The notes under the pieces are model-generated. The model was given only the letters and a program-made list of their open reading frames with translations. It searched no databases and was not told where the DNA came from. Positions 1 to 64,000 of a stretch of DNA of 64,000 bases are shown here, piece by piece (the stretch's first letter is position 1; the number at the start of each line of letters is the position of its first letter). Origin of the DNA: Nitrososphaeraceae archaeon (GTDB lineage Archaea; Thermoproteota; Nitrososphaeria; Nitrososphaerales; Nitrososphaeraceae); the NCBI GenBank assembly GCA_044870765.1, contig JBIOZG010000043.1, positions 40,080 to 104,079 on the forward strand, in the 5' to 3' direction. The position numbers and the translations under genes were made by a program.

Positions 1-2
1 AC

Positions 3-347
3 AAAATAATCATTTCCCTTGATGAGGTTAACGGAAAGGTAATGATAGATGGTTGGCAATCCTCTTCAGATTTTAAGATTGAAGACGCAATAATCAAGTT
101 TAACAAGCTAGGAATAAACATTTTCCTTCTGACTAGTATTGTAAAAGACGGGACTCTTTTGGGACCAGATATTGTTACTTTAAATAGCATTAATACAGAT
201 CGAAAATCAAAGATAATAGCTAGTGGTGGAATATCAAGTTTGATTGATGTGTTAAGGGTTAGAGCAATTGGTTGTGATAGTGTTATACTTGGTAAGGCAT
301 TGTATGAAGACAGGTTGGATATCAAAAAGGTGAAAGCAATAGCATAA
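3..347 (+). CDS. hisA: ProFAR isomerase HisA, 3' part (5' end outside window)
   Basis: Frame is open to the window edge (KIIISLDEVNGKV..GW); TSIVKDGTLLGPD and IIASGGI motifs; overlaps the hisF start. Confidence 0.92.
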   Translation, partial: KIIISLDEVNGKVMIDGWQSSSDFKIEDAIIKFNKLGINIFLLTSIVKDGTLLGPDIVTLNSINTDRKSKIIASGGISSLIDVLRVRAIGCDSVILGKALYEDRLDIKKVKAIA

Positions 348-1150
348 TGCCGTTATCAAAGAGAATCATTCCATGCCTTGATGTTGATAATGGTAGAGTG
401 GTTAAAGGAATAAAGTTTCGGGGAGTCAAGGATGCCGGCGACCCTGTTGAACTAGCTAAAAAATACAGTGATCAGGGAGCCGATGAACTTGTTTTCCTGG
501 ACATAACGGCGTCAAAACAGGACAGGGAGATAATGAAGAGTATGGTAAAGAAAGTAGCCAGCGTTATAGACATACCTTTTACAGTGGGAGGCGGTATTAA
601 GACGCTTGCAGATGCACGGGAAATTCTTCTTAATGGTGCAGATAAGGTTTCAATCAATACTGCTTCGGTCAAGAACCCTGAACTGGTAACAGAGCTAATG
701 AAAATTTTTGGGAGACAATGTATTGTTGTAGCAATAGATGTCAAGAGAAATTACGAAACTGATGATAAACACACCGCAACATCCGGACCTGATAAGGATT
801 ACTATTTTGAAGTCATGATATACGGAGGATCCAAAGGAACTGGTATTGATGCAATTCAGTGGGCAAAGAAGGTAGAAGAGCTGGGGGCTGGGGAAATACT
901 GCTTACAAGCATAGATGCAGATGGTACTAAAAATGGTTACGATATTGAATTGACAAATACAATTTGCAATAATGTGAGAATACCCGTCATTGCGTCAGGC
1001 GGTTGTGGCTCATCTGAACACATGGTCGAGGTATTTAACAAGACTGATGTTGATGCTGTACTTGCTGCTTCAATTTTTCATTATGATAAATTAACTCTAG
1101 AGAAAGTCAAGAAAAACTTAGTCCAAAAAGGAATTCAAACCAGATTATAA
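347..1150 (+). CDS. hisF: Imidazole glycerol phosphate synthase cyclase subunit
   Basis: KRIIPCLDV, GADELVFLDIT, GEILLTSIDADGT, PVIASGG motifs. Confidence 0.97.
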   Translation: MPLSKRIIPCLDVDNGRVVKGIKFRGVKDAGDPVELAKKYSDQGADELVFLDITASKQDREIMKSMVKKVASVIDIPFTVGGGIKTLADAREILLNGADKVSINTASVKNPELVTELMKIFGRQCIVVAIDVKRNYETDDKHTATSGPDKDYYFEVMIYGGSKGTGIDAIQWAKKVEELGAGEILLTSIDADGTKNGYDIELTNTICNNVRIPVIASGGCGSSEHMVEVFNKTDVDAVLAASIFHYDKLTLEKVKKNLVQKGIQTRL

Positions 1151-1216
1151 ACTTGATTTATTCTCAAATTTCTCTAGGAAGGTAACAAACGTAAAAAAAA
1201 CGCTCTTAGTTTTATA

Positions 1217-2680
1217 CTAGTGCAAAGTAAGGGCAAAAATAAATATTCCTGCTATCATTTCGATGGTCAAGAAGTAGTCCTTGATTATCTTTATCTTACT
1301 TGCTTTTACCTTTCTAAAACCTCTGATTATATGTTGATCACGAATAGTAACAAGAGCATACAATCTGGTTAGCGCCATCAAGAAACTTATTCCCAAATAC
1401 ACAGGCAGTATGAAAAGGTCCATGGGATTACGTCGCAAATGTGGGAAAATTTTGATTGTCCTTCCGACAAGCCACAAAATGATGATAGAGACGGCTAATC
1501 CCCATTGATTTTCAATGACGGCTATTGATAGAAAAATTGGACCAAGTAATAGCGTAAAGACGGAAATGAAACGATCTATCATAGAAAATGCAAGGTATGG
1601 ACATTTCCACACCCATCCATTCCAAAGGCTCTGAAAGTCAGAATTATGACTGTTTCTTGCCCACCTAATTCTTTGCCTGATAAATTGGTCAAATCCTGGA
1701 GCAGCAGATGAATAAATTACCGCAGTGCTTTGATAATATGTCTTCCATCCTTCCTGTTGAATAAGTCTTGTGAAGCATTTATCTTCACCTGACTCTTTCT
1801 TCCTGCCAAGAATAATTTCTTTTAGGAAATATTTGATTTTAGGTTCCAGAATTTCCCTTCGATATAGTGCAGTTTTTCCACTTAGGCAAGAAAGGACCCT
1901 TCCTCCAGCCGTCTGCGCAGGCATGTCCAAATAGTTTCGCATATCCCAGAAAATATCTGTCATCTTCTGCCAGATTGTTCTTCTTTCAATAGGGTGAAAT
2001 CGAGGGGTGACTCCGCCGATTTTTGGATCTACTTCGAATGGTCGCAGCGCATTTTCCAAGAAATTAGAGTCCCACATTGTGTCGCTGTCAGTTAAAGCAA
2101 GGATCTGACCTTTTGATTCTGAAATACCGTCAGCTAGTGCGGCTCTCTTGCCAGGTTTTGAAGTTATTATTAATTTAAGATTATTCTTGCCCTGTTGAAA
2201 TTCTTTAAACTCGGTAATACAAGATGGATCTGATTTATCTATGACTGCAATTATTTCATACGGATTATTTTTCCACCATGATTCAAGGGATCGCTTAAAG
2301 ATTTTCTGATCTTCATGATATACAGGTATAATTACCGATACACTAAGATCAGTTGCGCTTCTCAAAGTAGTCTTGGTTGATTCTGGTGTTATCGGAGAAT
2401 ATAGAGTAGCAACTACTTTTTTGATAAACCATACTGTCCATCTCCAGATACCTATAACACCCAGGGGTATTATTAGCCAATAATTGGACAGCCAACCTGG
2501 AAATAAATTCATAGCTATATAATTTTGCAAGCCATTAATTTGATAAGTAATATCAGTAATGTCAAACCACAGGGGGGAGAAAATCAGTGAAACCGCAAAT
2601 CCGATTAGAATTAGATCAAAAATTATGTTGCCAAAAATCCCGGTATATTTATGATGGATTTGGCTGTTATGGGATTCCAC
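1217..2680 (-). CDS. Membrane processive glycosyltransferase, GT2 (hyaluronan synthase/NodC-like)
   Basis: GKR.AL, DSD, CLSG..ALYRR, GEDKCFT and QRIRW motifs; TM helices at both ends. Confidence 0.88.
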   Translation of the reverse strand: MESHNSQIHHKYTGIFGNIIFDLILIGFAVSLIFSPLWFDITDITYQINGLQNYIAMNLFPGWLSNYWLIIPLGVIGIWRWTVWFIKKVVATLYSPITPESTKTTLRSATDLSVSVIIPVYHEDQKIFKRSLESWWKNNPYEIIAVIDKSDPSCITEFKEFQQGKNNLKLIITSKPGKRAALADGISESKGQILALTDSDTMWDSNFLENALRPFEVDPKIGGVTPRFHPIERRTIWQKMTDIFWDMRNYLDMPAQTAGGRVLSCLSGKTALYRREILEPKIKYFLKEIILGRKKESGEDKCFTRLIQQEGWKTYYQSTAVIYSSAAPGFDQFIRQRIRWARNSHNSDFQSLWNGWVWKCPYLAFSMIDRFISVFTLLLGPIFLSIAVIENQWGLAVSIIILWLVGRTIKIFPHLRRNPMDLFILPVYLGISFLMALTRLYALVTIRDQHIIRGFRKVKASKIKIIKDYFLTIEMIAGIFIFALTLH

Positions 2681-2858
2681 TATTTTAACTCGATTCCAAT
2701 ATTATTTATTAGTAACTTTTATTATTATCTAGAAGTTAATGATGTAAGATGGTTACTGTCAAATTTTACTGTATTTCTTACTTGAAAATCAAAAGGAATT
2801 ATATAAATATGATTAATTATAACCCCCCTATAATAAAGAGGGATTTTGCACGAGTAAG

Positions 2859-3743
2859 ATAAGCATTGTTGGTTCCGGTGTGGTAGGAAGTGCAACGGGC
2901 CAGGGATTTCACAAGCTAGGTCACGAAGTAATTTTTTATGACATTTCAAAGGAAAAGCTGAGGACATTAAAGTCAAATGGTTTCAATGTCGCTGAAGATT
3001 TGGGGGATGCATTATCGCAAACAGATATTGCATTTGTTTGTGTAAATACTCCCACTCATAATTCACAACAGGACCTTTCGCAGATACTATCGGCGCTGTA
3101 CCAGCTAGCAAACTATCTAAATTCATCTAATAAGCGTCATTTGCTGGTTTTCCGAAGCACTATGTTGCCTGGTACAATGCGCAGCGTAGTGTTAAACTAC
3201 CTTGAAAAAAATTGCACAAAAAAGAGAGGGGTTGACTATGAAATTGCATATAATCCAGAATTTCTGAGACAAAATTCAGCGCTCGAAGACTTTTTCAAGC
3301 CAGATAGGGTAATAATCGGAGAAGAGAACGGTAATGATTTGACAAAATTATTGGTGGAAATATACCAACCACTGACAAAACACATAATCAACACATCATT
3401 TGAGGCAGCAGAGCTAATCAAGTATGCATCAAATTGCTTTTTGTCATTAAAGATTTCATTCTTTAATGAAGTAGGCTTAATATGCAAACACTTGGGAATA
3501 GATGACAAAGTTGTAAGTTTGGGCGTATCATTGGATAAGAGAATCGGCAAGTATGGCACTGAATTTGGTAGGCCCTTTGATGGAATGTGTCTTCCAAAAG
3601 ACACTCAGGCACTAGCCTCATTCATAAAGGAAAATAGGATTGAACCCGACTTGCTTGAAGTAGTATTAAACATAAACAAGAAAATAGAAGACCTAACTAC
3701 CACAAAACAACTAGTTTCAAGTGCTAGAGAAACTCATTCTTAA
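2859..3743 (+). CDS. UDP-glucose/GDP-mannose dehydrogenase family protein (short form, probable non-canonical start)
   Basis: ISIVGSGVVG Rossmann motif begins upstream of the GTG at 2880; CVNTP, RST, NPEFLRQ, KYASN and G.CLPKD motifs; C-terminal UDP-binding domain absent. Confidence 0.88.
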   Translation: MSIVGSGVVGSATGQGFHKLGHEVIFYDISKEKLRTLKSNGFNVAEDLGDALSQTDIAFVCVNTPTHNSQQDLSQILSALYQLANYLNSSNKRHLLVFRSTMLPGTMRSVVLNYLEKNCTKKRGVDYEIAYNPEFLRQNSALEDFFKPDRVIIGEENGNDLTKLLVEIYQPLTKHIINTSFEAAELIKYASNCFLSLKISFFNEVGLICKHLGIDDKVVSLGVSLDKRIGKYGTEFGRPFDGMCLPKDTQALASFIKENRIEPDLLEVVLNINKKIEDLTTTKQLVSSARETHS

Positions 3744-3797
3744 TACCTCAAATTTTACTCTTAAATTTATATTGGGAGCAAAGTTTTTCATTTTTTA

Positions 3798-5042
3798 ATG
3801 AAATTGTCTCCTTATGGAATTTCATTTGTTTTTTTATTGATTCTAAATGTTGCATCAATATCCAGTCTAAATCCTAATCTAAATCTAAATTTAAATCTAA
3901 ATCCAATCTATGCTCAAGGGACAAACTCTCAACAACTGATTGGAGTAAACATGTTAGGATACTACACAAGTTTACCTCAAACACGTGATTTTAAGAATCC
4001 TTTCCCTGATAACTATTATGATCAGAGTTTTAAGATAATAAAAGAAGGTGGAATGAACCATGTCAGGTATGTGTATTATTGGGAGTCTTATGTGAAGAAT
4101 CCTACTGCGTTCATTAATGAATTGAAATTTGCCGCGACTCTTGCTGATAAATATGGTTTGAAAATAATATATGATAATCACCAGTTCCATACGTCATCCT
4201 GGCTTAATCCTCAAAGAGGAACAGGATTTCCAAATTTCTTGTTTCAAAATAATTCAGAATACGCCTATGGCAGCGGAGGAGGACCCAAATATCCATCAGC
4301 GGTATCGTGGTGGACACACTGGTGGAACAGAGAGATTACAGATGTAAATGGTACTGACGGATGGACTCTGCAATCTCAATTCTTAAAGAAAGTAGTCAGT
4401 ACCGTTGATAGCCATCCGAGTACTGTAGGATATGAAATATTAAGTGAACCACAGGTGCACAGTGTAGACCAGTGGGATAAAGTCGGAAAGTATAATACAT
4501 TTTTAGCTGATGAATTGAGAAAGGTAACAAAAAAAGACATAGTATACAGCATGAGTATTCCTGTTGATCTTAAAAGTAACATAGGAGTTAACGCAACAAA
4601 TCTTGCAAAAATGACGCCTGCAAATAAGACAAATACTATTTTCAAATTTAGTATATACGGGCTGCCATCACCGGGAAGCTACCAAGAAGAAAGGCTTAAC
4701 ACGTTCATTGCAGCCGGCAACCTTTCCGGAGTTCCTGTTTACATTGGGGAGTGGAATAACGTGGACAGAGATAAAGTAATAAACGAAGAAGGAGACTTTG
4801 TCTATGAGATAAATCCAGAAGAAAGCGACATCACCCCAGCAGACACTAAGGCGATTTTAAAGAAATTCAACCAAATTGATCCATATGGATGGGCTTTTTG
4901 GTATTGGAATTTTAGGCCACATCGAGTCGAGAACTTTAATCTAGTGACAAGTGATCCCAGCGGGAATTTAATTCCCACGAAATATTTTGATATTCTCAAA
5001 AATGCTGTCCAATCGGTCAATTCTACCAAAGGTTCCAAATAA
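3798..5042 (+). CDS. Secreted glycoside hydrolase, GH5/cellulase-like TIM barrel
   Basis: Signal peptide; GMNHVR..YW, DNHQ, GYEILSEP (acid/base Glu), PVYIGEW (nucleophile), GWAFWYW. Confidence 0.82.
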   Translation: MKLSPYGISFVFLLILNVASISSLNPNLNLNLNLNPIYAQGTNSQQLIGVNMLGYYTSLPQTRDFKNPFPDNYYDQSFKIIKEGGMNHVRYVYYWESYVKNPTAFINELKFAATLADKYGLKIIYDNHQFHTSSWLNPQRGTGFPNFLFQNNSEYAYGSGGGPKYPSAVSWWTHWWNREITDVNGTDGWTLQSQFLKKVVSTVDSHPSTVGYEILSEPQVHSVDQWDKVGKYNTFLADELRKVTKKDIVYSMSIPVDLKSNIGVNATNLAKMTPANKTNTIFKFSIYGLPSPGSYQEERLNTFIAAGNLSGVPVYIGEWNNVDRDKVINEEGDFVYEINPEESDITPADTKAILKKFNQIDPYGWAFWYWNFRPHRVENFNLVTSDPSGNLIPTKYFDILKNAVQSVNSTKGSK

Positions 5043-5237
5043 ACTAATTTGATTGTGAGAATCAAGCCTCTTCTTCATGGTAACATGAAGGCACAAACTG
5101 ACAAAAAAATACCGGAGAAAGAAAAATAATTTTTTGAAATACTGACTAACTTTTGACCTAGTGGATTAGTCATGTAGAGCAATATCCATAAGGTTTAATT
5201 CATGCATAAACGCCATAGTTAACGATAAAGAAGCAAT

Positions 5238-6905
5238 TTGAATTTGCAATTACAACTAAGAGAAGGAACCAAACTGCGATCATTGATATTTATCCTTATT
5301 CCTCTTGTTCTTTCTTTTTACACTCACCTTTGGAATCCTACAGGGTTTCCCTCTTTACATACGGATGAGGGTCATTATCTAAGAAAGGCAATTTCCACCG
5401 AAACAGGCCAGGGTTTGCAACCTCAGGACAGATACCGTGCCCCATATTTTGGGCAGATGTTCCTTGCAGGCATCTTTAGCATTATTAATTACCCTAACCT
5501 AGAAGTGCTAGGCAATAGTAATCCTGTTGAGCAACTGTACTTGGTTCCCCGTGTAATTATGGGGATTTTGGCTGTAATTGATACTTTTCTGCTGTATAGA
5601 ATCACAGAATATAGATATGGCAGGAATGTTGCGATTATAGCCTCCATATTGTTTGCCGTCATGCCATTTACCTGGCTAACTCGGAGAATATTTCTCGAGT
5701 CAATTCAGCTGCCCTTTATTTTAACGTCAATACTGCTTATTCTGAATCTTGGAAGAGGACGCCAACAGGGAATGCAGCGGGATTACCAGCAAGAGAATCA
5801 ACATCATCAGAGCCACCAGCAACAACAATCTCAACAGCAGCAGCAGCAGCAGCAAGCCCACTTACTACAAGCGAAACCAGAAAAAATCAATCCTGACAAT
5901 AACCGTCCAGGGCTCCAATATGCCAAGTTTACTCTCATAATCTCTGGAATTTTTCTAGGACTGGCTATTTTTACAAAGATACCTGCGTTTACAATAATTC
6001 CACTGGGAATTATTATGATATATGTAATAACTAGAAAAAAGAGATACATTGTAGTTTGGTTAATTCCCGTGCTTTTGGTTCCAATGATGTGGCCGCTTCA
6101 CGCCATGCTTAGTGGAGATTTGGATAATTGGATAAGCGGTGTGCGTTACCAAGTTAGTAGAGACAGGCCATTGATTAATACGATAAATACATTTTTCGAG
6201 ATAGACCCTGTACTGTTTATTTTGGGAATGGGCGGTCTCGTCTACGCTGCCATAAAAAAGGACTACTTTGTTCTGATGTGGGCAATTCCTGTTTTTGTCT
6301 TCCTTCAAGCAATAGGATATGTTTCTTCATTTCACTTGATTCTCTTACTACCTCCGCTTTGCGTCGCCGGAGCAAATATGATTGAAAAAATAGGTAAGAA
6401 TATTTCCAATATCACAATGAAAAACATGCTACCGTACATCAGAATAGCTGTTATCGGAGTATTTGGTATCTGCAGCATAACCATGCTGATTACTTTGAAT
6501 ATAAATACAACTTATTATCAGGCACTTGCTTTTGTTCTCTCCAATTTACCCGATAGCAATACCAATTCTTCTGCGATAAGCCCTGCAGACAAGGTAACAG
6601 TAATTGGCAATCCCCAGTATTTCTGGATACCAGAATTTGTTTACAATAAAACATTTGACGCCAAAAACTTCTACAGCAAGACTCCGTTTAAGACAGACAA
6701 ATACATGATGATAGTTGATAATGGGTTTGTCAGAATTTTGAACGGTGATAATACTTCAAGATTAAATTTGGCCTACAACTCCACCCATAATCTAGCAAGA
6801 TTTGAGCAAAACTTTACGGGAGGAATTGACCTCAATAAATATCCGTTTACCAATTTAAAATTGAGCCCTGAAACACGCTTTATTGAACTTAGATCCAACT
6901 ATTAG
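5238..6905 (+). CDS. GT-C fold membrane glycosyltransferase (ArnT/PMT, GT39/GT83-like)
   Basis: DEGHY luminal motif after TM1, many TM helices, GLAIFTK motif; internal poly-Q insert. Confidence 0.82.
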   Translation: MNLQLQLREGTKLRSLIFILIPLVLSFYTHLWNPTGFPSLHTDEGHYLRKAISTETGQGLQPQDRYRAPYFGQMFLAGIFSIINYPNLEVLGNSNPVEQLYLVPRVIMGILAVIDTFLLYRITEYRYGRNVAIIASILFAVMPFTWLTRRIFLESIQLPFILTSILLILNLGRGRQQGMQRDYQQENQHHQSHQQQQSQQQQQQQQAHLLQAKPEKINPDNNRPGLQYAKFTLIISGIFLGLAIFTKIPAFTIIPLGIIMIYVITRKKRYIVVWLIPVLLVPMMWPLHAMLSGDLDNWISGVRYQVSRDRPLINTINTFFEIDPVLFILGMGGLVYAAIKKDYFVLMWAIPVFVFLQAIGYVSSFHLILLLPPLCVAGANMIEKIGKNISNITMKNMLPYIRIAVIGVFGICSITMLITLNINTTYYQALAFVLSNLPDSNTNSSAISPADKVTVIGNPQYFWIPEFVYNKTFDAKNFYSKTPFKTDKYMMIVDNGFVRILNGDNTSRLNLAYNSTHNLARFEQNFTGGIDLNKYPFTNLKLSPETRFIELRSNY

Positions 6906-6970
6906 TTCTTTATTCAGATTTTTTCCCAAACCATTTAATTTGAGCTTTTACGTTTAGTTCACGTCTCTAA

Positions 6971-8857
6971 ATGCGTATACTTTTGTTACACTCTGATTTT
7001 ATAGAATACCAACCGATTTCGAAGGAAATAGAGTCAGCAGAAGAAATCCCTTCAACTTCAAGTAAAAAAATTAATGATGTCATAGTGGCATTAATTGCAG
7101 TTGAAAAAGACGATGATGAGTCGATAATTGATGGTGTTTGCAAGGAATTAAAAACGTACAGCGAGACGATAAAATGCGATAGCATTCTAGTATATCCATA
7201 TGCTCACCTCAGCTCAGACTTGGCTAACCCTATAACGGCTCAAGCACTTTTAGTTTCCGTTGAAAAAAAGGCAAAAAGTCTATTTGGCATAGTAAATAGG
7301 GCTCCGTTTGGTTGGACAAAGTCATTTAATGTAAAAATAAAGGGTCATCCTCTAGCAGAACACGCAAAAACAATTCAAAAAAATGCTGACGGAGCCCAGA
7401 ATAAGACGGGGGGTGCAGACACTGAATCAATTGCATTAAAATCAGAAGATACTCTTAACTCGACATGGTATGTATTAGCAACTGAAGGAAACATGATCCC
7501 AATAGGTGAATATAGTTTTGATAAGAAAACTGCCTTTAGCAAACTTGCCGATTATGAGTTATCAAAAAAGAGAACAGTATCTGAAATACCCCCTCACGTA
7601 AAACTAATGAAAAGACTGGCATTAGTCGATTATGAACCTTCTTCAGACGGGGGAAATATGCGATACTATCCGAAAGGACGTTTAATGAAATCTTTGATAG
7701 AGACGTATGTTACTAAAATGATACACGAATATGGTGGAATTGAAGTTGAAACTCCGGTAATGTATGATTCCAATCATCCTTCTATTCATAGTTATTTTAA
7801 CAGATTTCCAGCCAGACAATATAATATACAGTCAGACAACAAACAACTTTTTCTGAGGTTTGCGGCATGTTTTGGTCAGTTTCTAATGGCCAAAGATTTT
7901 CAAATTTCTTACAAGCAATTGCCATTAAAGCTCTATGAATTGACGAGATATTCATTTAGAAGAGAGAAGAGCGGAGAGCTAGTAGGTCTCAGAAGACTCA
8001 GGGCATTTAGCATGCCAGATTGCCATGCTTTTTGCAAAGATATTGATCAGGCAAAAGAAGAGTTTGTAAAGAGATTTGACTTGTCATTAAAAGTAATTGA
8101 AGGTCTTGGTATTTCACCAAACGACGATGTGGATATGGTTATCCGCTTTACTTCAGAGTTTTATGAACAAAATAAAGAATTTATTAAAGAATTTGCGGCG
8201 AGAATGAAGAAACCAATTCTTGTAGAGATTTGGAAAGAAAGATTCTTTTATTTTATTGTAAAATGGGAGTTTAATTTCGTAGACAGTATGGGAAAAGCTG
8301 CTGCATTATCGACCGACCAAATAGACGTTGAAAATGGCGAAAGATACCACATTGAATTTGTTGACAGTGACGGCGAGAAAAAATATCCAATTATTTTGCA
8401 TAACTCTCCGAGTGGCGCTGTTGAGCGCGTAATATTTGCATTGTTAGAAAAATCGGACAGGGACGCTACCAGCGGCAAAGTCCCAGCTTTGCCATTATGG
8501 CTATCACACACACAGGTGAGAATTATTCCGGTTGCGTCAAAACATTTAGAATTCGGCCAGAAAATTTTAAGTGAATTGGACAGAAATAATATCAGAGCAG
8601 ACATTGACGATAGAGAGCTTTCTGTGGCAAAAAAAATCAGAGAAGCCGAATCAGAGTGGATTCATTTCATTATTGTGATTGGAGATAAAGAAGTAGAGGG
8701 CGGAGAATTGGTGGTTAGAGAAAGATTATCCAAGTCTCAGTATGGTATCAACCTGGAAAATCTGATAAAAAACATCAAGTTACAAGTTTCAGACAAGCCA
8801 TATCTACCACTAAATTTGCCTAGCTATCTGTCTAAGCGACCAATAATCATGGCTTGA
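6971..8857 (+). CDS. thrS: Threonyl-tRNA synthetase, archaeal type
   Basis: MRILLLHSD and YPYAHLSS archaeal editing domain; LRFAACFGQF, FRREKSGEL.GLRRLRAF, HNSPSGAVER. Confidence 0.97.
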   Translation: MRILLLHSDFIEYQPISKEIESAEEIPSTSSKKINDVIVALIAVEKDDDESIIDGVCKELKTYSETIKCDSILVYPYAHLSSDLANPITAQALLVSVEKKAKSLFGIVNRAPFGWTKSFNVKIKGHPLAEHAKTIQKNADGAQNKTGGADTESIALKSEDTLNSTWYVLATEGNMIPIGEYSFDKKTAFSKLADYELSKKRTVSEIPPHVKLMKRLALVDYEPSSDGGNMRYYPKGRLMKSLIETYVTKMIHEYGGIEVETPVMYDSNHPSIHSYFNRFPARQYNIQSDNKQLFLRFAACFGQFLMAKDFQISYKQLPLKLYELTRYSFRREKSGELVGLRRLRAFSMPDCHAFCKDIDQAKEEFVKRFDLSLKVIEGLGISPNDDVDMVIRFTSEFYEQNKEFIKEFAARMKKPILVEIWKERFFYFIVKWEFNFVDSMGKAAALSTDQIDVENGERYHIEFVDSDGEKKYPIILHNSPSGAVERVIFALLEKSDRDATSGKVPALPLWLSHTQVRIIPVASKHLEFGQKILSELDRNNIRADIDDRELSVAKKIREAESEWIHFIIVIGDKEVEGGELVVRERLSKSQYGINLENLIKNIKLQVSDKPYLPLNLPSYLSKRPIIMA

Positions 8858-8934
8858 TTCGACGCAATAATCACATGCTAAAACCGGGTTTTTAACTCTA
8901 ATGTTTTTATATTTCGTAACTAGATCCCTTTCAA

Positions 8935-9144
8935 ATGGGAAGAGTGGACAAAGGAGTAAACTGCAGCGTAAGCGGTTGCGAAAATCCAGCGGAAAGATCC
9001 ATAAGTGGAAGTAAGGCGAGCATGGCTTCAGATTTGCAAGTTAATACGTCAAACAAAAGAGTCTATTTGTGCAGGCCGCATTACAAAGATTGGAAAAAGG
9101 CAACCAAGGAAGATAGAGAAAACGAAAGAGCTAGATGGGGCTAA
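8935..9144 (+). CDS. Small conserved zinc-binding protein
   Basis: CSVSGC...LCRPHYK.WKK pattern typical of a small archaeal Zn-finger family. Confidence 0.75.
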   Translation: MGRVDKGVNCSVSGCENPAERSISGSKASMASDLQVNTSNKRVYLCRPHYKDWKKATKEDRENERARWG

Positions 9145-9225
9145 CCAATCAATAATGCAAAGACAAACAAATGGGAAATTGAAAATTTAAAAGCTCATCT
9201 GTTTAAAAACCCAAGATAAACCAAA

Positions 9226-10173
9226 CTAGACGTATTTTCTAGGGATTATTCTCAGAAGTGTCTGTGTTGCAAGTGCTCCCTCTCTGTAATCACCATTTTT
9301 AAGTGAAACTTCCACAATGTCCATTCCCACCAAATTTGCTGAATCGTCAATACTTTTAATTATCTTTAGTATTTCAAAGGGATCCAATCCAAATGGTTCT
9401 GGGGTTCCTGTGCAGGGAACATAAGGCAAGTCATAAACATCGATGTCAAATGATATGTAGACGTTTCTCTTAGAGGTGACCTTAGATATATATTCAGTTA
9501 CATTATCTATATTATTTTTTATTTCCCATGGATCAAATGTAACAATGCCATTTTTCTCTGCAAAGTTATTTTCCTCCTTGTCGGTCTGTCTGATGCCTAT
9601 TTGTATTATGTTTTTACCCTTGATGTATCCTTCATCTATGAGTCTATAAAACGGAGTAGTATGACAGAGTTTCGAACCTTCATATTCAGGTTTTAAATCG
9701 CGATGCGCATCAAAGTGAATCAACAGTGGCTGACTTTCAGAAAGACCTTTGAAACAAAAATACGTGATGGTGTGTTCGCCTCCCAACATAAACGGCTTCT
9801 TTTTTGTCCTTTCAAGTTCTCTCACCAGGACTGGAATATTCTCATCTAAAAACGCAAAGACCGAATCTACTTTACCTTCATGATAGGGAATCTTAATATC
9901 CCCCAGATCAAAGATTTTTGCAACATCCCCTATATCTTTTTTTTCATCATAAACATATGTTTCAATTTGACGAGCAGAAGTAGTCCTAATGGCCTCAGGG
10001 CCTTGACTAGTTCCCTTTCCAAATGATGTTGTCATCTCTAGTGGAACACCAAAAAACACAATATTTGCATCATTAAATGTAATGTTCGCATCGATATCAC
10101 CAAAGGAACATGCAGCTTCGGTCCTCTCCGGAGTAATAAAGAAAGAATCTAAAATATCGAAAATATTTGTCAA
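9226..10173 (-). CDS. speB: Agmatinase (ureohydrolase family)
   Basis: GGEHT, HFDAHRD and SFDIDVYD..P.TGTPEP metal-binding motifs. Confidence 0.9.
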   Translation of the reverse strand: MTNIFDILDSFFITPERTEAACSFGDIDANITFNDANIVFFGVPLEMTTSFGKGTSQGPEAIRTTSARQIETYVYDEKKDIGDVAKIFDLGDIKIPYHEGKVDSVFAFLDENIPVLVRELERTKKKPFMLGGEHTITYFCFKGLSESQPLLIHFDAHRDLKPEYEGSKLCHTTPFYRLIDEGYIKGKNIIQIGIRQTDKEENNFAEKNGIVTFDPWEIKNNIDNVTEYISKVTSKRNVYISFDIDVYDLPYVPCTGTPEPFGLDPFEILKIIKSIDDSANLVGMDIVEVSLKNGDYREGALATQTLLRIIPRKYV

Positions 10174-10240
10174 TTTGCCTAAATGAATGATGGAATCTTA
10201 TTATTATATTTATTTTTAAAGCAAACTGATGATAACAATT

Positions 10241-12964
10241 CTAATTTGACCAGAACAATTCATCCAAGTTGCTCTGTCTTGGTTTACCAATTATGGATTT
10301 GAAATTTACGTCCAGGGCAGTTAATAGCTGGTCAAAAGTTGTTTCCATTGCCTCCAAGTATTTTTCAGTATCTATTTCTTTATGGGTTGCTAATTCAACT
10401 GGCTTGACCCCTTCAGCAGTCTTTGTTTTTACATAAGAGATTATGTCACCTGCCTTAATTTCTCTACCATTATCGGAGAACTGCATTGCAGCCTTTATGT
10501 GCTGAGGAATTCCCTTGATTGAATTCGTATAGGAATCACGGCCATCTATTGATGTTATTCTAACAGTTTCATTTGTCTTTTTGCCATATTTTTCTGGAGA
10601 CTTGTTTATCATGACATTAAAAGAAAGTTCCTCCAAAGGATATTTGTCTGTCTCTAATTTTTTTGCGCTGTCTTTAATAAGTTCTTTAATTTTCTCTCTA
10701 GCAGTATCAAAGTCCTTTTCTGTATTGACTTTACCCAATATTTCTAGCATATCATAAAATGTTTTTCTAATAAAAGCCGGAGTGTGAGACTTTTTGCCAG
10801 TCAGGCCTTTTACATCAACCGTTCCGTCCTTCAAGACGCCTAGGTAATTTTTCTTGAGGTTGTTAAATACGACATAGCGATACTCTTTGTCCAGTTCAAG
10901 ATCTACTCCCTCATTGGCTTTTGCCCATTTTGAAATTTCATCTACCTTTCCTTCAGAAGGATTTCGTAAAAACAATGAATCGGTATCTCCGTACACAACT
11001 TCTATGCCAGATTCTTTGCATTTCTGTATTGTACTGGTAATAATATTTCTTCCAATAGCTGCGGTGGCATCGGCAACTGGCAGACAGTACAGCGGAAATA
11101 TTTCAGCTCCCATAACACCATAGCTTGCATTTAGAATAACTTTAATTGCCTGACTAACAACTGTGTATAGTTGGCGTTCCTCTGGCGAGATTGTTTTATC
11201 TTTTGAAAGTTGTTTATAGTAGTTAACTCGAAGATCTCTCAGTGACCCTATTAGAAGGGAGGTTATTCCTTTCTTCTGATTGCATGTCCAGTAATCAGTA
11301 TCAGGAATTTTTTGATTGGGATCTTCCCTGCATGACTCATGTGGACAGTTTACTGTTTCATACGATAGATTATGGACCTTTATAATGCTAGGATACAGAC
11401 TGGCAAAGTCAAGCACTGATACGTTGAAGTGGATTCCTGGCGTCGGCTCTACCACAAGTCCTCCCCTATACTTTTTTTCTTTAATAATTGCTGACGAAGA
11501 AGCCTGTCCCTTGAACCGGAGCTCTTCACTCTGAGGAATCAGCGCGTTAATCTTTCTGTGCTCATAATACAACATTCCCCTTATCCATTGGTTGACACCC
11601 ACTCTAGAGAGGTCTTCAACAGAAAGTCGAGATATTCTGGCAATTACAAACAGAAGTTTCAGCAAGAGACTGTCATTGAAGTTTGTAAGTCTAAAAGTTA
11701 ATTCAGTGTCCTTAAGGCAGTATTGAGCCAATTTCTGAATAGGCAGATCACTGATGTTTCCATCAAATTCGATTTTAGTATCATTAAGTAGTGCTTCTGA
11801 TATTGCATTAAGCCTAAATTCCGAATATTTATGACTAAAGGCGTAAATTTGAATCGACCTATTTTGAAATGTTCTAAATAAATCAATATGAACTCCATGT
11901 TTTAGCTGAACTGGTTCTGTCTGGATTCCTTTCTTTACGAATGAATCCCTCTTTACCACTAGAGGGATTTCTTCTTTTGGTATAATGCTATGGTTAACAG
12001 GATCAATTTCAGGATCTTGAGACCTCTCATAAAGGTATGGAAGATCAAAATCATCACCATTAAAGGTAACTAATACGCTATATGACCAGATTACATGGAA
12101 TGTTTTTTCTAAAAGCTCTTTTTCAGTCTTGCACATTTCTGCTTCTGGTATTAACTCTGTTCCATCGTTGGGATTTTTGTCTTGATCAAGAAGAAATATT
12201 TTTCGTAATCCATCATTTGATACGATACCAACTGCAGTAATTTTTCTGTCGTGTTCTCGCGGAACAGGCATTCGCCCCTCTTCTGAATCTACTTCAATAT
12301 CAAGGGCTATTCTTTTAATTTCGGGTATGGGTTGATTCAGTAAATCTGCCCATTCTCTCACGTATTCTCGATACTTGTCATTTCTTGCCTCTTTGCTTTC
12401 GAGGATTTTATCCCAGAGAAAATTTTTAAGGGCATTGTGTACTATTTCGGACATTTTATACGGGTCTTCTACTATTTGGTCTCCTTTCCTCGTATAGTAT
12501 GAACCTGGAATTAATCCGGTATCATAAAGGTAGTTTTCATGATATTTGATGTTGGCTTCCCAAACATTGAGTTTTTCTCTAATGCCACCCTTTCCACCTA
12601 TTGACAGAGGGTCAGGAGCTATTATTTTTATTGCTTGAATTTCTTTGTCCAGCATTAGATCTAATTTTGGTATTATTTTTAACTGGAATTTCTTTTCAAT
12701 TGCTGCGATTTCTTCCGCCCTTGCCTTGTTTTCCAATTTAGTATAACAATAAGGTTTATGGTCCGTTTTATCTTGCCAAAAGTAAATCACGTGCAAAGTA
12801 GGATCGTAAAATTTCAGTTGAACTTTCTGGTTTTCACCAGAATAAATTGCTGATATTAACATGACACGAGTATTTTCTGGAAGCTCCTTCCAATAGCTCA
12901 GATTCTGTTTATCATTTTGAAGAAGGGGCGATTGATCCATATGACTCACTGGGATTAGTTTCAA
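10241..12964 (-). CDS. polB: Family B DNA polymerase (PolB1)
   Basis: Exonuclease motifs DIEV and FNGDDFD; polymerase motifs DFASLYPSII, KVILNASYG and YGDTDS. Confidence 0.97.
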   Translation of the reverse strand: MKLIPVSHMDQSPLLQNDKQNLSYWKELPENTRVMLISAIYSGENQKVQLKFYDPTLHVIYFWQDKTDHKPYCYTKLENKARAEEIAAIEKKFQLKIIPKLDLMLDKEIQAIKIIAPDPLSIGGKGGIREKLNVWEANIKYHENYLYDTGLIPGSYYTRKGDQIVEDPYKMSEIVHNALKNFLWDKILESKEARNDKYREYVREWADLLNQPIPEIKRIALDIEVDSEEGRMPVPREHDRKITAVGIVSNDGLRKIFLLDQDKNPNDGTELIPEAEMCKTEKELLEKTFHVIWSYSVLVTFNGDDFDLPYLYERSQDPEIDPVNHSIIPKEEIPLVVKRDSFVKKGIQTEPVQLKHGVHIDLFRTFQNRSIQIYAFSHKYSEFRLNAISEALLNDTKIEFDGNISDLPIQKLAQYCLKDTELTFRLTNFNDSLLLKLLFVIARISRLSVEDLSRVGVNQWIRGMLYYEHRKINALIPQSEELRFKGQASSSAIIKEKKYRGGLVVEPTPGIHFNVSVLDFASLYPSIIKVHNLSYETVNCPHESCREDPNQKIPDTDYWTCNQKKGITSLLIGSLRDLRVNYYKQLSKDKTISPEERQLYTVVSQAIKVILNASYGVMGAEIFPLYCLPVADATAAIGRNIITSTIQKCKESGIEVVYGDTDSLFLRNPSEGKVDEISKWAKANEGVDLELDKEYRYVVFNNLKKNYLGVLKDGTVDVKGLTGKKSHTPAFIRKTFYDMLEILGKVNTEKDFDTAREKIKELIKDSAKKLETDKYPLEELSFNVMINKSPEKYGKKTNETVRITSIDGRDSYTNSIKGIPQHIKAAMQFSDNGREIKAGDIISYVKTKTAEGVKPVELATHKEIDTEKYLEAMETTFDQLLTALDVNFKSIIGKPRQSNLDELFWSN

Positions 12965-13037
12965 ATATGAAAAAAGGATAATTATCTTTTGCTACTGGAA
13001 CATAATTTTGTAAGATAAATTGTGTTTTGCAGTAGGG

Positions 13038-14000
13038 CTAGATAGTTATCATGTTGCCATCTTTTTCTTTTCTTTTAATGGCAAAAATGCCCACAGCGTA
13101 TAGCCCAATCATTGGTAGTGCAACAAACCACATTGTTACACCGCTTCCATCTGGTGTTATTACAGCACCAAAGATTGTAATGATTATTATTGCATATCTA
13201 AAGTTTTTTTGCCAGAACCTTGAATCTGTCAGACCACTCAAAGATAGTCCATACATTAATACTGGAAGCTGAAAGGCTATGCCAAAACTCAATATGAATT
13301 GAAGTACAAATGTTATAAAATCATCGACCGTCAGAAATGTCTCGGCGCCAATTGATTCTCCATATTTGTAGAGAAAGTTGAGTGTAAATGGGATTACAAA
13401 AATGTAGCAGAATACTACACCGAATATGAATAAGACAAATATTGGCAGGATTATTTTGAGGATCTTTGATTTTGAAAATGGCAAGCTGATTTTTTTGCCT
13501 TGTTCTGCTATCGATTCCTCATAGCTTTGTATAACATCATTAGAATCTTGTTCGCCTAATGCCGCTGCTCCTTTATCTTTAGTTTTTCTTTTGCTTAATA
13601 CTTGATTAAATGCCGGGGAAAAGAACCCAAATATTTCCCTGATGACGACGGGAAGGGAACAAATCAAACCTATTAGCAAGGAAATGTGAACCTGTGCAAA
13701 GAACACTTGACCGGGGGCTGTTTGGATAAACTCTACCTCCGGCGGAAGTAACGTATCCTTCATAAAAACTGTCAACTGGAGGGCTATGTTGTCAAAGGGG
13801 GCTGGATATGGATAGTATATCGTTAAATTATTTTGCTGTCCTCCTGCATCCAGCGATGGAAGTTCAATTGGTATGACTGCCGACTTTATACCAAAACTCA
13901 TTGAAAAGATAGTGATTATAGCGATGCAAATTACGATATGAATTATTCTAATTCGTAATTCATCGATATGTTCACCTATTGACATTCCAGATGAAGACAT
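13038..14000 (-). CDS. tatC: Twin-arginine translocase subunit TatC
   Basis: M..GEHIDELR.R, FG.AFQLP and A.ITPD motifs; multi-TM. Confidence 0.93.
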   Translation of the reverse strand: MSSSGMSIGEHIDELRIRIIHIVICIAIITIFSMSFGIKSAVIPIELPSLDAGGQQNNLTIYYPYPAPFDNIALQLTVFMKDTLLPPEVEFIQTAPGQVFFAQVHISLLIGLICSLPVVIREIFGFFSPAFNQVLSKRKTKDKGAAALGEQDSNDVIQSYEESIAEQGKKISLPFSKSKILKIILPIFVLFIFGVVFCYIFVIPFTLNFLYKYGESIGAETFLTVDDFITFVLQFILSFGIAFQLPVLMYGLSLSGLTDSRFWQKNFRYAIIIITIFGAVITPDGSGVTMWFVALPMIGLYAVGIFAIKRKEKDGNMITI

Positions 14001-14158
14001 TAAGATGTTCGCAATTAGGCAATCAGGATATAATAATTATATTGATGCGAGTTTGTGCTATTGTTTACAGAACGTATTGAATCAACTTGTGAGGAGATCA
14101 ATTGGCTCGATAATTTCATATCTAAATCCTTTTAGAAGGTGAAAACCAATAGCTGTTC

Positions 14159-14476
14159 ATGCAATATCACAAGGCTTCTATTCTTGGTCATGAACGATCT
14201 AAAAAGGCGCAGCTAAAGCTATTTGATTACACTGGATATGCCATGTTAACGTACACCACAAAACAAGATGGCAATGGGTTTGCTCCTGTTGGTGAAGAAA
14301 TGCTAGTAGCTAAAATGGAAAGGGAAGCTGGGGCCATGCTGTTTCTGTGTGATAATGATGGTTACGCCAAGGCCCAATCAAAACCGTTACCAAAAGATAA
14401 AGCCGAAGAAGCATATAAAAAAATGTTAAATGACGGCATTCCTGAATTTAAGGGTCAGATAAAGACAGTTTCATAA
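14159..14476 (+). CDS. Conserved hypothetical protein
   Basis: Clean 105-aa ORF with normal composition, divergent from tatC. Confidence 0.7.
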   Translation: MQYHKASILGHERSKKAQLKLFDYTGYAMLTYTTKQDGNGFAPVGEEMLVAKMEREAGAMLFLCDNDGYAKAQSKPLPKDKAEEAYKKMLNDGIPEFKGQIKTVS

Positions 14477-14678
14477 TTTTGTAGCTCGGAATTGCTGACG
14501 CACATTATGAGGCAGTGGAATATTTAATGAACCACAATTCGAGTTTGTATATTATATTATACTCTAAATCTAAAACATGAGCGTTACTCTTTACAATAAC
14601 TTTCAAAACAATGTATTGCGATAATTGCGATAAGTTATGAACTCCACTAATAGCATACCTAGAGAATATCAAACGAAG

Positions 14679-15386
14679 CTAAGTAGTAATCTTTGTTCCA
14701 CTTTGACTATTTTTCATTACAAGGTTCCTAATGACTCTGGGGTCTGATTTTATGACCCATGTAGGAATTTTGGATCTCTCTATTACCTTTAATGCAACTA
14801 TATCCATAAGATCGTAACTTCCTGCCTGGGTGCTCTCAGTATTCAAGAGGTCCATGCATTTTTTTATCGTAATTTCTTTGAACATTTTTGCTTTAGGATT
14901 CTTGTTTGGATCAGAATCATAAATTCCGTTTACATCTGTTGCATTTAGGAATCTGTCAGCTTTAATTTTTTCGCAAATAAGCGCCGATGTGGCGTTTGTA
15001 CTCTGACCTGGATGAAGACCGCCACTGACTATTATTTTTCCTGATTCACAGGCAATACTCATTTCTTCAAGGTTGGTAGGAATAACGGGATAAACAGAAT
15101 CTCCTAGGGCTGCAGACAGTAACTTTGCATTTAACCTCGATATTTCAATACCCATTATGTCAAGACTACTTTCATCAGAACCCAGTGACCTTGCCAGGTT
15201 AACATAATTCCTGGCAATTATTCCACCTCCAGATACTACAATTGGTTGCACCCTGGTTTGCATTTCAAGTAAAAGTCGAGCGTATTGCCTCAGCGATTGA
15301 GATGTAGTCTTGAAATTAAAAACGCTACCACTTAATTTTATGACTAGAATTTTCTTCTTTTGTTTTAATGTCTGGGAATTCTTCAT
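14679..15386 (-). CDS. pyrH: Uridylate kinase (archaeal type)
   Basis: VIKLSGS, VSGGG..AR.Y, PGQSTN and T.VNGIYDSDP motifs. Confidence 0.93.
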   Translation of the reverse strand: MKNSQTLKQKKKILVIKLSGSVFNFKTTSQSLRQYARLLLEMQTRVQPIVVSGGGIIARNYVNLARSLGSDESSLDIMGIEISRLNAKLLSAALGDSVYPVIPTNLEEMSIACESGKIIVSGGLHPGQSTNATSALICEKIKADRFLNATDVNGIYDSDPNKNPKAKMFKEITIKKCMDLLNTESTQAGSYDLMDIVALKVIERSKIPTWVIKSDPRVIRNLVMKNSQSGTKITT

Positions 15387-16624
15387 TGCTTTTCGGGTAG
15401 CTCCTTATCTAACACATCTTTTGATATTTTTGTAATTTTTTTTCGATCCTTATGGTTGGTATATACCCTTATCATATCAAGATAACCTGTTATTGAGTTT
15501 ACCAAAGGCAGATTAGAAACTGGTTGTTTAAAGAATTCGTCCTCGCTAACAAGAAGTATTGATTTCATTTCTTGCTTGTTTGGCGCAAGTGGCACTAGTG
15601 AAATGCCATACGTATCAAGAAAAATTTTTTTCTCATCAATATTAGCCAATCTTGCAATTTCCAATCTCAATTCTTCAATTTTATCTCTATTTAACTTTGT
15701 ATAATTGTCTCGTTTTCGAATAAATCTTTCATAAACACATTTGAGTAACCTCCTATCCAAATAATTGGAAATCATTTCTTGTGCAACTTTGTTATTTTGT
15801 GATGATGAGATGCTGCAAATTATGCTTTCATCTGTTAGGTTAAGATAATCAGTCAACGATAATCCTCTTAGGTTCAATATATCACTTGAGAGCAAGATAG
15901 AGTGCAATAGCATGACTTCAGCAGATCGAACTGTCTTGTGAAAATAGACTGCCCGGAACATCTCAAAACGGGAAATTATCATTGATTCAAAAGAGTAAAA
16001 GGATGAGATGTCCAAAGCTAGGCTTTTACTATCAGTTACCCTGAATGAATTAATAATCCTGTTATAATCGACTTTTCCGTACTCCACTCCCGTAAAGAAT
16101 CCATCTCGAGGAAGATAATCCATAAGGTCCGACGAAAGACTTCCTGAAATTATTTCATTTTTGAATTTCACTTTTGAATTACCAAAAGAAATCTCACTTA
16201 TCGTTTGCGGAGAAAAGCCATAATCAGAAAGAATATCACCTAATTCAGTCTTACATATTATTTTGGCCCCAAGAGTTTCATGATTACTGTTGCCTGTAAC
16301 CTTTAGTGCTTCTTCAAAGAGATGTGAAAAAGGTCCATGACCAATGTCGTGTAGTAGAGATGCTACTCGCAACTCCTGAATTGATTCTTTGTCTATTACC
16401 CCTATAGAAAATAGATGTTCTCCTGCCAAGCCTGCCACATGCATTGTTCCTAAAGAGTGTTCAAACCGTGAATGTTGGGCTGCCGGATAAACCAGATGAG
16501 CGCCCGCCAATTGTTTAATTCTTCTTAATCGTTGAAAAACGTTTGAATCAATTATCCTTTTTTCGAGCTCTGTAAACCTGATAAACTTGTGAATAGGATC
16601 GGTTATTTCTCCAACGAATTTCAT
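15383..16624 (-). CDS. HD-domain phosphohydrolase (dNTP triphosphohydrolase-like)
   Basis: FQRLRRIKQL, HSRFEHSLG, LLHDIGHGPFSH, D.MDYL.RD, VYFHK. Confidence 0.92.
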   Translation of the reverse strand: MKFVGEITDPIHKFIRFTELEKRIIDSNVFQRLRRIKQLAGAHLVYPAAQHSRFEHSLGTMHVAGLAGEHLFSIGVIDKESIQELRVASLLHDIGHGPFSHLFEEALKVTGNSNHETLGAKIICKTELGDILSDYGFSPQTISEISFGNSKVKFKNEIISGSLSSDLMDYLPRDGFFTGVEYGKVDYNRIINSFRVTDSKSLALDISSFYSFESMIISRFEMFRAVYFHKTVRSAEVMLLHSILLSSDILNLRGLSLTDYLNLTDESIICSISSSQNNKVAQEMISNYLDRRLLKCVYERFIRKRDNYTKLNRDKIEELRLEIARLANIDEKKIFLDTYGISLVPLAPNKQEMKSILLVSEDEFFKQPVSNLPLVNSITGYLDMIRVYTNHKDRKKITKISKDVLDKELPEKQ

Positions 16625-16656
16625 ATCGTGTAAATAGAATTGAACACCACACTGAA

Positions 16657-17244
16657 TTAAATTTTCACGGTATTTCTTACTATTCTAAGTACCTGACTAT
16701 GAACATCGTCGACTGATTTTTCTCCGTCAATAACATACCACTTGAATTTTTTTGCAAGAACTCTGTATGACTTTTTTACTTTGCGAATTAACTCGAGGTC
16801 TTTTTCAAAAGTATCAATGACACTATTTTTAGATCTAGTAACCAGTGTATCTGTCTTGATATCTATGACTATTACAAGATCTGCTTTTGGTAATCCTTCA
16901 TCCAACGCAACAAGCCAGTCTAACTCCAATCCCTTTGAGACTCCATATACCAGATTGGATTGATAGTATCTGTTCATGATAATTGTGGTCCCTTTGGCAA
17001 GTACACTGTCTATTTCGGTCTTTTTCTCCCATCTGTTTGCAGAAAGAAGCATCATTTTCACCTGATCTGAATAAACTCTTTTACCATCAAGAAATTGCTT
17101 TATCTCTTTACCAATTGGAGTAGTATAATCGGGGAAATCAAATTTGACACACTTGCTTTTGAATTTCCTCATTAGTAAATTTGCCTGTGTTGTTTTGCCT
17201 GCCTTGTCAATTCCTTCTATTACAATGATCTTACCCTTACGCAA
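16657..17244 (-). CDS. tmk: Thymidylate kinase
   Basis: IVIEGIDKAGKTTQ P-loop, FPDY and NRYYQS; likely TTG start at 17244. Confidence 0.92.
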   Translation of the reverse strand: MRKGKIIVIEGIDKAGKTTQANLLMRKFKSKCVKFDFPDYTTPIGKEIKQFLDGKRVYSDQVKMMLLSANRWEKKTEIDSVLAKGTTIIMNRYYQSNLVYGVSKGLELDWLVALDEGLPKADLVIVIDIKTDTLVTRSKNSVIDTFEKDLELIRKVKKSYRVLAKKFKWYVIDGEKSVDDVHSQVLRIVRNTVKI

Positions 17245-17461
17245 ACACTTTGTTTGAAATGAGTCATAAATAAAAAGTATGTTAAAATCAATTAAGAAAC
17301 AATAGCAATCCACTCCTCTTGCCTACCAAGCTTGTACAAGTTAATCTATTTGCTTTGTAATCGTCCTGTACGTGAGTTCGTCAAATCTCAAAGTTTTTTC
17401 TTATTTCTGATTGCTTCATTCACTCAAACTTGTAAAGTAAAGCAGTTCAGCTTGAGAGACT

Positions 17462-17992
17462 TTATCCACAGTCAATATTCCCTTCGAAACTTCCTTTCCA
17501 ACCTGAGTCAGCTCGAACTTGGACTTTTCCGTTATTTCCGCAGTCGCCATGGATTGAAATGTTTGCCTTTTTATCTAATCCACAAATATTACTTGTCGTC
17601 TCTTTACCTTCTAAATCATAGTTTTTCTTGTCTATTTTTCCAGAATCAAGGTAGCCGCCATTGCTTGTCTTATCATCAGAAGAGTCATCAAGAACTACTT
17701 CCCAACTTCCATAGATAGGAGAATCTTTCAAAAATGCACTGAATGAAAGTTCGCCCTTTTCTGACTTGCCGCCAGGACAACTGATTGTGCCATCTCCATT
17801 TCCCGATGTCTCCAATCCATGAGCTACATGAGCTACATGAGCTACAGTAGCGGCAGAAAACAAGGTAACCATGAAAAGTAGTAATACTTTTACTTTAATT
17901 CCATCCACTAAATTCATCATTCTGTCTGGAATGCAAAATAATTTATATATTATGTAGAGTGGTTCCAGATCATAAATAGGAAAAAATGACAC
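17462..17992 (-). CDS. Secreted hypothetical protein
   Basis: Signal-like hydrophobic stretch, 4 Cys, 9-bp tandem repeat encoding VAH x3; true start probably near 17920. Confidence 0.65.
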   Translation of the reverse strand: MSFFPIYDLEPLYIIYKLFCIPDRMMNLVDGIKVKVLLLFMVTLFSAATVAHVAHVAHGLETSGNGDGTISCPGGKSEKGELSFSAFLKDSPIYGSWEVVLDDSSDDKTSNGGYLDSGKIDKKNYDLEGKETTSNICGLDKKANISIHGDCGNNGKVQVRADSGWKGSFEGNIDCG

Positions 17993-18040
17993 GAATCATT
18001 TAATACTTGACAATATCTTAATAAAGTTTATCATTGATGA

Positions 18041-18065
18041 TTATCATCGCCGACTATCTTTTGAT
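18041..18065 (+). repeat. Left copy of imperfect direct repeat flanking amoC
   Basis: ttatcatcGCCGACTATcttttgat, compared with ttatcaagGCCGACTATatttgat at 18922. Confidence 0.65.
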
Positions 18066-18169
18066 CCGTCTAAATTTATTATGTATTCTGTGATTCTAGA
18101 AGAATAATTGGCAAAAGTATGCACCTATAATACAAATTTTATATTGGATCTTCCAGTTTTTATATCTTC

Positions 18170-18183
18170 AAGTTATTATAAAG
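18170..18183 (+). promoter_or_regulatory. Putative TATA box of amoC
   Basis: TTATAAA at 18176-18182, about 28 bp upstream of the ATG, as expected for a short-leader archaeal transcript. Confidence 0.5.
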
Positions 18184-18209
18184 GATCGATGAATTACGTG
18201 TGAACTAAA

Positions 18210-18773
18210 ATGGCACAGATGCCGACTCTAATTCCAAAAGAAGTAGAAATCCAGAGATTAAAGAAAATCTACATTATGGTCATTATGCTGGGTTCAATCG
18301 CAGCATCCGTAGAAGTAGATAACTTTGTTGATGGATCTCTTCATCAAACCGCAATTAGAGACAGCGCATTTACACCAGCTCATTGGTGGTTATACAGTCA
18401 CTTTATAGCCTTACCGTTAGGTTGGGGATTTGTGGCAATGTATGACAGAAGGGTACCCGTACTGAGGGGTCCTGGAAACTCAATGAACACTGGTCTAAAG
18501 ATAACCATCATAGGCTATCTTGCAACCATGTTTACAATTGGTGTAAATGAATTGTGGCACTTTTGGTTTGTGGAAGAAATTTTCTCAGTTCCAAACCACT
18601 GGATGTTTAACATGGGAGTCGTAGTGGCTTTCATGGGTGCTCTCGCATACGTAGTAAGAGTATACGCACGTCTAGTAGAATTGGGCGCTGAAACTCCTGG
18701 AAAGAACCCATACGTGGCTGAAATGTACAAGCTTGCACTTGAAGGAAAGCTGTACAGCAGATCTATTCCATAA
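18210..18773 (+). CDS. amoC: Ammonia monooxygenase subunit C (archaeal)
   Basis: MAQMP.LIPKEVEIQRLKK; DGSLHQT.IRDSAFTPAHWWLYSHF with the D/H/H metal site; ELWHFWFVEEIF..PNHW. Confidence 0.98.
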   Translation: MAQMPTLIPKEVEIQRLKKIYIMVIMLGSIAASVEVDNFVDGSLHQTAIRDSAFTPAHWWLYSHFIALPLGWGFVAMYDRRVPVLRGPGNSMNTGLKITIIGYLATMFTIGVNELWHFWFVEEIFSVPNHWMFNMGVVVAFMGALAYVVRVYARLVELGAETPGKNPYVAEMYKLALEGKLYSRSIP

Positions 18774-18814
18774 GCTAACTGTCACACTGTCGATAAAAGC
18801 AGGAAAAAGACGAC

Positions 18815-18830
18815 CTTTTTTTTCTTTTTT
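18815..18830 (+). terminator. Oligo-T archaeal terminator after amoC
   Basis: T-rich run (T9-C-T6) about 40 bp after the stop codon. Confidence 0.55.
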
Positions 18831-18921
18831 AAAAATAACTCCTAGTGGACAGTATGGCCTCTACAAAGTTTCACATTTGATTTTTGTATCCATTAATGCA
18901 CTGCACCATGTGAAATGCAAT

Positions 18922-18947
18922 TTATCAAGGCCGACTATATTTGATAA
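18922..18947 (+). repeat. Right copy of imperfect direct repeat flanking amoC (with TTATCAA/TTGATAA inverted arms)
   Basis: ttatcaa-ggccgactatat-ttgataa; matches 18041-18065. Confidence 0.65.
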
Positions 18948-18980
18948 TATTCTTATATAGAAATATGCATTAAACAGTAG

Positions 18981-19760
18981 ATGGCTGATAATTCTGGATT
19001 TCCTTTAAAAGTTCTTGAAAACGAAATACAAGATAAAGATAGAGACATCGTAAGAATTGATCCGGAAATAATGCGTACGCTAAACATTGCTGAGGGCGCA
19101 GTTGTTAATATCGTTGGTCCTAAAAATAGCGCCAATATTATTTGTCTTTCATTGCACCCTACTGATGAGATCAAAGATAATAAGAATAAGAATTACAATA
19201 AAAAAATCAACAAAAATACAAATGATAAAATAATTCGAATTGATGCCAAAACAAGAGATTCTATTGGTACCAATATAGGGGATTATGTCTATATCAAGAA
19301 AATTGTTCTGGCTGAAAATGACAACAGACCTGGGAGGAAGAACACTGAGTTAACTGATAATACTGCAAATTCCATAATAATAAATGGATCTTGTATTAAT
19401 TTTGATAAAGAACGTCCAAAGATAATGGAATTCCTGGGATCTCTTCAAAAAGAAGTACATATGGACAGTATCTATTACAAGTGTTATGCTAATGGCAAAA
19501 AAACTCTAGGATGGGATTTTTTTCATGTTGCCCTGGACTTGAGACTGGTACAAAGATTGATTGAAATACACCCTGAAATTAACAAGCAGGAAGCAGCAAG
19601 TATTGAAGAACGATTCGTGCTCTGGTTATATGCAAAATTTAGAAAAAGAAAACTGGATTATCACATGAAAGTTAGCGAAATCCCTTACGAATCGGTAACC
19701 GGATTTCGACTAAACCCAAATGATTTCAGGAATATTGAAGATATGGAAAGTATGCGTTAA
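18981..19760 (+). CDS. CDC48/VAT N-terminal double-psi barrel domain fused to an unknown domain
   Basis: LKV......D...VRID...M..L.I..G.VV.I.G and IRID...R..IG..IGDYV.IKK; no Walker A/B motifs. Confidence 0.7.
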   Translation: MADNSGFPLKVLENEIQDKDRDIVRIDPEIMRTLNIAEGAVVNIVGPKNSANIICLSLHPTDEIKDNKNKNYNKKINKNTNDKIIRIDAKTRDSIGTNIGDYVYIKKIVLAENDNRPGRKNTELTDNTANSIIINGSCINFDKERPKIMEFLGSLQKEVHMDSIYYKCYANGKKTLGWDFFHVALDLRLVQRLIEIHPEINKQEAASIEERFVLWLYAKFRKRKLDYHMKVSEIPYESVTGFRLNPNDFRNIEDMESMR

Positions 19761-19793
19761 CTTTTCCTAAACACAAAACATTACTTTTTCAAA

Positions 19794-20657
19794 ATGAAGA
19801 TACCAGACGAAATTTTACATTATCTAACCGAAACCCATAACTCGGAAATGGCATTAGTAGGTTGCCGGGCCGATGCTCCCGATGTATCTTATGACTGCTG
19901 TGAGTATGATATTGCCATATTTGGAAATAATGAGCCATACCCCCAAAATAAAATAGTAAAACTTGGAAAAGATACAATGGAATTTCAGGGGTTTCCGAAA
20001 CAGAGTAATGACATTTCACATTACAAAATGATACGAGTAATAACTGGCGATTTGTTGATTTCACCACCACGCTATTCGGAGACAGACATTAAAAGATCGT
20101 TTAAGGCGGCCGGGAAGAGGAGAATTGTTGATGCGCTGTTTAATGTATCTAAAAATAGTATCAATAAAGAAGCAGAATTAAATTCTCCATTAAACCTCAA
20201 GATAGCCGCTTACGGTCTGCTTGAAGGTATCCTACTGACATCTGAGGTAAGGCCAATGCCTATTCATGAATTAAACCAATTGCGACAGCTTGAAGTAAAA
20301 AAAGATATCATAAATGAAGCGATTCAAACCTGTATTGAATGTCTGGGAGTAGAAAGGGCAACAAGGACAATACTAAACCGATCGTTTCGAGCTCTAAAAG
20401 AGATTCTCAAGGAAAGATATGACGTCGAGTTATTATCATCAAAAATTGAATTTTTACTAAATCATAAACTTTTAGCTGATTGCTATTACTATATTGGAGG
20501 ACTCGTATGCAGTCATCTTGAGCAAAAAGATAATTCATCTCAAATGAACTACTACAAGCTTAACAGCATAGCTTTGGACCTTACAAGTGATTATGAAAAC
20601 ATAAAGAAATTGTCTGCGCTGATAAAACGCGACTGCAAAAATTTGCTGAAAAATTAA
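19794..20657 (+). CDS. Conserved protein with nucleotidyltransferase-like N-terminus
   Basis: LVGC......DCCEYDIAIF resembles the minimal nucleotidyltransferase G..D.D motif; helical C-terminus. Confidence 0.6.
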   Translation: MKIPDEILHYLTETHNSEMALVGCRADAPDVSYDCCEYDIAIFGNNEPYPQNKIVKLGKDTMEFQGFPKQSNDISHYKMIRVITGDLLISPPRYSETDIKRSFKAAGKRRIVDALFNVSKNSINKEAELNSPLNLKIAAYGLLEGILLTSEVRPMPIHELNQLRQLEVKKDIINEAIQTCIECLGVERATRTILNRSFRALKEILKERYDVELLSSKIEFLLNHKLLADCYYYIGGLVCSHLEQKDNSSQMNYYKLNSIALDLTSDYENIKKLSALIKRDCKNLLKN

Positions 20658-20893
20658 GTGACGGGAGCAACCAATATTGGTTCAATCTCCTTTACCCTTC
20701 GTGCCCTTAACTTCGCCTTATATTTCAGGTTTCTTGGCTTTGTTCTCAGTCTGTATCCACAGCATGGGCACCATAATCCATCCCACTTTATGAAAATTTC
20801 GCATATCTGGCATCTTTTTTGACCGCTAACATACCTTCCTGAACCGACGGGCTTTTGGGCTTTGTGTCGTATACATATTCCTTTACAAGTCAT
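20654..20893 (-). CDS. Small Cys-rich zinc-ribbon protein
   Basis: CKGIC..KRCQICEIFIKWDGLWCPCCGYRLR, a family common in thaumarchaea. Confidence 0.82.
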   Translation of the reverse strand: MTCKGICIRHKAQKPVGSGRYVSGQKRCQICEIFIKWDGLWCPCCGYRLRTKPRNLKYKAKLRARRVKEIEPILVAPVT

Positions 20894-21029
20894 CTTCCTT
20901 CCATATATAAAAAACGCCTCAACTATATAAATATGAACATTAATTTTACAATATTTTGAAAAATGGTAATTTATTTTACTGATTTTTTACATGTTTTAGA
21001 GAAAGAAAATAAAAAAAATAAGTCTTTTT

Positions 21030-21284
21030 TTAACTGACGTTTATAGATTTTGTCTGAAAGGCTTCATTCATTGTAAGATATTCATCTAATCTCATCTTGA
21101 TGTCGTCTGGTTGAGTATCATCCATACCTGAAAATCCAGCGTTAAATGAAATCTTGTTTCCAGACACCGACACATTATCAATTTCCATGTCTGCATAGAT
21201 ATTGGCCAACTCATCTACCCATGCCTTTCCTTCATCTTGGTTTATTCCGCTAGCATCTATTGTTACTTTATACATCTTTGTCAT
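21030..21284 (-). CDS. Conserved small acidic protein
   Basis: Clean 84-aa ORF followed by a T-rich terminator on its strand. Confidence 0.72.
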   Translation of the reverse strand: MTKMYKVTIDASGINQDEGKAWVDELANIYADMEIDNVSVSGNKISFNAGFSGMDDTQPDDIKMRLDEYLTMNEAFQTKSINVS

Positions 21285-21406
21285 TCAAATACACCTAAAC
21301 AAAAGTTGGATTGGATATTAATAAAGTTGACGCATTCTTTTTGGAAGCTTTGGATATGGATTTAAACCTTAATCGTCAATTAGTTATTCCAAACTGATTT
21401 TGTGGG

Positions 21407-21568
21407 CTAAGCTTCTTCAATTCCCCAGTATTTTATCAATTCCTTTTCGAACTTTGAGAATTGCTCATTGTTTAAGGGGTCTCCGCAGTTTTTGTGAGAT
21501 GGAACAACTTTCATTCCATATAGCTTAAAATCAACTTCATAGAAATGAACGCCGGGACAATCACACAT
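21407..21568 (-). CDS. Small conserved protein, 53 aa (missing from the ORF track)
   Basis: Translates MCDCPGVHFYEVDFKLYGMKVVPSHKNCGDPLNNEQFSKFEKELIKYWGIEEA; CxC plus HxxC possible metal site; fills the intergenic gap. Confidence 0.7.
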   Translation of the reverse strand: MCDCPGVHFYEVDFKLYGMKVVPSHKNCGDPLNNEQFSKFEKELIKYWGIEEA

Positions 21569-21695
21569 TTGCTATTTTTGATTTGCGCATCTCTTATTAG
21601 TTTATCTAAATTATTAGACGGCTACAAAGTTACCAGCTTGATGAGGATGCACGATGCTAAAAGTTTATGAGTGCGAATCCCAATTTAACAAAACT

Positions 21696-22757
21696 ATGGG
21701 CAACTTTCAATTGTCATTAGGCAAACCAATTATTGTGTTTGTGTTATTTTCAAGCCTTTTACTAATTTCGCAATCCAGTATGAACAAGGGATTTGCACAG
21801 GCAGGAAATTTATGGTACGTCGGTGATGGAGCAAAAAATGATATGTATGTAACATACAGAGTGCAAGAACAGGATACAAATGCTGGCCGTCCGTTTGATA
21901 TGACGATTTACTTTAAGGAATTTAATGAGACTGGTAAATATTGGGTGGCTCCAACGTTTATTGTGGACCAGGGACGCGTAATTAACGGAACTCTCCACCT
22001 AAGTGATCTTGATTTAACTGCATTGGGAACTTCTCAAATCCCTCCAGAAATGGCAAAGTACAGGAGCGGTTATTCAAGTTCATTAAAATGGCTATCAGCA
22101 TTTGTATCAAAGCCCGGTCAATCACTAACTGCACAGAATTGGGGCAAAATAGCATCAATTGGTGGCTCACCAATTACTCCGGCAGGCAAAGCTACTATTA
22201 CCACACCTGCAGGAACTTTTGATACCACCACAATTGTATTTCACAAGGGAGTTGATAATACAATTTGGATTAAGGACGGATTTCCTTATCCCATAAAGGC
22301 TCAAACTTTTGCAGATACTACCACGGGCAATCCTCCAACCCAGTATGCGTTTGAATTGCTCGCAACAGGACAAGGACAACCAAAGCAGCCTGAAAGCAAA
22401 GAAGAGATTCCAGTACCACCACTTGAGCAGAGGACAGAGCGTGGGAGCTATGTTATTAAGCTAATATGGGAACCTGTTACGATAAAGGCCGGTAATAATA
22501 CGAAATTTGGAATTATATTCATGGATGACAAGAAAAACGTGATAACCGAAGTTGGATATAATTTTGCCGTTGTAGATGCTAAAGGACAACTAATTTACGG
22601 AAAAGATAACCAACTTGCACCCGATGGAACTGCGGTACAAAATGTCATCTTCCAGGCACCAGGAGAAGTTACTGTAAAGGTACTGATAACAACTGCCGGA
22701 TCAGGTGCACCAAGCACTTTCGTTGAATCAGGTCAGTTTGGCTTGGTTGTCCAGTAA
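21696..22757 (+). CDS. Secreted/surface hypothetical protein
   Basis: Signal peptide; ITTPAGTFDT and IW...FPYPIKA beta-rich domain plus Ig-like C-terminus. Confidence 0.75.
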   Translation: MGNFQLSLGKPIIVFVLFSSLLLISQSSMNKGFAQAGNLWYVGDGAKNDMYVTYRVQEQDTNAGRPFDMTIYFKEFNETGKYWVAPTFIVDQGRVINGTLHLSDLDLTALGTSQIPPEMAKYRSGYSSSLKWLSAFVSKPGQSLTAQNWGKIASIGGSPITPAGKATITTPAGTFDTTTIVFHKGVDNTIWIKDGFPYPIKAQTFADTTTGNPPTQYAFELLATGQGQPKQPESKEEIPVPPLEQRTERGSYVIKLIWEPVTIKAGNNTKFGIIFMDDKKNVITEVGYNFAVVDAKGQLIYGKDNQLAPDGTAVQNVIFQAPGEVTVKVLITTAGSGAPSTFVESGQFGLVVQ

Positions 22758-22814
22758 TCTTTTTTTCATTTTTATTTTTATTTTCAAGTCTTTTTTACAG
22801 TAGCGATAAAAGAG

Positions 22815-23522
22815 ATGAGTCCGAAAAGAATAATCTTTGTAGCTACAGGAATCTTTGCAGGAATTGGAATTTTAGTAAGCATAGTCATAATTGCAATTAA
22901 CGGAGGGTTTTCGGGTGAGGGTCCTTCTATACTCAATCCCCCAACATCAAAAGACCTGTGGACACTGGGTAGTAACATAGCAGATGGAATGAATTTGACA
23001 TATTCGCTAACAAGCAATACTGGAGACGATAAGGCAAATCTCATAGATTCTATAGTGTCCATGAGATTTCATAACATGGGGGATAAATGGAACATTGATT
23101 TTAAAATACAAAACGGAAGTAACAATAACAACAATGCCAGCGAAATTCACGCAAATATTTCCAAAAATCAACTCTTGATGACGGATCCTATTACTGAAAA
23201 AGATAACAAGTTTCTTCAACCTCTTGAAGCCTCAGTACTGGCAATTCGCGACATTGCCAGAGAGCCAAAGTATCTCGTAGTTGGAGCCGTTTGGGACAAG
23301 ATATTTACAGGTTCCAATACAATAGATGCAAAAATACAAAGTAAAGATACTATCTCTACTCCTGCTGGTATGTATGATGTTTTTTCACTGCAATACAAGG
23401 TGGGAAATTCATCGAGCACTATTTACATCAATAAGGATTTGCCCCTTCCCATAAAGGCGCAAGTATATGGCGAAAATGGCAACCTTTTGTACGATTACGA
23501 ATTGCAAAGCATATCAAGATGA
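22815..23522 (+). CDS. Membrane-anchored hypothetical protein (paralogous domain to the upstream gene)
   Basis: N-terminal TM; ISTPAGMYD and LPLPIKA motifs shared with the 21696 protein. Confidence 0.75.
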   Translation: MSPKRIIFVATGIFAGIGILVSIVIIAINGGFSGEGPSILNPPTSKDLWTLGSNIADGMNLTYSLTSNTGDDKANLIDSIVSMRFHNMGDKWNIDFKIQNGSNNNNNASEIHANISKNQLLMTDPITEKDNKFLQPLEASVLAIRDIAREPKYLVVGAVWDKIFTGSNTIDAKIQSKDTISTPAGMYDVFSLQYKVGNSSSTIYINKDLPLPIKAQVYGENGNLLYDYELQSISR

Positions 23523-23588
23523 ATCTAAATTGAATTTCAATCAATGTCAGATAACAATTTATTATGCTAGCGTAGTGACCATTACCAA

Positions 23589-24392
23589 ATGATTGAAACG
23601 CTAAAAACTGCATGTCTGGAGGTTAGAAAAACTGTCAAAGGCCTAGTTGGAACACCTGAAGGTAACACTAAAATGGGTCAGGGAGCTGGAGGAGATATTT
23701 CAAGAAAAATAGACATAGTAGCTGAACAAAAAGTTATAGAGACTATAAGAAAGTCTGGTACAAATCCCACAATAATTGGTGAAGAATGTGGTACCATTCC
23801 AGGTAACGATCAGGGATACATAATTATGGATGCAATTGATGGAACAACTAACGTTACCAGATCCATTCCATTTAATTGCTGCTCTCTAGCCTATGCCACT
23901 GATTTAAAGCTGAGCTCTGTAATAGACGCAGCCATAATAGATATTACTACAGGAGATCTCTATTATGCGTCAAAAGGTAAGGGTGCGTTTTTGAATGGCA
24001 ATAACATGACAGTTAGAAAATCTGACAAAATAAAGCAAGATGAAATCATTGCTGGTATTAACATATCTGGAGTTTCCCAGGAATTATTACATTCAATTGG
24101 TCCATTTATTTCAAAACTAAATCACATCAGGGTCTTTGGCGCAAATGCGCTGGAGCTATGTTTTCTTGCCAGGGGATACCTGGACCTGTTTATGGATTTT
24201 AGGGCTAAAATTAGACCTACTGATATGGCCGCTGCCTTTCTAATAGTTAAGGAAGCAGGCGGACTTGTACTTGATAAATCCGGTAATACACTTGATTCTG
24301 ACATATCGTCAGGTAATAGATTTTCGTTTATTGCACTGTCTGACCATAAAATTTACAATATGCTTGCGCAAGATCTCAGTCTGTTCAAATAA
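23589..24392 (+). CDS. suhB: Inositol monophosphatase / fructose-1,6-bisphosphatase family
   Basis: GEE, DAIDGTTN, R.FGANALELC and D.AAA..IV.EAGG motifs. Confidence 0.9.
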   Translation: MIETLKTACLEVRKTVKGLVGTPEGNTKMGQGAGGDISRKIDIVAEQKVIETIRKSGTNPTIIGEECGTIPGNDQGYIIMDAIDGTTNVTRSIPFNCCSLAYATDLKLSSVIDAAIIDITTGDLYYASKGKGAFLNGNNMTVRKSDKIKQDEIIAGINISGVSQELLHSIGPFISKLNHIRVFGANALELCFLARGYLDLFMDFRAKIRPTDMAAAFLIVKEAGGLVLDKSGNTLDSDISSGNRFSFIALSDHKIYNMLAQDLSLFK

Positions 24393-24400
24393 AAAAGAGG

Positions 24401-24506
24401 CGCCCGGACCGGGATTCGAACCCGGGTCGAAGGAGTGACAGTCCCCCATACTAGACCGGACTTTATGCTTCAATATTTTACTATTGAAACTCTATACTAT
24501 CCGGGC
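24401..24506 (-). tRNA. tRNA-Asp(GUC) with a 31-nt D-loop intron (position 15/16; intron 24461-24491)
   Basis: Removing the intron gives a 75-nt cloverleaf GCCCGGATAGTATAG/TCCGGTCTAGTATGGGGGACTGTCACTCC...GGTTCGAATCCCGGTCCGGGCG. Confidence 0.93.
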
Positions 24507-24641
24507 GCATTGAAAAATTTCCTACTCTACAATTAATATGTTTTCTTGAAGGGTTATCTATGTAATCATCATTTTCGAAAAGTTGACATCCCGATATGGC
24601 TAAACATTAAATATACTACGGTACACGCTATTCAGAAATAT

Positions 24642-24738
24642 GGGCCCGTAGCTCAGCCAGGTAGAGTACCGGACTTTTAGCATTTCGGAAGAAAAGGAAG
24701 AAATCCGGCTGTCTCGGGTTCGAATCCCGACGGGCCCG
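24642..24738 (+). tRNA. tRNA-Lys(UUU) with a 23-nt intron at canonical 37/38 (24680-24702)
   Basis: GGGCCCGTAGCTCAGCCAGGTAGAG-TA-CCGGA-CTTTTA/A-TCCGG...GGTTCGAATCCCGACGGGCCCG. Confidence 0.95.
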
Positions 24739-24753
24739 TACTTTAATGCCGCC

Positions 24754-25260
24754 CTAATGACCAACTAGTTGTTTTCTGTGGCAATACAGAACTAGGAGTC
24801 TTTCGCATTCCAGTTTATAATATTCAAGCATTCTATTTGATGCGATTACCTGATTTCTCAAATCTATCAATTGAGTATTTGATCTGATTCTTTTTGATTC
24901 AAGCTGATTTATTTCATCAATAAGTTTGATCTGCCTATCTTCCAGTGGCATGCATTTCAGATCTTGGAACTTTTCATAGTATTCAATAGCTCTTTCTGCT
25001 GGAATATCCAATTCTATTGATACTTCTAGAGGTCGCTTATTCTTATCGTATAGAGCATACGCCCTAGACTCTTTACTCTTATTAACCAATTGGCTTTCAG
25101 AATCTTCTGTATCACCGGATTCTGACTTAATGATACTGCTCAGCGTTGAGGGTGAAAGGTGCACTTCTTTACAAATTTCTCTATATGTATGGCCGTTGTG
25201 GTACATGTGTAGAGCCAATTCTCTTTTCTCTGCCGGAGTTTCAGCAAATGGGTTTACCAT
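24754..25260 (-). CDS. Helix-turn-helix / coiled-coil protein
   Basis: GHTYREICKEVHLSPSTLSSII HTH, a second HTH-like segment (PLEVSIELDI) and a C-terminal coiled coil; first gene of the island. Confidence 0.75.
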   Translation of the reverse strand: MVNPFAETPAEKRELALHMYHNGHTYREICKEVHLSPSTLSSIIKSESGDTEDSESQLVNKSKESRAYALYDKNKRPLEVSIELDIPAERAIEYYEKFQDLKCMPLEDRQIKLIDEINQLESKRIRSNTQLIDLRNQVIASNRMLEYYKLECERLLVLYCHRKQLVGH

Positions 25261-25316
25261 GACTTATTTATATCTAAACGCCGTATTATTTTTCTATTTA
25301 TGTTACTGTTGCTACA

Positions 25317-25332
25317 TAGCTACATGTAGCTA
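25317..25332. promoter_or_regulatory. Perfect 16-bp palindrome, candidate operator
   Basis: TAGCTACATGTAGCTA, 57 bp upstream of the HTH gene start. Confidence 0.5.
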
Positions 25333-25426
25333 AAGTCTGTTACTTAGTGCTATAAGTTGAGTTTGAAAATAGTTTAATTTGTAAGTCTAATTAATTTTGT
25401 TTTAAATCCAAAAATTTCCTGGAATA

Positions 25427-25756
25427 TTATGAACCTACGCATCCAGCAGCAAACTTACTGGTCAGGAATCTATCATCGTCGCAGTCAAATGTGATACTCC
25501 CGTCATTTGCAAGACATGGCAGTTTTACATTCACAACTGAAACATCGCATGGTGGATATTTTGCTTGTTCCTCTGGAGGCGGTAGTGGTAATGGTAATCC
25601 CTTTTTCACGCTTGGACTCTGTCTCAACTTGCCTTTTTCAAGACATCCGTATGGATACTTTTCAATATGGAATTCTGGATCGTCACATGTAAAATAGGGT
25701 CCCTGAGGGCCACTACATGACGATTTGGATTGACATTGTCGATCATGCCAACTTAA
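25427..25756 (-). pseudogene. 5'-truncated Cys-rich repeat protein fragment
   Basis: The frame extends upstream of the called TTG with no start codon and shows two similar units, FTCDDPEF..YPYGC and FDCDDDRF..FAAGC. Confidence 0.45.
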
Positions 25757-25787
25757 CTATGTAAATATTGTTTGAATTCAAAACCGA

Positions 25788-26333
25788 CTAGGAATATGAC
25801 TTTATATCCAAAATTATTTTTGCCTTATCATTTAGTGGGATATTACGAAAGTCCGATACCGGCTTGCCATCCACTGAAGCTATAACATTTTCACCATCGA
25901 TATTGAGGCCTTTCCAAATGGCCAAAAATTCACTCAAAGTGTAGTTTCTTACTGCGTTGGATTCTATGTGAATCGTCCCGCTATAATCATGTGTGTGCAA
26001 TGGTGACATTCCTTGCATACCAAATTTATCTAAAGTATGGTCCGCAAACAACAATGGATCCGCAAATATTCCTGTCTGCGTTATTCCAATATTAGCAGGA
26101 ACGATTATTGGTTTTCCATTAATAGTGACATTTAGACTTACGTGATTATGAATCAACATGTTGTTGGGGGCAGCCGAACTTTCCACAACAGTTGAAAAGC
26201 CGAAAACGACTACAGCTATCAACGCAATAGTTACCTGAATCAAACCCAAAATGACTTTTTTTCTTACTGTGCAGCTTGCGATTAAGTAATGATTGTCGCT
26301 GGTTCGATTATCACTCAGTATTTTTGAATACAA
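25788..26333 (-). CDS. Secreted/membrane hypothetical protein, His-containing
   Basis: TM segment; HNH, IVPANIGI and PLHTHDYSGTIHIES motifs. Confidence 0.75.
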   Translation of the reverse strand: MYSKILSDNRTSDNHYLIASCTVRKKVILGLIQVTIALIAVVVFGFSTVVESSAAPNNMLIHNHVSLNVTINGKPIIVPANIGITQTGIFADPLLFADHTLDKFGMQGMSPLHTHDYSGTIHIESNAVRNYTLSEFLAIWKGLNIDGENVIASVDGKPVSDFRNIPLNDKAKIILDIKSYS

Positions 26334-26448
26334 TCTAATTTCTCATATTATAACCGCCGTTTTTAATCCTTATTGCATTTGGAAGTAGAGGCTATGAAGA
26401 ATTAAATGTCAGATATCAATAACATGGCTCGTCTTCGAGACGATTGAA

Positions 26449-27162
26449 ATGAAAATAATAACTCTTGCCGTATTGTGTCTGGTCTTAGTTTTAGGCTCAA
26501 GTCTCAGTGTTTCGAATTCAAACTCGGTAGTATTTGCCTTTCATTTTGGAACTACCAGGATATATTCGGACGTTTATACAGGCGCAGGGAATAGCAGCGC
26601 ACCGATAAATGAATTTGATCCTGAAAACAGGGAGATTTATACCGGTGAAACTGTTAAGTGGTCAAATCCAACGGCAGGGAAACCATATCCACATATTGTT
26701 ACCTTCATAGGTAATCAAAGTACTGAATTAAAATCAAAAATATCAAACATAACTATGACATTCCAGTCATCCAATTTGGAGTCTTTAATTAGCAATTTGA
26801 ATAAATCAATATCCAAAGACGATAAACAAACCGGTAATGCTAGTCAGACTTTCAATGGAGGGTCGATTATTTTTCCGTCCTTGGTAAATTCTTCGAACCT
26901 GTCTGTAACCTATCTGAATGCTAGTGGAAATCAGCTTTTTAAAGGTGCTGAATACAACTTTACGGGAAATGAAACCTATCTTAATTCAGGACTAATTTGG
27001 GCTGGCGGTGTGATACCGAACGGGTTTCTGAAAATAAATTCGTTTATAGTCACTTTTATGAATCCCGGAACCTATCATTACCAATGCTTGATATACCCAG
27101 AGATGAAAGGCATGATAACAGTTAAACCGAATCCAGGAATGTTAGGTATTAATATAAAATAA
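26449..27162 (+). CDS. Cupredoxin/plastocyanin-like secreted protein
   Basis: F.P....I..GETVKW.N....PH.VTF and PGTYHYQCLIYPEMKG.I.V; the second His ligand is replaced by Tyr. Confidence 0.8.
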   Translation: MKIITLAVLCLVLVLGSSLSVSNSNSVVFAFHFGTTRIYSDVYTGAGNSSAPINEFDPENREIYTGETVKWSNPTAGKPYPHIVTFIGNQSTELKSKISNITMTFQSSNLESLISNLNKSISKDDKQTGNASQTFNGGSIIFPSLVNSSNLSVTYLNASGNQLFKGAEYNFTGNETYLNSGLIWAGGVIPNGFLKINSFIVTFMNPGTYHYQCLIYPEMKGMITVKPNPGMLGINIK

Positions 27163-27300
27163 TTTTCTTATTTTAATTCAGCGGACCAATATTAACTAAA
27201 TTTTCGTCTTAGTAGTAATGCAACTATCGAAGTTCCAATAAATGGAGCAGGCCATAAAGTCCCAGTGATAACGCTATAACATTGAATACGAGGTCAAACA

Positions 27301-27356
27301 AAAAGCTAAATACAAACCAGTAGAACCCGGGTACATGCAAGGTTTGAATCCCGAGG
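27301..27356 (+). repeat. att-like site A1
   Basis: aaaagctaaatac..agtagaacccgggtacatgcaaggtttgaatcccgag; 3' part matches the tRNA-Lys T-arm GGTTCGAATCCCGA. Confidence 0.85.
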
Positions 27357-27437
27357 CATTCCACCCGTAACAGTTCATTAATATTTTATCTATAGTTACA
27401 TAGTTAGAACCAACGATTAGAAAAGTATTATCCCATT

Positions 27438-27574
27438 TTAGGACATGCCTGTAGGCGATTTCCTATCTTGACTATGTTCAACGGACACGTGATAGCTCAA
27501 CATCTCTGGAGTCTCAAAATTCTTGCACATCTTTCGCATCTGAGTTTCTTTGGCTTTACTTCTGCAGTTGACAT
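27438..27574 (-). pseudogene. Frameshifted small C2H2 zinc-finger gene
   Basis: MSTAEVKPKKLRCERC, then after a frame shift KNFETPEMLSYHVSVEHSQDRKSPTGMS*; 137 nt, not a multiple of 3. Confidence 0.6.
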
Positions 27575-27594
27575 CTTAAATCAATAATCCATTC

Positions 27595-29256
27595 CTAAAC
27601 CGTCATTGTATGGTATCCTGTGGCACCATTGGGGAAAGGGGGGTTCATCTCAGTGGTTTGAATCTTTCCTGTTTTGTCGGTTGCTCGAACTACAATGGCA
27701 TAATTTTCTTTATCCGGCGGTACATATCCGGCTGTCCACAGTACCCAAGTATACTGCGAGAGAGGATCCTTTACTTTTGCTGTTTTCCAGGTAGTCCCTC
27801 CATCAGTGCTAACCTCAATCTTTGCTATTCCCCTGTCTCCTGCAAATGCTATCCCTGCAATTGGAACTCTACTCTCGTAGGAGGAAGCTGCAGTTTCATC
27901 TAGCTTTCTGAATCTTTGTCTTGCCGGCGCCTGACCGGGAATTAAAATGGATGAACCAGTTTTGTCCTCAGCGTTATTAGCCCATCCTAGCCGCTGCCAA
28001 TAGCCCTCATAAACCTTATCTACTAATTCAATTTCTGTTATCCACTTTGGATTCATCATTCCGTATAGGCCTGGTACTATTGCCCTAACGGGGAATCCAT
28101 GTTTAGGCGTAAGTGGAGTATAATTCATATCATATGCAAGTATAGTCCCTTCCATTTGGGATCTCTCTATAGGTATTCCTACATCATAACCGTCGGCGCA
28201 TCTAAACACGACATATTTTACGTTTGGCTTAATTGCAGCCTTATCAAGCAGATAGCTTAAACGTACACCCTTCCAAAGAGCGGTGCTTATTAGTTCGCCA
28301 CCTACCTTGTTGCTTATGCATTCTAATGTTACATATTCCTCTACTGAAGGCATTGCCTTGATCTGGTCATAGTTAATGCTCAATGGTTTTTCGACTAGCC
28401 CCTTTATCGTAAGATTCCAAGACTTTGAATCGACTTGAGGAACTATTGGATTGATATCAATCCTGTAAAATAAATATGTTGGAGTAACTTCAGAAGCAAG
28501 AAGTGGTACTAGATTTGGATCTTCAAAGCCCTTAGGTCGAGGTCCGGTCTGTGGTAACAGTGGGGTAGTCGATTCTTGTTCTTGTTCCTCATTTTGTCTG
28601 GAAAGAAGTCTATCGACGCCAAGAAAAATTATCGGTAATGCTATTGCTGCGCCTGCTAATAGGCGAAGAAATGCTCTTCTACTATATTTTATGTCAATAG
28701 TGTCAATTGATTTATCTGGACTAGCATTAGGCTCAGGCTCAGGTACCTCCATAGATTTTTCCTTTGTTCTACCATGAAAGAATGACGAAAACGTAAATCC
28801 AAAGGCAAGCTGGGATGGAATAAGGGATAGCACTATAAGGGATATTGGCACGACCTGTATACCACTTCGTGATTGAATTAGCGTAACCAGCATTATTGCT
28901 ATAATTATGAAAATTATATATGACAAGGAAGAGGACAGTAAAGCCTCCAGCAGATATCCCCCACTTTTCAATCTAGAAAATAGCTTATCTAGTAAAATCG
29001 CTATAATTCCAAATGCTATTATATTTGCAATAATTGAACCAATGAACGCCGAATATTTAGCAAGAGGTCCGAAATTTTCAACTGCCTGAGATTCAAATTC
29101 TCCAGGTGTTACTGAAAACAATGCCTGAGACGCAACTTCTGGTAGAAACAATCCACCACTCGTTTCTTTTAGTATTATTGACACTGCAACAGCCACCGTT
29201 CCTGCCGCCAAGCCTGCAACAAAAGGAACAAGGAATCTGCGTGAATTTCTTGCCAC
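27595..29256 (-). CDS. Sulfite oxidase family molybdopterin oxidoreductase with N-terminal membrane domain
   Basis: TLECISN (Mo-ligating Cys), HGFPVR.IVPGLYG...KW, dimerisation domain IEVSTDGG.TW; internal SRRAFL twin-Arg-like motif. Confidence 0.9.
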   Translation of the reverse strand: MARNSRRFLVPFVAGLAAGTVAVAVSIILKETSGGLFLPEVASQALFSVTPGEFESQAVENFGPLAKYSAFIGSIIANIIAFGIIAILLDKLFSRLKSGGYLLEALLSSSLSYIIFIIIAIMLVTLIQSRSGIQVVPISLIVLSLIPSQLAFGFTFSSFFHGRTKEKSMEVPEPEPNASPDKSIDTIDIKYSRRAFLRLLAGAAIALPIIFLGVDRLLSRQNEEQEQESTTPLLPQTGPRPKGFEDPNLVPLLASEVTPTYLFYRIDINPIVPQVDSKSWNLTIKGLVEKPLSINYDQIKAMPSVEEYVTLECISNKVGGELISTALWKGVRLSYLLDKAAIKPNVKYVVFRCADGYDVGIPIERSQMEGTILAYDMNYTPLTPKHGFPVRAIVPGLYGMMNPKWITEIELVDKVYEGYWQRLGWANNAEDKTGSSILIPGQAPARQRFRKLDETAASSYESRVPIAGIAFAGDRGIAKIEVSTDGGTTWKTAKVKDPLSQYTWVLWTAGYVPPDKENYAIVVRATDKTGKIQTTEMNPPFPNGATGYHTMTV

Positions 29257-29395
29257 GTATTTTGATCGAATTTTAACGATTTAAGGTTTCTTTCGATTCA
29301 GTGTACTCTGAACTATTGCCTGATTAGTAGGAAGCTCCGCAGTTACAAGTGCCTATTTGGTTTATTGCTCTAGCTATCTAATCTACACTTCACAA

Positions 29396-29770
29396 TTATG
29401 ATGAATCATTTTGAGCCTTCGATATAGTAGTCGACATATTCGGTTCCATACTCTTCATCATGCCCATCATGTCTTTTTCGTGCATCTTAATTCCTAGATC
29501 CGTCATATTTAGCTGCATAATTGCGCCCTTGACGTCTCCTTCATTTAGGTCCATGATCGCCTCCATTAAATGCATTTTAGCATTATCCAGTGACGATCCA
29601 AAAGTCATATTGCCACCTGGCATCATCATTGTCTGATTATTGACAGCAGACATGTTTTCTTTTTCGTTTACAGATAGGTCTTGACTGAAGATGACTTTTG
29701 ATGTTACTGCTATCAGAACAGTAACACCTATGGCAATCACCAATACGCTAATACTCATTTGGTTTGACAT
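29396..29770 (-). CDS. Met-rich secreted hypothetical protein
   Basis: Signal peptide followed by a strongly Met-enriched helical domain. Confidence 0.7.
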   Translation of the reverse strand: MSNQMSISVLVIAIGVTVLIAVTSKVIFSQDLSVNEKENMSAVNNQTMMMPGGNMTFGSSLDNAKMHLMEAIMDLNEGDVKGAIMQLNMTDLGIKMHEKDMMGMMKSMEPNMSTTISKAQNDSS

Positions 29771-30055
29771 TGCTAAAAGTAGTAATTATGTCCAAAACAT
29801 ATTATATAAAGAGTATCCAAATGCGTAACGAGACATTGAAATGTACCAGAAATACTTTTGCCGATATTAATGCCGATATTCCCTGCGTCAGGACATTCTC
29901 TTGCTCTACCATCCAAAAATTTTTTTATTAATAGTAAACCTATCTTGAATCCTACCGGAAAAAATCAAGCTATGGAATATAATATCTAATCTTGGAATAA
30001 ATCGACAAATTGTTAGTGGTACTCTCTTAAATACTAAATAAGTCATACAATAGGA

Positions 30056-31375
30056 ATGCATTGGACACCCTCAGATTATACATCAGTGAAGGCAAGCTAT
30101 TCTAAACTAATGGATGCAATAACTATCAGACCAAGGGCAGAATCAATCTTTGCTGAGCAGGCAATAGGACGGGTTCTATGGACTGATATAATATCGCATA
30201 CCGATATCCCATCGAGTAACTGTTCTCACATGGATGGATTTGTTGTAAAATATAACGATATCAGTAGGATATCTCAACATAGACCAATAAAACTAAGGGT
30301 AGTGCCTAGAAGAAAAGATGACATGAATGAAAACCAGGTCCTGTTTACAGGACAAACTATTAGAGTCTCAACTGGCGAAGTCTTACCACGTTTGGGAGAT
30401 ACAGTTATCCCTGTCGAATATACACAGTTAGATGCTAAAAATAATTCAATTATAATTCAAAGGGTGTCGGCTAAAGGATCGTTTGTATCTCATAAGGGTA
30501 GTGAGATCGCATGTAAGGATTTGTTACTAACCAAAGGTCACATTCTTAGGGCACAGGATTTAGCATTAATCGCAATGCTTGGGATTCGAAAGCTAAAAAT
30601 TTTTAAAAAACCAAAAGTTGCAATAATTCCTACAGGCAATGAACTTACTGAGGACATTGCTGACATAAAGCGTGGAAAAATATTAAATACTAATAGTAAA
30701 GTCATATCTAATTTAATTGAAAAATTAGGAGGTACTCCTTTAGATCTGGGAATTACACCTGATAACATTCACAAGATAAAAAACAAAATTAGACTTGCGT
30801 TGTCTCAAAGTGATATCATATTAACAACGGGCGGATCTTCCGTTGGATTGCTAGATCTTGTTGCTGAATCAATAAACTATATTGGAAAGCCAGGAATTCT
30901 GGTTCACGGAATAAAACTTGATCGTGGAAGGGTAACGGGCCTCGCTGCACTCCACAACAGACCAGTAATTATTCTTCCCGGACCCATACAAGGAGCTGTG
31001 AACGCCTTTATTGTATTTGCTCAGCCACTAATTAGATTTATGTTGGGTCTGTATCCTTTTAATAAACCATTTATTTCAGCAAAGCTTACTGAAAATTGGA
31101 ACGCCCGAAGAAAATTTCAAGACTTTACAAAAATAATATATGTGAAGTTAACGTTATCAGAATCAGGTGAATTTCATGCAAAACCCATAACCGGGGAAAC
31201 TACGGACATTACAGTGCTAACAGGGAGCAATGGCTTTATTTTGGTACCCGAACGCTCGACTATGCTAAAAAGGGGGCAAAAAGTTAAAATAAACATTTTT
31301 CCTGGTCTGTCTTTTTCATCAGGTAACCCAGTAGAGTTTCCTTACCTGGCAGAAAGATCGTTCATTCCGTTTTAG
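30056..31375 (+). CDS. moeA: Molybdopterin molybdenumtransferase
   Basis: S.MDGF, STG..LP..DTVIPVE, IIPTGNEL, TTGGSSVG..D and LPG motifs. Confidence 0.93.
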   Translation: MHWTPSDYTSVKASYSKLMDAITIRPRAESIFAEQAIGRVLWTDIISHTDIPSSNCSHMDGFVVKYNDISRISQHRPIKLRVVPRRKDDMNENQVLFTGQTIRVSTGEVLPRLGDTVIPVEYTQLDAKNNSIIIQRVSAKGSFVSHKGSEIACKDLLLTKGHILRAQDLALIAMLGIRKLKIFKKPKVAIIPTGNELTEDIADIKRGKILNTNSKVISNLIEKLGGTPLDLGITPDNIHKIKNKIRLALSQSDIILTTGGSSVGLLDLVAESINYIGKPGILVHGIKLDRGRVTGLAALHNRPVIILPGPIQGAVNAFIVFAQPLIRFMLGLYPFNKPFISAKLTENWNARRKFQDFTKIIYVKLTLSESGEFHAKPITGETTDITVLTGSNGFILVPERSTMLKRGQKVKINIFPGLSFSSGNPVEFPYLAERSFIPF

Positions 31376-31382
31376 AAATACA

Positions 31383-32153
31383 TCATTTAAACAACCTAGT
31401 AGCCAGATTAATCCCTGCGACAGCTACTATAATTCCTATGATAAAAATTAATTTTTCGTGACTCAATTTTAATGCCCCCAACCTGGAACCTAGAAATCCC
31501 CCAAGAAGGACTACAAAGGCCAATGGTAAAATCAGTACAAAATCAACTTCCTGTGTGATTGAATGGGCAACAAGTCCGCTAACCGAATTTGTGAGTATGA
31601 ATAAACTAGCTGAGGCCGCAACTGTCTTTGGATTTGCTAGACCGGTTAATATCAAGATTGGTGATAACCAGATGCCCCCACCAATTCCAACAAGGCCCGA
31701 AACAGTCCCTAAAATAGCACCTAATGGTAATGTGATTAATGAAAGCCTAGGTAGACTTAGGTTTAATTTTCTTATTTTCTCCCGCCTTATTTTTATCTGG
31801 TTACCACTTAATAGTAGCATGGCCGAAGCTGAAAAAAGAGCAATTACGAAGATTAGTATGAGAGTTTTTTCTGGTAGTATAGTAGAACCTCCAATAAAAG
31901 CAAATGGTACTGAAATAAGTAACGGAATAGATATACGAAGTGATAGGTGACCTGCCCTTAAATAATTGAAGAGCGCTATTGAAGCAACAACTATATTCAG
32001 AGCTAATGACACAGGAGGGATGGTGAATAGATTTACCCCAACAAGAACTAGTATGGCAATATAGCTGCTTCCTCCTGCAAATCCAACACTAGAATAAATA
32101 AAACTTATTGCAAAGAAAACTGGAACAAGTATTATCAGTAATTGCTCATTAAT
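31383..32153 (-). CDS. TauE/SafE (TSUP) sulfite exporter family permease
   Basis: YSSVGFAGGSSY (upstream of the called GTG 32012) and SGLVGIGGGIWLSPIL repeats; probable non-canonical start near 32153. Confidence 0.87.
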   Translation of the reverse strand: MNEQLLIILVPVFFAISFIYSSVGFAGGSSYIAILVLVGVNLFTIPPVSLALNIVVASIALFNYLRAGHLSLRISIPLLISVPFAFIGGSTILPEKTLILIFVIALFSASAMLLLSGNQIKIRREKIRKLNLSLPRLSLITLPLGAILGTVSGLVGIGGGIWLSPILILTGLANPKTVAASASLFILTNSVSGLVAHSITQEVDFVLILPLAFVVLLGGFLGSRLGALKLSHEKLIFIIGIIVAVAGINLATRLFK

Positions 32154-33081
32154 GGCCGTGTCCCTCCATCATCTTAAATGCATGATCTAGCCCCGGAAAT
32201 AAGAATTCTAAAGACTCTGATACTGCACTTAAACTTCCCGGAATATTTACTATTAAACTCTTTCCTCTTACTCCCGCAACACCTCTTGAGAGCATCGATA
32301 ACGGTGTTCTTCTCTGCCCATATGCCCTACTTCCCTCTGCAATTCCCGTTATTTCCCTTTCTAAGACGTTTCTTGTAGCTTCAGGTGTCACGTCTCTTGG
32401 ACCAAGTCCTGTTCCTCCAGTTGTCAATATCAAGTTTAAATGGAGATCATCTGAATATTTTATTAAGAGTTCCTCAATAACAGAACTATCGTCAGGCACT
32501 ACTTGGGATTTGACCACATCAATACCTCTATTTTTTAGAGTTTTAACGATTAATTTTCCGGATTTATCTCCCCGCTTGCCAGCTGCAACTGAATCGCTGA
32601 CGACAATCACACCTGCTCTGATCTTATTTCCCTGCTTAATTGCAAAATGGCCCATTCCTCCTGACTTTTCGACAAGCTTTACAGATGAGATAAATAATGT
32701 TTCGTCTATGGGTTTTAGCATATCATATATCGTCAATGCACCAATACAAGCTCCACTAAGGGCTTCCATTTCTACCCCCGTTTTCCAAATACTTTTAACT
32801 TCTACATCGACTTCAATTGCGTGGGATTTTACTGATACTTGAACCTTAATTTGATCTATAGGTATTGGATGACAGTATGGTATAATGTCTGATGTTTTTT
32901 TAGCGCCCGACGTAGCTGCTATCTTCGCTGCCTCCACAATATCCCCCTTGGGAGACTTTCCTTGTCTAATCAATACTGCCGTTTTGGCGTCTATACTCAA
33001 TACCGCCTTTGCTTGTGCGGTTCTGTGAGAATCTGGCTTAGCACCAACATCAAACATTCCCCTGCCCTTTTTATCGTGCAT
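32149..33081 (-). CDS. moaCB: Bifunctional MoaC-MoaB/MogA molybdenum cofactor biosynthesis protein
   Basis: M.DV..K, IPYCHP, TGVEMEAL, IYDMLK (MoaC); DKSG, TTGGTGLGPRDVTPEA, NIPGS (MoaB). Confidence 0.93.
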   Translation of the reverse strand: MHDKKGRGMFDVGAKPDSHRTAQAKAVLSIDAKTAVLIRQGKSPKGDIVEAAKIAATSGAKKTSDIIPYCHPIPIDQIKVQVSVKSHAIEVDVEVKSIWKTGVEMEALSGACIGALTIYDMLKPIDETLFISSVKLVEKSGGMGHFAIKQGNKIRAGVIVVSDSVAAGKRGDKSGKLIVKTLKNRGIDVVKSQVVPDDSSVIEELLIKYSDDLHLNLILTTGGTGLGPRDVTPEATRNVLEREITGIAEGSRAYGQRRTPLSMLSRGVAGVRGKSLIVNIPGSLSAVSESLEFLFPGLDHAFKMMEGHGH

Positions 33082-33088
33082 CTTTTCT

Positions 33089-33505
33089 CTACTCAAGTAA
33101 TACTCCATCAGCCCATTTCTGACTTTCTTTAGATATTTCCTTTTTCCAAATAGGTACCCGAGTTTTCACATTATTTAGAACATATTTGCATGCCTCAAAA
33201 GCTTCATGCCTATGCTCTGAAGAGACCCCAATTATAATACTGGTCTCACCGGCTTTTATATTACCGATCCTATGAATTGCAACTAATTTTTTTATTCCCC
33301 ATTTTGTTTGTGCTTCATTTTCAATTTCCCTCAATTTTTCTTGTGCCATCTCATTGTAAGTCTCATAATAGATTTCTGAAACGTTACCAAACCTTCCATG
33401 ATTACGGACGTTGCCTATGAAAATTGATAATGCACCTGCAGAATTGTCCTCTAGTTCAAACATTATCTCTTGCAAATTTAGACGGTTATTGGTAATACTA
33501 ATCAA
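33089..33505 (-). CDS. moaE: Molybdopterin synthase catalytic subunit
   Basis: GA..IFIG.VR, HRIG, S.HR.EAFEAC and K..VPIWKKE motifs. Confidence 0.95.
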   Translation of the reverse strand: MISITNNRLNLQEIMFELEDNSAGALSIFIGNVRNHGRFGNVSEIYYETYNEMAQEKLREIENEAQTKWGIKKLVAIHRIGNIKAGETSIIIGVSSEHRHEAFEACKYVLNNVKTRVPIWKKEISKESQKWADGVLLE

Positions 33506-33508
33506 GAT

Positions 33509-33796
33509 TCAACCCCCGCTGACTGGCGGCAAAAGCGCAATTTGATCCTTGGAAGAAATAATGGTATCTCCACTAGTAACCTTACAATTTACAGAAGTTA
33601 CAAATTTGTTACTAAACGATTTTAGCTGCGGATACTTCTTTAATATTTCATCATTCAAGTGGTTTACTGTAATGCCAGTAGGTACAGTTATTGTTATTTC
33701 TCTTTCACCCACCAATTCTCTCAAAATTGCAAATAATTTGACTTTTATTTTGTCGTTACCTAAATTATCCGATCTCAATTTGAGCTTATCCACCAA
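33509..33796 (-). CDS. moaD: Molybdopterin synthase sulfur carrier
   Basis: VKLFA.LRE.VG and C-terminal LLPPVSGG. Confidence 0.95.
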   Translation of the reverse strand: MVDKLKLRSDNLGNDKIKVKLFAILRELVGEREITITVPTGITVNHLNDEILKKYPQLKSFSNKFVTSVNCKVTSGDTIISSKDQIALLPPVSGG

Positions 33797-34796
33797 TTGT
33801 ATGCATAAGGTTAAGTTTTGGCTTAAGGCCGTTAATTCTTATCAGACTCGCTATCCCTTCCTCTTTCATAGTCATACAGTGAATTAAGCAATGACCAAGC
33901 TCCTCATCTGATGCTCCTTTACGCAGATAACTCTTGATATCGTAACCTGGGTTTTCAAATAGACAGGTAAGGAATCTTCCATCAGAAGTCAATCTTATCC
34001 TATCGCACTGGCTGCAGAAGGGCTCTGTTACAGAGGGAATAAATCCCACAGTCCCTATTCTATCTGAAAAAGAATAGAGTTTAGCAGGTGCTGACATCTC
34101 TCGTTCTGAGGCAGGAAAAACTTTTCCAATATTGGATTCTAGTTTTTCGATCATTTCCATTTTACTAACAACGAGATCATTCCTCCATATCCCTGACCCA
34201 TCTAGTGGCATAAACTCTATAAATCGGACAGTGATGCCTGTCCGTCTTGCAAAATTGGCAAATTCAACAACTTCATCATCATTCCAACCCCTGACGACAA
34301 CTGTATTTATCTTTACATCAAATCCAACATCTTTTGCCTTTTGGATAGATTTTACGACTTTGTCTAGCCCATTTACCCCCGTCATCATCTTAAATCTATC
34401 TTCTTTAAATGAATCTAGACTAATATTCACGCTGTCAAGGCCGCTGGATTTTAATGATTCTACTTTCTCTTGAAGTAGTAACCCATTGGTTGTTAGCCCG
34501 ATGCTCTTAATGTTACCTATCTTTGCAATTGATTTGATTAGGTTTTCTATTGAAGGTCTGACCAGTGGTTCACCTCCTGTTATTCTTATTTTTTCAACCC
34601 CTAAATTAGCAAAAATAGATGAAAGTCTAGTCATCTCATCAAAAGAGAGAACTTCAGTAGTGTCAAGCCACTTTGTATTGTCCTTTGGCATGCAATAACC
34701 GCATTGCATATTGCACCTGTCTGTGACAGAGATTCTAAGCTTTTTTGCAATTCTACCATAATTATCTATTAATTTGCCTTTCATGGATCCTATCAT
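33786..34796 (-). CDS. moaA: GTP 3',8-cyclase (radical SAM)
   Basis: LRISVTDRCNMQCGYC, TGGEPL, FCSQCDRIRLT..G...CL and C-terminal IGG. Confidence 0.96.
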   Translation of the reverse strand: MIGSMKGKLIDNYGRIAKKLRISVTDRCNMQCGYCMPKDNTKWLDTTEVLSFDEMTRLSSIFANLGVEKIRITGGEPLVRPSIENLIKSIAKIGNIKSIGLTTNGLLLQEKVESLKSSGLDSVNISLDSFKEDRFKMMTGVNGLDKVVKSIQKAKDVGFDVKINTVVVRGWNDDEVVEFANFARRTGITVRFIEFMPLDGSGIWRNDLVVSKMEMIEKLESNIGKVFPASEREMSAPAKLYSFSDRIGTVGFIPSVTEPFCSQCDRIRLTSDGRFLTCLFENPGYDIKSYLRKGASDEELGHCLIHCMTMKEEGIASLIRINGLKPKLNLMHTIGG

Positions 34797-34824
34797 TTGC
34801 TTGCATACCAGGTTATGATGGCCA

Positions 34825-35514
34825 TCAATTTTTCCTTGCCTGCTTTAACTGTTCGATGAAATGAAACTTCCAACCCTTTGGTAAATCTTTAACCTTGACG
34901 GCACGTTCCATTGTTTGAAGATCATCCTTATTTACAGCGTATAATCTGACAATATCCTTTATCGTAACATTATTTTCATCTTTTTTGACAAGCTTGATTT
35001 CATCACCTTGTTCCAGCTCTCCTTCCTTCATTACCTTGAAGTAGACACCCGTAAGACCACTTGCCAGAAATTTTTTAATCATATCCATTCTTCCAAATTT
35101 TACTCCGAGTTTATAACATGGCATCCTAGGCTGAGTTGCGACAACTTTCGCTGTTCCAACCTGGAATTGATCTCCAATGTTAACCATTTCTTCAAACATT
35201 CCTTGTGTAGTAAAATTTTCACCAAACATACCCCAAGGCAATGACATGCCAGGGAGTTCCTTATTCCAGTAACTATAATGTTCTGCTGCATACGCATAGA
35301 TGGCCTTGTCAGCACCGCCATGTACTGTTAAGTCGGCCTGCTTGTCTCCGTCGAGATTGAGTTTCCGTAATCTTACACGACCACTTACTGGTTCCTTAAA
35401 GATTCCAGTAGTTACAACTTCACTCTGGAATTTCACTTGACGTGGAAGACCGACGTTTAGCGATAATAGCTTCAAAACACATAATTTATCCAGGCATCTT
35501 AAATAAACCTTCAA
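34825..35514 (-). CDS. MOSC domain protein (YiiM-like)
   Basis: GD.QAD..VHGG.DKA, FGENFT and QPRMPCYKL motifs plus 3-alpha C-terminus. Confidence 0.92.
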   Translation of the reverse strand: MKVYLRCLDKLCVLKLLSLNVGLPRQVKFQSEVVTTGIFKEPVSGRVRLRKLNLDGDKQADLTVHGGADKAIYAYAAEHYSYWNKELPGMSLPWGMFGENFTTQGMFEEMVNIGDQFQVGTAKVVATQPRMPCYKLGVKFGRMDMIKKFLASGLTGVYFKVMKEGELEQGDEIKLVKKDENNVTIKDIVRLYAVNKDDLQTMERAVKVKDLPKGWKFHFIEQLKQARKN

Positions 35515-35579
35515 AGGCCAAATTGCGACCCAGACTTTGGAGTTCTCAGACTTTTGAATGAGAAAACTTAATACTTTAT

Positions 35580-35798
35580 GTGGCGGATTGTCTATCTGTT
35601 GAATTGTTAACCCTAATTTGCCGTGAAACAGGATTGGATTGCGATTACGTGATTGAGGGTGAAACTGAAGAGGAGATATTGAGTAAAGGGGCAGACCATG
35701 CTATCATGGTACATGGTTTGAAAGCTGAAGAAATATTTCTTGAATACACTCCATGCAATTTCTTATGTCAGACTTTGAGCAAGTTAAGCAATCAATAG
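35580..35798 (+). CDS. DUF1059-like small metal-binding protein
   Basis: CRETGLDCDY...GETEEE.....DHA...HG. Confidence 0.75.
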   Translation: MADCLSVELLTLICRETGLDCDYVIEGETEEEILSKGADHAIMVHGLKAEEIFLEYTPCNFLCQTLSKLSNQ

Positions 35799-35843
35799 AT
35801 CACATCGCAAAAAAAATTTACACTGAACTCATCTCTAAATTAT

Positions 35844-35912
35844 CCATAAAGAAAAAAGCTAAATACTATGTAGTAGAACCCTAGTACATGCAGGGTTCTA
35901 ATCCTGACGGTC
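35844..35912 (+). repeat. att-like site A2
   Basis: aaaagctaaatactatgtagtAGAACCCTagtacatgcAGGGTTCTaatcctgacgg; 8-bp inverted repeat plus tRNA-like tail. Confidence 0.88.
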
Positions 35913-36064
35913 AAATATGTAAGACGATAAAAAACTTTTTGATGAATTAAGAATTAGCAATAATAGTATGACTGGAAGGTTACTGAGGTTATATCTAAAG
36001 ACTAGCAGTGCGACAATTATTTAAAGTCTCTCAAATATGATTAGTTTCTATGTTGCTAATCTTC

Positions 36065-37237
36065 TCAATTAGAGAACAATGTTTTGGAAAAAGCAGCGAG
36101 CTTCTTTAAAGCATTAATTCTCTCCTGTCTTTGTATTTCTGCTCCTTCGATAGCGTCTAACAGATAACTAATCGACTTATCATACGTATTCCGAGCGACC
36201 GGATAAGGTACCCCATCTTTACCACCGTGAGCGAAATTAAATTTCACAGGATCTTGCCATGAAGCTTTCATTCCAAAAATTATTTCACCTATGAGAGATA
36301 AAGCTCTAACGGAAGCAGGACCGAAACCAGGTATGGAAATTAGTTGCTCATAGTTCCTAGGTTGAATATCATAAATTTTTCTAAATAAATTCCAATCTAA
36401 TTTACGAGGCATTTCATAGTGTTCTTCACCATGGAAATCTTCAAAAAGGCTACCAGAAGTATCGCTTAAATTGCTCCTCGGCATCCAATGATCTAGCGTA
36501 CTATTATTTTTCAACAAATGATCTTTTTTTAGTACGAGCTTGTTAACAGAAGATTTTAGGTTCTCGGTATTGCCCGTTGCCAACTCAAGGGAAATTTTTT
36601 GATTTTCTTTTGAATTAATTGAAGACATGTTCAATGTCCTTAAATTCTTGTAATCGCTTATTATGCCTGCATGAGGCTCGCAAATGAAGCTTTTCACAAA
36701 ATCCGACATCCAATGATACCTTCTTGCAGTCATGCTTTTGGGGTTCATGCCTTGTTGAACTACGGACCAATTGCCATTTTTATCAAAAAGAATCACATGG
36801 TGATATAATGAGTATCCGTCTTGTACTACCGCATTATCGACTTTTGCAGCCATCCTACTTGCGTACACTAAATTATCCATTTTGTCAGAAGATAGATTGT
36901 AATATTTTTCAGCCAATATTGGGATTTCATTTTTAGTTTGGTTAGATTTTTTGCCCTTGCCTCCTGCTATTGAAATACCGTGTTCTTCAATTGTAAGTGA
37001 TTGTTTTAAAACGCCTGTTACTACGGTTGTTACCCCTGAAGAATGCCAATCAAAACCCAGTACACAACCAAAAGCCTGAAACCACAATGGATCAGATAGT
37101 CTTCTTAAAAATTCATGGCCGCCGTATTCATTTACAATCACTTTTGCAATTGCGCCTGAAAGTTTGATCATCCTGTCGATAAGATAAGGAGGGACATGAC
37201 CGCCATGCAGTGGTAGCTTAATCGTTGCATGAGACAT
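36065..37237 (-). CDS. DUF763 domain protein
   Basis: LPLHGG..P, DP.WFQAFGCVLGFDWHSSGVTT and FAHGGKDGVPYPV. Confidence 0.9.
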   Translation of the reverse strand: MSHATIKLPLHGGHVPPYLIDRMIKLSGAIAKVIVNEYGGHEFLRRLSDPLWFQAFGCVLGFDWHSSGVTTVVTGVLKQSLTIEEHGISIAGGKGKKSNQTKNEIPILAEKYYNLSSDKMDNLVYASRMAAKVDNAVVQDGYSLYHHVILFDKNGNWSVVQQGMNPKSMTARRYHWMSDFVKSFICEPHAGIISDYKNLRTLNMSSINSKENQKISLELATGNTENLKSSVNKLVLKKDHLLKNNSTLDHWMPRSNLSDTSGSLFEDFHGEEHYEMPRKLDWNLFRKIYDIQPRNYEQLISIPGFGPASVRALSLIGEIIFGMKASWQDPVKFNFAHGGKDGVPYPVARNTYDKSISYLLDAIEGAEIQRQERINALKKLAAFSKTLFSN

Positions 37238-37513
37238 TAATTGTAATCATATAATTAAATCATAGATCACTTTATTAATTTACTCGAAAATTTAAGAAAA
37301 GGTATTGGCAAACATACAAAATAAAGTTGACATTAAAAAATTGATATTAAAAAATTGCTTTACCTTATGAAAGTGCAAGAAAGGAATTGTAATCGTGGAA
37401 ATAATCTTTTGATATCGTTTCTACAGGCTTTGGTTAATCATTTTATTTGTTCAATTACAAACTAAATCCATGTAATCTTTATAAAAAATATTGTCGTTTG
37501 TAAAGAAAGGAAA

Positions 37514-37789
37514 ATGGCTAGTAGCTTATTTAGGCTGGAATCAAACAAGTTCAGTACCGAGAATATTCAGGCTACTTTAGTATGTTCGAAATGTGACGAG
37601 GCATTCTCAAAGGAATTTCCAGTAGACCTAGAAGGACAGACAATTGAGTTTAAATGTCCTATATGTGGATCCCCCGGAGAGACTGACCTGCCCTATAAAA
37701 GTCCAGAAGAAAGAGAGAACCTTGACCTTGATTTTGATCAAGTAGAAGAGGAACAAGATAATAGTGAAGAATTCGAAGAAAGCTATTGA
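37514..37789 (+). CDS. Small zinc-ribbon protein with acidic tail
   Basis: CSKC...CPICG. Confidence 0.7.
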   Translation: MASSLFRLESNKFSTENIQATLVCSKCDEAFSKEFPVDLEGQTIEFKCPICGSPGETDLPYKSPEERENLDLDFDQVEEEQDNSEEFEESY

Positions 37790-37977
37790 GGACTTAATTC
37801 TACATTCTCCGAATTCACATAAAGGAAAATTCATCATAATATTTTTAGGATTTTAATACAACCTACAACAAGCGTATCAGCTCTTTCTAGTCCCTAGAAT
37901 CTAAGTTGTTACGATTGGAAACGGTATAATGGCCAATAACAAACAACCGCTAGAACATGAAAGGTATATAGATTTTA

Positions 37978-38910
37978 TTGGCACATAGGAAAATGGATTT
38001 CAAATTGGGATACTTTTATTCATTAATAGGTTTAGGATCTGGCCATATGTTTATCATTGTCATATCCACAGGATTACTAGCCCTGTCAATAACTTCAAAT
38101 AATTATTTAATTAATTCAACCTGGGCTCAAACACAGATTTTTAGTAGTGCAGAATCCAATTCTGATCCTATTAGGAGCGATGTTAGTTTGGATAACGGCA
38201 TATGTGATTTTAATTCCGAAAATCCTTTTTCGTCCAACGCTCTTCTTGAAAAATTGAGGGATGATTTCTGCGATGAAGATATCAACTCAATTGAAAACGA
38301 TGATGACGAAAACGATGATGAAATAAGAGATCGGATTAATGAAGCAGTAGATGACGAAGATGATCAAGGAAATGGAGAAAATGACAATTTATCAACACAA
38401 GACAGAATACAAAAGAGGTTGCAAGAACTAAAAGATAAATTAGAAAAGGTTTTGTCGGAAGAAGAAGAAGAGGATCAACCATTACCAGAAGAAGAACAGA
38501 AGCAAGTGGAAGAAGAAGATCAATTCGCTATTAAGGAACACAAAGCTGAAAACGATAATGACTGTAAAGGTGGAAATGTGCTTGAGGGTGCGTCAAATGA
38601 GGAAGATCTAAAAGTATTGTCGGAGTGTCAGGAAGCGGTAGGTGAAGTAGTTCACACGAAAAAAATGGACGATGGCGATTACAAATTTCTTTTAAACGTT
38701 GAGAATAAATACAAGTATCTTTTAAATGAAAAAAATGACGATAAAACCGACGGGTTCTTGGTGGTAGAAATCGTTCCACCAGATCAAGGTAAAAGCGGAA
38801 TAATTCTTCCAAAGGAAGGTGACCGGGTTCACATATGGGGAGCATGGGTTACAGACAAGCCAAAAGGATGGCATGAAATACATCCTACCTGGAAAGTAGT
38901 TAAACAGTAA
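37978..38910 (+). CDS. Secreted protein with acidic low-complexity linker and C-terminal OB-fold-like domain
   Basis: TM/signal segment, D/E-rich middle, DGDY...VVEIVP...GDRV..WGAWVTD...GWHEIHP. Confidence 0.72.
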   Translation: MAHRKMDFKLGYFYSLIGLGSGHMFIIVISTGLLALSITSNNYLINSTWAQTQIFSSAESNSDPIRSDVSLDNGICDFNSENPFSSNALLEKLRDDFCDEDINSIENDDDENDDEIRDRINEAVDDEDDQGNGENDNLSTQDRIQKRLQELKDKLEKVLSEEEEEDQPLPEEEQKQVEEEDQFAIKEHKAENDNDCKGGNVLEGASNEEDLKVLSECQEAVGEVVHTKKMDDGDYKFLLNVENKYKYLLNEKNDDKTDGFLVVEIVPPDQGKSGIILPKEGDRVHIWGAWVTDKPKGWHEIHPTWKVVKQ

Positions 38911-38983
38911 AATTTCATATTCTTTTCATTGAAAATTAAATTACGAATAAGATAGGAGCCAATTAGAAGGACATCTTGAGAAA

Positions 38984-39041
38984 GAAGAGCTAAATAGAAG
39001 TTAAGTAGAACCCTAGTATATGCAGGATTCTAATCCCGAGG
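38984..39041 (+). repeat. att-like site A3
   Basis: gagctaaatagaagttaagtagaaccctagtatatgcaggattctaatcccgagg. Confidence 0.85.
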
Positions 39042-39057
39042 AATCGCAGAATTGTGG

Positions 39058-39147
39058 GAAACTTTAAAGCTTAGAAGTTTTATGCATCTAATCAGAATCC
39101 CTTTTTAGAACCGATAGCGTCGCGAGTACCGACGTCCGAAGACTTGA
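39058..39147 (+). repeat. att-like site B1
   Basis: aaactttaaagctta...agaatcc..ttttagaaccgatagCGTCGcgagtacCGACGtccgaagacttga. Confidence 0.85.
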
Positions 39148-39310
39148 CTTAAAGAGAAGTCAAATGTGGCATTGAAAAAATATTTATTTCCTTAATTGGA
39201 AACAAAGATGGACTAATCTTCTTGGCAGCCGATATCGTCGGAATTCCATTAGCGAGAACATAGGCTTGTCTATTCCTAACTTTAAATATTATGAATCAAT
39301 ACATTTTCTT

Positions 39311-39820
39311 ATGACCATGAAAGTGAAAGTTGCAATTACTAGTACTGCAGTGGTAGTCTTAGTGGTATTAGCAACTGTAGTGATAACAGCATCAACATAT
39401 GGGTTGACTGAACTGGTGTTCGCACAAGCAGTTCCAAAATTTGTGATAAACCTAACAGGCAGTGAAGAAGTACCGCCGGTTCAAACACAGGCATCAGGTG
39501 TAATCGAAATCAGCCTAATGCCCGATTCGGTGGGATATAGTATAAACGCTACTAATATTGACGGCGTTACAGCAGGACATGTACATCTTGGCAAAAAAGG
39601 CGAAAACGGACCTGTAGTGGTTACATTGTTCAAATATGATTCTCCTATGAATAAAGTATCGGAAAACGGTACAATTACGGCTGATAAACTTGAAGGACCT
39701 ATGGCTGGCAAGCAATTATCTGACTATCTAGCTGCAGGTGCTAATGGTTCATTATATATCAATATTCATACAGAACGAAATCCCAATGGAGAAATTCGTG
39801 GACAAAGTGGAGCCAATTAG
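39311..39820 (+). CDS. CHRD domain protein, secreted
   Basis: L.G.EEVPPV.T.ASG, GHVHLG..G.NGPVV and YINIHT..NPNGEIRGQ. Confidence 0.92.
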   Translation: MTMKVKVAITSTAVVVLVVLATVVITASTYGLTELVFAQAVPKFVINLTGSEEVPPVQTQASGVIEISLMPDSVGYSINATNIDGVTAGHVHLGKKGENGPVVVTLFKYDSPMNKVSENGTITADKLEGPMAGKQLSDYLAAGANGSLYINIHTERNPNGEIRGQSGAN

Positions 39821-39945
39821 CCCAAAAATAAAAACGATATTGACTGCCGCGGATTTAGGGAATAATTCAAAACCTCGTGGATTATAACGGTAATAAATAC
39901 CAATTAATACCAACATATATATGCCCTTATGCCTAGTATAATAAC

Positions 39946-40476
39946 ATGGCATCAAATAAAGAAGTAAAAAATACAGAAAAAATCAATATTGCTCTTGACG
40001 AAACAAAATCAAATGTTAAAAAGACAGCAGATGAAGCAGTAAAGGAAATTCCACGGTTTACTAAAGCCGTTAATGAATATCAAGAAGAGACCATTCAAGC
40101 AACAAAAGATATAGCAGATAATTTTCTAGATTCACAAAAAGAGGTTATTCATTCAATGCAATCCTTATGGGTTCCGTACATTGAGAATGTGCAAAATTCA
40201 TATTTGTCATATTGGGTTTCTCCACAAAGAGTCACTGAAAATTATGCAAGAGCAGTAAGCAATATTACAGACAGTACAATAGTCGCAACCAGATTAGCAA
40301 ACAATTACATATTTGCATCTATGGATGCATGGAAAAATTCAATACAGCACGCAAGAGACAACGCAAAAGAATTTTCACGGCTGAATGCTAATGTCGCAAA
40401 TACATTCGAAAACGCTGCAAGAGACAATCTAAGAGACTTTTCAAGAGAAGTAGAAACACATTCAAGACGACAATAA
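39946..40476 (+). CDS. Alpha-helical hypothetical protein
   Basis: Amphipathic helical pattern, ALDETK...EIPR.T.AVN.YQE; TATA-like element upstream. Confidence 0.75.
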   Translation: MASNKEVKNTEKINIALDETKSNVKKTADEAVKEIPRFTKAVNEYQEETIQATKDIADNFLDSQKEVIHSMQSLWVPYIENVQNSYLSYWVSPQRVTENYARAVSNITDSTIVATRLANNYIFASMDAWKNSIQHARDNAKEFSRLNANVANTFENAARDNLRDFSREVETHSRRQ

Positions 40477-40602
40477 GCGCAACATTGTGATAGATTATTA
40501 AAAATTAATCTATCCACTCTTAATTTTTTATAATAATAAAACCCAATATTCATCATTTTTCACAAACGTATATTTTTAAAGATATTCATAATACATGTAT
40601 AA

Positions 40603-40761
40603 TTGCAACTTTACATTGGGTGTTCGGGCTGGAGTTATACTTCTTGGCAAGGTCCGTTCTATCCACCAAGTCTAGAAAATAGAGCCTGGTTGCCGATATC
40701 TTGGAAAAAAATCTGTTGCTTCAGCAAACTTATTTTTGAGAATCTTTACTGTACAATGTAA
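40603..40761 (+). pseudogene. Truncated DUF72-family gene (N-terminal ~31 codons only)
   Basis: MQLYIGCSGWSYTSWQGPFYPPSLENRAWLP is the DUF72 N-terminal signature; similarity ends at GCCGATAT (40692). Confidence 0.8.
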
Positions 40762-40800
40762 ATGGGCGAGTCAAAGCCTAATAATACAAAAAACAGGACT

Positions 40801-40971
40801 AAGGAAGTAATTTATTGAGTTTTAGAAAATATGAAAAATTCAGCCACTGATATTTGTTCTGTTATTGAGACTAGAATGAATGAAATCATGGATAAGATAA
40901 GAGAAGCCGATTCTATTTTTGAAGTCGATCCATTAGATAGCGAATTAGACAAACTTTCCTTTAAGATATGA
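40801..40971 (+). pseudogene. Relic of a small helical protein gene
   Basis: KEVIY*VLENMKNSATDICSVIETRMNEIMDKI...; in-frame TGA at 40816 and no clean start. Confidence 0.35.
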
Positions 40972-40996
40972 TCTGCAAACTTTTCTATGGATTTTA

Positions 40997-41194
40997 TTAA
41001 TCTTTCATCACTGAATGAGGATAGGGAAATATCCTTATCTTGTCTGAAACGCCAACAGGCAGCCTATCATCGTCTATCTTCCCTATATTTTTGAATGGGT
41101 CATCTGCGAATACCCTTGCTGCAGAAGCACCAATCACAGCGCCAATAATCAGAACTATTGAAAGGACAAGTAACATCTTTGAATCTAAGTTCAT
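40997..41194 (-). CDS. Small secreted/membrane peptide or gene fragment
   Basis: Signal-peptide-like N-terminus in a 65-aa ORF. Confidence 0.45.
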   Translation of the reverse strand: MNLDSKMLLVLSIVLIIGAVIGASAARVFADDPFKNIGKIDDDRLPVGVSDKIRIFPYPHSVMKD

Positions 41195-41820
41195 CTACTT
41201 CCTACAGAATGATTTGATTTATATGAACTCGGATGGATAGATTCTAAATATTATTCAGAATAAAGTTTCTGCATTATTTTCAGTATGCCTGTGCTCAACA
41301 ATATAGTAGAGACTACTTCAGATTATTTACTATAAACGATCAAGCAGCTACTAAAATTATTTTTGCACGGATGCCAACCTAAGTTGTAGTAAGTTTAATT
41401 TATCAACTCTTATTTCTGGAATTTCAACTTTGCCGATATACTCACCCGTAGTACACTTATAATATTCCAAAGTTAGAGGGTGACCACGTGGAGTTTTCAT
41501 GTATATATTATATACATAAGGTTATTTATAAATTATGTATTAATTTTAAATCGAAGCCATACGGATTAGACTTCTATCTTATTTTCATTTAAAACTAATT
41601 TAATACCTACGGCCTCGCTCGGAGTCATTTTTAAGGTTTGATGTTCTCTAGAAAAGTTATAATGTATTTGTAAAAGCGGATACTAGACGAGAGAAATGAA
41701 TTGACAGACGATTTACACTTGATAAGACGTGCAGAGGATAATTACAGGCTTTATAACATTCATACTTTAACATAAAACTAAAGTAATTGTCCCGATATTC
41801 TAAATTCAGGATTAATAAAA

Positions 41821-42039
41821 TTGGTAAAAAACAAAAAACAAATAAAAATAATACACGAGTCCGCTGCAAATTATACGTTTTCGAACACTGGTTTTACAAA
41901 TATTAAGAAAGAGGAAAATGCTGATACTGCAAATAAGACCACACCGAGTACAGAAAAGGAGATACCTAGGGCGCGGTCCATAGATTTGAGAAACTCAAAA
42001 ATTCGACAGAAAAATAGGATAGGTGCCGAACAACTATAA
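41821..42039 (+). CDS. Small hypothetical protein
   Basis: 72-aa hydrophilic ORF with no recognisable motif. Confidence 0.3.
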   Translation: MVKNKKQIKIIHESAANYTFSNTGFTNIKKEENADTANKTTPSTEKEIPRARSIDLRNSKIRQKNRIGAEQL

Positions 42040-42260
42040 ACAAGGTCATTATTCAGTGTACGAATAATAAAGATTTATGACTCACAGTGATGTGAGAGGG
42101 TTTTTTCTATTGGACTTTTATGACCATCTAAATTTCAAATATTTCATTATTTAGGTTAGCTCCAATACCGCTTGCTGCACCTTTCCAAACTACAAACCAT
42201 CTGAATGATAACATACTAGTACTCACTTTATTGGGAATATTCTGTTCTATTAATCATTGA

Positions 42261-42322
42261 GGAAAAGTAACTACCAACCAATAGAACCCTAACACATGCA
42301 CGGTTCTAATCCCGACGAGCTC
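42261..42322 (+). repeat. att-like site A4
   Basis: atagaaccctaacacatgcacGGTTCTAATCCCGACGAGCTC vs tRNA GGTTCGAATCCCGACGGGCCC (3 mismatches in 21). Confidence 0.88.
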
Positions 42323-42387
42323 ATAAAATCTGGATAATTGGATTATTAAAGGATAATTATAGTATCAGAGTCATTCTATTTGCATAT

Positions 42388-44493
42388 TCACACCATAGTA
42401 ACTTTATCATGATATTCTGAAATCTTATCATCTAACATTCCATAATCCTCCTCGCTTAATTTCCCCTTGTAATATAGCCCCGTTATGTTCCTTCTTATTT
42501 TACTTAAACGCTGCAATGATTCCTCTTTATTTTTATCCGACACTTCGTACGCAGCCAGAATCGTTTTGAGATACCTAGATAGATTGCTTCTACGTTTCCT
42601 AGCAATAAACCAGCCAAAAAATGCTGGTAAAATTGTTCCCAACATCACTGGAATTATTAAGTTAGTAGTCAAATACTCAGATGGAATTACTTCCTTGAAA
42701 TTAGCGACTAGTGTTCCATAATGAGTAACTGGCAATGTTATCTCAGGATTATTTTTTGATGGGGTAGCCAGATCACCAGACCAACTATCAAATACAATCG
42801 GAGGGAAAATACCTAAAAAGCTGTTGGGCCTGGCTTGACAATTAAGCCGAGTGTTAATGTCATTCTTGATGTAAGAATTTGCAATTTGATTTTCGTTGCA
42901 ATATATGTAACCGGAATCCGGAGGGTATATGTTAAAGCTTGTACCAACGATTATCCTGTTTGTAGTACCGTTGACCATAGTAACTGTATTTGAGCGAAAA
43001 TTGACTACGTAAATTGTGTTTGTATCCGGGTCGATAGTCAGTCCCTGAGGTCCTTTCCCTACAGTTATATTCGTTAATACTTTATCGGTTGAGCCGTTTA
43101 TTACCGAAACTGAATCGGAATCCGAGTTTGCAACGTATATCATGTTTGTATATAGATTGTTGCCCATGCTATAGGGGTCTGAACCTACACTTATGTTGTG
43201 TACCACCCTATGTGTTGAGCCATCTATTACCGAAACTGAATCGGAATCCGAGTTTGCAACGTATATCATGTTTGTATTCGGATTAACTGTTAATGCAGCA
43301 GGACTATCTCCCACGGTTATGTTGGCTTCAATCTTATTCGTGGTTCCGTCTATTACCGAAACTGAATCAGAATCTGTCTTAGCTACGTATACAATATTTC
43401 TAAATAAATCAACTGCCAAACCAATGCCTGCAATATCGTTGTTGGGCATTCCACCTAGAGTGATATTGGCCTTTACGAGATTTGTAAGTCCATCTATTAC
43501 AGAGACAGTATTAGAACGAAAATTGGCTACGTAAATTGTGTTTGTATCTGGATTTACAGCTACTTCTATGGGATTTGTGCCTACCTTGATTGTATCAACT
43601 ACTCTGTTTGTTGCACCATCAATTACGGAGACAGTATTAGAACGAAAATTGGCTACGTAAATTGTATTTTCAAACTGATTGACGGCTATGCCGTATGGAA
43701 GATTATCTACGGTAATGTTGGCGACTAATCTATCATTCGTGGTATCAATTGAGGAGATTGTGTTAGAACGAGAGTTGCTTACATATAGTATCTTTGTATT
43801 AGGGTTAATTGCTACTGCAACAGGTACGCCGCCAACCTTAATGCCTGCTATTCCCAAGATGTGTTGGCCAATCTGATCTACGTTACCTATTTCCTGAGGA
43901 ATCTGTGAATTACTCTCTAATGGTAAATTAATCTGAAGTGAGCCAATCATTTTTTCCACGGTAGGCAAATACTTGAAAAATTCTGCCATTTGTGCGTGAT
44001 AGACTATAAAGTATCCTATACCATTTTTTATTGTAATCCACTCCGTTCTTTCGATATTGTCCAGTCCATCTTGATAATCATATGTTATTTTGTACGCTAG
44101 ATTATTTGCTAATGTTGTTTGGACTAAGTCGATAAGCTTGAAATCCTGAAAATTTTGTCTATAGTAATTTATTTCCCTGCTGATTAATTCATGCGTCCGC
44201 ATATTTTCTGAACTTACTACAATTATATCAAGGTAGTCTCGTATCTTATCTGAGTAACTAATTGAGTCCGGAATGAATGTGATTCTACCATGACTATGTG
44301 TTACTTCCCAATCAGAAGGGTAGTACATTGTTACCCCATAAGTATCACTTTTATATAATATGAAATCATTTGTCTGTAAATCTGTGCTCCTCTCATCTGC
44401 TGTTGCTGATAGATGAGGATTACTCATAATAGTAACTATATTTAGGAACACTATTACTGATCCGAACGCCTTGAAGTATAGTGAAACAGTCAC
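42388..44493 (-). CDS. Surface protein: PsbP-like domain, YVTN/YncE beta-propeller and C-terminal TM
   Basis: YPSDW..MI.S domain; about 7 repeats of P..IAVNP.TN.IYVAN..S..VSVIDG.T. Confidence 0.88.
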   Translation of the reverse strand: MTVSLYFKAFGSVIVFLNIVTIMSNPHLSATADERSTDLQTNDFILYKSDTYGVTMYYPSDWEVTHSHGRITFIPDSISYSDKIRDYLDIIVVSSENMRTHELISREINYYRQNFQDFKLIDLVQTTLANNLAYKITYDYQDGLDNIERTEWITIKNGIGYFIVYHAQMAEFFKYLPTVEKMIGSLQINLPLESNSQIPQEIGNVDQIGQHILGIAGIKVGGVPVAVAINPNTKILYVSNSRSNTISSIDTTNDRLVANITVDNLPYGIAVNQFENTIYVANFRSNTVSVIDGATNRVVDTIKVGTNPIEVAVNPDTNTIYVANFRSNTVSVIDGLTNLVKANITLGGMPNNDIAGIGLAVDLFRNIVYVAKTDSDSVSVIDGTTNKIEANITVGDSPAALTVNPNTNMIYVANSDSDSVSVIDGSTHRVVHNISVGSDPYSMGNNLYTNMIYVANSDSDSVSVINGSTDKVLTNITVGKGPQGLTIDPDTNTIYVVNFRSNTVTMVNGTTNRIIVGTSFNIYPPDSGYIYCNENQIANSYIKNDINTRLNCQARPNSFLGIFPPIVFDSWSGDLATPSKNNPEITLPVTHYGTLVANFKEVIPSEYLTTNLIIPVMLGTILPAFFGWFIARKRRSNLSRYLKTILAAYEVSDKNKEESLQRLSKIRRNITGLYYKGKLSEEDYGMLDDKISEYHDKVTMV

Positions 44494-46040
44494 CCTATTT
44501 CTCCTCCGGTTGGCGCATCTTTGGGAAGGAAAGGTAGCAGGGAAGTTTCAGCTTTATTGTCGCCTATTTGAATCGAGTTTATCATTTTTTGTACGACTGG
44601 AAGATAGTAAGTATACTTGGGTGATTCTGCTGTATATCCAATAATGTAGGCTGAGTCATCTTTGATTGTAAGGATGACCATTTCTTGAAGGGTCCCAACT
44701 CTATCATCCGTATATATATAGACAAGAGAATTGGCGGGAATTCCACCAAGAACAGTGTCACTTGAATTAATAATTTGGAAGCTCGGCAAATTCGCCTTAG
44801 CCTCTCCTACGATTTCGTCCGTTAATGCGGATAAGGAATTCTTATACGGGACTTTAAGAACTCGCAAAGCCTCTTCAAATTTATCCGAACTACTTTCAGA
44901 TGGAGATTTGAAGGTAACATTATTAGCATTTTCCGTTATTTGCCAGTCGTGAGGATAATTTACACTTACCGACTTTTCGTCACTTTTATAAGACGTAAAA
45001 GGTTGGGGCGTTAATGGCGGCTTCTGTATACCTTGGCCGGTATCAGGGCCTGGAGTAGTGCTTGCGCCTGTATCAGGGCCTGGAGTAGTGCTTGCGCCTG
45101 TATCAGGGGTAGAAATTGATCCTATTATTGTTACCGATTCGACATCTAAAACTGGTTCAGCTATCAAACACCAAGCTTTGCCACTTGAACATATGTCCTC
45201 TTGATCCTCATAAGTAATGGTGCAGGTGAAGATTTGATGAATTTGGCCGCTAGGACAATTGGAGCCCAGTGACTCAGTGTAATGATGAGGACGCTTTGTG
45301 ATCACACTAAATTCACCCCCTCCAGAGAATTCAACTTTAGTACCAGGAGAGTCAGCACCGCTAAAGGAAGTAGGAGACGCTTTACCCTCGCTCACTTTAA
45401 TTGTTAACTTAAAATCTTGTGGTTGTTTAGAACCTCCATTGTCATTTCTTACTTGTACTATAAATGTTCCTGTTGACTTAAATTCTGCCTTGCAATCAGA
45501 ATCCTCATCGTCTATTTTACCATCGTCATCATCGTCTTCGCCGTTACCACAGATCTCTTTTTTGTCTCCTTGTTGTTCCTTGCATTGTGAATCCTCGTTG
45601 TCTATTTTACCATCGCCATCATCGTCTTCGCCGTTACCACATATCTCTTTTTTGTCTCCTTGTTGTTCCTTGCAGTGTGAATCCTCATCGTCTATTTTAC
45701 CATCGTCATCATCGTCCTCGCCGTTACCACAGATCTCTTCCATTTCAACAGATTGTTCTTCTTCTCCATCAGAACTTTCTTCTTCTCCATCAGAACTTTC
45801 TTCTTCTCCATCAGAACTTTCTTCTTCTTCATCAGAACTTTCTTCTTCTTCATCAGAACTTTCTTCTTCTACTCCGTCCTCTATATCGGAGCTCGAATTG
45901 GAATAAACCACAGGAAGGTTAGTAATAGTTAATCCAATAAGCAAAAATCCTAGTGCCGCAAGTATTAATAACTTATTTTTTTGCAGGGTCTTGTGAATAG
46001 CATTTTTCTCTTTCGATGCCCGGAATCTTACGATTTCCAA
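44490..46040 (-). CDS. Secreted protein with acidic/Ca-binding-like repeats and C-terminal PsbP-like domain
   Basis: EEESSDG repeats, 3x EICGNGEDDD.DGKID.EDS.C, Ig-like region and YPHDW...MINSIQI domain. Confidence 0.82.
   Translation of the reverse strand: MEIVRFRASKEKNAIHKTLQKNKLLILAALGFLLIGLTITNLPVVYSNSSSDIEDGVEEESSDEEEESSDEEEESSDGEEESSDGEEESSDGEEEQSVEMEEICGNGEDDDDDGKIDDEDSHCKEQQGDKKEICGNGEDDDGDGKIDNEDSQCKEQQGDKKEICGNGEDDDDDGKIDDEDSDCKAEFKSTGTFIVQVRNDNGGSKQPQDFKLTIKVSEGKASPTSFSGADSPGTKVEFSGGGEFSVITKRPHHYTESLGSNCPSGQIHQIFTCTITYEDQEDICSSGKAWCLIAEPVLDVESVTIIGSISTPDTGASTTPGPDTGASTTPGPDTGQGIQKPPLTPQPFTSYKSDEKSVSVNYPHDWQITENANNVTFKSPSESSSDKFEEALRVLKVPYKNSLSALTDEIVGEAKANLPSFQIINSSDTVLGGIPANSLVYIYTDDRVGTLQEMVILTIKDDSAYIIGYTAESPKYTYYLPVVQKMINSIQIGDNKAETSLLPFLPKDAPTGGEIG
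45040..45108. repeat. 30-bp coding tandem repeat (PDTGASTTPG)
   Basis: gtatcagggcctggagtagtgcttgcgcct x2.3. Confidence 0.9.
45499..45739. repeat. 90-bp coding tandem repeat (EICGNGEDDD.DGKID unit)
   Basis: Units start at 45499, 45589 and 45679. Confidence 0.9.
45756..45870. repeat. 21-bp coding tandem repeat (EEESSDG/E)
   Basis: ttcttcttct(c/t)catcagaact, about 5 copies. Confidence 0.9.
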
Positions 46041-46393
46041 TTTTTATCACACATATGACTTTATATCCAGAGACGGAGATTAATGCAATTATTGCAAAGA
46101 GTATTTAAAAATAATAAATCTTTATGATAAATAAGCTCCTTTCCTCAAAGGAATTTCAAAATGGTCAACTAAAATATAAACCTGAAACCTATAATTATAC
46201 TGTGTCAGCCAAAATGGCAGAATCAACTCCTCAATCTGAGGAACTTAATAGTCAAATTCAATATATATTATTTATTTGAATTTACATGAGTAGAATCAGA
46301 ATAGTACCATTCTGCAGTAACTAGTAGAATGAATTGTAAAAAGTTGGATGATAGTTAAAATGTTACATGGGTTGGATAGTTAGATAAAATGCA

Positions 46394-46948
46394 ATGAGCA
46401 CTGTGATTATGCCGAATATAGATCTTGAGGGTAAATGGAAAATGCGGGTGATCCAGGTTCCCAACGGTTTGTTATTGCTTTTGCGAATGTCCATTAAGAT
46501 TGATAGGCCTGCTTTTGGCCTTGATCCTGCCAATGGAATCATGATTAATGGGTCTAAAATTAATGTGTCATTTCAGGATTGTGGGAATATTACTGGGACT
46601 CTAGAACCAAATACAATTAGATGATCCAACGGAATTGTTTGAACAAGGCCAATTGATGTTGCGACTAATCTAGTGGACCTTTGGGATTTTGGTGAACCTG
46701 GGCATGCAAATATTTCTGTGTCAGGAACATCCTCTACAATTGATATGTCCAATTTTGGCGTTGGAGATGGCCATGGCACAATAGAAAATGATTCTTTCAG
46801 AGTAAACTTTGCGGACGGATCGAATTTTGTTGGTACCATAGAAAGTCAACACAAAATAAAATGGTCCAACGGAACTGTTTGGACGAAGTTCATCCCGAAG
46901 GTTGAAGAGGATGAACACTATTTTATAGGACACAACTATGATTTATGA
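46394..46948 (+). pseudogene. Disrupted two-repeat beta-sheet protein gene
   Basis: ORFs 46394 and 46673 share a frame, joined by TIR*SNGIV*TR, which aligns with KIKWSNGTVWTK in the second repeat. Confidence 0.75.
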
Positions 46949-46983
46949 TGACTGATGTTTATGAGATCTTATATTATTAATTC

Positions 46984-47430
46984 GTGGTAATGATATCGAG
47001 ATTAATGGCATCCTATGAAATTGCTTTGGTCCTTGCGATTGGCGCGGTAATAGGTGCAACTATCTTTAGAACGTTAATTCCTATTACTACCAAGATAATG
47101 GCCGAAATACAACTATCAACAAAGGAAAACAGGGCCCCAGTCATTCCTAAAATGCACTGGATCTGGTGGCTTGGAGCGGGAATAAATATAATTTTTGTTG
47201 GATTTCCAGTGTTCGCAACGATTGACCAACTTGTACAACCTATCTTAAATGTAACAAGTCCCTTAGTCGCCTTCTTTATTGTCTGGGGACTTGCGCAAAG
47301 CGCTCAAGAAGCTATATTTAGAATGATGGATTCCGGAGTAGATGGTAAAGACACCAAACCCGTTCCCGTTGTGATGAAGTCAACGTCTGTATCAACTCCA
47401 ACGATTGCAGTAGAGTCAAAAAAACCATAA
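46984..47430 (+). CDS. Small multi-pass membrane protein
   Basis: Three hydrophobic segments and a polar tail; oligo-T terminator follows. Confidence 0.65.
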   Translation: MVMISRLMASYEIALVLAIGAVIGATIFRTLIPITTKIMAEIQLSTKENRAPVIPKMHWIWWLGAGINIIFVGFPVFATIDQLVQPILNVTSPLVAFFIVWGLAQSAQEAIFRMMDSGVDGKDTKPVPVVMKSTSVSTPTIAVESKKP

Positions 47431-48016
47431 ATAAAAAATTCCCTATATCTTTTTTTTCAGTTCAAGTGTAAGAGGAAATTATATTACTTTTATGCCATTT
47501 TTGCTTGGTTGTACACACGCTTGTTGACTCGATCATTACGACAACTACTGGGAACATTCCCTAATTTATTTAAAAAGTTTTTCCAAGTGAGAGAATGTCG
47601 TCAAATACCAAGGGTTATTCAGAATAAAAAACTCTTACTCCACCAAAACCAATATTAATTTCTCCATCTATATATTGTAATACAAGCTCTCTTTATAAAG
47701 AAACTAGATTTTTCTACCTTTCTCAAATTTTTCTAGCATTAAATTGTATCAAATGTAAATTCAGCTTCACCTCTAGTTCTAGGAAATTCACCTGCTTCTT
47801 GAGTGTGATATTTCTGAATTTTCCAAAGAAAACTGGTCGAGGAATTCATGTAACGTCGCATCAAGTTCTAATCAATAAGTTGTCCCCAAATGATCTCTGT
47901 AAATAGAATCTGAAATTTCCCATATAAATTAAAACAGCTGGTATCAGTCCGTAGCCAATAACGAAACCCCCTACCTACTAATAATACTTATTTGGGCCAT
48001 ATCAAATTAATCCCCG

Positions 48017-48814
48017 TTGACCGAGCTATTACAGGAAATACGTAGTGAATATCAGGATTATGCACTATTTCCAGTGGAATATAAAAAAAAGGTAGATTCA
48101 ATATCAAATCTGTTTGGATTAACAAATAAAAATAGACTTAAAACAGACTATTGTCCCCTATTCGTAATTGGAAAATATCAAACTGCTCCAATTATCTTCT
48201 TTGGAGTAAATCCTGGCTATTCTTCAAAGAATAGTCCTATAGAAGAAAACGAAGCAAGTAAATCATGGGAACACTACCAAAGCCTCTATCTCAATTTTTT
48301 TCAATACTTTTCCCGTCATAAATTTGAATCACCCTTCTATACTGCTTTATGGTATCTGATTTCCGGACTGACTGGAACCAACTATCCCATAAAAAGGAAA
48401 TGGGCATTATTTGATAAGTATCTCTGCAATTTGGAACTAATACCCTACCATTCAGAGCGGATTACATTTCCAACCATACTCAAAGAGAAACAACTAGAAT
48501 ATCTGAAGAATCGTTTTACTATTAACATTGAATTCATTAAAGATTTCAATCCTAAATTGCTAATTTTTAATGGCAAGATTTGGAAGACTCTCTTGATCAA
48601 CTATGATCTAACTGAACATTCTGTTAGGTCTCCAATCACGAATCAATTCACCATGTATTCTTTTGAGCTAGATGGCATTCCATCAGTGCTTTTTGATCGG
48701 TTTTTCCAAAGACACTTCCGGGGAATCACGAATGATGATAGGATGTTTACTATTCCAAAACTTATTCATGATAGATTTAATAACCTAAGGGAAAATCTCT
48801 GCCGTCTAAACTAA
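48017..48814 (+). CDS. Uracil-DNA glycosylase-like superfamily protein
   Basis: IIFFGVNPG, NLELIPYHS and NPKLLIFNGK match UDG-fold motif spacing. Confidence 0.65.
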   Translation: MTELLQEIRSEYQDYALFPVEYKKKVDSISNLFGLTNKNRLKTDYCPLFVIGKYQTAPIIFFGVNPGYSSKNSPIEENEASKSWEHYQSLYLNFFQYFSRHKFESPFYTALWYLISGLTGTNYPIKRKWALFDKYLCNLELIPYHSERITFPTILKEKQLEYLKNRFTINIEFIKDFNPKLLIFNGKIWKTLLINYDLTEHSVRSPITNQFTMYSFELDGIPSVLFDRFFQRHFRGITNDDRMFTIPKLIHDRFNNLRENLCRLN

Positions 48815-49298
48815 TACCTCATAAATAGTCATTAACTCGAATCTAAATCATCATAGTTTTTGCTTGCGTTCATACTGAAATCTCAATCATATCCATCAAT
48901 AATTCCGGACTCATCTCTTACGGCCCAGACCATCGAACTTAAGGAGTGAAAATCCTTAAAACTTAAAACTTAATTAATCAATATCGTATTGGGATAACGT
49001 TCTTCATAAAAATACTAGATATTCTTAATCCGACTAATATGAAAAATCAAATTCGCCTCGACGCACTAACTCAATCCACTGGACTAGGTAACAAATCCGA
49101 TCCAAGAAAATTAACTGATTCGCAAGAAGATGAAAAGACTTAAAGAACAAATAGAAAAAGAAAAAGATCCCGAAGTTAAAGCAGAAGTAAAAAAAAGGAA
49201 ATATTGTTACTGTAATAGAAGATTCTATGGATTATTAGGAAATTTACATGTTGAGAGGATCAAAAATTGTGCTCAAAATATTATAGAGGTTGGGATTA

Positions 49299-49757
49299 CT
49301 ATTGTTCGAGACGATTAAACATACCTGTGATAAGGTTTCCACCGTGGCTAATTAGGCTCATAAACTCCTTACCAAGAGGTTCTAGGCTTTTGTCTGACAT
49401 CATCTTTGCGTAAACTTCTTTACTGTGATTTTGATCTCTAAAGTATTGTAGCTCCATCCAAATATCTTCATCTTCGGCAGCAAGGGTTTTAGTAATATTT
49501 TCCATAATATACATTCCAGATGCATTTGCAGATTCTATTGTTTCTTGGGTATCTTTTCCAGCAAGATGATAGTATTCAAGTCTTACTCCATTACTTACAA
49601 ACCATGGAATAAACTTCTTAAGGTTCTGTGAGATAGCGTTGTGGTTCTTTTTTGGAACTCTGTAAAAGTAAGCTGCAAGGTAACCTCCAGCATCGAGTTC
49701 TTTTGAAGAATTTGTATCTGACATGATTATTACTATTGATACGTTACATATAAACAC
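49299..49757 (-). CDS. DUF1428-like dimeric alpha/beta barrel protein
   Basis: FYRVPKKNH.A ... W.ELQY.RD..H...V...M; likely start at 49724. Confidence 0.65.
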   Translation of the reverse strand: MFICNVSIVIIMSDTNSSKELDAGGYLAAYFYRVPKKNHNAISQNLKKFIPWFVSNGVRLEYYHLAGKDTQETIESANASGMYIMENITKTLAAEDEDIWMELQYFRDQNHSKEVYAKMMSDKSLEPLGKEFMSLISHGGNLITGMFNRLEQ

Positions 49758-49772
49758 AAATTTTAAGCAATA

Positions 49773-49928
49773 TTAATCTTCATGCCTAGGCATTGGGTAG
49801 ACTTCGCCATTTTTTCCGTATTCTTGCCAGCATGTATCATGAAAGAGATATAACATATCAAGGTGCCCAATGTCCATGTTAATATCGCAGTACTTGCAAA
49901 TTCTAGAGCCCTGGAAATAATTTTCCAT
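49773..49928 (-). CDS. Small putative zinc-binding protein, 51 aa (missing from the ORF track)
   Basis: MENYFQGSRICKYCDINMDIGHLDMLYLFHDTCWQEYGKNGEVYPMPRHED; CxxC and HxxC. Confidence 0.5.
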   Translation of the reverse strand: MENYFQGSRICKYCDINMDIGHLDMLYLFHDTCWQEYGKNGEVYPMPRHED

Positions 49929-50057
49929 TATTAAATTTCGTCATCTACTGTAACCTTACAAACTGAGTCTAAATGCGTCTAGTAAATCATCATAACTAGT
50001 TTGATCTCTGTCAAGGGAATTTCGACTATCGATGATTTATCTATCAATATCTTGATA

Positions 50058-50561
50058 CTACTTCCAGTGCCATTGTTTAAGAGCATAATTTCCATTCTCA
50101 TCATATCCTCCCTTAAATATTACTACTACATTATTCAAAAAGGATAGTTTCCCTGTGGAATTTGTGCTGTATACTGAAGCGCCCTGATAGTCTGTACCAT
50201 TTCCCACTTCTATGAATGTATAGTTTGCCGATTCACTGCCGTCCTTGGTCGATATTACTCCTTTACCTTGATCAAATGTCACATTGTTACCTTTGGAGAC
50301 GCTGATATATTCCCCTTTTTTATTGTATTCTATGTTACCATTCAGTATGCCACTAGAAGTAAAGGTGTATTCAGTCCTGTTAGGTCCCAGTTCTCTCTTA
50401 ATGGTATCCCCACCCTTTTCTACAAAAATAGGATCTCCTAATGTTTCTCTCTGAGCAGATCCAATATTGAATAGGTAAGTATAAGATCCTGTTCCTCCAA
50501 TAAGTAATAATATGAGCGCAATTCCTGCTGTAACACTGATAGTGAATCCCTTTTTATTCAT
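50058..50561 (-). CDS. Secreted beta-rich hypothetical protein
   Basis: Signal/TM segment; G.G.I.T.DG.E.A.YTF, TNSTGKLSFLNN and terminal W.WK. Confidence 0.75.
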   Translation of the reverse strand: MNKKGFTISVTAGIALILLLIGGTGSYTYLFNIGSAQRETLGDPIFVEKGGDTIKRELGPNRTEYTFTSSGILNGNIEYNKKGEYISVSKGNNVTFDQGKGVISTKDGSESANYTFIEVGNGTDYQGASVYSTNSTGKLSFLNNVVVIFKGGYDENGNYALKQWHWK

Positions 50562-50888
50562 TTATGATATTGAATAGGTTAAGAACTATTTAAGATGAGC
50601 TGGAAAGTCTCTAAAATAACGATGGGATCATCACATATGTCTATAACGGCGTCTTCAACACTGCTTTCTGCAATGGTTATACTGGTCACGCCAACCCAAT
50701 ACAAGCAGACACTAGCCTAACCTCGCTTAGTAGTGCCACCCTTCTCTCAATGCATGCTTTGTAAGCGCACGTGATTGTAATAAATCTATGTAGTGTATGG
50801 GTGGCGATAGGAAACGCGTTAAATCCCCCTTTTTTGAGCAGATAAATTTGCAACAAACCAAGGCTAACCATAAATACTTTAGAGTAAT

Positions 50889-52097
50889 ATGGATTACATG
50901 GGTAGAAAATCTCTAGAGATCATATCTTCTCTAATTTTAGTAACGGGAATCATATCGTTAAATTTTGATTCAGTTCAAGCAGAAAGTGAGGATGAGAAAG
51001 CGAAGCAAGATATCACAAAATCCATCGGAAGTGCTGTAGAAGGCAGCTGGTCATCGATTGAGATGATAAATATATCAAAGCTCTTTGCCAATGACCCAAT
51101 TACAGTTTATAATAAGACTTTAGGGATTGAAGGTTCTCAGGAATGCCAGGAAAATGAAAATTTGGAGAATGGAGTATGTGTACCTGACGCATCGCGACCT
51201 AAAGAAATTTGCGATGACGGAAGCGATAACGATAGGGATGGTAATATTGATGAAAATTGTAAAGAATTACCTTCGGCTCGAGATCACACGAGTGTAATAC
51301 TGGCTGGTGATCTTAAACGTGATTCAGGTGATTCAATTGCAAACGCAATTAATAAGATAGTACCAAATCTATTTGTGGGGTTAGGAGATTTAGGTTATGA
51401 TAAAACTTTAGATTGGTTTAGGGAATCCTTCACAAAAGATACGCCTGACGGTCTGGGAAATCGTGCCACATGTATAATAGGTAATCATGATGAGAAAGAG
51501 AAATTCCCTAATGAGGATCCACCAATAATTGAACAAGCAATTGAAACTTGTGGAACCGGTTGGTATGCCAAAATTGCAAATGGGACTACATTGATCCTTG
51601 GATTTAATACAATCGATGATGCTCTTGCTATTCCAGAAGGCAGTCAGATAAAAATGGCAGGCAGTGTTTTATCTAATTCCACATTCACGGAAGGTGTTAA
51701 AAATATCTTTATCTTAACTCATAAACCATGTTTTACTCATCCGAATAGTGATCATGACGTAAACGAAAGTCCAGCAACAAAGAGGTTCTGTGGAGAACTT
51801 CGCAATAACCTTTCTGCCGAAGTATCAGAAGGTGTTAAAATATTATACATATCAGGACACAACCATGAAATAGCAAGCAGCAAAGATGAGACGAAGTTTG
51901 TTTCAGGTGGAGGCGGACAAGATTCACATCAAGAGTGTGGTACTGACAATGACTGGAATTTCTGCAGTATGAAATTTGGATTTCTGGAATTCAGAATTGA
52001 TAACAAAGATGGGTCATATGACTGGGACTTCCTGGACGAAAATGGTGAAGTCATACATGGTAGCGCAATATCGGGGAATGATAACAACAATGGTTGA
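50889..52097 (+). CDS. Secreted metallophosphoesterase (calcineurin-like)
   Basis: AGD, GDLGY, GNHD, THKP and GHNH motifs; one EICDDGSDNDRDGNIDE unit. Confidence 0.88.
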   Translation: MDYMGRKSLEIISSLILVTGIISLNFDSVQAESEDEKAKQDITKSIGSAVEGSWSSIEMINISKLFANDPITVYNKTLGIEGSQECQENENLENGVCVPDASRPKEICDDGSDNDRDGNIDENCKELPSARDHTSVILAGDLKRDSGDSIANAINKIVPNLFVGLGDLGYDKTLDWFRESFTKDTPDGLGNRATCIIGNHDEKEKFPNEDPPIIEQAIETCGTGWYAKIANGTTLILGFNTIDDALAIPEGSQIKMAGSVLSNSTFTEGVKNIFILTHKPCFTHPNSDHDVNESPATKRFCGELRNNLSAEVSEGVKILYISGHNHEIASSKDETKFVSGGGGQDSHQECGTDNDWNFCSMKFGFLEFRIDNKDGSYDWDFLDENGEVIHGSAISGNDNNNG

Positions 52098-52360
52098 TCA
52101 TTCGTAATTACAAATGGGTAACTATTCACCCATCAAATTGGCGAATTTAATCAAAGCATTTTGTCGATGGTCCTTTATACTTTATACTAAACGTGAAGGA
52201 ACAAATGGTCTCCCGTAGAAAAAGTTCACAAGGTGATAAGACGGTAACGTTAGATTTAACAAAAATTTATATTTCTTAGTAAAATCATTTTTTTTTCAGA
52301 ATTTCTATTTTCTAATCTGTGATTAAATTGACACTAATTCGAATTGCTCATTTGACGAGG

Positions 52361-52444
52361 AAAAACTTAAAGCTAAGTTGTTTCTAATATGTAGTAGAAT
52401 CCAGTAACAGGACTAATTTTGTTGCTCATATCGACGGGCCCGTA
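52361..52444 (+). repeat. att-like site C1, ending in an exact copy of the tRNA-Lys 3' end
   Basis: aaaaacttaaagcta..tatgtagtagaatcc..actaattttgttgc..tCGACGGGCCCGTA. Confidence 0.85.
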
Positions 52445-52485
52445 ATAAAATTAGTTCTCAAAAAGGATTCTAGGATAATAGAAAA

Positions 52486-52593
52486 ATGAGTAAAGAACTA
52501 ACAGAATTTGATTCAGATCCTCATTCCCTCTTCCTATTTGCATTAAATTCACCATCAACGAAGGAAAATATGCTTAAGAAAACAAATTCTTAG
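52486..52593 (+). pseudogene. Probable tyrosine integrase relic (N-terminal ~27 codons)
   Basis: MSKELTEFDSDPHSLFLFALNSPSTKE, with KY restored by one added A. From memory this resembles the DP.SLF..AL.SP.TKEKY start of Nitrososphaerales integrases. Lies 41 bp after site C1. Confidence 0.6.
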
Positions 52594-52769
52594 ACGTAAA
52601 ATAAAGGTTCTTGAGTTTTGAGAATACAGGTAATATTTTACTTGAATTCTGTTCTATCAATTAAAGTCAGACATTCAGAATTAGGTTTCAGGAATTAGTT
52701 TGAAATAAGTAGTTTCCTGTCCCCGAAGGCCCAAGGTCATTAATGAAATGATTTATCACAATCGCCTAA

Positions 52770-54074
52770 TTATTTAATTTTCGCTCTAATAACCTTAGCC
52801 AAATCAATTGGATAACCTTCAATTTGTTTGTCCTCTTTTCCTACTTTATTTTTGAATTGCTTAAATATATGTTCATAAATTTCATTTCTAAATTTATTTT
52901 TGTCTGCGCTATTTATCCCCTTCAATATGTTTATGATTTCATTAGTTTCTTCGTTGTGACTATATTTGGAAGTTTGAGTGTCGTATGTGCCGTACTTTAA
53001 TTTTAGCAAACGCGCAAATTCGAGGGTGGTTGATAAGGCATGTGCTGCACCAAGAGATCTTGCATTCTGTCTGGCCATTATCCATTGAGAGCTTTGAGGA
53101 CCCAAATCCCGATAAGCAGATTTTAATACTTTGCTCAATGCCTTAAGCCGGAGCTTGTTGTCTTTTGCAAGGGCTTCTATTTTTGGCCAAGCTTCTTGTC
53201 CTGACCAGGACTGAATGCTGTTCTTAAATTTACCTGTGGTGTTAATAGTGAAGTCGTTAATCCCAAATTCAGACTCTTTTGAAAATGTCAATTTGTAGGC
53301 TAAAGTTCTCGAATATCCACTAGCATAGTTATCCCCCAGCACTTCCATTTTTCCTTCCGCCTCTGCCGTCATTCCTTTGATAAACATGTATAGAGGAACA
53401 GCTATAACGAGGGCGACAAAACCTACTGTCGAAACTACCACATTTAATGCTGTCGCGGTACCCGCGGATGTAGTCCATATAGCCGAAATCATGGATGGAA
53501 TTACTCTTTGTATAGCAGTCCAACCCCTCTTTATGGCAATATCCCAGGCGATATTTTTCCAATTGGGGCCGATAATAGCGGATAGAACCAATTTTCCTCC
53601 TCCTTCGAGCACCCAATTCCCTATCGTAACCGACTTTGTAAAAGGTATCTCGTATTTTGCCTCAAATAGAGCTGTCCAATTTAATTTCGCATCAAACTTA
53701 AAGACTCCATTTCCGAAGTACTTTGTCTCCACTCCAAGCCCGACACTTTCTCCAGGTGTGATAGTACCTCTTAATGCAAGATTGTCTGAAATCTCATGCT
53801 TTGCAATAATCGAAAATTCCTTACCAGCTTTGTCAGGGTCATATTCAATTCTTACATCAGCAGCGTTCTTATTCTTAATCTTTCCATTTACTTCCAATTT
53901 AATCCGCATTCGAATAGAAACATACTTAAAATCAAATGATCTCTCGCCAAGATCTACTAATGTCGCTTTTGCTGAAAACGAAGGAACAAAAGACTCTAAA
54001 TCTTCTCTAAGAATTTCTGTTTCTCTATTATAGTAACCCTCTGTCTCTTTGAATAAGATTTCTCGTTCTTGCAT
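52770..54074 (-). CDS. Hypothetical protein with beta-rich N-half and a hydrophobic helical segment
   Basis: 434-aa ORF, 12 bp downstream of the 54087 gene; charged N-terminus and a hydrophobic stretch LNVVVSTVGFVALVIAVPLYMFI. Confidence 0.8.
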   Translation of the reverse strand: MQEREILFKETEGYYNRETEILREDLESFVPSFSAKATLVDLGERSFDFKYVSIRMRIKLEVNGKIKNKNAADVRIEYDPDKAGKEFSIIAKHEISDNLALRGTITPGESVGLGVETKYFGNGVFKFDAKLNWTALFEAKYEIPFTKSVTIGNWVLEGGGKLVLSAIIGPNWKNIAWDIAIKRGWTAIQRVIPSMISAIWTTSAGTATALNVVVSTVGFVALVIAVPLYMFIKGMTAEAEGKMEVLGDNYASGYSRTLAYKLTFSKESEFGINDFTINTTGKFKNSIQSWSGQEAWPKIEALAKDNKLRLKALSKVLKSAYRDLGPQSSQWIMARQNARSLGAAHALSTTLEFARLLKLKYGTYDTQTSKYSHNEETNEIINILKGINSADKNKFRNEIYEHIFKQFKNKVGKEDKQIEGYPIDLAKVIRAKIK

Positions 54075-54086
54075 TTATCTTTACCC

Positions 54087-55394
54087 TCACAATCTATTTG
54101 GAAGATCATGTGATACTACTGGATCAACTGATATCCAGTTTTTATCAGTGAGGTCGATCCCAGTCGCCTCTTTGAATGAAGCTATGAAATGTTCCACCAA
54201 TGGTTCTACAATGTCTAGAAAGATCTTTAAGTTATCTATTGGACTTTGCGTATTCCAATAAGTTTCGTCTTTAGAAAGAATGCATAGAATAAAGTCTGTC
54301 AAATCATTAGCACAGTCAATATAAATTTTGGTTTTACTTATTTCCGATGGTGCACCTATTTTATTGAAGAGAATCGTGTTTCTTGCAGAGTCTACAATAT
54401 CCTCGAATCTTGTCTGTTGACTAACGCCTGTTTCCTTGGATGTTAGCAAGACCAACCAAAAGCCAGCCAACTTCCAAACAGTAGAAGAGACTGTATTGTG
54501 TGCATTCGTACCGCTTCTGAATCTTTCAGAAGATCTCCTTAAAAGTTCTATGGATGTGCGTATTGAGGCCAACGTTTGTTGAGATTCTTTTTTATTTGCA
54601 ATTGCCTCAATCGTTTGTACAACCCTTCTGTAGTTGTAAAAATTTTCTATTTTTGCTACAAGCTGGAGTGCAATAGACATTCCAGGCGAAATCTGCATAT
54701 CCGATAACTTAAGTCCAGAATAGGAGCCGTCTATTCGCATACCCAACATTTTCAAAGATACAGCCGTGCGTTGTCGCCTTCTTGAGCTGACTCCCTTATT
54801 GACTTCATTTATCATAATCTGGGAAATTCCTCCTGCCCAGTCGTCATAAAGAATAGGAAACTTACCACCAAATTCTTGATCACTCAAAATTCCTCCTGAA
54901 ATTTTGTCAATGTCTGTTCTCTCAATAAACCAGTTCCAAAATGCATCCGCGTATAATATGTTCTTGATTTTTTCGGTCGAAGTTCCGTCCAGCATCTTTA
55001 TGGCTCTGTCTCCCTCCAAGGAAAGATCAGAGCAGGGTAAGCAGCAATCGTATTGATAAGATGATATAGCCCCCGTTGCCTTGGACTCTGACTTTTTTGA
55101 GGGTTGCGTACCGGAACTCGATGATTTGGGATCTATAGAATCTTTCAACATATTACGAACACTGTCGGTAGCGGTTAACCCTCGTCTAGTACGCGGGAAA
55201 AAGCGCAGATAAAGCGCGATTAAAGTCTGAAACGCTTCTTCTAGCCCTTGTCGAGGACTATCAGTGATTCCGGAAAGTATTCTGTCCCAGCAGGCTTCGA
55301 TCAAGGGAGGGTATGGTGGTATTTGATTATTTGACAACGCATCTATAATTTCCCCTTTGACAGTCTCTATTTGTTGATCAGTATTGTTAGACAT
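54087..55394 (-). CDS. Hypothetical protein
   Basis: 435-aa ORF, helical, ILYADAFWNWFIER...GKFPI...RQR..LG segment. Confidence 0.82.
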   Translation of the reverse strand: MSNNTDQQIETVKGEIIDALSNNQIPPYPPLIEACWDRILSGITDSPRQGLEEAFQTLIALYLRFFPRTRRGLTATDSVRNMLKDSIDPKSSSSGTQPSKKSESKATGAISSYQYDCCLPCSDLSLEGDRAIKMLDGTSTEKIKNILYADAFWNWFIERTDIDKISGGILSDQEFGGKFPILYDDWAGGISQIMINEVNKGVSSRRRQRTAVSLKMLGMRIDGSYSGLKLSDMQISPGMSIALQLVAKIENFYNYRRVVQTIEAIANKKESQQTLASIRTSIELLRRSSERFRSGTNAHNTVSSTVWKLAGFWLVLLTSKETGVSQQTRFEDIVDSARNTILFNKIGAPSEISKTKIYIDCANDLTDFILCILSKDETYWNTQSPIDNLKIFLDIVEPLVEHFIASFKEATGIDLTDKNWISVDPVVSHDLPNRL

Positions 55395-55788
55395 ATACTT
55401 CCTATTTTATGCGAGTAATTAAGCATTTTTATTAATCATTTTCTTACGCGATGAGGATTTCATTTTCGTAGTAAAGATATTTTAGAATTAGAAGTAAAAT
55501 AGGGGATCAAATTTGTACAACCTATATTCTAAACAAAAATAAATCAAATAAGGAACAAGCTCAATTTCCTAAAATAATTAGGCTTGATGAGAATTTCTCT
55601 GGGTCATAACAAATCAGCAATATAATAAATATGCCATAGTTTTATGACTCTCAATTTTTGTATTGTTCAATTTGGAAGTTTGATAAGAAGCAGTGATATC
55701 TAGATATGTAGTTTTGACGTTCTGGATATTTTTGAGCGTGTGTTGAATACTTTGTTACTACTCATAAAGATAAACGAAAAAGAAATAA

Positions 55789-57069
55789 TCAGTATCTGTT
55801 TTGCAAAATGGCTTTCTGAATTTGAGACGATTGCCCTAATTTTAATAGCCATTCTGTCATCATTTTATCTAATATATCTTCACTTAGGTCACCCTTTTCT
55901 CTTACTAACCGAAAGACTCCAAGCTGGGCGCACGGGCGAAGTCCTTTAATATTAAGCGTTCCAGTTTTTGAAGACTCAACTATTCGTTCAATGTTTTCGG
56001 GTAGTAGAGATTTCATGTCGAACAAATTTGGCAATTTCTTCCCATCTAAAACGCTAAACTTTGTGCTCAATAAGGCTCTTGCTACAATCGGAACATACTC
56101 TCTACACACCTTAAGAACATCTGAATTTTTGGAAGCAAATTGAAGGGGATAAAGTGTATCCCATTCCTGCTTCCATAAATCCCACTGCCCTCTCCCCCAT
56201 AATTGCTTGCACCATTCAATCGATAGCAATATTCTGATATAGATGGCTGGATGTGGATCATCACTGGAGAAATGGAAGACTCTATTCGGAGGCAAAGATA
56301 ATAGTTCCTTAATGCTTAACGTTTGAGCCATTCCTGCACAACAAAATCCCCAGAAATCGGGACCTATTTCTGAACTCCAGAGACTGTACAATTTTATTAT
56401 TTCTCTAGGTGCGCCCTGATGTATAAGGGCTGCCTCAAATACTTTGGGCAAAGTATGATTCATACCCAGCCTCGCTAAGGCATCATGTCCTACTTCATGA
56501 ATTACTGATGTCAAATCATACTTTGTAATAAATCGAGAATAGGGAATCTGAATTAGAGGAACGGGATTCTTAATTCCCCCAGGAAATGTGGCCCCAGCTC
56601 TAATTATTAATGCGCCAAAACCTCGTTCACATGATACTATAGGTTTCTCCAATTCAGTAAAAATACGATGATTTATGGATAAAGCATCTTCAGCCAGTCT
56701 ATCACATCCCTTCAACTGACTTCCCAAAGAGTGTATCCTCCGTTGACTCAATATATCCATATAAGTATCAAAGAAAACCATAATGTCCGTTAATTCCATT
56801 TCGATTCTCCCTAACAGAACGTTTAGTTTACGTGCAACATCTGGAATATGGAGAAATGGTAAATATCCTCCTCCATGGATCTTCAAATGAGAGATTAATC
56901 GATTCTCAACCGCGGCAAGTGGTAACTGAATCGCATCCCACTGATTCTGATCTATGTTTTCGGTTTGAGATAGCCCTAGAATTTTCCTAAGTGTGGATAA
57001 AAACTTAATTCTCCTGAGAGTAGTCTGGTAACGCCTTTGAAGGTTATTAACATCAATATACAAGGACAA
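55789..57069 (-). CDS. Putative HEXXH zinc metallopeptidase
   Basis: VIHEVGH, downstream W..EI..D (third ligand, gluzincin-like) and DPHP...R (M48-like). Confidence 0.78.
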   Translation of the reverse strand: MSLYIDVNNLQRRYQTTLRRIKFLSTLRKILGLSQTENIDQNQWDAIQLPLAAVENRLISHLKIHGGGYLPFLHIPDVARKLNVLLGRIEMELTDIMVFFDTYMDILSQRRIHSLGSQLKGCDRLAEDALSINHRIFTELEKPIVSCERGFGALIIRAGATFPGGIKNPVPLIQIPYSRFITKYDLTSVIHEVGHDALARLGMNHTLPKVFEAALIHQGAPREIIKLYSLWSSEIGPDFWGFCCAGMAQTLSIKELLSLPPNRVFHFSSDDPHPAIYIRILLSIEWCKQLWGRGQWDLWKQEWDTLYPLQFASKNSDVLKVCREYVPIVARALLSTKFSVLDGKKLPNLFDMKSLLPENIERIVESSKTGTLNIKGLRPCAQLGVFRLVREKGDLSEDILDKMMTEWLLKLGQSSQIQKAILQNRY

Positions 57070-57084
57070 ACAATTATTGGGTAA

Positions 57085-57861
57085 TTAGTATTTGCGCCTT
57101 CGCCTGACTACTACATATTCGCCGGGTCCTAGGTAGATTGTTCTCCTTCTTTTACCTCTTCTGCGAAATGATCTGGTGGCATTTTGATTTCTTATTCTAG
57201 AAGCTGCACTACGGAATGCTTGAGAAGCCAATTGATTTGCAGCAACCGGATCAGTGGTAGCAGCTTTATTCATGTTGTTTAAAATATTTTCATACATAGC
57301 TTCGCTAAGTTGGGTAAATTCTTTCCATCTGTCGAGGCTGTTTCCAGCAATTTCAGCTGTTTCTGAAATTCCCAAAAGCTTCAAAAGCGGACGAGCTGGG
57401 GCTAAAGCTGGATGTACTGTAATAATATTAAGTAAGGCGCCTCTGAGTGGCTCCCTTGCCATCATTCTTATCAATATCAGTGCGCTCTTTATTATTTTCA
57501 ATGGATTTCCTGGAATTGCTCCTCCGACCAATTTACTCAAGAGATTCTTAACTACTCCTCCAGTTAATTTGCCAAGAAAATATTGTTTCTCGACTTCATT
57601 GAGTATTCCATCAACTTCTGCATTTCTTGATTCGGGTGATTCAAATTGTTTTTCTTGTAATTCAAGAAAGCGCTGAGCTAGATAATTTGTAGTAGAATCA
57701 GATTCCATGGTCGCTTCTGCACCTTGTTCCATTTCCAGTTCAAATTCCTCATTTGTTTCTCCTAAAGGCTCTTCAAATTCCTCATTTGTTTCTCCTAAAG
57801 GCTCTTCAAATTCCTCCAAGCTTTCCAATTCACTTTCGTATTGTCCTTCTAAAGTAGACAT
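57085..57861 (-). CDS. Hypothetical protein with acidic repeat N-terminus and Arg-rich C-terminus
   Basis: EEFEEPLGETN repeats, amphipathic basic helices, RRRGKRRR...RRRRKY tail; 15 bp from the peptidase gene. Confidence 0.82.
   Translation of the reverse strand: MSTLEGQYESELESLEEFEEPLGETNEEFEEPLGETNEEFELEMEQGAEATMESDSTTNYLAQRFLELQEKQFESPESRNAEVDGILNEVEKQYFLGKLTGGVVKNLLSKLVGGAIPGNPLKIIKSALILIRMMAREPLRGALLNIITVHPALAPARPLLKLLGISETAEIAGNSLDRWKEFTQLSEAMYENILNNMNKAATTDPVAANQLASQAFRSAASRIRNQNATRSFRRRGKRRRTIYLGPGEYVVVRRRRKY
57739..57816. repeat. 33-bp coding tandem repeat
   Basis: ttcaaattcctcatttgtttctcctaaaggctc x2.4. Confidence 0.9.
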
Positions 57862-58259
57862 CTGTACACTTGTACAGGGTGTAAATAAATAAGGATTGCT
57901 GCTATGAAGGCATTTTCATATAAATAATTTGAATGTAATGACAAAGAAAAGAAATGCAATACGAGATAGAGCGAATTTCACCTTCAATTCAAATGACAGA
58001 ATATTTGATTCATACAAAGCTAAACTTTAATGAATTTTTAAGCGTCAATCGATCCTAGAATTCATAAAAACCTCTTATGTAGAATACGAGACATTTGGAA
58101 GTTCTAAAAAATATAATGCATAAACTGAAATTTTATTCCTGCATGGGGAACGATACCACGAATTTATTTATTGGTATTGTTTGGTAGCCGCCAATAATCT
58201 CGAATACTTAATAATATATCTGTGTCTTGTATACATGATTAACTCGGGATGTATAGTGA

Positions 58260-59072
58260 GTGACTTTGAGAAAAAATAGAAGCAGGGTTCCTATGCCCGT
58301 TTTGTTTACATGCCCCCATGGCGGTAGAGGCAGATTAAAAGAAACCCCCGAAAGGCAGATTCGCAATTTGCCAAGCCCACCATGCAGTAGAAAAAAATTC
58401 AGTACAAAAAAGGATCGTCGTACAAAGGAGATTACAGAGAAAATTATTGAAAACATAATTAGATTAGGAAAAAGGCAGGTCTACCAACAAATAGCGGATA
58501 TCCATCGCGCATACGTGGATCTAAATAGAATACCAAGATGCGCTTTTGAACCATCGATAGATGATCTGCCCGCTGAAGTTTATGGCAAATATCACAACAA
58601 CATTATAGAAATAATCAACAATATGTATTTACAAAATAATACAGGACTACGCTTCCTCTTTGATATTCACGGTACGGAGGAGACAGAAGTCAAACTAGAA
58701 GATGGTTCTACTGTAAAGGTTGATGTTTTTTTCGGAACTGATAAAAAACATAAAAATACAATTTGTGGACTGTTGAAGATCAATCCTAATGCCCTGTGGG
58801 ATAACAACACTGGGTTGATACGATTGTTACAGATAAAAGGATACAATACATTCCCACGGGCAATAAACGAGAATGAATATTATAAATTGGATGGAGGGAC
58901 AACAATCCAAAAATATGGCGGATGCAATGTCAAGAAGAGGGTAGAGGCAATTCAGATTGAAGTCGGCCCACGTTTTCGGTTGAAAAAGAACTTGCGTGAA
59001 CGTTTCGCAAATGATATTGCTGAATGTATTTTCAAATTTTCATCTCGGTACATAGAAAAGAAATCCGAATGA
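58260..59072 (+). CDS. N-formylglutamate amidohydrolase family protein
   Basis: TCPHGG, D..T, R.YVDLNR, YH, FDIHG, GG.TI and AIQIE motifs. Confidence 0.8.
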   Translation: MTLRKNRSRVPMPVLFTCPHGGRGRLKETPERQIRNLPSPPCSRKKFSTKKDRRTKEITEKIIENIIRLGKRQVYQQIADIHRAYVDLNRIPRCAFEPSIDDLPAEVYGKYHNNIIEIINNMYLQNNTGLRFLFDIHGTEETEVKLEDGSTVKVDVFFGTDKKHKNTICGLLKINPNALWDNNTGLIRLLQIKGYNTFPRAINENEYYKLDGGTTIQKYGGCNVKKRVEAIQIEVGPRFRLKKNLRERFANDIAECIFKFSSRYIEKKSE

Positions 59073-59075
59073 CGG

Positions 59076-59106
59076 GGAAGCAAAATTTTTAGATGTTTTT
59101 GCTTCC
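59076..59106 (+). terminator. Stem-loop directly after the amidohydrolase stop codon
   Basis: ggaagcaaaa...ttttgcttcc, a 10-bp inverted repeat. Confidence 0.4.
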
Positions 59107-59932
59107 AGAATAACTTCCCCGCTTTTTACTGTATACAATGGCACTACATTGTCTATCGCGTTCTCATACATCACTCACATTATCTGAAAAATTTGTACTA
59201 AATATATTTCGGCGCCGAAAAAATTACTAGCTTAGGCGCCATCAACAAATTACTGGGAATGTACATAAAAACTATTACATCAATCATCTTCATCCTGGAA
59301 TCAACTATACAAACTGCCACACCAATGTATTACATGTTACTTATTAAAGAACAGAGCCGATCAGACAATAAACGATCAAGCAATATGTAATATCAAATGT
59401 AAAATGTCAATTAAAATGTACTTTTGAAACACATTATAATTTTAAATTATATTTTTATATTAATTGTTTTGTATTTTTGACAACTTTTAAATTGGAAAAA
59501 TAATTCATATATGAAAATTCTTGACTCTAGAAATCACATATGACAAAAAGAATCAGATATTATTACTGATAGGTAACACATTACCTTATTCAAGTTAGAT
59601 TTTCGGAGTCTATCAGGTGTTATTAGAGTAGATATCTAAATGGGTTAAGAACAGGATCAAAAAATGGTTTTCTGATGATCATTATAAGATACATGATAAG
59701 ATACTCGCTTAAACCCGACAATATGATACGAATTGTATATAATAAAAAGGTAGTTGCTGATGTTACCGTTACCCATATTGTGGATGTTTAATTACTTGAA
59801 GATGCTATTCATCATAATCTTATATCACAGTTTCTTTTGGTAATTGTTTACCACTCATTTTGCATCCAGAAATGCGTGGGAATTTAAGGTATTTTAAATC
59901 AAATTTGATAGATAGAAATGGGAGTTTTGAAG

Positions 59933-60012
59933 AAAAGTTTAAAGCTTACTAATCCTATTTAATACCAAGAATCCAATTTTAGAACCGATAGCGTCGTGGG
60001 TACCGACGAGCC
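59933..60012 (+). repeat. att-like site B2
   Basis: aaaagtttaaagctta...agaatccaattttagaaccgatagCGTCGtgggtacCGACGagcc. Confidence 0.88.
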
Positions 60013-60048
60013 TGTTTTTAGCTATTTTTTCGTTACCAATATGACATA

Positions 60049-60525
60049 TCACATTGGTCTTATTTCCATACCGTATTTAGCTACTAAATTAGGGATCCTT
60101 TGGATTTGTTCTTTGGTATATGGTGGAGGCTTTACATTAATGTCCGATACTTCAATGCCTATGTCTACGAAAAACTGCTCCATGCCCGGTGGAGATAGTA
60201 TTGTTATTAGTTTTGCAATCTCATCACTTTCATTTTTGAAAGTATGCAAAACATTTGGCGGAATATTAATGAACGTTCCGGGCTTAGCTTCAATTCTTTC
60301 CTTGTCCACCGTGAATGTTAATCGGCCTTCAACTAAGTAAAAACCTTCATGTTCACGTGTTTGAATGTGTGGAACAGGACCGGCTCCCGGAAAAACTTTA
60401 CACTCAATGAAGCTGTATGTTCCACCTGTGTCTTCCTTTGATGCAACAATTGTATTAATTTGACCAGGTACAGCAATATGTTTTCCTTTGTTGGGTTCAA
60501 CGATTTTTATTTTATTATTATTCAT
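60049..60525 (-). CDS. Cupin domain protein (quercetin dioxygenase-like)
   Basis: T.G.YS..E..V.PG.GP.PH....HEGFY..EG and IPPNVLHTFKN, PPGMEQFF. Confidence 0.88.
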   Translation of the reverse strand: MNNNKIKIVEPNKGKHIAVPGQINTIVASKEDTGGTYSFIECKVFPGAGPVPHIQTREHEGFYLVEGRLTFTVDKERIEAKPGTFINIPPNVLHTFKNESDEIAKLITILSPPGMEQFFVDIGIEVSDINVKPPPYTKEQIQRIPNLVAKYGMEIRPM

Positions 60526-60660
60526 ATTTGTTACAATTCTTATAATCGTAAGAAATAGATTTAAGCATTAAATCTAATGGCTAGGAAGAGTTAGTTCACT
60601 TTCAATCCATATTGTAATGCTTTTAATGTTATCGGGTATATCAAATTAGTCGATTTATTG

Positions 60661-60730
60661 CCATAAGAAAAAGCTAAATACGAAGTTAATAGAATCCATG
60701 CAAGGTTCGAATCCCAATCCCAATGAGCTC
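60661..60730 (+). repeat. att-like site A5
   Basis: ccataagaaaaagctaaatacgaagttaatagaatccatgcaaGGTTCGAATCCC-aatccc-aatgagctc. Confidence 0.85.
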
Positions 60731-60739
60731 TAGAGATTA

Positions 60740-60816
60740 GAAAACTTTAAAGCTTATTAATCCGTTTTAGAAGAAGGATCCTAAATTAGAATCGATAGCG
60801 TCGTGGGTACCGACGG
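60740..60816 (+). repeat. att-like site B3
   Basis: aaaactttaaagctta...aggatcc...ttagaatcgatagCGTCGtgggtacCGACGg. Confidence 0.85.
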
Positions 60817-60830
60817 TTAAGACCTCTGAA

Positions 60831-60920
60831 GAAAAACTATAATTAAATAGTTTAGTATTATGTATTAGAATCCTGCATTTGAACTAATTTTATTGCGGAA
60901 ACCGACGTCCGAACACTTGA
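60831..60920 (+). repeat. att-like site C2
   Basis: aaaaactata..tatgtattagaatcc..actaattttattgc..aCCGACGtccgaacacttga. Confidence 0.8.
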
Positions 60921-61014
60921 TGACCTTATTTTGGCCGAATGAACGTTATAGAAAATCTAAACTTACTCTGGGATTTCAGGTTCAACTAGTTTTGTTGATT
61001 TAGTAACATACTTT

Positions 61015-61845
61015 TTATTCGGCAAATCTACCTACACCTGGAGAATTTGTATTCGTTGTATTTCCCAGAAAGTTTATCGACTTGATAAATTGATCTCGGA
61101 TTCGAATATTTTCTGGACTATCAAATTCATCTGTTCTTTCGGTAAAAGATATCTCATAAGCATGATCTCCAACGTAGACAAGCCATATTTGAGATCCCCA
61201 AGTCCATGCATTATCCTCATATTTTTCCTTAAAAGTATAGAGGAAGGTTCCGGCCTTTTGACCATCAATAGTTAGAAATTTAGGTTGTTCGATAACTCTA
61301 TATTCGTAGCTGTAGTCTCCACTTATTGAATTCTTAAACACATCGTAAACTGTTGTCGTAATATCTCTAGAACCAAAATCAACTGTCGGGTCATCGCCAT
61401 ACTGAATCAGAATAAATCCTCTACCTAACGCTGGATTTTTTATTTCCAAATCCGTTCCTTCATCAAATCTACCTGTCTTTTCGTGCACTTGCCAATTGCT
61501 GGGATAATGAAATCGTATTTTATATTGATCGCTACTGTAATTGTTCATTGTTGCTGAAGTAAGTGAAGATGAAATGTTTGTAGCTGTGATAGATACATTA
61601 TTAGTCACATTGGACAAAACATTCTTTGCTTGGTCCATTGCACTTTGGGTAACATTAGATGTCACGTTTGACGCTAAATTAAGGAGTTTATTGGCCTCGT
61701 TCATTGCTGCTGAAGTAGCATTTGATGTGGCATTTGGTAACGCGGCAAATGTTTCGTTTGCTAAAAATGATAAGATAATGAATGTCAAAAGAAGCAAAAC
61801 AATATTCGTCTGGAATTGGCTTGGCACAATCTCTAAGGGTGTCAA
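61015..61845 (-). CDS. Secreted PsbP-like domain protein with N/S/T-rich stalk
   Basis: Signal peptide, many N-x-S/T sequons, FHYPSNW...FIKSINF domain. Confidence 0.8.
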   Translation of the reverse strand: MTPLEIVPSQFQTNIVLLLLTFIILSFLANETFAALPNATSNATSAAMNEANKLLNLASNVTSNVTQSAMDQAKNVLSNVTNNVSITATNISSSLTSATMNNYSSDQYKIRFHYPSNWQVHEKTGRFDEGTDLEIKNPALGRGFILIQYGDDPTVDFGSRDITTTVYDVFKNSISGDYSYEYRVIEQPKFLTIDGQKAGTFLYTFKEKYEDNAWTWGSQIWLVYVGDHAYEISFTERTDEFDSPENIRIRDQFIKSINFLGNTTNTNSPGVGRFAE

Positions 61846-61926
61846 TTTATATGAAATTTGAATATTGACAATTATTTAACCATTCAGGATGAAATAGATA
61901 AAAACATCCTTAAATGAACTGTAAAT

Positions 61927-62283
61927 ATGAAAAAATTACTTTTAGGTTCTGCAATCTTGATTATATTCTTCACCACGGTGGATGTTCCTGTTTCAGAAGC
62001 TCAAAACAACATGTCGTTGGTTCTACGACCACCTCCCATAGACATTAAGCAGTTGATTTTAAAAGTCTCTCCACTTATAGAAGTGGAATATCAAGGTGAA
62101 TCAATTGTGATTCTTAAGGCTGATGAGGACACTTTGTTATTGACTAATAGTTCAATGTCGCCCTTCTGGAAAGCAATAGATGCTGTTAAACACTATGGCT
62201 ATAGTCTCAATGATATTGGAACCTCTGGCATGGGGAGTCAGGGAAATCCGACTAGATTTTACGCTATAATGTCAAAACCCTAA
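61927..62283 (+). CDS. Secreted hypothetical protein
   Basis: Signal peptide; AID.VK..GY.L.....SG.GS.GNPTRFY..MSK. Confidence 0.75.
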   Translation: MKKLLLGSAILIIFFTTVDVPVSEAQNNMSLVLRPPPIDIKQLILKVSPLIEVEYQGESIVILKADEDTLLLTNSSMSPFWKAIDAVKHYGYSLNDIGTSGMGSQGNPTRFYAIMSKP

Positions 62284-62588
62284 TAACGTCAGTAAATGGC
62301 TTAAACCGGTTAGGATAAGTTGAATATGCTGAGATTAGAGTTACTCATATTCAGGAACAAATTCCAAATATTTTTTAAGATAGTTAGACTCATTCGTAAT
62401 TAGGTAGTTATCAGGAAATTCTGTATAATATTGCTCCATCGTCCTCGGATGAGACAGACAAGTGTTAGTCTTGGTTGACAAAATTTTATGCATTTTACAT
62501 TTAGACCGCTATTATTGATACGGGATATTGAAGTCACTACACAACAAATTAAATATAAATAAAATGGAACAAAATAAATGATACCCTA

Positions 62589-62984
62589 TTATCCTAATGG
62601 CCATCCAAAGCGATCGAATCCTTCTGTAGCATCATCAACATTTGTATTGTCCTGTGTCCAGAACTGATCGGCTATGGGTGATGTAGCTGATAGGCCGCTT
62701 GAAGAGCCATACAGAACTTGTACTGCGCCTGCATCTTCTACAGATAGTATATCTTCATTTGGTAACCCAATAGCAACATCATCTTTACCATCACCGTTGA
62801 AATCTGCTTTTACCTCAATGGCATTGACATCAGAGAATAAGAAAGTTATCGATAAAAATGATAATAGCGTCAATGAAAAAATAATTCCTAATATTCTAAT
62901 TTTGTCTAATGTATCTTTAATAAATCTATATTGTTGATAAGCTTGTACGCTCTCGATTATTTTTAACTTATTATAAATTTTCAT
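62589..62984 (-). CDS. FG-GAP (integrin-alpha-like) repeat protein, probably internally deleted
   Basis: ADFNGDGKDDVAIG.P.ED....DAGAVQVLYGS..G and D.FG; only one repeat present. Confidence 0.7.
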   Translation of the reverse strand: MKIYNKLKIIESVQAYQQYRFIKDTLDKIRILGIIFSLTLLSFLSITFLFSDVNAIEVKADFNGDGKDDVAIGLPNEDILSVEDAGAVQVLYGSSSGLSATSPIADQFWTQDNTNVDDATEGFDRFGWPLG

Positions 62985-63170
62985 TCTTTAAGGCATATTT
63001 GTTATACAGTACTAGATAAATCCGTCTGAAATATTTCATGGATTCTAATAATCATTCCAGTTTCCGAAGTTCTCCCAAAGAGAATCCTTATTCCTGCAAA
63101 TAATTTAACTAAGAAAGTGAATCTTACATTAAAGAATAAAACGTTCAGACAAATAGTAATATCCTCAGGT

Positions 63171-63359
63171 TTAGCCCTCAAGAGTTAATTCATTTTCAGG
63201 GTCTACTCTTCTTTCCCGAATCTCTTGAATTTTCTTAATAGTATTCTGTTCCTTCCTCGTTTTCTTCGGATTCTTCTCGAGCCGAAGTATAAGTTTGGCT
63301 AGTTCCTCAACAGTCCAATCAATCATGTCGAAGTCTACCTCTATAGTTTTTCTCGACAT
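63171..63359 (-). CDS. Small hypothetical protein
   Basis: 62-aa charged helical ORF downstream of the Zn-ribbon gene. Confidence 0.55.
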   Translation of the reverse strand: MSRKTIEVDFDMIDWTVEELAKLILRLEKNPKKTRKEQNTIKKIQEIRERRVDPENELTLEG

Positions 63360-63378
63360 TTTTTATATTATTGGCTTC

Positions 63379-63558
63379 CTATTGATAATGATCAAATGTC
63401 TTTTGTTTCTTAGCCCAAAGTGGAATGGCGGCACAGTCCTTACATTCTAAATAGACATCTATGCTATTCTGCTTACTCAAAACTTTATTTAGTTGCTTGG
63501 CTATTATCCTTCGCTTCCCGCATACACTGCAAGTTGAGAAATTGCCTACGAGACTCAT
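63379..63558 (-). CDS. Small zinc-ribbon protein
   Basis: CSVCGK...ECKDC; likely start MSLVGNF at 63558. Confidence 0.6.
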   Translation of the reverse strand: MSLVGNFSTCSVCGKRRIIAKQLNKVLSKQNSIDVYLECKDCAAIPLWAKKQKTFDHYQ

Positions 63559-64000
63559 TTTAAATTTGATTGTTATTAATATCGCACAGGCGATATAAAA
63601 CTTTATTTTTGCATTTCGATTAACTTTTGTAAGGGTAGAACAGTGGTGAATCATCATTTATACTTTATTTCTTTATCAAGCATCCAACAGCATTAAAATT
63701 CTACGATACGGAAAAGATGGGGGATGACTATAAAGATTATTTATTTATTGCAGATGCAAATACAGGCAGTATTTATCATTTTGACCCGTGGAAAAAGCCG
63801 TTATAAGTACTCAAACTTTCAATAACAAATTTCTCAGTATAGTCAATTCATGACTACTAATGGAAGAGAACTTAATCTAAACAAATACTTTGTTTGATTA
63901 TCCAACCACTTAGCATTACCCATTTTCAAATCCATTACAGGTACACTTCATGCAATAGTTTTTTCCGTGTTTATCAAAAAATGCATTCGTTTAGCATGGT

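What the first reader, a model, noticed from the sequence alone, without database searches (positions are those of the whole stretch)
24712..60920. tRNA-Lys-anchored array of ten co-oriented att-like sites dividing the island into cassettes (candidate archaeal integron-like system)
Seen: ten non-coding elements downstream of tRNA-Lys, all in the tRNA orientation and all intergenic. Subfamily A lies at 27301, 35844, 38984, 42261 and 60661 (AAAAGCTAAATA..AGTAGAACCCTAGTACATGCA + GGTTC[G/T]AATCCCGA). B lies at 39058, 59933 and 60740 (TTTAAAGCTTA..AGAATCC..AGAACCGATAGCGTCG-7nt-CGACG). C lies at 52361 and 60831 (TATGTA.TAGAATCC..ACTAATTTT.TTGC..CGACG). All share an A-rich head and an AG[A/G]A[C/T]CC box, and end in sequence matching the tRNA 3' end (GGTTCGAATCCCGACGGGCCCG). 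Segments between sites are coherent gene modules of about 0.65-10 kb. Established: tyrosine integrases target tRNA 3' ends and leave a duplicated tRNA fragment at the distal junction; integrons keep cassettes separated by co-oriented hairpin sites. Inference: one recombinase family repeatedly delivers integrase-free cargo cassettes to this tRNA, building an ordered array.
Basis: partly seen in the sequence, partly recalled or inferred. Interest (0 to 1): 0.9.

Follow-up and report, generated by a model that had tools for sequence, protein, structure and literature searches.

The report
Integration-junction array behind tRNA-Lys
Behind a lysine tRNA gene of a soil ammonia-oxidising archaeon lies a one-directional row of recombination junctions left by small integrase-driven gene cassettes, which shows how this group of archaea swaps accessory genes.

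Summary
All ten sites exist, all on the tRNA strand, and far above chance. Each is an ~85-nt conserved left arm: a TATA-like head, GAAYCC boxes that copy the tRNA T-arm halves, then CCGACG. Similarity ends sharply at CCGACG. That point equals G67^G68 of tRNA-Lys(UUU), 6 nt before its 3' end.

Comparison of 136 sites shows the arm travels with the upstream cassette. Neighbours change exactly at the core. Two relatives keep synteny up to the tRNA and then carry other cassette orders.

The window is not integrase-free. A 35-aa N-terminal integrase stub lies 50 nt after site C1 (52486-52590). C1 repeats the tRNA 3' end and is the only palindromic, complete att-like site. Full-length relatives of this tyrosine integrase sit directly behind tRNA genes, tRNA-Lys included.

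Best reading: a pile-up of hybrid att junctions from tRNA-Lys-specific integrative elements, most now without integrase. It resembles an integron only in layout. There are no attC-like hairpins and no cargo orientation bias. I saw no excision or circles. Whether cassettes move in trans remains open.

The parts
24641..24739 (+). tRNA-Lys(UUU) gene with intron. It is the anchor (attB/attL). The crossover point is between 24732 and 24733 (CCCGACG^GGCCCG).
24733..27356 (+). Unit 1: it starts with GGCCCG, which completes the tRNA. It holds an HTH_23 protein (24754-25260, -), a 181-aa ORF and a 237-aa ORF, and ends with the A1 arm (27301-27356).
27357..35909 (+). Unit 2: molybdopterin oxidoreductase, MoeA, TauE, MoaC/MogA-type fusion, MoaE, MoaA and MOSC. 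It ends with the A2 arm (35851-35909). The first 218 nt (27357-27574) are a separate repeated mini-module.
35910..39041 (+). Unit 3: DUF763, a 91-aa zinc-ribbon ORF and a 310-aa ORF. It ends with the A3 arm (38985-39041).
39042..39134 (+). Empty 93-nt unit that consists of the B1 arm only (head at about 39058, core end 39134).
39135..42317 (+). Unit with a CHRD protein, a multi-copy 176-aa gene and small ORFs. It ends with the A4 arm (42262-42317).
42318..52436 (+). 10.1-kb stretch with beta-propeller/PsbP_2 proteins, a 265-aa gene unit (47862-48915; 97.4% identical to G016) and DUF1428. Probable degenerate junctions seen by eye near 47840, 48900, 49068 and 49175. It ends with the C1 arm (52346-52436).
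52381..52484 (+). Complete att-like palindrome centred on ATCGACG^GGCCCG: 29-nt inverted arms at 52395-52423 and 52444-52472, and outer 10-nt arms.
52486..52590 (+). N-terminal stub (35 aa, then a stop) of a tyrosine-integrase gene. It is 66% identical to residues 1-35 of the full-length integrase of metagenome locus L151.
52437..60008 (+). Unit that begins with GGCCCG, the integrase leader and the stub. It holds four ORFs (52770-57861, -) with no family and no DNA match in the genus, and an FGase-like ORF. It ends with the B2 arm (59933-60008).
60009..60725 (+). 717-nt unit with a cupin gene (60049-60525, -). It ends with the A5 arm (60667-60725).
60726..60907 (+). Two empty units: the B3 arm (core end 60815) and the C2 arm (core end 60907).
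60908..64000 (+). Next unit (PsbP_2 protein at 61015-61845 and small ORFs). Its start is shared with the flank of an A-type junction in G016. The array goes on in contig C10.

Best explanation
The region is a pile-up of hybrid attachment junctions made by site-specific recombination at the 3' end of tRNA-Lys(UUU). The agents are small integrative elements of one tyrosine-integrase family. In its autonomous form an element reads: GGCCCG plus a leader, the int gene, cargo, then an ~85-bp P arm that ends in CCGACG. Joined as a circle, the two ends form a ~100-bp palindromic attP. Recombination at CCGACG^ with the tRNA, or with the core of a unit already in place, inserts the element and leaves its P arm as the next junction. 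Repeated insertions, loss of the int genes (leaving N-terminal stubs) and further exchange between cores produced a co-oriented array. Most units are now cargo plus arm, or an arm alone. Shown here: the junction anatomy, the crossover position to within a few bases, that the arm belongs to the upstream unit, reshuffling between relatives, and the link to the integrase family. Inferred: the circular form, the order of events, and that integrase-less units still move with integrase supplied in trans.
For: (1) Co-orientation: 10 of 10 sites in the window lie on the tRNA strand. 30 of 31 multi-site contigs are uniform among 136 sites, and 74 of 81 metagenome loci. (2) Among 302 in-register pair alignments of 55 sites, 254 end between -10 and +9 of the core end. 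(3) 25 pairs share the upstream unit but not the right flank. In the 12 clearest, the upstream unit is 91-99% identical and the arm 88-99%. 21 of the 25 break at -5 to +9, mostly at 0 or +1. A further 25 pairs share only the right flank, up to 97% identical, while their arms are 48-87% alike and the upstream units unrelated. (4) G016 and G010 are collinear up to the last tRNA bases and then differ. The Moco unit lies 2.8 kb from the tRNA here and about 25 kb from it in G016. (5) The unit 47862-48915 is 97.4% identical to G016, while the core flank is 86.5% identical. (6) The tRNA 3' end is repeated at C1, 27.7 kb away. C1 is a palindrome centred on the core and is followed after 50 nt by an integrase start. 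(7) In 12 of the 14 best genus loci the homologous int gene starts shortly after the 3' end of a tRNA gene on the same strand, behind tRNA-Lys(UUU) in G032:C19 and G046:C73. In G008:C2 a pseudogene follows a B site with the same leader as C1. (8) R, H-x-x-R, H and Y are invariant in four of these integrases (the motif itself is recalled). (9) The GAAYCC boxes in the arms equal the two halves of the tRNA T arm (by eye).
Against: No excised circle, empty site or deletion variant was seen. The only reads on hand were assembled contigs, and the two joints that looked like such forms are explained by paralogous loci. This genome has no intact integrase of the tRNA-Lys subfamily. It has only stubs and two 33-36% identical paralogues away from any site. 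Nine of the ten junctions are half sites without symmetry, so they may be inert scars. Only 1 of 193 units bounded by two sites holds any integrase piece, which fits poorly with simple decay of autonomous elements. The conserved TATA-like head has no shown role: cargo orientation is unbiased, 65 opposite against 48 same. Some homology borders of cargo (27566, 39840) lie away from any recognisable site. Six sites on C54 have no tRNA within C54:1-30000. The genome is a 59-contig MAG, so the order of cassettes could be partly an assembly product.
Confidence: 0.72

Rival explanations
1. A true integron-like capture platform. tRNA-Lys acts as the primary site. Integrase-less cassettes, each carrying an ~85-bp arm at its end, are excised and inserted as discrete circles by a resident integrase acting in trans. 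The outward promoter-like head has a role in this cycle.
For: 192 of 193 units bounded by two sites hold no integrase piece. 13 of 90 intervals are empty 90-93-nt units. 7 of 20 clusters of shared units differ in a neighbour on at least one side, and 1 differs on both. An integrase-less 1.05-kb unit is 97.4% identical between species whose core flank is 86.5% identical. An intact integrase sits at the end of a seven-site array in L151 and next to the tRNA in G032.
Against: No circles were seen. Nine of the ten junctions lack the second arm that the complete C1 site has. About a fifth of unit starts (GGCCCG 36, GGCTCA 32, GCTCCA 14 of 429) look by eye like decayed integrase leaders, which suggests units derive from int-bearing elements. 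Cargo orientation is unbiased. No integrase is fixed beside the tRNA in G000, G016 or G010.
Confidence: 0.2
2. The elements are small RNA genes or promoter/terminator modules that happen to lie between gene modules. Recombination plays no part.
For: Every arm starts with a TATA-like head similar in form to the boxes about 32 nt upstream of the tRNA genes of this genome. The last 30 nt of B arms are very well kept across the genus.
Against: There is no Rfam match even at E up to 1. Common B variants (GCGGCG, GTCACG) break the small hairpin without compensation (by eye). Breakpoints fall at single-base resolution at the core. The tRNA 3' end is repeated at C1. Integrase genes begin right behind GGCCCG-type junctions.
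Confidence: 0.04
3. They are MITE-like transposon copies or an assembly artefact of a repeat.
For: The repeat is short and multi-copy, and many copies lie on short contigs of fragmented MAGs.
Against: The alignments show no terminal inverted repeats and no target duplications. Orientation within contigs is strictly uniform. Independent contigs of run X1 bridge four junction regions. The same architecture recurs in 26 of 37 other genomes of the genus, with 0 hits for the reversed-pattern control.
Confidence: 0.03

Closest known systems
Tycheposon islands of Prochlorococcus (bioRxiv 10.1101/2020.12.28.424599; passages read)
   Same: Cargo-carrying elements with tyrosine recombinases integrate at tRNA genes. 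Successive integrations push older elements further into an island. Partial tRNAs and fragmented integrases are left behind. Cargo is metabolic.
   Different: The host is an archaeon. The units are much smaller (median 1.4 kb; 13 of 90 intervals are about 91 nt). Each keeps a conserved ~85-nt arm with a TATA-like head. The tRNA match is only 6-16 nt. No replication genes were found among the 30 ORFs scanned. Integrase pieces are rare (1 of 193 units). Whether the integrases belong to the tycheposon clade was not tested.
Integrons and CALINs (clusters of attC sites without an integrase). The archaeal integron paper was seen only as a search listing and the start of its abstract; the rest is from my own knowledge.
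   Same: A co-oriented array, with the recombination site at the distal end of each cassette. Similarity ends at the crossover. Empty cassettes exist. Arrays mostly lack a nearby integrase.
   Different: The sites are not folded palindromes (9 of 10). There is no attI/Pc/intI platform. The anchor is a tRNA gene. Cargo orientation is unbiased. Units are often multi-gene, up to 10 kb.
Cryptic integrated elements of Thaumarchaeota (Krupovic et al. 2019, PMC6563490; passages read)
   Same: Integration into the 3'-distal part of tRNA genes, short att sites (median 17 bp, down to 8 bp), tyrosine integrases, and known reuse of sites to form arrays.
   Different: Those elements measure 2.6-98 kb and are defined by their integrase. 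In the passages I read, no dense array of integrase-less units with a conserved arm family is described. The paper's supplementary tables could not be opened.
Lambda-type attP/attB logic and IMEX elements at dif (from my own knowledge, not from a call)
   Same: A complex attP with arm sites on both sides of a short core recombines with a simple target. Hybrid junctions remain. IMEX elements pile up in tandem using a recombinase they do not encode.
   Different: Arm-binding, accessory factors and the use of a host recombinase are all untested here.

Membership tests
Integron | attC sites that fold as imperfect palindromes, recombined as hairpins | tested here: not met
   Single-strand DNA folds of 110 nt around each core: 9 of 10 junctions have z between -1.9 and +0.9 and no pairing across the core. 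Only C1 is palindromic, and there the crossover is at the centre, not at one end.
Integron | intI gene with attI and promoter Pc at the head of the array, and cassette ORFs oriented for expression from Pc | tested here: not met
   The head of the array is a tRNA gene. There is no PF00589 match on this contig. The first ORF after a site is opposite in 65 cases, same in 48 and absent in 23, of 136 sites.
Integron | Co-oriented cassettes, each with its site at the distal end, and exchange at one point | tested here: met
tRNA-targeting tyrosine-integrase integrative element | Tyrosine recombinase with catalytic R, H-x-x-R, H/W and Y | tested here: met
   Met for relatives: PF00589 at 47.5, 39.2 and 40.8 bits for int_C11, int_C59 and the L059 integrase; the residues are invariant in 4 aligned integrases. 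int_L151 scores 25.9 bits, just under the cut-off of 27.1, and the G032 integrase gives no PF00589 hit at E up to 0.01. In the window only a 35-aa stub remains.
tRNA-targeting tyrosine-integrase integrative element | Integration in the 3' part of a tRNA gene with the tRNA restored, and the tRNA 3' end repeated at the far junction | tested here: met
   Three genomes have different DNA after CCCGACG, but each begins with GGCCCG. The repeat lies at 52430-52442.
tRNA-targeting tyrosine-integrase integrative element | Excision or integration activity (circles, empty sites) | not testable with these tools
   Only assembled contigs of public runs were on hand.
Tycheposon | Integrase of the tycheposon clade, with replication-module hallmark genes | tested here: inconclusive
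   No primase, helicase or polymerase among the 30 window ORFs scanned with Pfam. No phylogeny of the integrase was made.
MITE / insertion sequence | Terminal inverted repeats and target-site duplication | tested here: not met
   None visible in the alignments of 55 sites with their flanks. This was by inspection, not by a dedicated program.
Known RNA family (Rfam 15) | Match to a covariance model | tested here: not met
   Only the tRNA reaches the gathering score in the window. Nothing at E up to 1 in 59850-61000 or 38900-39250.

The most novel reading that the evidence does not exclude
A gene-capture system of Archaea that works like an integron but is built from other parts. A tRNA gene serves as the primary site. 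Hundreds of integrase-less cassettes each carry an ~85-bp one-sided arm with an outward promoter. A tRNA-specific tyrosine integrase supplied in trans excises, shuffles and transfers them between species of one genus of soil ammonia oxidisers.
Probability: 0.3. Interest if true: 0.85.

Novelty: new variant of a known kind. Interest (0 to 1): 0.62.

Why it matters
Soil Nitrososphaeraceae are major nitrifiers, and the genomes searched here for this genus are fragmented, MAG-like assemblies of 10 to 470 contigs. How they gain accessory metabolism is poorly understood. Here whole modules sit in exchangeable units whose borders can be read to the base. One example is a complete molybdenum-cofactor pathway with a molybdopterin oxidoreductase and a TauE-type exporter. 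The B-type arm was found in 26 of 37 other genomes of the genus and in 4 of 163 genomes of the other genera of the family that were searched. The arms therefore give a simple marker for the flexible genome of this clade. They also explain why its assemblies break behind this tRNA. If integrase-less units move in trans, this would be an archaeal counterpart of integron-type gene capture. In five full-text searches I found no paper that describes this.

Tried and rejected
Circular or excised forms: four runs were laid on 24600-44599. The joint 39134->27362 with CATTCG between the sides equals the paralogous junction on contig C52, so it is not a circle. The joint 35904->39094 (runs X5, X10) is best read as a paralogous A+B tandem, not a deletion. 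The joint 28920->40909 has only 20 letters on one side. The RNA run X15 covered only 39941-40607 and 42609-44599 and nothing on the sites. With contigs of a small-share run this says nothing about transcription of the arms.

Viral origin: exact A and B core patterns gave 0 stretches in viral contigs.

Right arms as 3' ends of other tRNAs: none of the 36 tRNA matches of the genome ends in TCCGAAGAC, CATTCGCACC or AACCCTAAAC. Rejected.

Left arm as a split integrase N-terminus (SSV type), or as promoter plus start codon for fusion proteins: B and C arms have no start codon. The ATG in A arms gives peptides of 11-20 codons. Read by eye. Rejected.

A B-arm hairpin kept by covariation: the common variants are not compensatory (by eye).

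Integrases next to the arrays: no hits in loci L001-L052, and none in the G016:C1 or G010:C22 stretches, which were among the targets. The intact integrases of G000 on C11 and C59 have no site nearby.

G001, a distant member of the genus: no site in 25 kb around its tRNA.

The four ORFs at 52770-57861 and others: nothing in Pfam, NCBIfam, PADLOC or the protein atlas. PDB sequence search with int_L151: nothing.

The tallies include the unpublished genomes G037 and/or G038. No claim here rests on them alone.

Full report
THE OBSERVATION. The window holds one tRNA gene at 24641-24739 on the + strand. From the sequence I read an anticodon loop CUUUUAG with an intron, that is tRNA-Lys(UUU). The A motif occurs 5 times and the B motif 3 times with up to 3 mismatches, against 0.00 expected in 100 shuffles.

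The elements share one plan:
- a TATA-like head (GAAAACTTTAAAGCTTA in B and C; AAAAGCTAAATA in A);
- about 22 nt further on, a box AGAATCC or AGAACCC;
- a type-specific stretch;
- the core CCGACG.
A carries GGTTCKAATCCCGASG, a 16-nt match to the tRNA T loop and stem. B carries CGTCG-TGGGTAC-CGACG. Only C1 goes on with GGCCCG, the last six bases of the tRNA. The 13-mer CCCGACGGGCCCG with up to 2 mismatches occurs only in the tRNA and at C1, against 0.05 expected.

WHERE THE REPEAT ENDS. I aligned 55 sites from this genome and from the arrays of two relatives. Of 302 in-register pair alignments, all start between -160 and -10, most of them between -89 and -21, and 254 end between -10 and +9 of the last G of CCGACG. 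So the conserved unit is a left arm of about 85 nt with a sharp right end. The DNA to its right is mostly unique. By eye, the boxes AGAATCC, AGAACCC and GGGTTCT are copies of the two halves of the tRNA T arm (GGGTTC|GAATCCC), which suggests binding sites of a protein that also recognises the tRNA gene. That is inference.

THE GENOME AND ITS RELATIVES. The window is part of contig C43 of a 2.0-Mb, 59-contig assembly. More sites lie on C10, C36, C49, C52, C53, C54, C4, C21 and C24. The end of C43 overlaps the start of C10 by 110 identical bases, so the array continues there with five more sites. Among 136 sites in this genome and in loci of relatives, 30 of 31 contigs with more than one site have all sites in one direction. 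In 120 metagenome loci the figure is 74 of 81.

The exact B core occurs in 34 stretches of the 185,579-species genome collection. 33 of them are in MAGs titled Nitrososphaeraceae, Nitrososphaerales, Nitrososphaeria, Thaumarchaeota or Thermoproteota, and one is in a bin titled 'bacterium'. With up to 3 mismatches it is in 26 of 37 other genomes of the genus and in 4 of 163 genomes of the other genera searched. The reversed-pattern control gave 0 everywhere. The larger genomes of the genus (G001, G018, G046, G047, G050) gave none.

RECOMBINATION AT THE CORE. G016 (flanking protein 94% identical) and G010 (80%) are collinear with the window up to the tRNA and then differ. In all three genomes the DNA after CCCGACG differs but begins with GGCCCG, so the tRNA stays whole. 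Both relatives have co-oriented A, B and C sites behind the same tRNA.

The Moco unit (window 27570-33912; 91.5% identical) lies about 25 kb from the tRNA in G016 and 2.8 kb from it here. The 265-aa gene unit (47862-48915) is 97.4% identical, while the core flank (22110-24738) is 86.5% identical. That points to recent transfer of a unit without an integrase.

Among 108 sites with full flanks there were two kinds of informative pair:
- 25 pairs share the upstream unit but not the right flank. In the 12 clearest pairs the upstream unit is 91-99% identical, the arm 88-99%, and the right flank 26-55%, which is noise. 21 of the 25 break between -5 and +9, mostly at 0 or +1.
- 25 other pairs share only the right flank, up to 97% identical. 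Their arms are 48-87% alike and their upstream units unrelated. Some of these pairs have arms of different types, and there similarity starts at 0 to +12.

So the arm and core belong to the upstream unit, and the exchange point is at or just inside the right edge of CCGACG. That is between G67 and G68 of the tRNA.

THE INTEGRASE. Pfam found no integrase among 30 ORFs of the island. The whole-genome PF00589 search gave three genes on other contigs. However, a metagenome locus (L151) carries a seven-site array that ends in ...CCCGACG|GGCCCG, followed after 50 nt by a full-length 411-aa integrase. Its first 35 residues match, at 66% identity, an ORF stub at window 52486-52590, 50 nt behind the C1 core. 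The leaders are alike too (GGCCCGTAATAAAATTAGTTCTC...GGATTCTAGG).

The C1 junction is the only one of the ten that is symmetric. It has 29-nt inverted arms (76% complementary) and outer 10-nt arms (90%) around ATCGACG^GGCCCG. Its single-strand fold gives z = -3.9 and -3.4 in two windows. The other nine give z between -1.9 and +0.9. I read C1 as a complete att site (a C-type P arm plus the P' arm of an integrase unit) and the other nine as hybrids.

Integrase pieces on the same strand follow 8 junctions (9 site rows) of 429 sites. They begin within 150 nt of the core in 8 rows and at 597 nt in one. Five rows start GGCCCG and one GCCCGT. The family is in 37 of 40 genomes of the genus, with many fragments. 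In 12 of the 14 best loci the gene starts shortly after the 3' end of a tRNA gene on the same strand. This is tRNA-Lys(UUU) in G046:C73 and G032:C19, where a 424-aa ORF is intact. In G008:C2 a pseudogene follows a B site. Four aligned members keep R, H-x-x-R, H and Y. PF00589 scores are above the cut-off for three members. int_L151 scores 25.9 bits against a cut-off of 27.1, and the G032 protein gives no hit.

UNITS. Ninety intervals between neighbouring sites have a median of 1383 nt. Thirteen are 90-93 nt, which is an arm and little else. The longest is 10,119 nt. In the window the units hold:
- an HTH protein;
- a full Moco set with a molybdopterin oxidoreductase and TauE;
- DUF763;
- a CHRD protein;
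- beta-propeller and PsbP_2 proteins;
- a cupin;
- several ORFs without any family.
Cargo orientation relative to the array is unbiased. Of 193 units bounded by two detected sites, one holds an integrase piece. 46 pairs are the same unit. 26 of these have the same neighbours on both sides. 9 pairs, in 7 of 20 clusters, differ on at least one side, and one pair differs on both.

WHAT WAS NOT SEEN. Only assembled contigs of public runs were available. They show contigs that follow the A2 arm and diverge exactly at 35909 (2 contigs in X5, 3 in X10). They also bridge four junction regions in X1. They give no circle and no empty site, and the candidate joints are paralogous loci. No RNA contig lay on a site, but that run covered only four of thirty bins. 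No Rfam family matches the sites. Six sites on C54 have no tRNA in the first 30 kb of that contig. An A-like site with an integrase fragment lies next to uvrB on C24, as does an integrase with a B site in G016:C85. So not every array is anchored to an intact tRNA in these assemblies.

READING. The data fit repeated site-specific integration by tRNA-Lys-specific tyrosine-integrase elements, followed by loss of int and exchange between cores. This is the logic of tycheposon islands and of array formation by integrases noted for Thaumarchaeota. It differs in having very small units and a conserved one-sided arm. The array resembles an integron in layout only.

Three features keep the integron-like reading alive at about 0.2-0.3: the scarcity of integrase remains, the empty units, and the very high identity of integrase-less units across species. 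In that reading, cassettes are moved in trans. The role of the TATA-like head is unexplained. My guess is that it drives int across the joined site in the circular form. This is untested.

LITERATURE. Five full-text searches listed no paper that describes such an array in Nitrososphaerales. I read passages of PMC6563490 and of the tycheposon preprint. I saw the archaeal integron paper and the review of archaeal tyrosine recombinases only as listings. Supplements were not available.

Noticed in passing
window 39841-40561 (ORF 39946-40476, +): A 176-aa coiled-coil-like protein of no family (only a weak ZorA-like PADLOC hit, E 4e-4). It is multi-copy in nearly all genomes of the genus and present on C20 and C54 of this genome. 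It is the only part of 24600-42608 covered by RNA contigs of run X15 (summed depth 163).
   Followed up: partly
window 63065-63192, 63214-63365, 63379-63621: Three short stretches, the last a 92-aa ORF, recur at 73-91% identity on many contigs of many genomes of the genus. This is another repeat family in the island.
   Followed up: no
window 52770-57861 (-): Four ORFs (434, 435, 426 and 258 aa) with no Pfam, NCBIfam or PADLOC match, no atlas hit for the one tried, and no DNA match in 39 other genomes of the genus. They lie in the unit that starts with the integrase stub.
   Followed up: partly
window 27357-27574 and G000:C52:16355 onward: A 218-nt non-coding mini-module directly after the A1 core is repeated after a B-type core on contig C52. 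Public contigs carry the C52 form.
   Followed up: partly
G000:C24:918-1640 (-) and G016:C85 (L059): Next to uvrB, away from any intact tRNA, lies an A-like site with a tRNA-Lys 3' remnant, followed by a broken integrase gene. In G016 the same locus holds patatin, an intact 297-aa integrase, TspO and a B site ending in GGCCCG.
   Followed up: partly
G000:C11:24732-25220 (-), G000:C41:22-366 (-): N-terminal integrase fragments of the same family lie directly behind other tRNA genes (tRNA-Pro on C11). Stubs behind tRNAs seem to be a general feature of this genome.
   Followed up: no
G000:C11:52555-52644: The last ~29 residues of the intact integrase on C11 are encoded a second time about 690 nt downstream of the gene. 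This may be an att duplication inside the 3' end of int.
   Followed up: no
G000:C36:16565-16640 (-): A tRNA that I read by eye as Arg(CCU) seems to carry an intron in the D-arm region. Three B sites lie 7.7-9.2 kb downstream on the same strand, the last with a GGCCCG right flank.
   Followed up: partly
relatives G017:C127, G015:C23, G008:C149, G018:C3: In four relatives the contig ends within a few hundred bases after the gene that precedes this tRNA. Assemblies tend to break at this island.
   Followed up: no
window 39839/39840: Two contigs of run X10 follow the CHRD gene up to 39839 and then run on unlike, and genus matches also end there. No recognisable site lies at this border.
   Followed up: no

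Follow-up and report, generated by a model that had tools for sequence, protein, structure and literature searches.

In accretion, elements are inserted one after another by site-specific recombination at a single RNA gene, and copies of the 3' end of that gene mark the internal borders. Elements that have decayed and lost their integrases stay flanked by att sites. The attC sites of integrons are imperfect palindromes with R''/L''-L'/R' boxes, in which R' is GTTRRRY. Split tRNA genes are known from Nanoarchaeum and Caldivirga. Accretion and integrase-less cis-mobilizable elements (CIMEs) have been described in bacteria, as have tandem ssrA-linked islands in Dehalococcoides (PMC5704250; PMC3146451). 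Integron cassette arrays have been reported in Archaea too (bioRxiv 10.1101/2022.02.06.479319). Among the integrated elements of thaumarchaea described by Krupovic et al., the att sites are short, with a median of 17 bp and a minimum of 8 bp, and tRNA genes harbour 39 of the 68 sites (Krupovic et al., 2019; PMC6563490).

The DNA considered here, called the window, is a stretch of 64,000 nucleotides from a Nitrososphaeraceae genome (genome G000, contig C43, positions 40080-104079). The genome comprises 2.0 Mb with 36.7% G+C in 59 contigs and is 96.65% complete. The window contains ten short units of the types A, B and C, all ten on the plus strand, which are probably hybrid att junctions formed by serial tyrosine-integrase insertion, or accretion, behind a tRNA-Lys(UUU) gene and at secondary copies of its core. 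Statements on the sequences of relatives rest on published genomes; some tallies (the spread of the B model, the 20-kb query and the integrase family) take in the unpublished genomes G020 and/or G049. The features of the window are as follows.

24642..24738, plus strand: tRNA-Lys(UUU) gene with intron (ARAGORN; Rfam 58.1 bits; anticodon assigned by eye), 3' end GGTTCGAATCCCGACGGGCCCG
27300..27356, plus strand: A1, A-type left arm with core variant CCCGAGG, followed by a right module of ~88 nt that is also found behind a B site on contig C52
35853..35909, plus strand: A2, A-type arm with core CCTGACG; collinearity with relative G010 stops exactly past the core, and relative G014 has a B arm here
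38985..39041, plus strand: A3, stack-type A arm with core CCCGAGG, B1 being directly next
39056..39134, plus strand: B1, B-type arm, GGGAAACTTTAAAGCTTA ... CGTCGCGAGTACCGACG
39135..39190, plus strand: right module R3, TCCGAAGACTTGAC..., which in relatives stands behind A and B arms too
42261..42317, plus strand: A4, A-type arm with core CCCGACG and flank AGCTCATAAAA
52360..52436, plus strand: C1, C-type arm ending in ...ATCGACG
52437..52593, plus strand: right module R1, GGCCCGTAATAAAATTAG...GGATTCTAGG, and an integrase remnant, a 35-codon N-terminus at 52486-52590
59929..60008, plus strand: B2, B-type arm with flank AGCCTGTTTTT
60667..60735, plus strand: A5, degenerate stack-type A arm reading AATCCCAATCCCAATG, with an internal deletion and a 6-nt duplication and without CCGACG
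60737..60815, plus strand: B3, B-type arm with CCGACG at 60810-60815
60829..60907, plus strand: C2, C-type arm with CCGACG at 60902-60907
60908..61000, plus strand: right module R4, TCCGAACACTTGATGACC..., 92% identical over 97 nt to positions 9438-9534 of contig C10 of the same genome and found behind an A arm in relative G016

The original prediction was that A5, B3 and C2 are stacked head-to-tail, that A3 and B1 are stacked in the same order, and that one flank, TCCGAA[G/C]ACTTGA, follows the core after a B site and after a C site. All three descriptions hold. The gaps are ~1 nt between A5 and B3 and ~13 nt between B3 and C2, the A3-B1 stack occupies 38985-39134, and the flank reads TCCGAAGACTTGA at 39135-39147 behind B1 and TCCGAACACTTGA at 60908-60920 behind C2. 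These are the two matches to the flank in the window, where 0.13 would be expected, and two matches were reached in none of 100 shuffles. Core and shared flank together occur six times in the genome, and the reversed control does not occur. The hexamer CCGACG is present 15 times in the window against an expectation of 5.1, a count likewise reached in none of 100 shuffles. A search of the whole genome with nhmmer (E < 1e-3) gave 19 B, 14 A and 3 C copies. Other flanks had been described as tRNA-like, which is correct in part: GGCCCGTA after C1 is the 3' end of tRNA-Lys and is the one flank for which derivation from a tRNA can be demonstrated; AGCC after B2 and AGCTC after A4 are present, and their tRNA likeness is not demonstrable.

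Conservation profiles were made from 39 A, 64 B and 8 C copies in this genome and its relatives. Each unit consists of a promoter-like box and a conserved body of ~45 nt, which CCGACG closes. The boxes, AAAAAGCTAAATA in A, GAAAACTTTAAAGCTTA in B and GGAAAACTTTAATGC in C, resemble archaeal BRE/TATA elements. In B and C the spacer between box and body is weakly conserved. The body is strongly conserved, with (T)AGAAYCC at its start and CCGACG at its end, after which conservation drops abruptly. In the A arm there is also a subterminal inverted repeat, 10 nt ahead of the point at which conservation ends. The distance from box to body is ~31 nt in B and C, and only ~8 nt in A. Besides A, B and C there is at least one further arm family, D. 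Within the genus, the B model has matches in 21 of 24 genomes (G020 included), against none of 16 from other families of the order; exact B and A patterns had no match in viral contigs.

The combination of box, weak spacer and strong body is the pattern expected of an RNA gene, and in this respect it speaks against accretion. The arms could then be genes for small RNAs that are transcribed from a BRE/TATA promoter, start at (U)AGAAYCC and consist of a conserved 5' domain of ~45 nt and a variable 3' domain, recombination being secondary, for example through integrases that target these genes as they target tRNAs. By inspection, the arm boxes, for example GAAAACTTTAAAGCTTA, resemble boxes that lie 25-37 nt upstream of the tRNA genes of this genome; in B and C the arm box is placed ~31 nt ahead of the body. 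Form and spacing of the box suggest that transcription may start at the body and run across the core. The right module R1 repeats the C/B arm in inverted form; it carries GGATTCTA and AAAATTAG, the inverse of the arm motifs TAGAATCC and (C/T)TAATTTT, and C1 and R1 together fold at -26.4 kcal/mol (z -4.85), a stable hairpin. The A arm, with its short distance from box to body, does not agree with a gene of this kind. No Rfam family matches the arms, and other combinations of arm and flank fold no better than shuffles. Compensatory change is almost absent: the closing pair is broken in 12 of 64 B copies, one A pair is formed in 10 of 39, and pair counts across the copies show one-sided changes. 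The only structure obtained with RNAalifold was a hairpin of 6 pairs, its covariation term being +0.3. Downstream of the sites there is no terminator signal, T5 and A5 runs each being found at 34 of 139. A literature search for small RNAs and transcription start sites of Nitrososphaera found nothing. That the arms are small-RNA genes is thus considered decidedly unlikely. A role of the box as promoter for a cassette gene on the opposite strand was also rejected, because the two stand ~340 nt apart at A2 and the genes have no uniform orientation.

The tRNA-Lys(UUU) gene is the sole tRNA gene of the window. It ends ...GGGTTCGAATCCCGA/CGGGCCCG, which places CCGACG at the junction of its T stem and acceptor stem. 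The body of the A arm has 17 nt, GGGTTCGAATCCCGACG, in common with it, C1 carries CGACGGGCCCGTA, 13 nt of the tRNA end, and the first 8 nt of R1 are the tRNA-Lys 3' end. Among 35 tRNA hits in the genome, the end CCCGACGGGCCCG is found only in this tRNA-Lys. The sites have the orientation of tRNA-Lys in all three genomes with both on one contig, namely this genome, G010 and G016. These observations anchor the array on tRNA-Lys. Further evidence of insertion comes from relative G055, in which an insert of 3.2 kb lies between CCCGACGGGCCC repeats.

A promoter-like box ahead of a T-arm-like sequence in A, with an acceptor-like GGCCCG flank in some copies, also calls to mind the 3' halves of split tRNA genes, each with its own promoter, as in Nanoarchaeum. 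The AGAA/YCC of the arms resembles the border between intron and 3' exon in tRNA-Lys. There is, in contrast, no gene for a 5' half, GGGCCCGTAG occurring only in tRNA-Lys itself and at one place that is not a tRNA. The T stem is not maintained, no site scores as a tRNA, and most flanks are not acceptor-like. The absence of the 5' half refutes split halves for practical purposes, and this origin of the arms is extremely improbable.

When 20 kb of the window (24400-44399) were used as query against 30 genomes of the genus, homology to relatives ended at the 3' end of tRNA-Lys, at ~24738-24746. Past this point lie mosaic blocks whose order and orientation vary among genomes. In 12 of 12 tRNA-Lys loci from other published genomes, the sequence behind GGGCCCG is unlike that of the window; genomes G004, G054 and G001 resemble each other there. 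The other end of the island may be seen on contig C24 of the same genome, where an A-like arm is followed by GGTTCGAATCCCGACGG-CCCG, a match to 21 of 22 nt of the tRNA end (1573-1542, minus strand). Past this junction, 611 nt match the DNA directly behind tRNA-Lys in relative G051 at 69% identity, and G051 shares with the window the gene upstream of tRNA-Lys. These comparisons identify the A-like arm, together with the copy of the tRNA end behind it, as the island's far border. There is an overlap of 110 nt between the end of contig C43 and contig C10 and one of 127 nt between C10 and C52, with sites on the plus strand of all three. The island is thus no shorter than 39 kb and probably reaches 73 kb or more; overlaps of assembly-graph size can be ambiguous. 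By eye, the cargo of the island includes a molybdenum-cofactor gene cluster.

The central claim of the original prediction was that left arms and right flanks are reassorted exactly at the CCGACG core, which is the footprint expected of site-specific crossover. Arms were tabulated against flanks for 128 distinct sites with an anchorable core in this genome and its relatives. Of 14 right-flank clusters with at least two members, 8 combine different arm families. The R1 flank stands behind both C and B arms, the flanks TCTGTGAATC... and CATTAGAATG... each stand behind A and B arms, and the flank of C2 stands behind an A arm in G016. In 20 pairs of sites from different families with a common flank, identity to the left of the junction extends over 6 nt in 13 of the pairs; in five others it covers 5 nt, and in the last two 3 nt. 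Likeness thus ends 3-6 nt left of the junction in all 20, and linkage breaks at the core. The same break is seen between the window and G010, which are collinear across a block of 8.3 kb up to the ...AATCCTGACG of A2 and unrelated from the next base. Together with the anchoring on tRNA-Lys and the integrase genes that abut the core, described below, these results support reassortment at the core. Since A arms share 17-22 nt with the tRNA, the point of strand exchange is bounded rather than exact. R1 was rejected as a conserved chromosomal flank, its common stretch being only 68-96 nt.

Some boundaries between modules lie off the core. G014 and the window switch within the TATA-like box, and the loci L017 and L030 switch 27 nt after the core. 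Boundaries of this kind would be compatible with dispersed repeats of the REP/MITE type that are shuffled by homologous recombination or by a transposase of the HUH/IS200 type, with no integrase involved. The units are short (60-100 nt), modular and intergenic, many lie between convergent genes, and A has the subterminal inverted repeat. Against this stand the pair comparisons, all 20 of which break at the core, and the anchoring on a tRNA 3' end with integrases abutting the core. An origin from IS200/IS605, TnpB or IS110 elements was rejected on a search of the genome, 96.65% complete, which gave no match to Y1 transposase (PF01797), TnpB (PF07282) or IS110. Such repeats are a very improbable source of the array.

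Integrase genes lie beside the core in several relatives. A gene for a 424-residue integrase starts 10 nt past tRNA-Lys in G021, and one for a 391-residue integrase starts 47 nt past it in G051. Both proteins are 31-37% identical to two intact tyrosine-recombinase paralogues encoded in the present genome. With PF00589 the paralogues score 47.5 and 39.2 bits and the G051 protein 21.9 bits, which is below the cut-off of 27.1. The family has matches in 35 of 40 genomes of the genus, two unpublished ones counted, and many of these matches are fragments. In G012, G041, G018 and G042, members of the family start at most ~90 nt past the 3' ends of tRNA-Arg, tRNA-Ile, tRNA-Val and tRNA-Ser, and on contig C8 of G010 a member lies beside tRNA-Leu on the opposite strand, at the 5' side of the tRNA. 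In the present genome an integrase pseudogene with one internal stop (C24:912-1463; E 1e-45) lies behind the A-like arm and the 21-nt copy of the tRNA end. In G008 the order is B arm, core, R1 and, 60 nt on, an integrase pseudogene. The remnant behind C1 and R1 in the window is 45% identical over 31 residues, with E values of 3e-4 and 4e-5 that come from single small comparisons. As R1 is an inverse of the arm and has an integrase gene behind it, a complete site looks like arm, core, inverted arm and integrase gene. With the integrase gene behind core and R1, the box of the arm would face it on an excised circle.

The distribution of integrases also yields points against accretion. No match to PF00589 is present in the window or elsewhere on contig C43, and no intact integrase adjoins tRNA-Lys there; the open reading frame next to that gene has only an HTH_23 domain. 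Among 141 flanks of sites, each up to 700 nt long, none contains an integrase-like stretch at E <= 0.01. Near the intact paralogues of this genome, on contigs C11 and C59, there is no site of type A, B or C. A serine recombinase was rejected as the agent; the one resolvase found, at C5:134932-135522, is unlinked to any site.

Array statistics were obtained from 150 sites with a score of at least 25 in this genome and at non-duplicate loci, after 5 chance bacterial and 6 overlapping loci had been dropped. In 90 of 90 adjacent pairs the two sites are co-oriented. Seventeen gaps are below 150 nt and represent the stacks; the remaining 73 have a median of 1729 nt, with quartiles of 1046 and 3336 nt. 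The order within stacks is A before B in 9, B before C in 3, A before C in 2, and C before B, B before B and B before A in one each. Stacks of the types A-B-C and A-B recur in other genomes with conserved junction sequence, and their A copies have CGATG or CGAGG in place of CGACG. Six or seven of 11 C units start right behind another core with [A/C]A[C/T]TCGAATTTGC, giving core-to-core units of ~105 nt. The stacks had been suggested to be either cargo-less cassettes or one composite site. They are most likely composite arms or cargo-less core-to-core units of ~100 nt, and the conservation of the A-B junction sequence between species favours the composite reading.

Spacing of this kind suggests cassettes. 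The island might be an active platform similar to an integron, in which cassettes of 1-3 kb, each with arm, core and flank but no integrase, are cut out and put back by an integrase encoded elsewhere, and tRNA-Lys serves as an attI-like primary site. The co-orientation and median spacing of the sites, the existence of core-to-core C units, a cargo of ordinary accessory genes without integrases, the presence of the same segments in varied order and behind varied arms across genomes, and intact integrases of the family elsewhere in the genome all agree with this. However, the sites lack the anatomy of attC: an R''/R' GTTRRRY box is absent, the site as a whole does not form a hairpin, and only C or B arms with R1 form a long hairpin, with the core at its tip instead of its base. 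In the window the platform has no adjoining integrase, the borders of blocks are frequently inexact, and gene orientation around the sites is mixed, 78 being convergent and 42 co-directional. We consider this explanation unlikely.

In the accretion account, the primary attachment site would be the tRNA-Lys 3' end, GGTTCGAATCCCGACGGGCCCG, with crossover in the region of the T-stem/acceptor junction CCGACG/GGCCCG. The conserved left arms, A, B, C and at least D, would represent the attP arm brought by the elements, the A arm retaining 17 nt of the T arm of tRNA-Lys. The variable right flank would be the other arm of an older neighbouring insertion, for example the integrase-proximal R1, or the original DNA downstream of the tRNA. 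With every further element that entered at the tRNA, or at one of the secondary cores within the island, older segments would be displaced outward. Repeated insertion should thereby produce a co-oriented array of junctions composed of arm, core and flank, in which arms and flanks are reassorted at the core. The sequences show the anatomy of the junctions, their anchoring on the tRNA, the reassortment at the core and the integrase genes beside it. That the integrase family described above is the joining agent is our inference, as are the succession of the insertions and any function given to the promoter-like box. The account fits the reports on thaumarchaeal elements, with their short att sites and 39 of 68 sites in tRNA genes (PMC6563490). 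Most integrase genes would since have decayed, so that the island now resembles an array of integrase-less cassettes of 1-3 kb.

Several facts remain unexplained by accretion. The gaps between sites are far below the size of typical integrase-bearing elements, and the segments have the size of integron cassettes. Most right flanks do not open with GGCCCG, and the junctions concerned cannot stem from insertion into the tRNA itself. The right modules, of 60-100 nt, reassort separately from cargo, some boundaries lie off the core, and the 141 flanks are free of integrase traces. For these reasons an active system of cassettes mobilised in trans is kept as an alternative. In its fuller form, to which we give a fairly low probability, the island would be a tRNA-anchored archaeal platform for gene capture, in which integrase-less cassettes with bipartite sites are moved in trans and the box of the arm acts as a junction promoter that couples integrase expression to the excised state. 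This promoter would face the core, and it would read into core, R1 and integrase gene only on a circle or beside an integrase-bearing neighbour.

The island offers a concrete mechanism and a sequence signature for the gain of accessory genes in soil ammonia-oxidising archaea, in one genus of Nitrososphaeraceae. A single hot spot at tRNA-Lys carries mosaic DNA of the extent given above. The short co-oriented junctions account for the breaking of genomes into small contigs at this place, and they can be used by annotators as a marker of island borders. If the cassettes are still mobile, the island would be a tRNA-anchored archaeal counterpart of integrons. In the open-access papers searched, no description of the arm families or of such arrays in Nitrososphaeraceae was found; Table S2 of PMC6563490 could list related att sites.

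Compared with split tRNAs in Nanoarchaeum and Caldivirga, the arms likewise have a promoter-like box directly ahead of a piece resembling the 3' part of a tRNA, which starts near the position of the intron. Unlike them, they have no 5' halves, keep no tRNA fold and are followed by variable flanks on the acceptor side. With integrons, attC sites and IntI, the island shares co-oriented sites, kilobase spacing, cargo without integrases and flanks that are reassorted at a short core. It differs in having no attC-type palindrome or GTTRRRY box and no IntI gene beside the platform; a tRNA 3' end serves as its primary site, and its genes are of mixed orientation.

Bacterial accretion with CIMEs and the islands of Dehalococcoides resemble the present one in serial insertion, in copies of the 3' end at borders and in decayed elements lying between att sites. 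Here, in contrast, the host is archaeal, units of much smaller size occur in far greater number, B and C arms have a core of only 6-12 nt, and there are several arm families with a fixed stacking order. The thaumarchaeal elements likewise have a tyrosine integrase at the 3'-distal part of a tRNA gene and a very short att site, and the same report mentions the re-use of one site with the formation of arrays, as proposed for this island (PMC6563490). The present genus was not seen among genomes named in this report. In contrast to the elements described there, each genome has dozens of junctions rather than one or two, at least three conserved arm families carry a promoter-like box, and the segments, with a median of 1.7 kb, are mostly without integrases. 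The accretion of integrative elements anchored on a tRNA gene is thus known in kind; what is unusual is the number of units, their small size and the conserved arms of several families.

The A2 arm, an A-type arm at window 35853-35909 (plus strand) that is also found in the relative G010, is replaced by a B arm in another relative, G014. When window 35790-35852 is compared with G014:C89, the window and G014 versions part within a common AAAAAAAATTTA box, and this divergence inside a shared box indicates that arm exchange is possible at the promoter-like end as well. A fourth arm family, D (GGATCCGAATTGTTAACAATRCGATTCNCGACG), has the same core, CCGACG, at its end and is represented by two arms:

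G019:C44 (locus L062, ~900-960), family D arm
source genome, C49:~9470-9524, minus strand, family D arm

Another core with its flank, without a known arm, lies at C10:12375.

The island lies behind tRNA-Lys(UUU) (window 24642-24738). The intron of this tRNA varies in length among species, as seen by comparison with relatives L074-L090; the window and G016 have an additional ~9 nt (AAAGGAAGA) when compared with most relatives. A second tRNA-like sequence, divergent from tRNA-Lys, lies at window 24399-24506 on the minus strand. It was identified as tRNA-Arg(CCG) by ARAGORN with introns allowed, and its Rfam score of 28.6 bits is slightly below the cut-off of 29 bits. The following features lie beyond tRNA-Lys:

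24754-25260, minus strand, ORF immediately past tRNA-Lys, small HTH domain only
27595-34796, sulfite-oxidase-like and molybdenum-cofactor synthesis block, from by-eye reading of translations
42388-44493, minus strand, ORF with 126-nt repeat units
44490-46040, minus strand, ORF with 90-nt and 21-nt acidic repeat units

The first ORF matches HTH_23 (27.5 bits) and, weakly, the resolvase-type HTH_7; it has a homologue on G021:C177, and its product might serve an inserted element as regulator or directionality factor. The block within the island, in which a sulfite-oxidase-like protein, MoeA, MoaB/MoaC, MoaE, MoaD and MoaA were read by eye, is kept as a unit in many relatives at 82-92%. The repeats of the two large ORFs are long, in-frame and tandem (window 42959-43814 and 45483-45882), and a 33-nt perfect duplication is present at window 57739-57804.

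A full B unit was detected (nhmmer, 61.7 bits) on contig JACMIO010000101.1 (locus L048), which is labelled merely "bacterium" and is probably a mis-binned Nitrososphaeraceae contig; the five true bacterial matches comprise the 21-nt pattern only. Large-genome members of the genus (3.2-3.7 Mb: G001, G006, G018 and G051) have 0-2 B sites, with none in the 12-19 kb around tRNA-Lys, and as many as 20 occur in members with genomes of ~2 Mb. The expansion of the arm families is that of one subclade of the genus.
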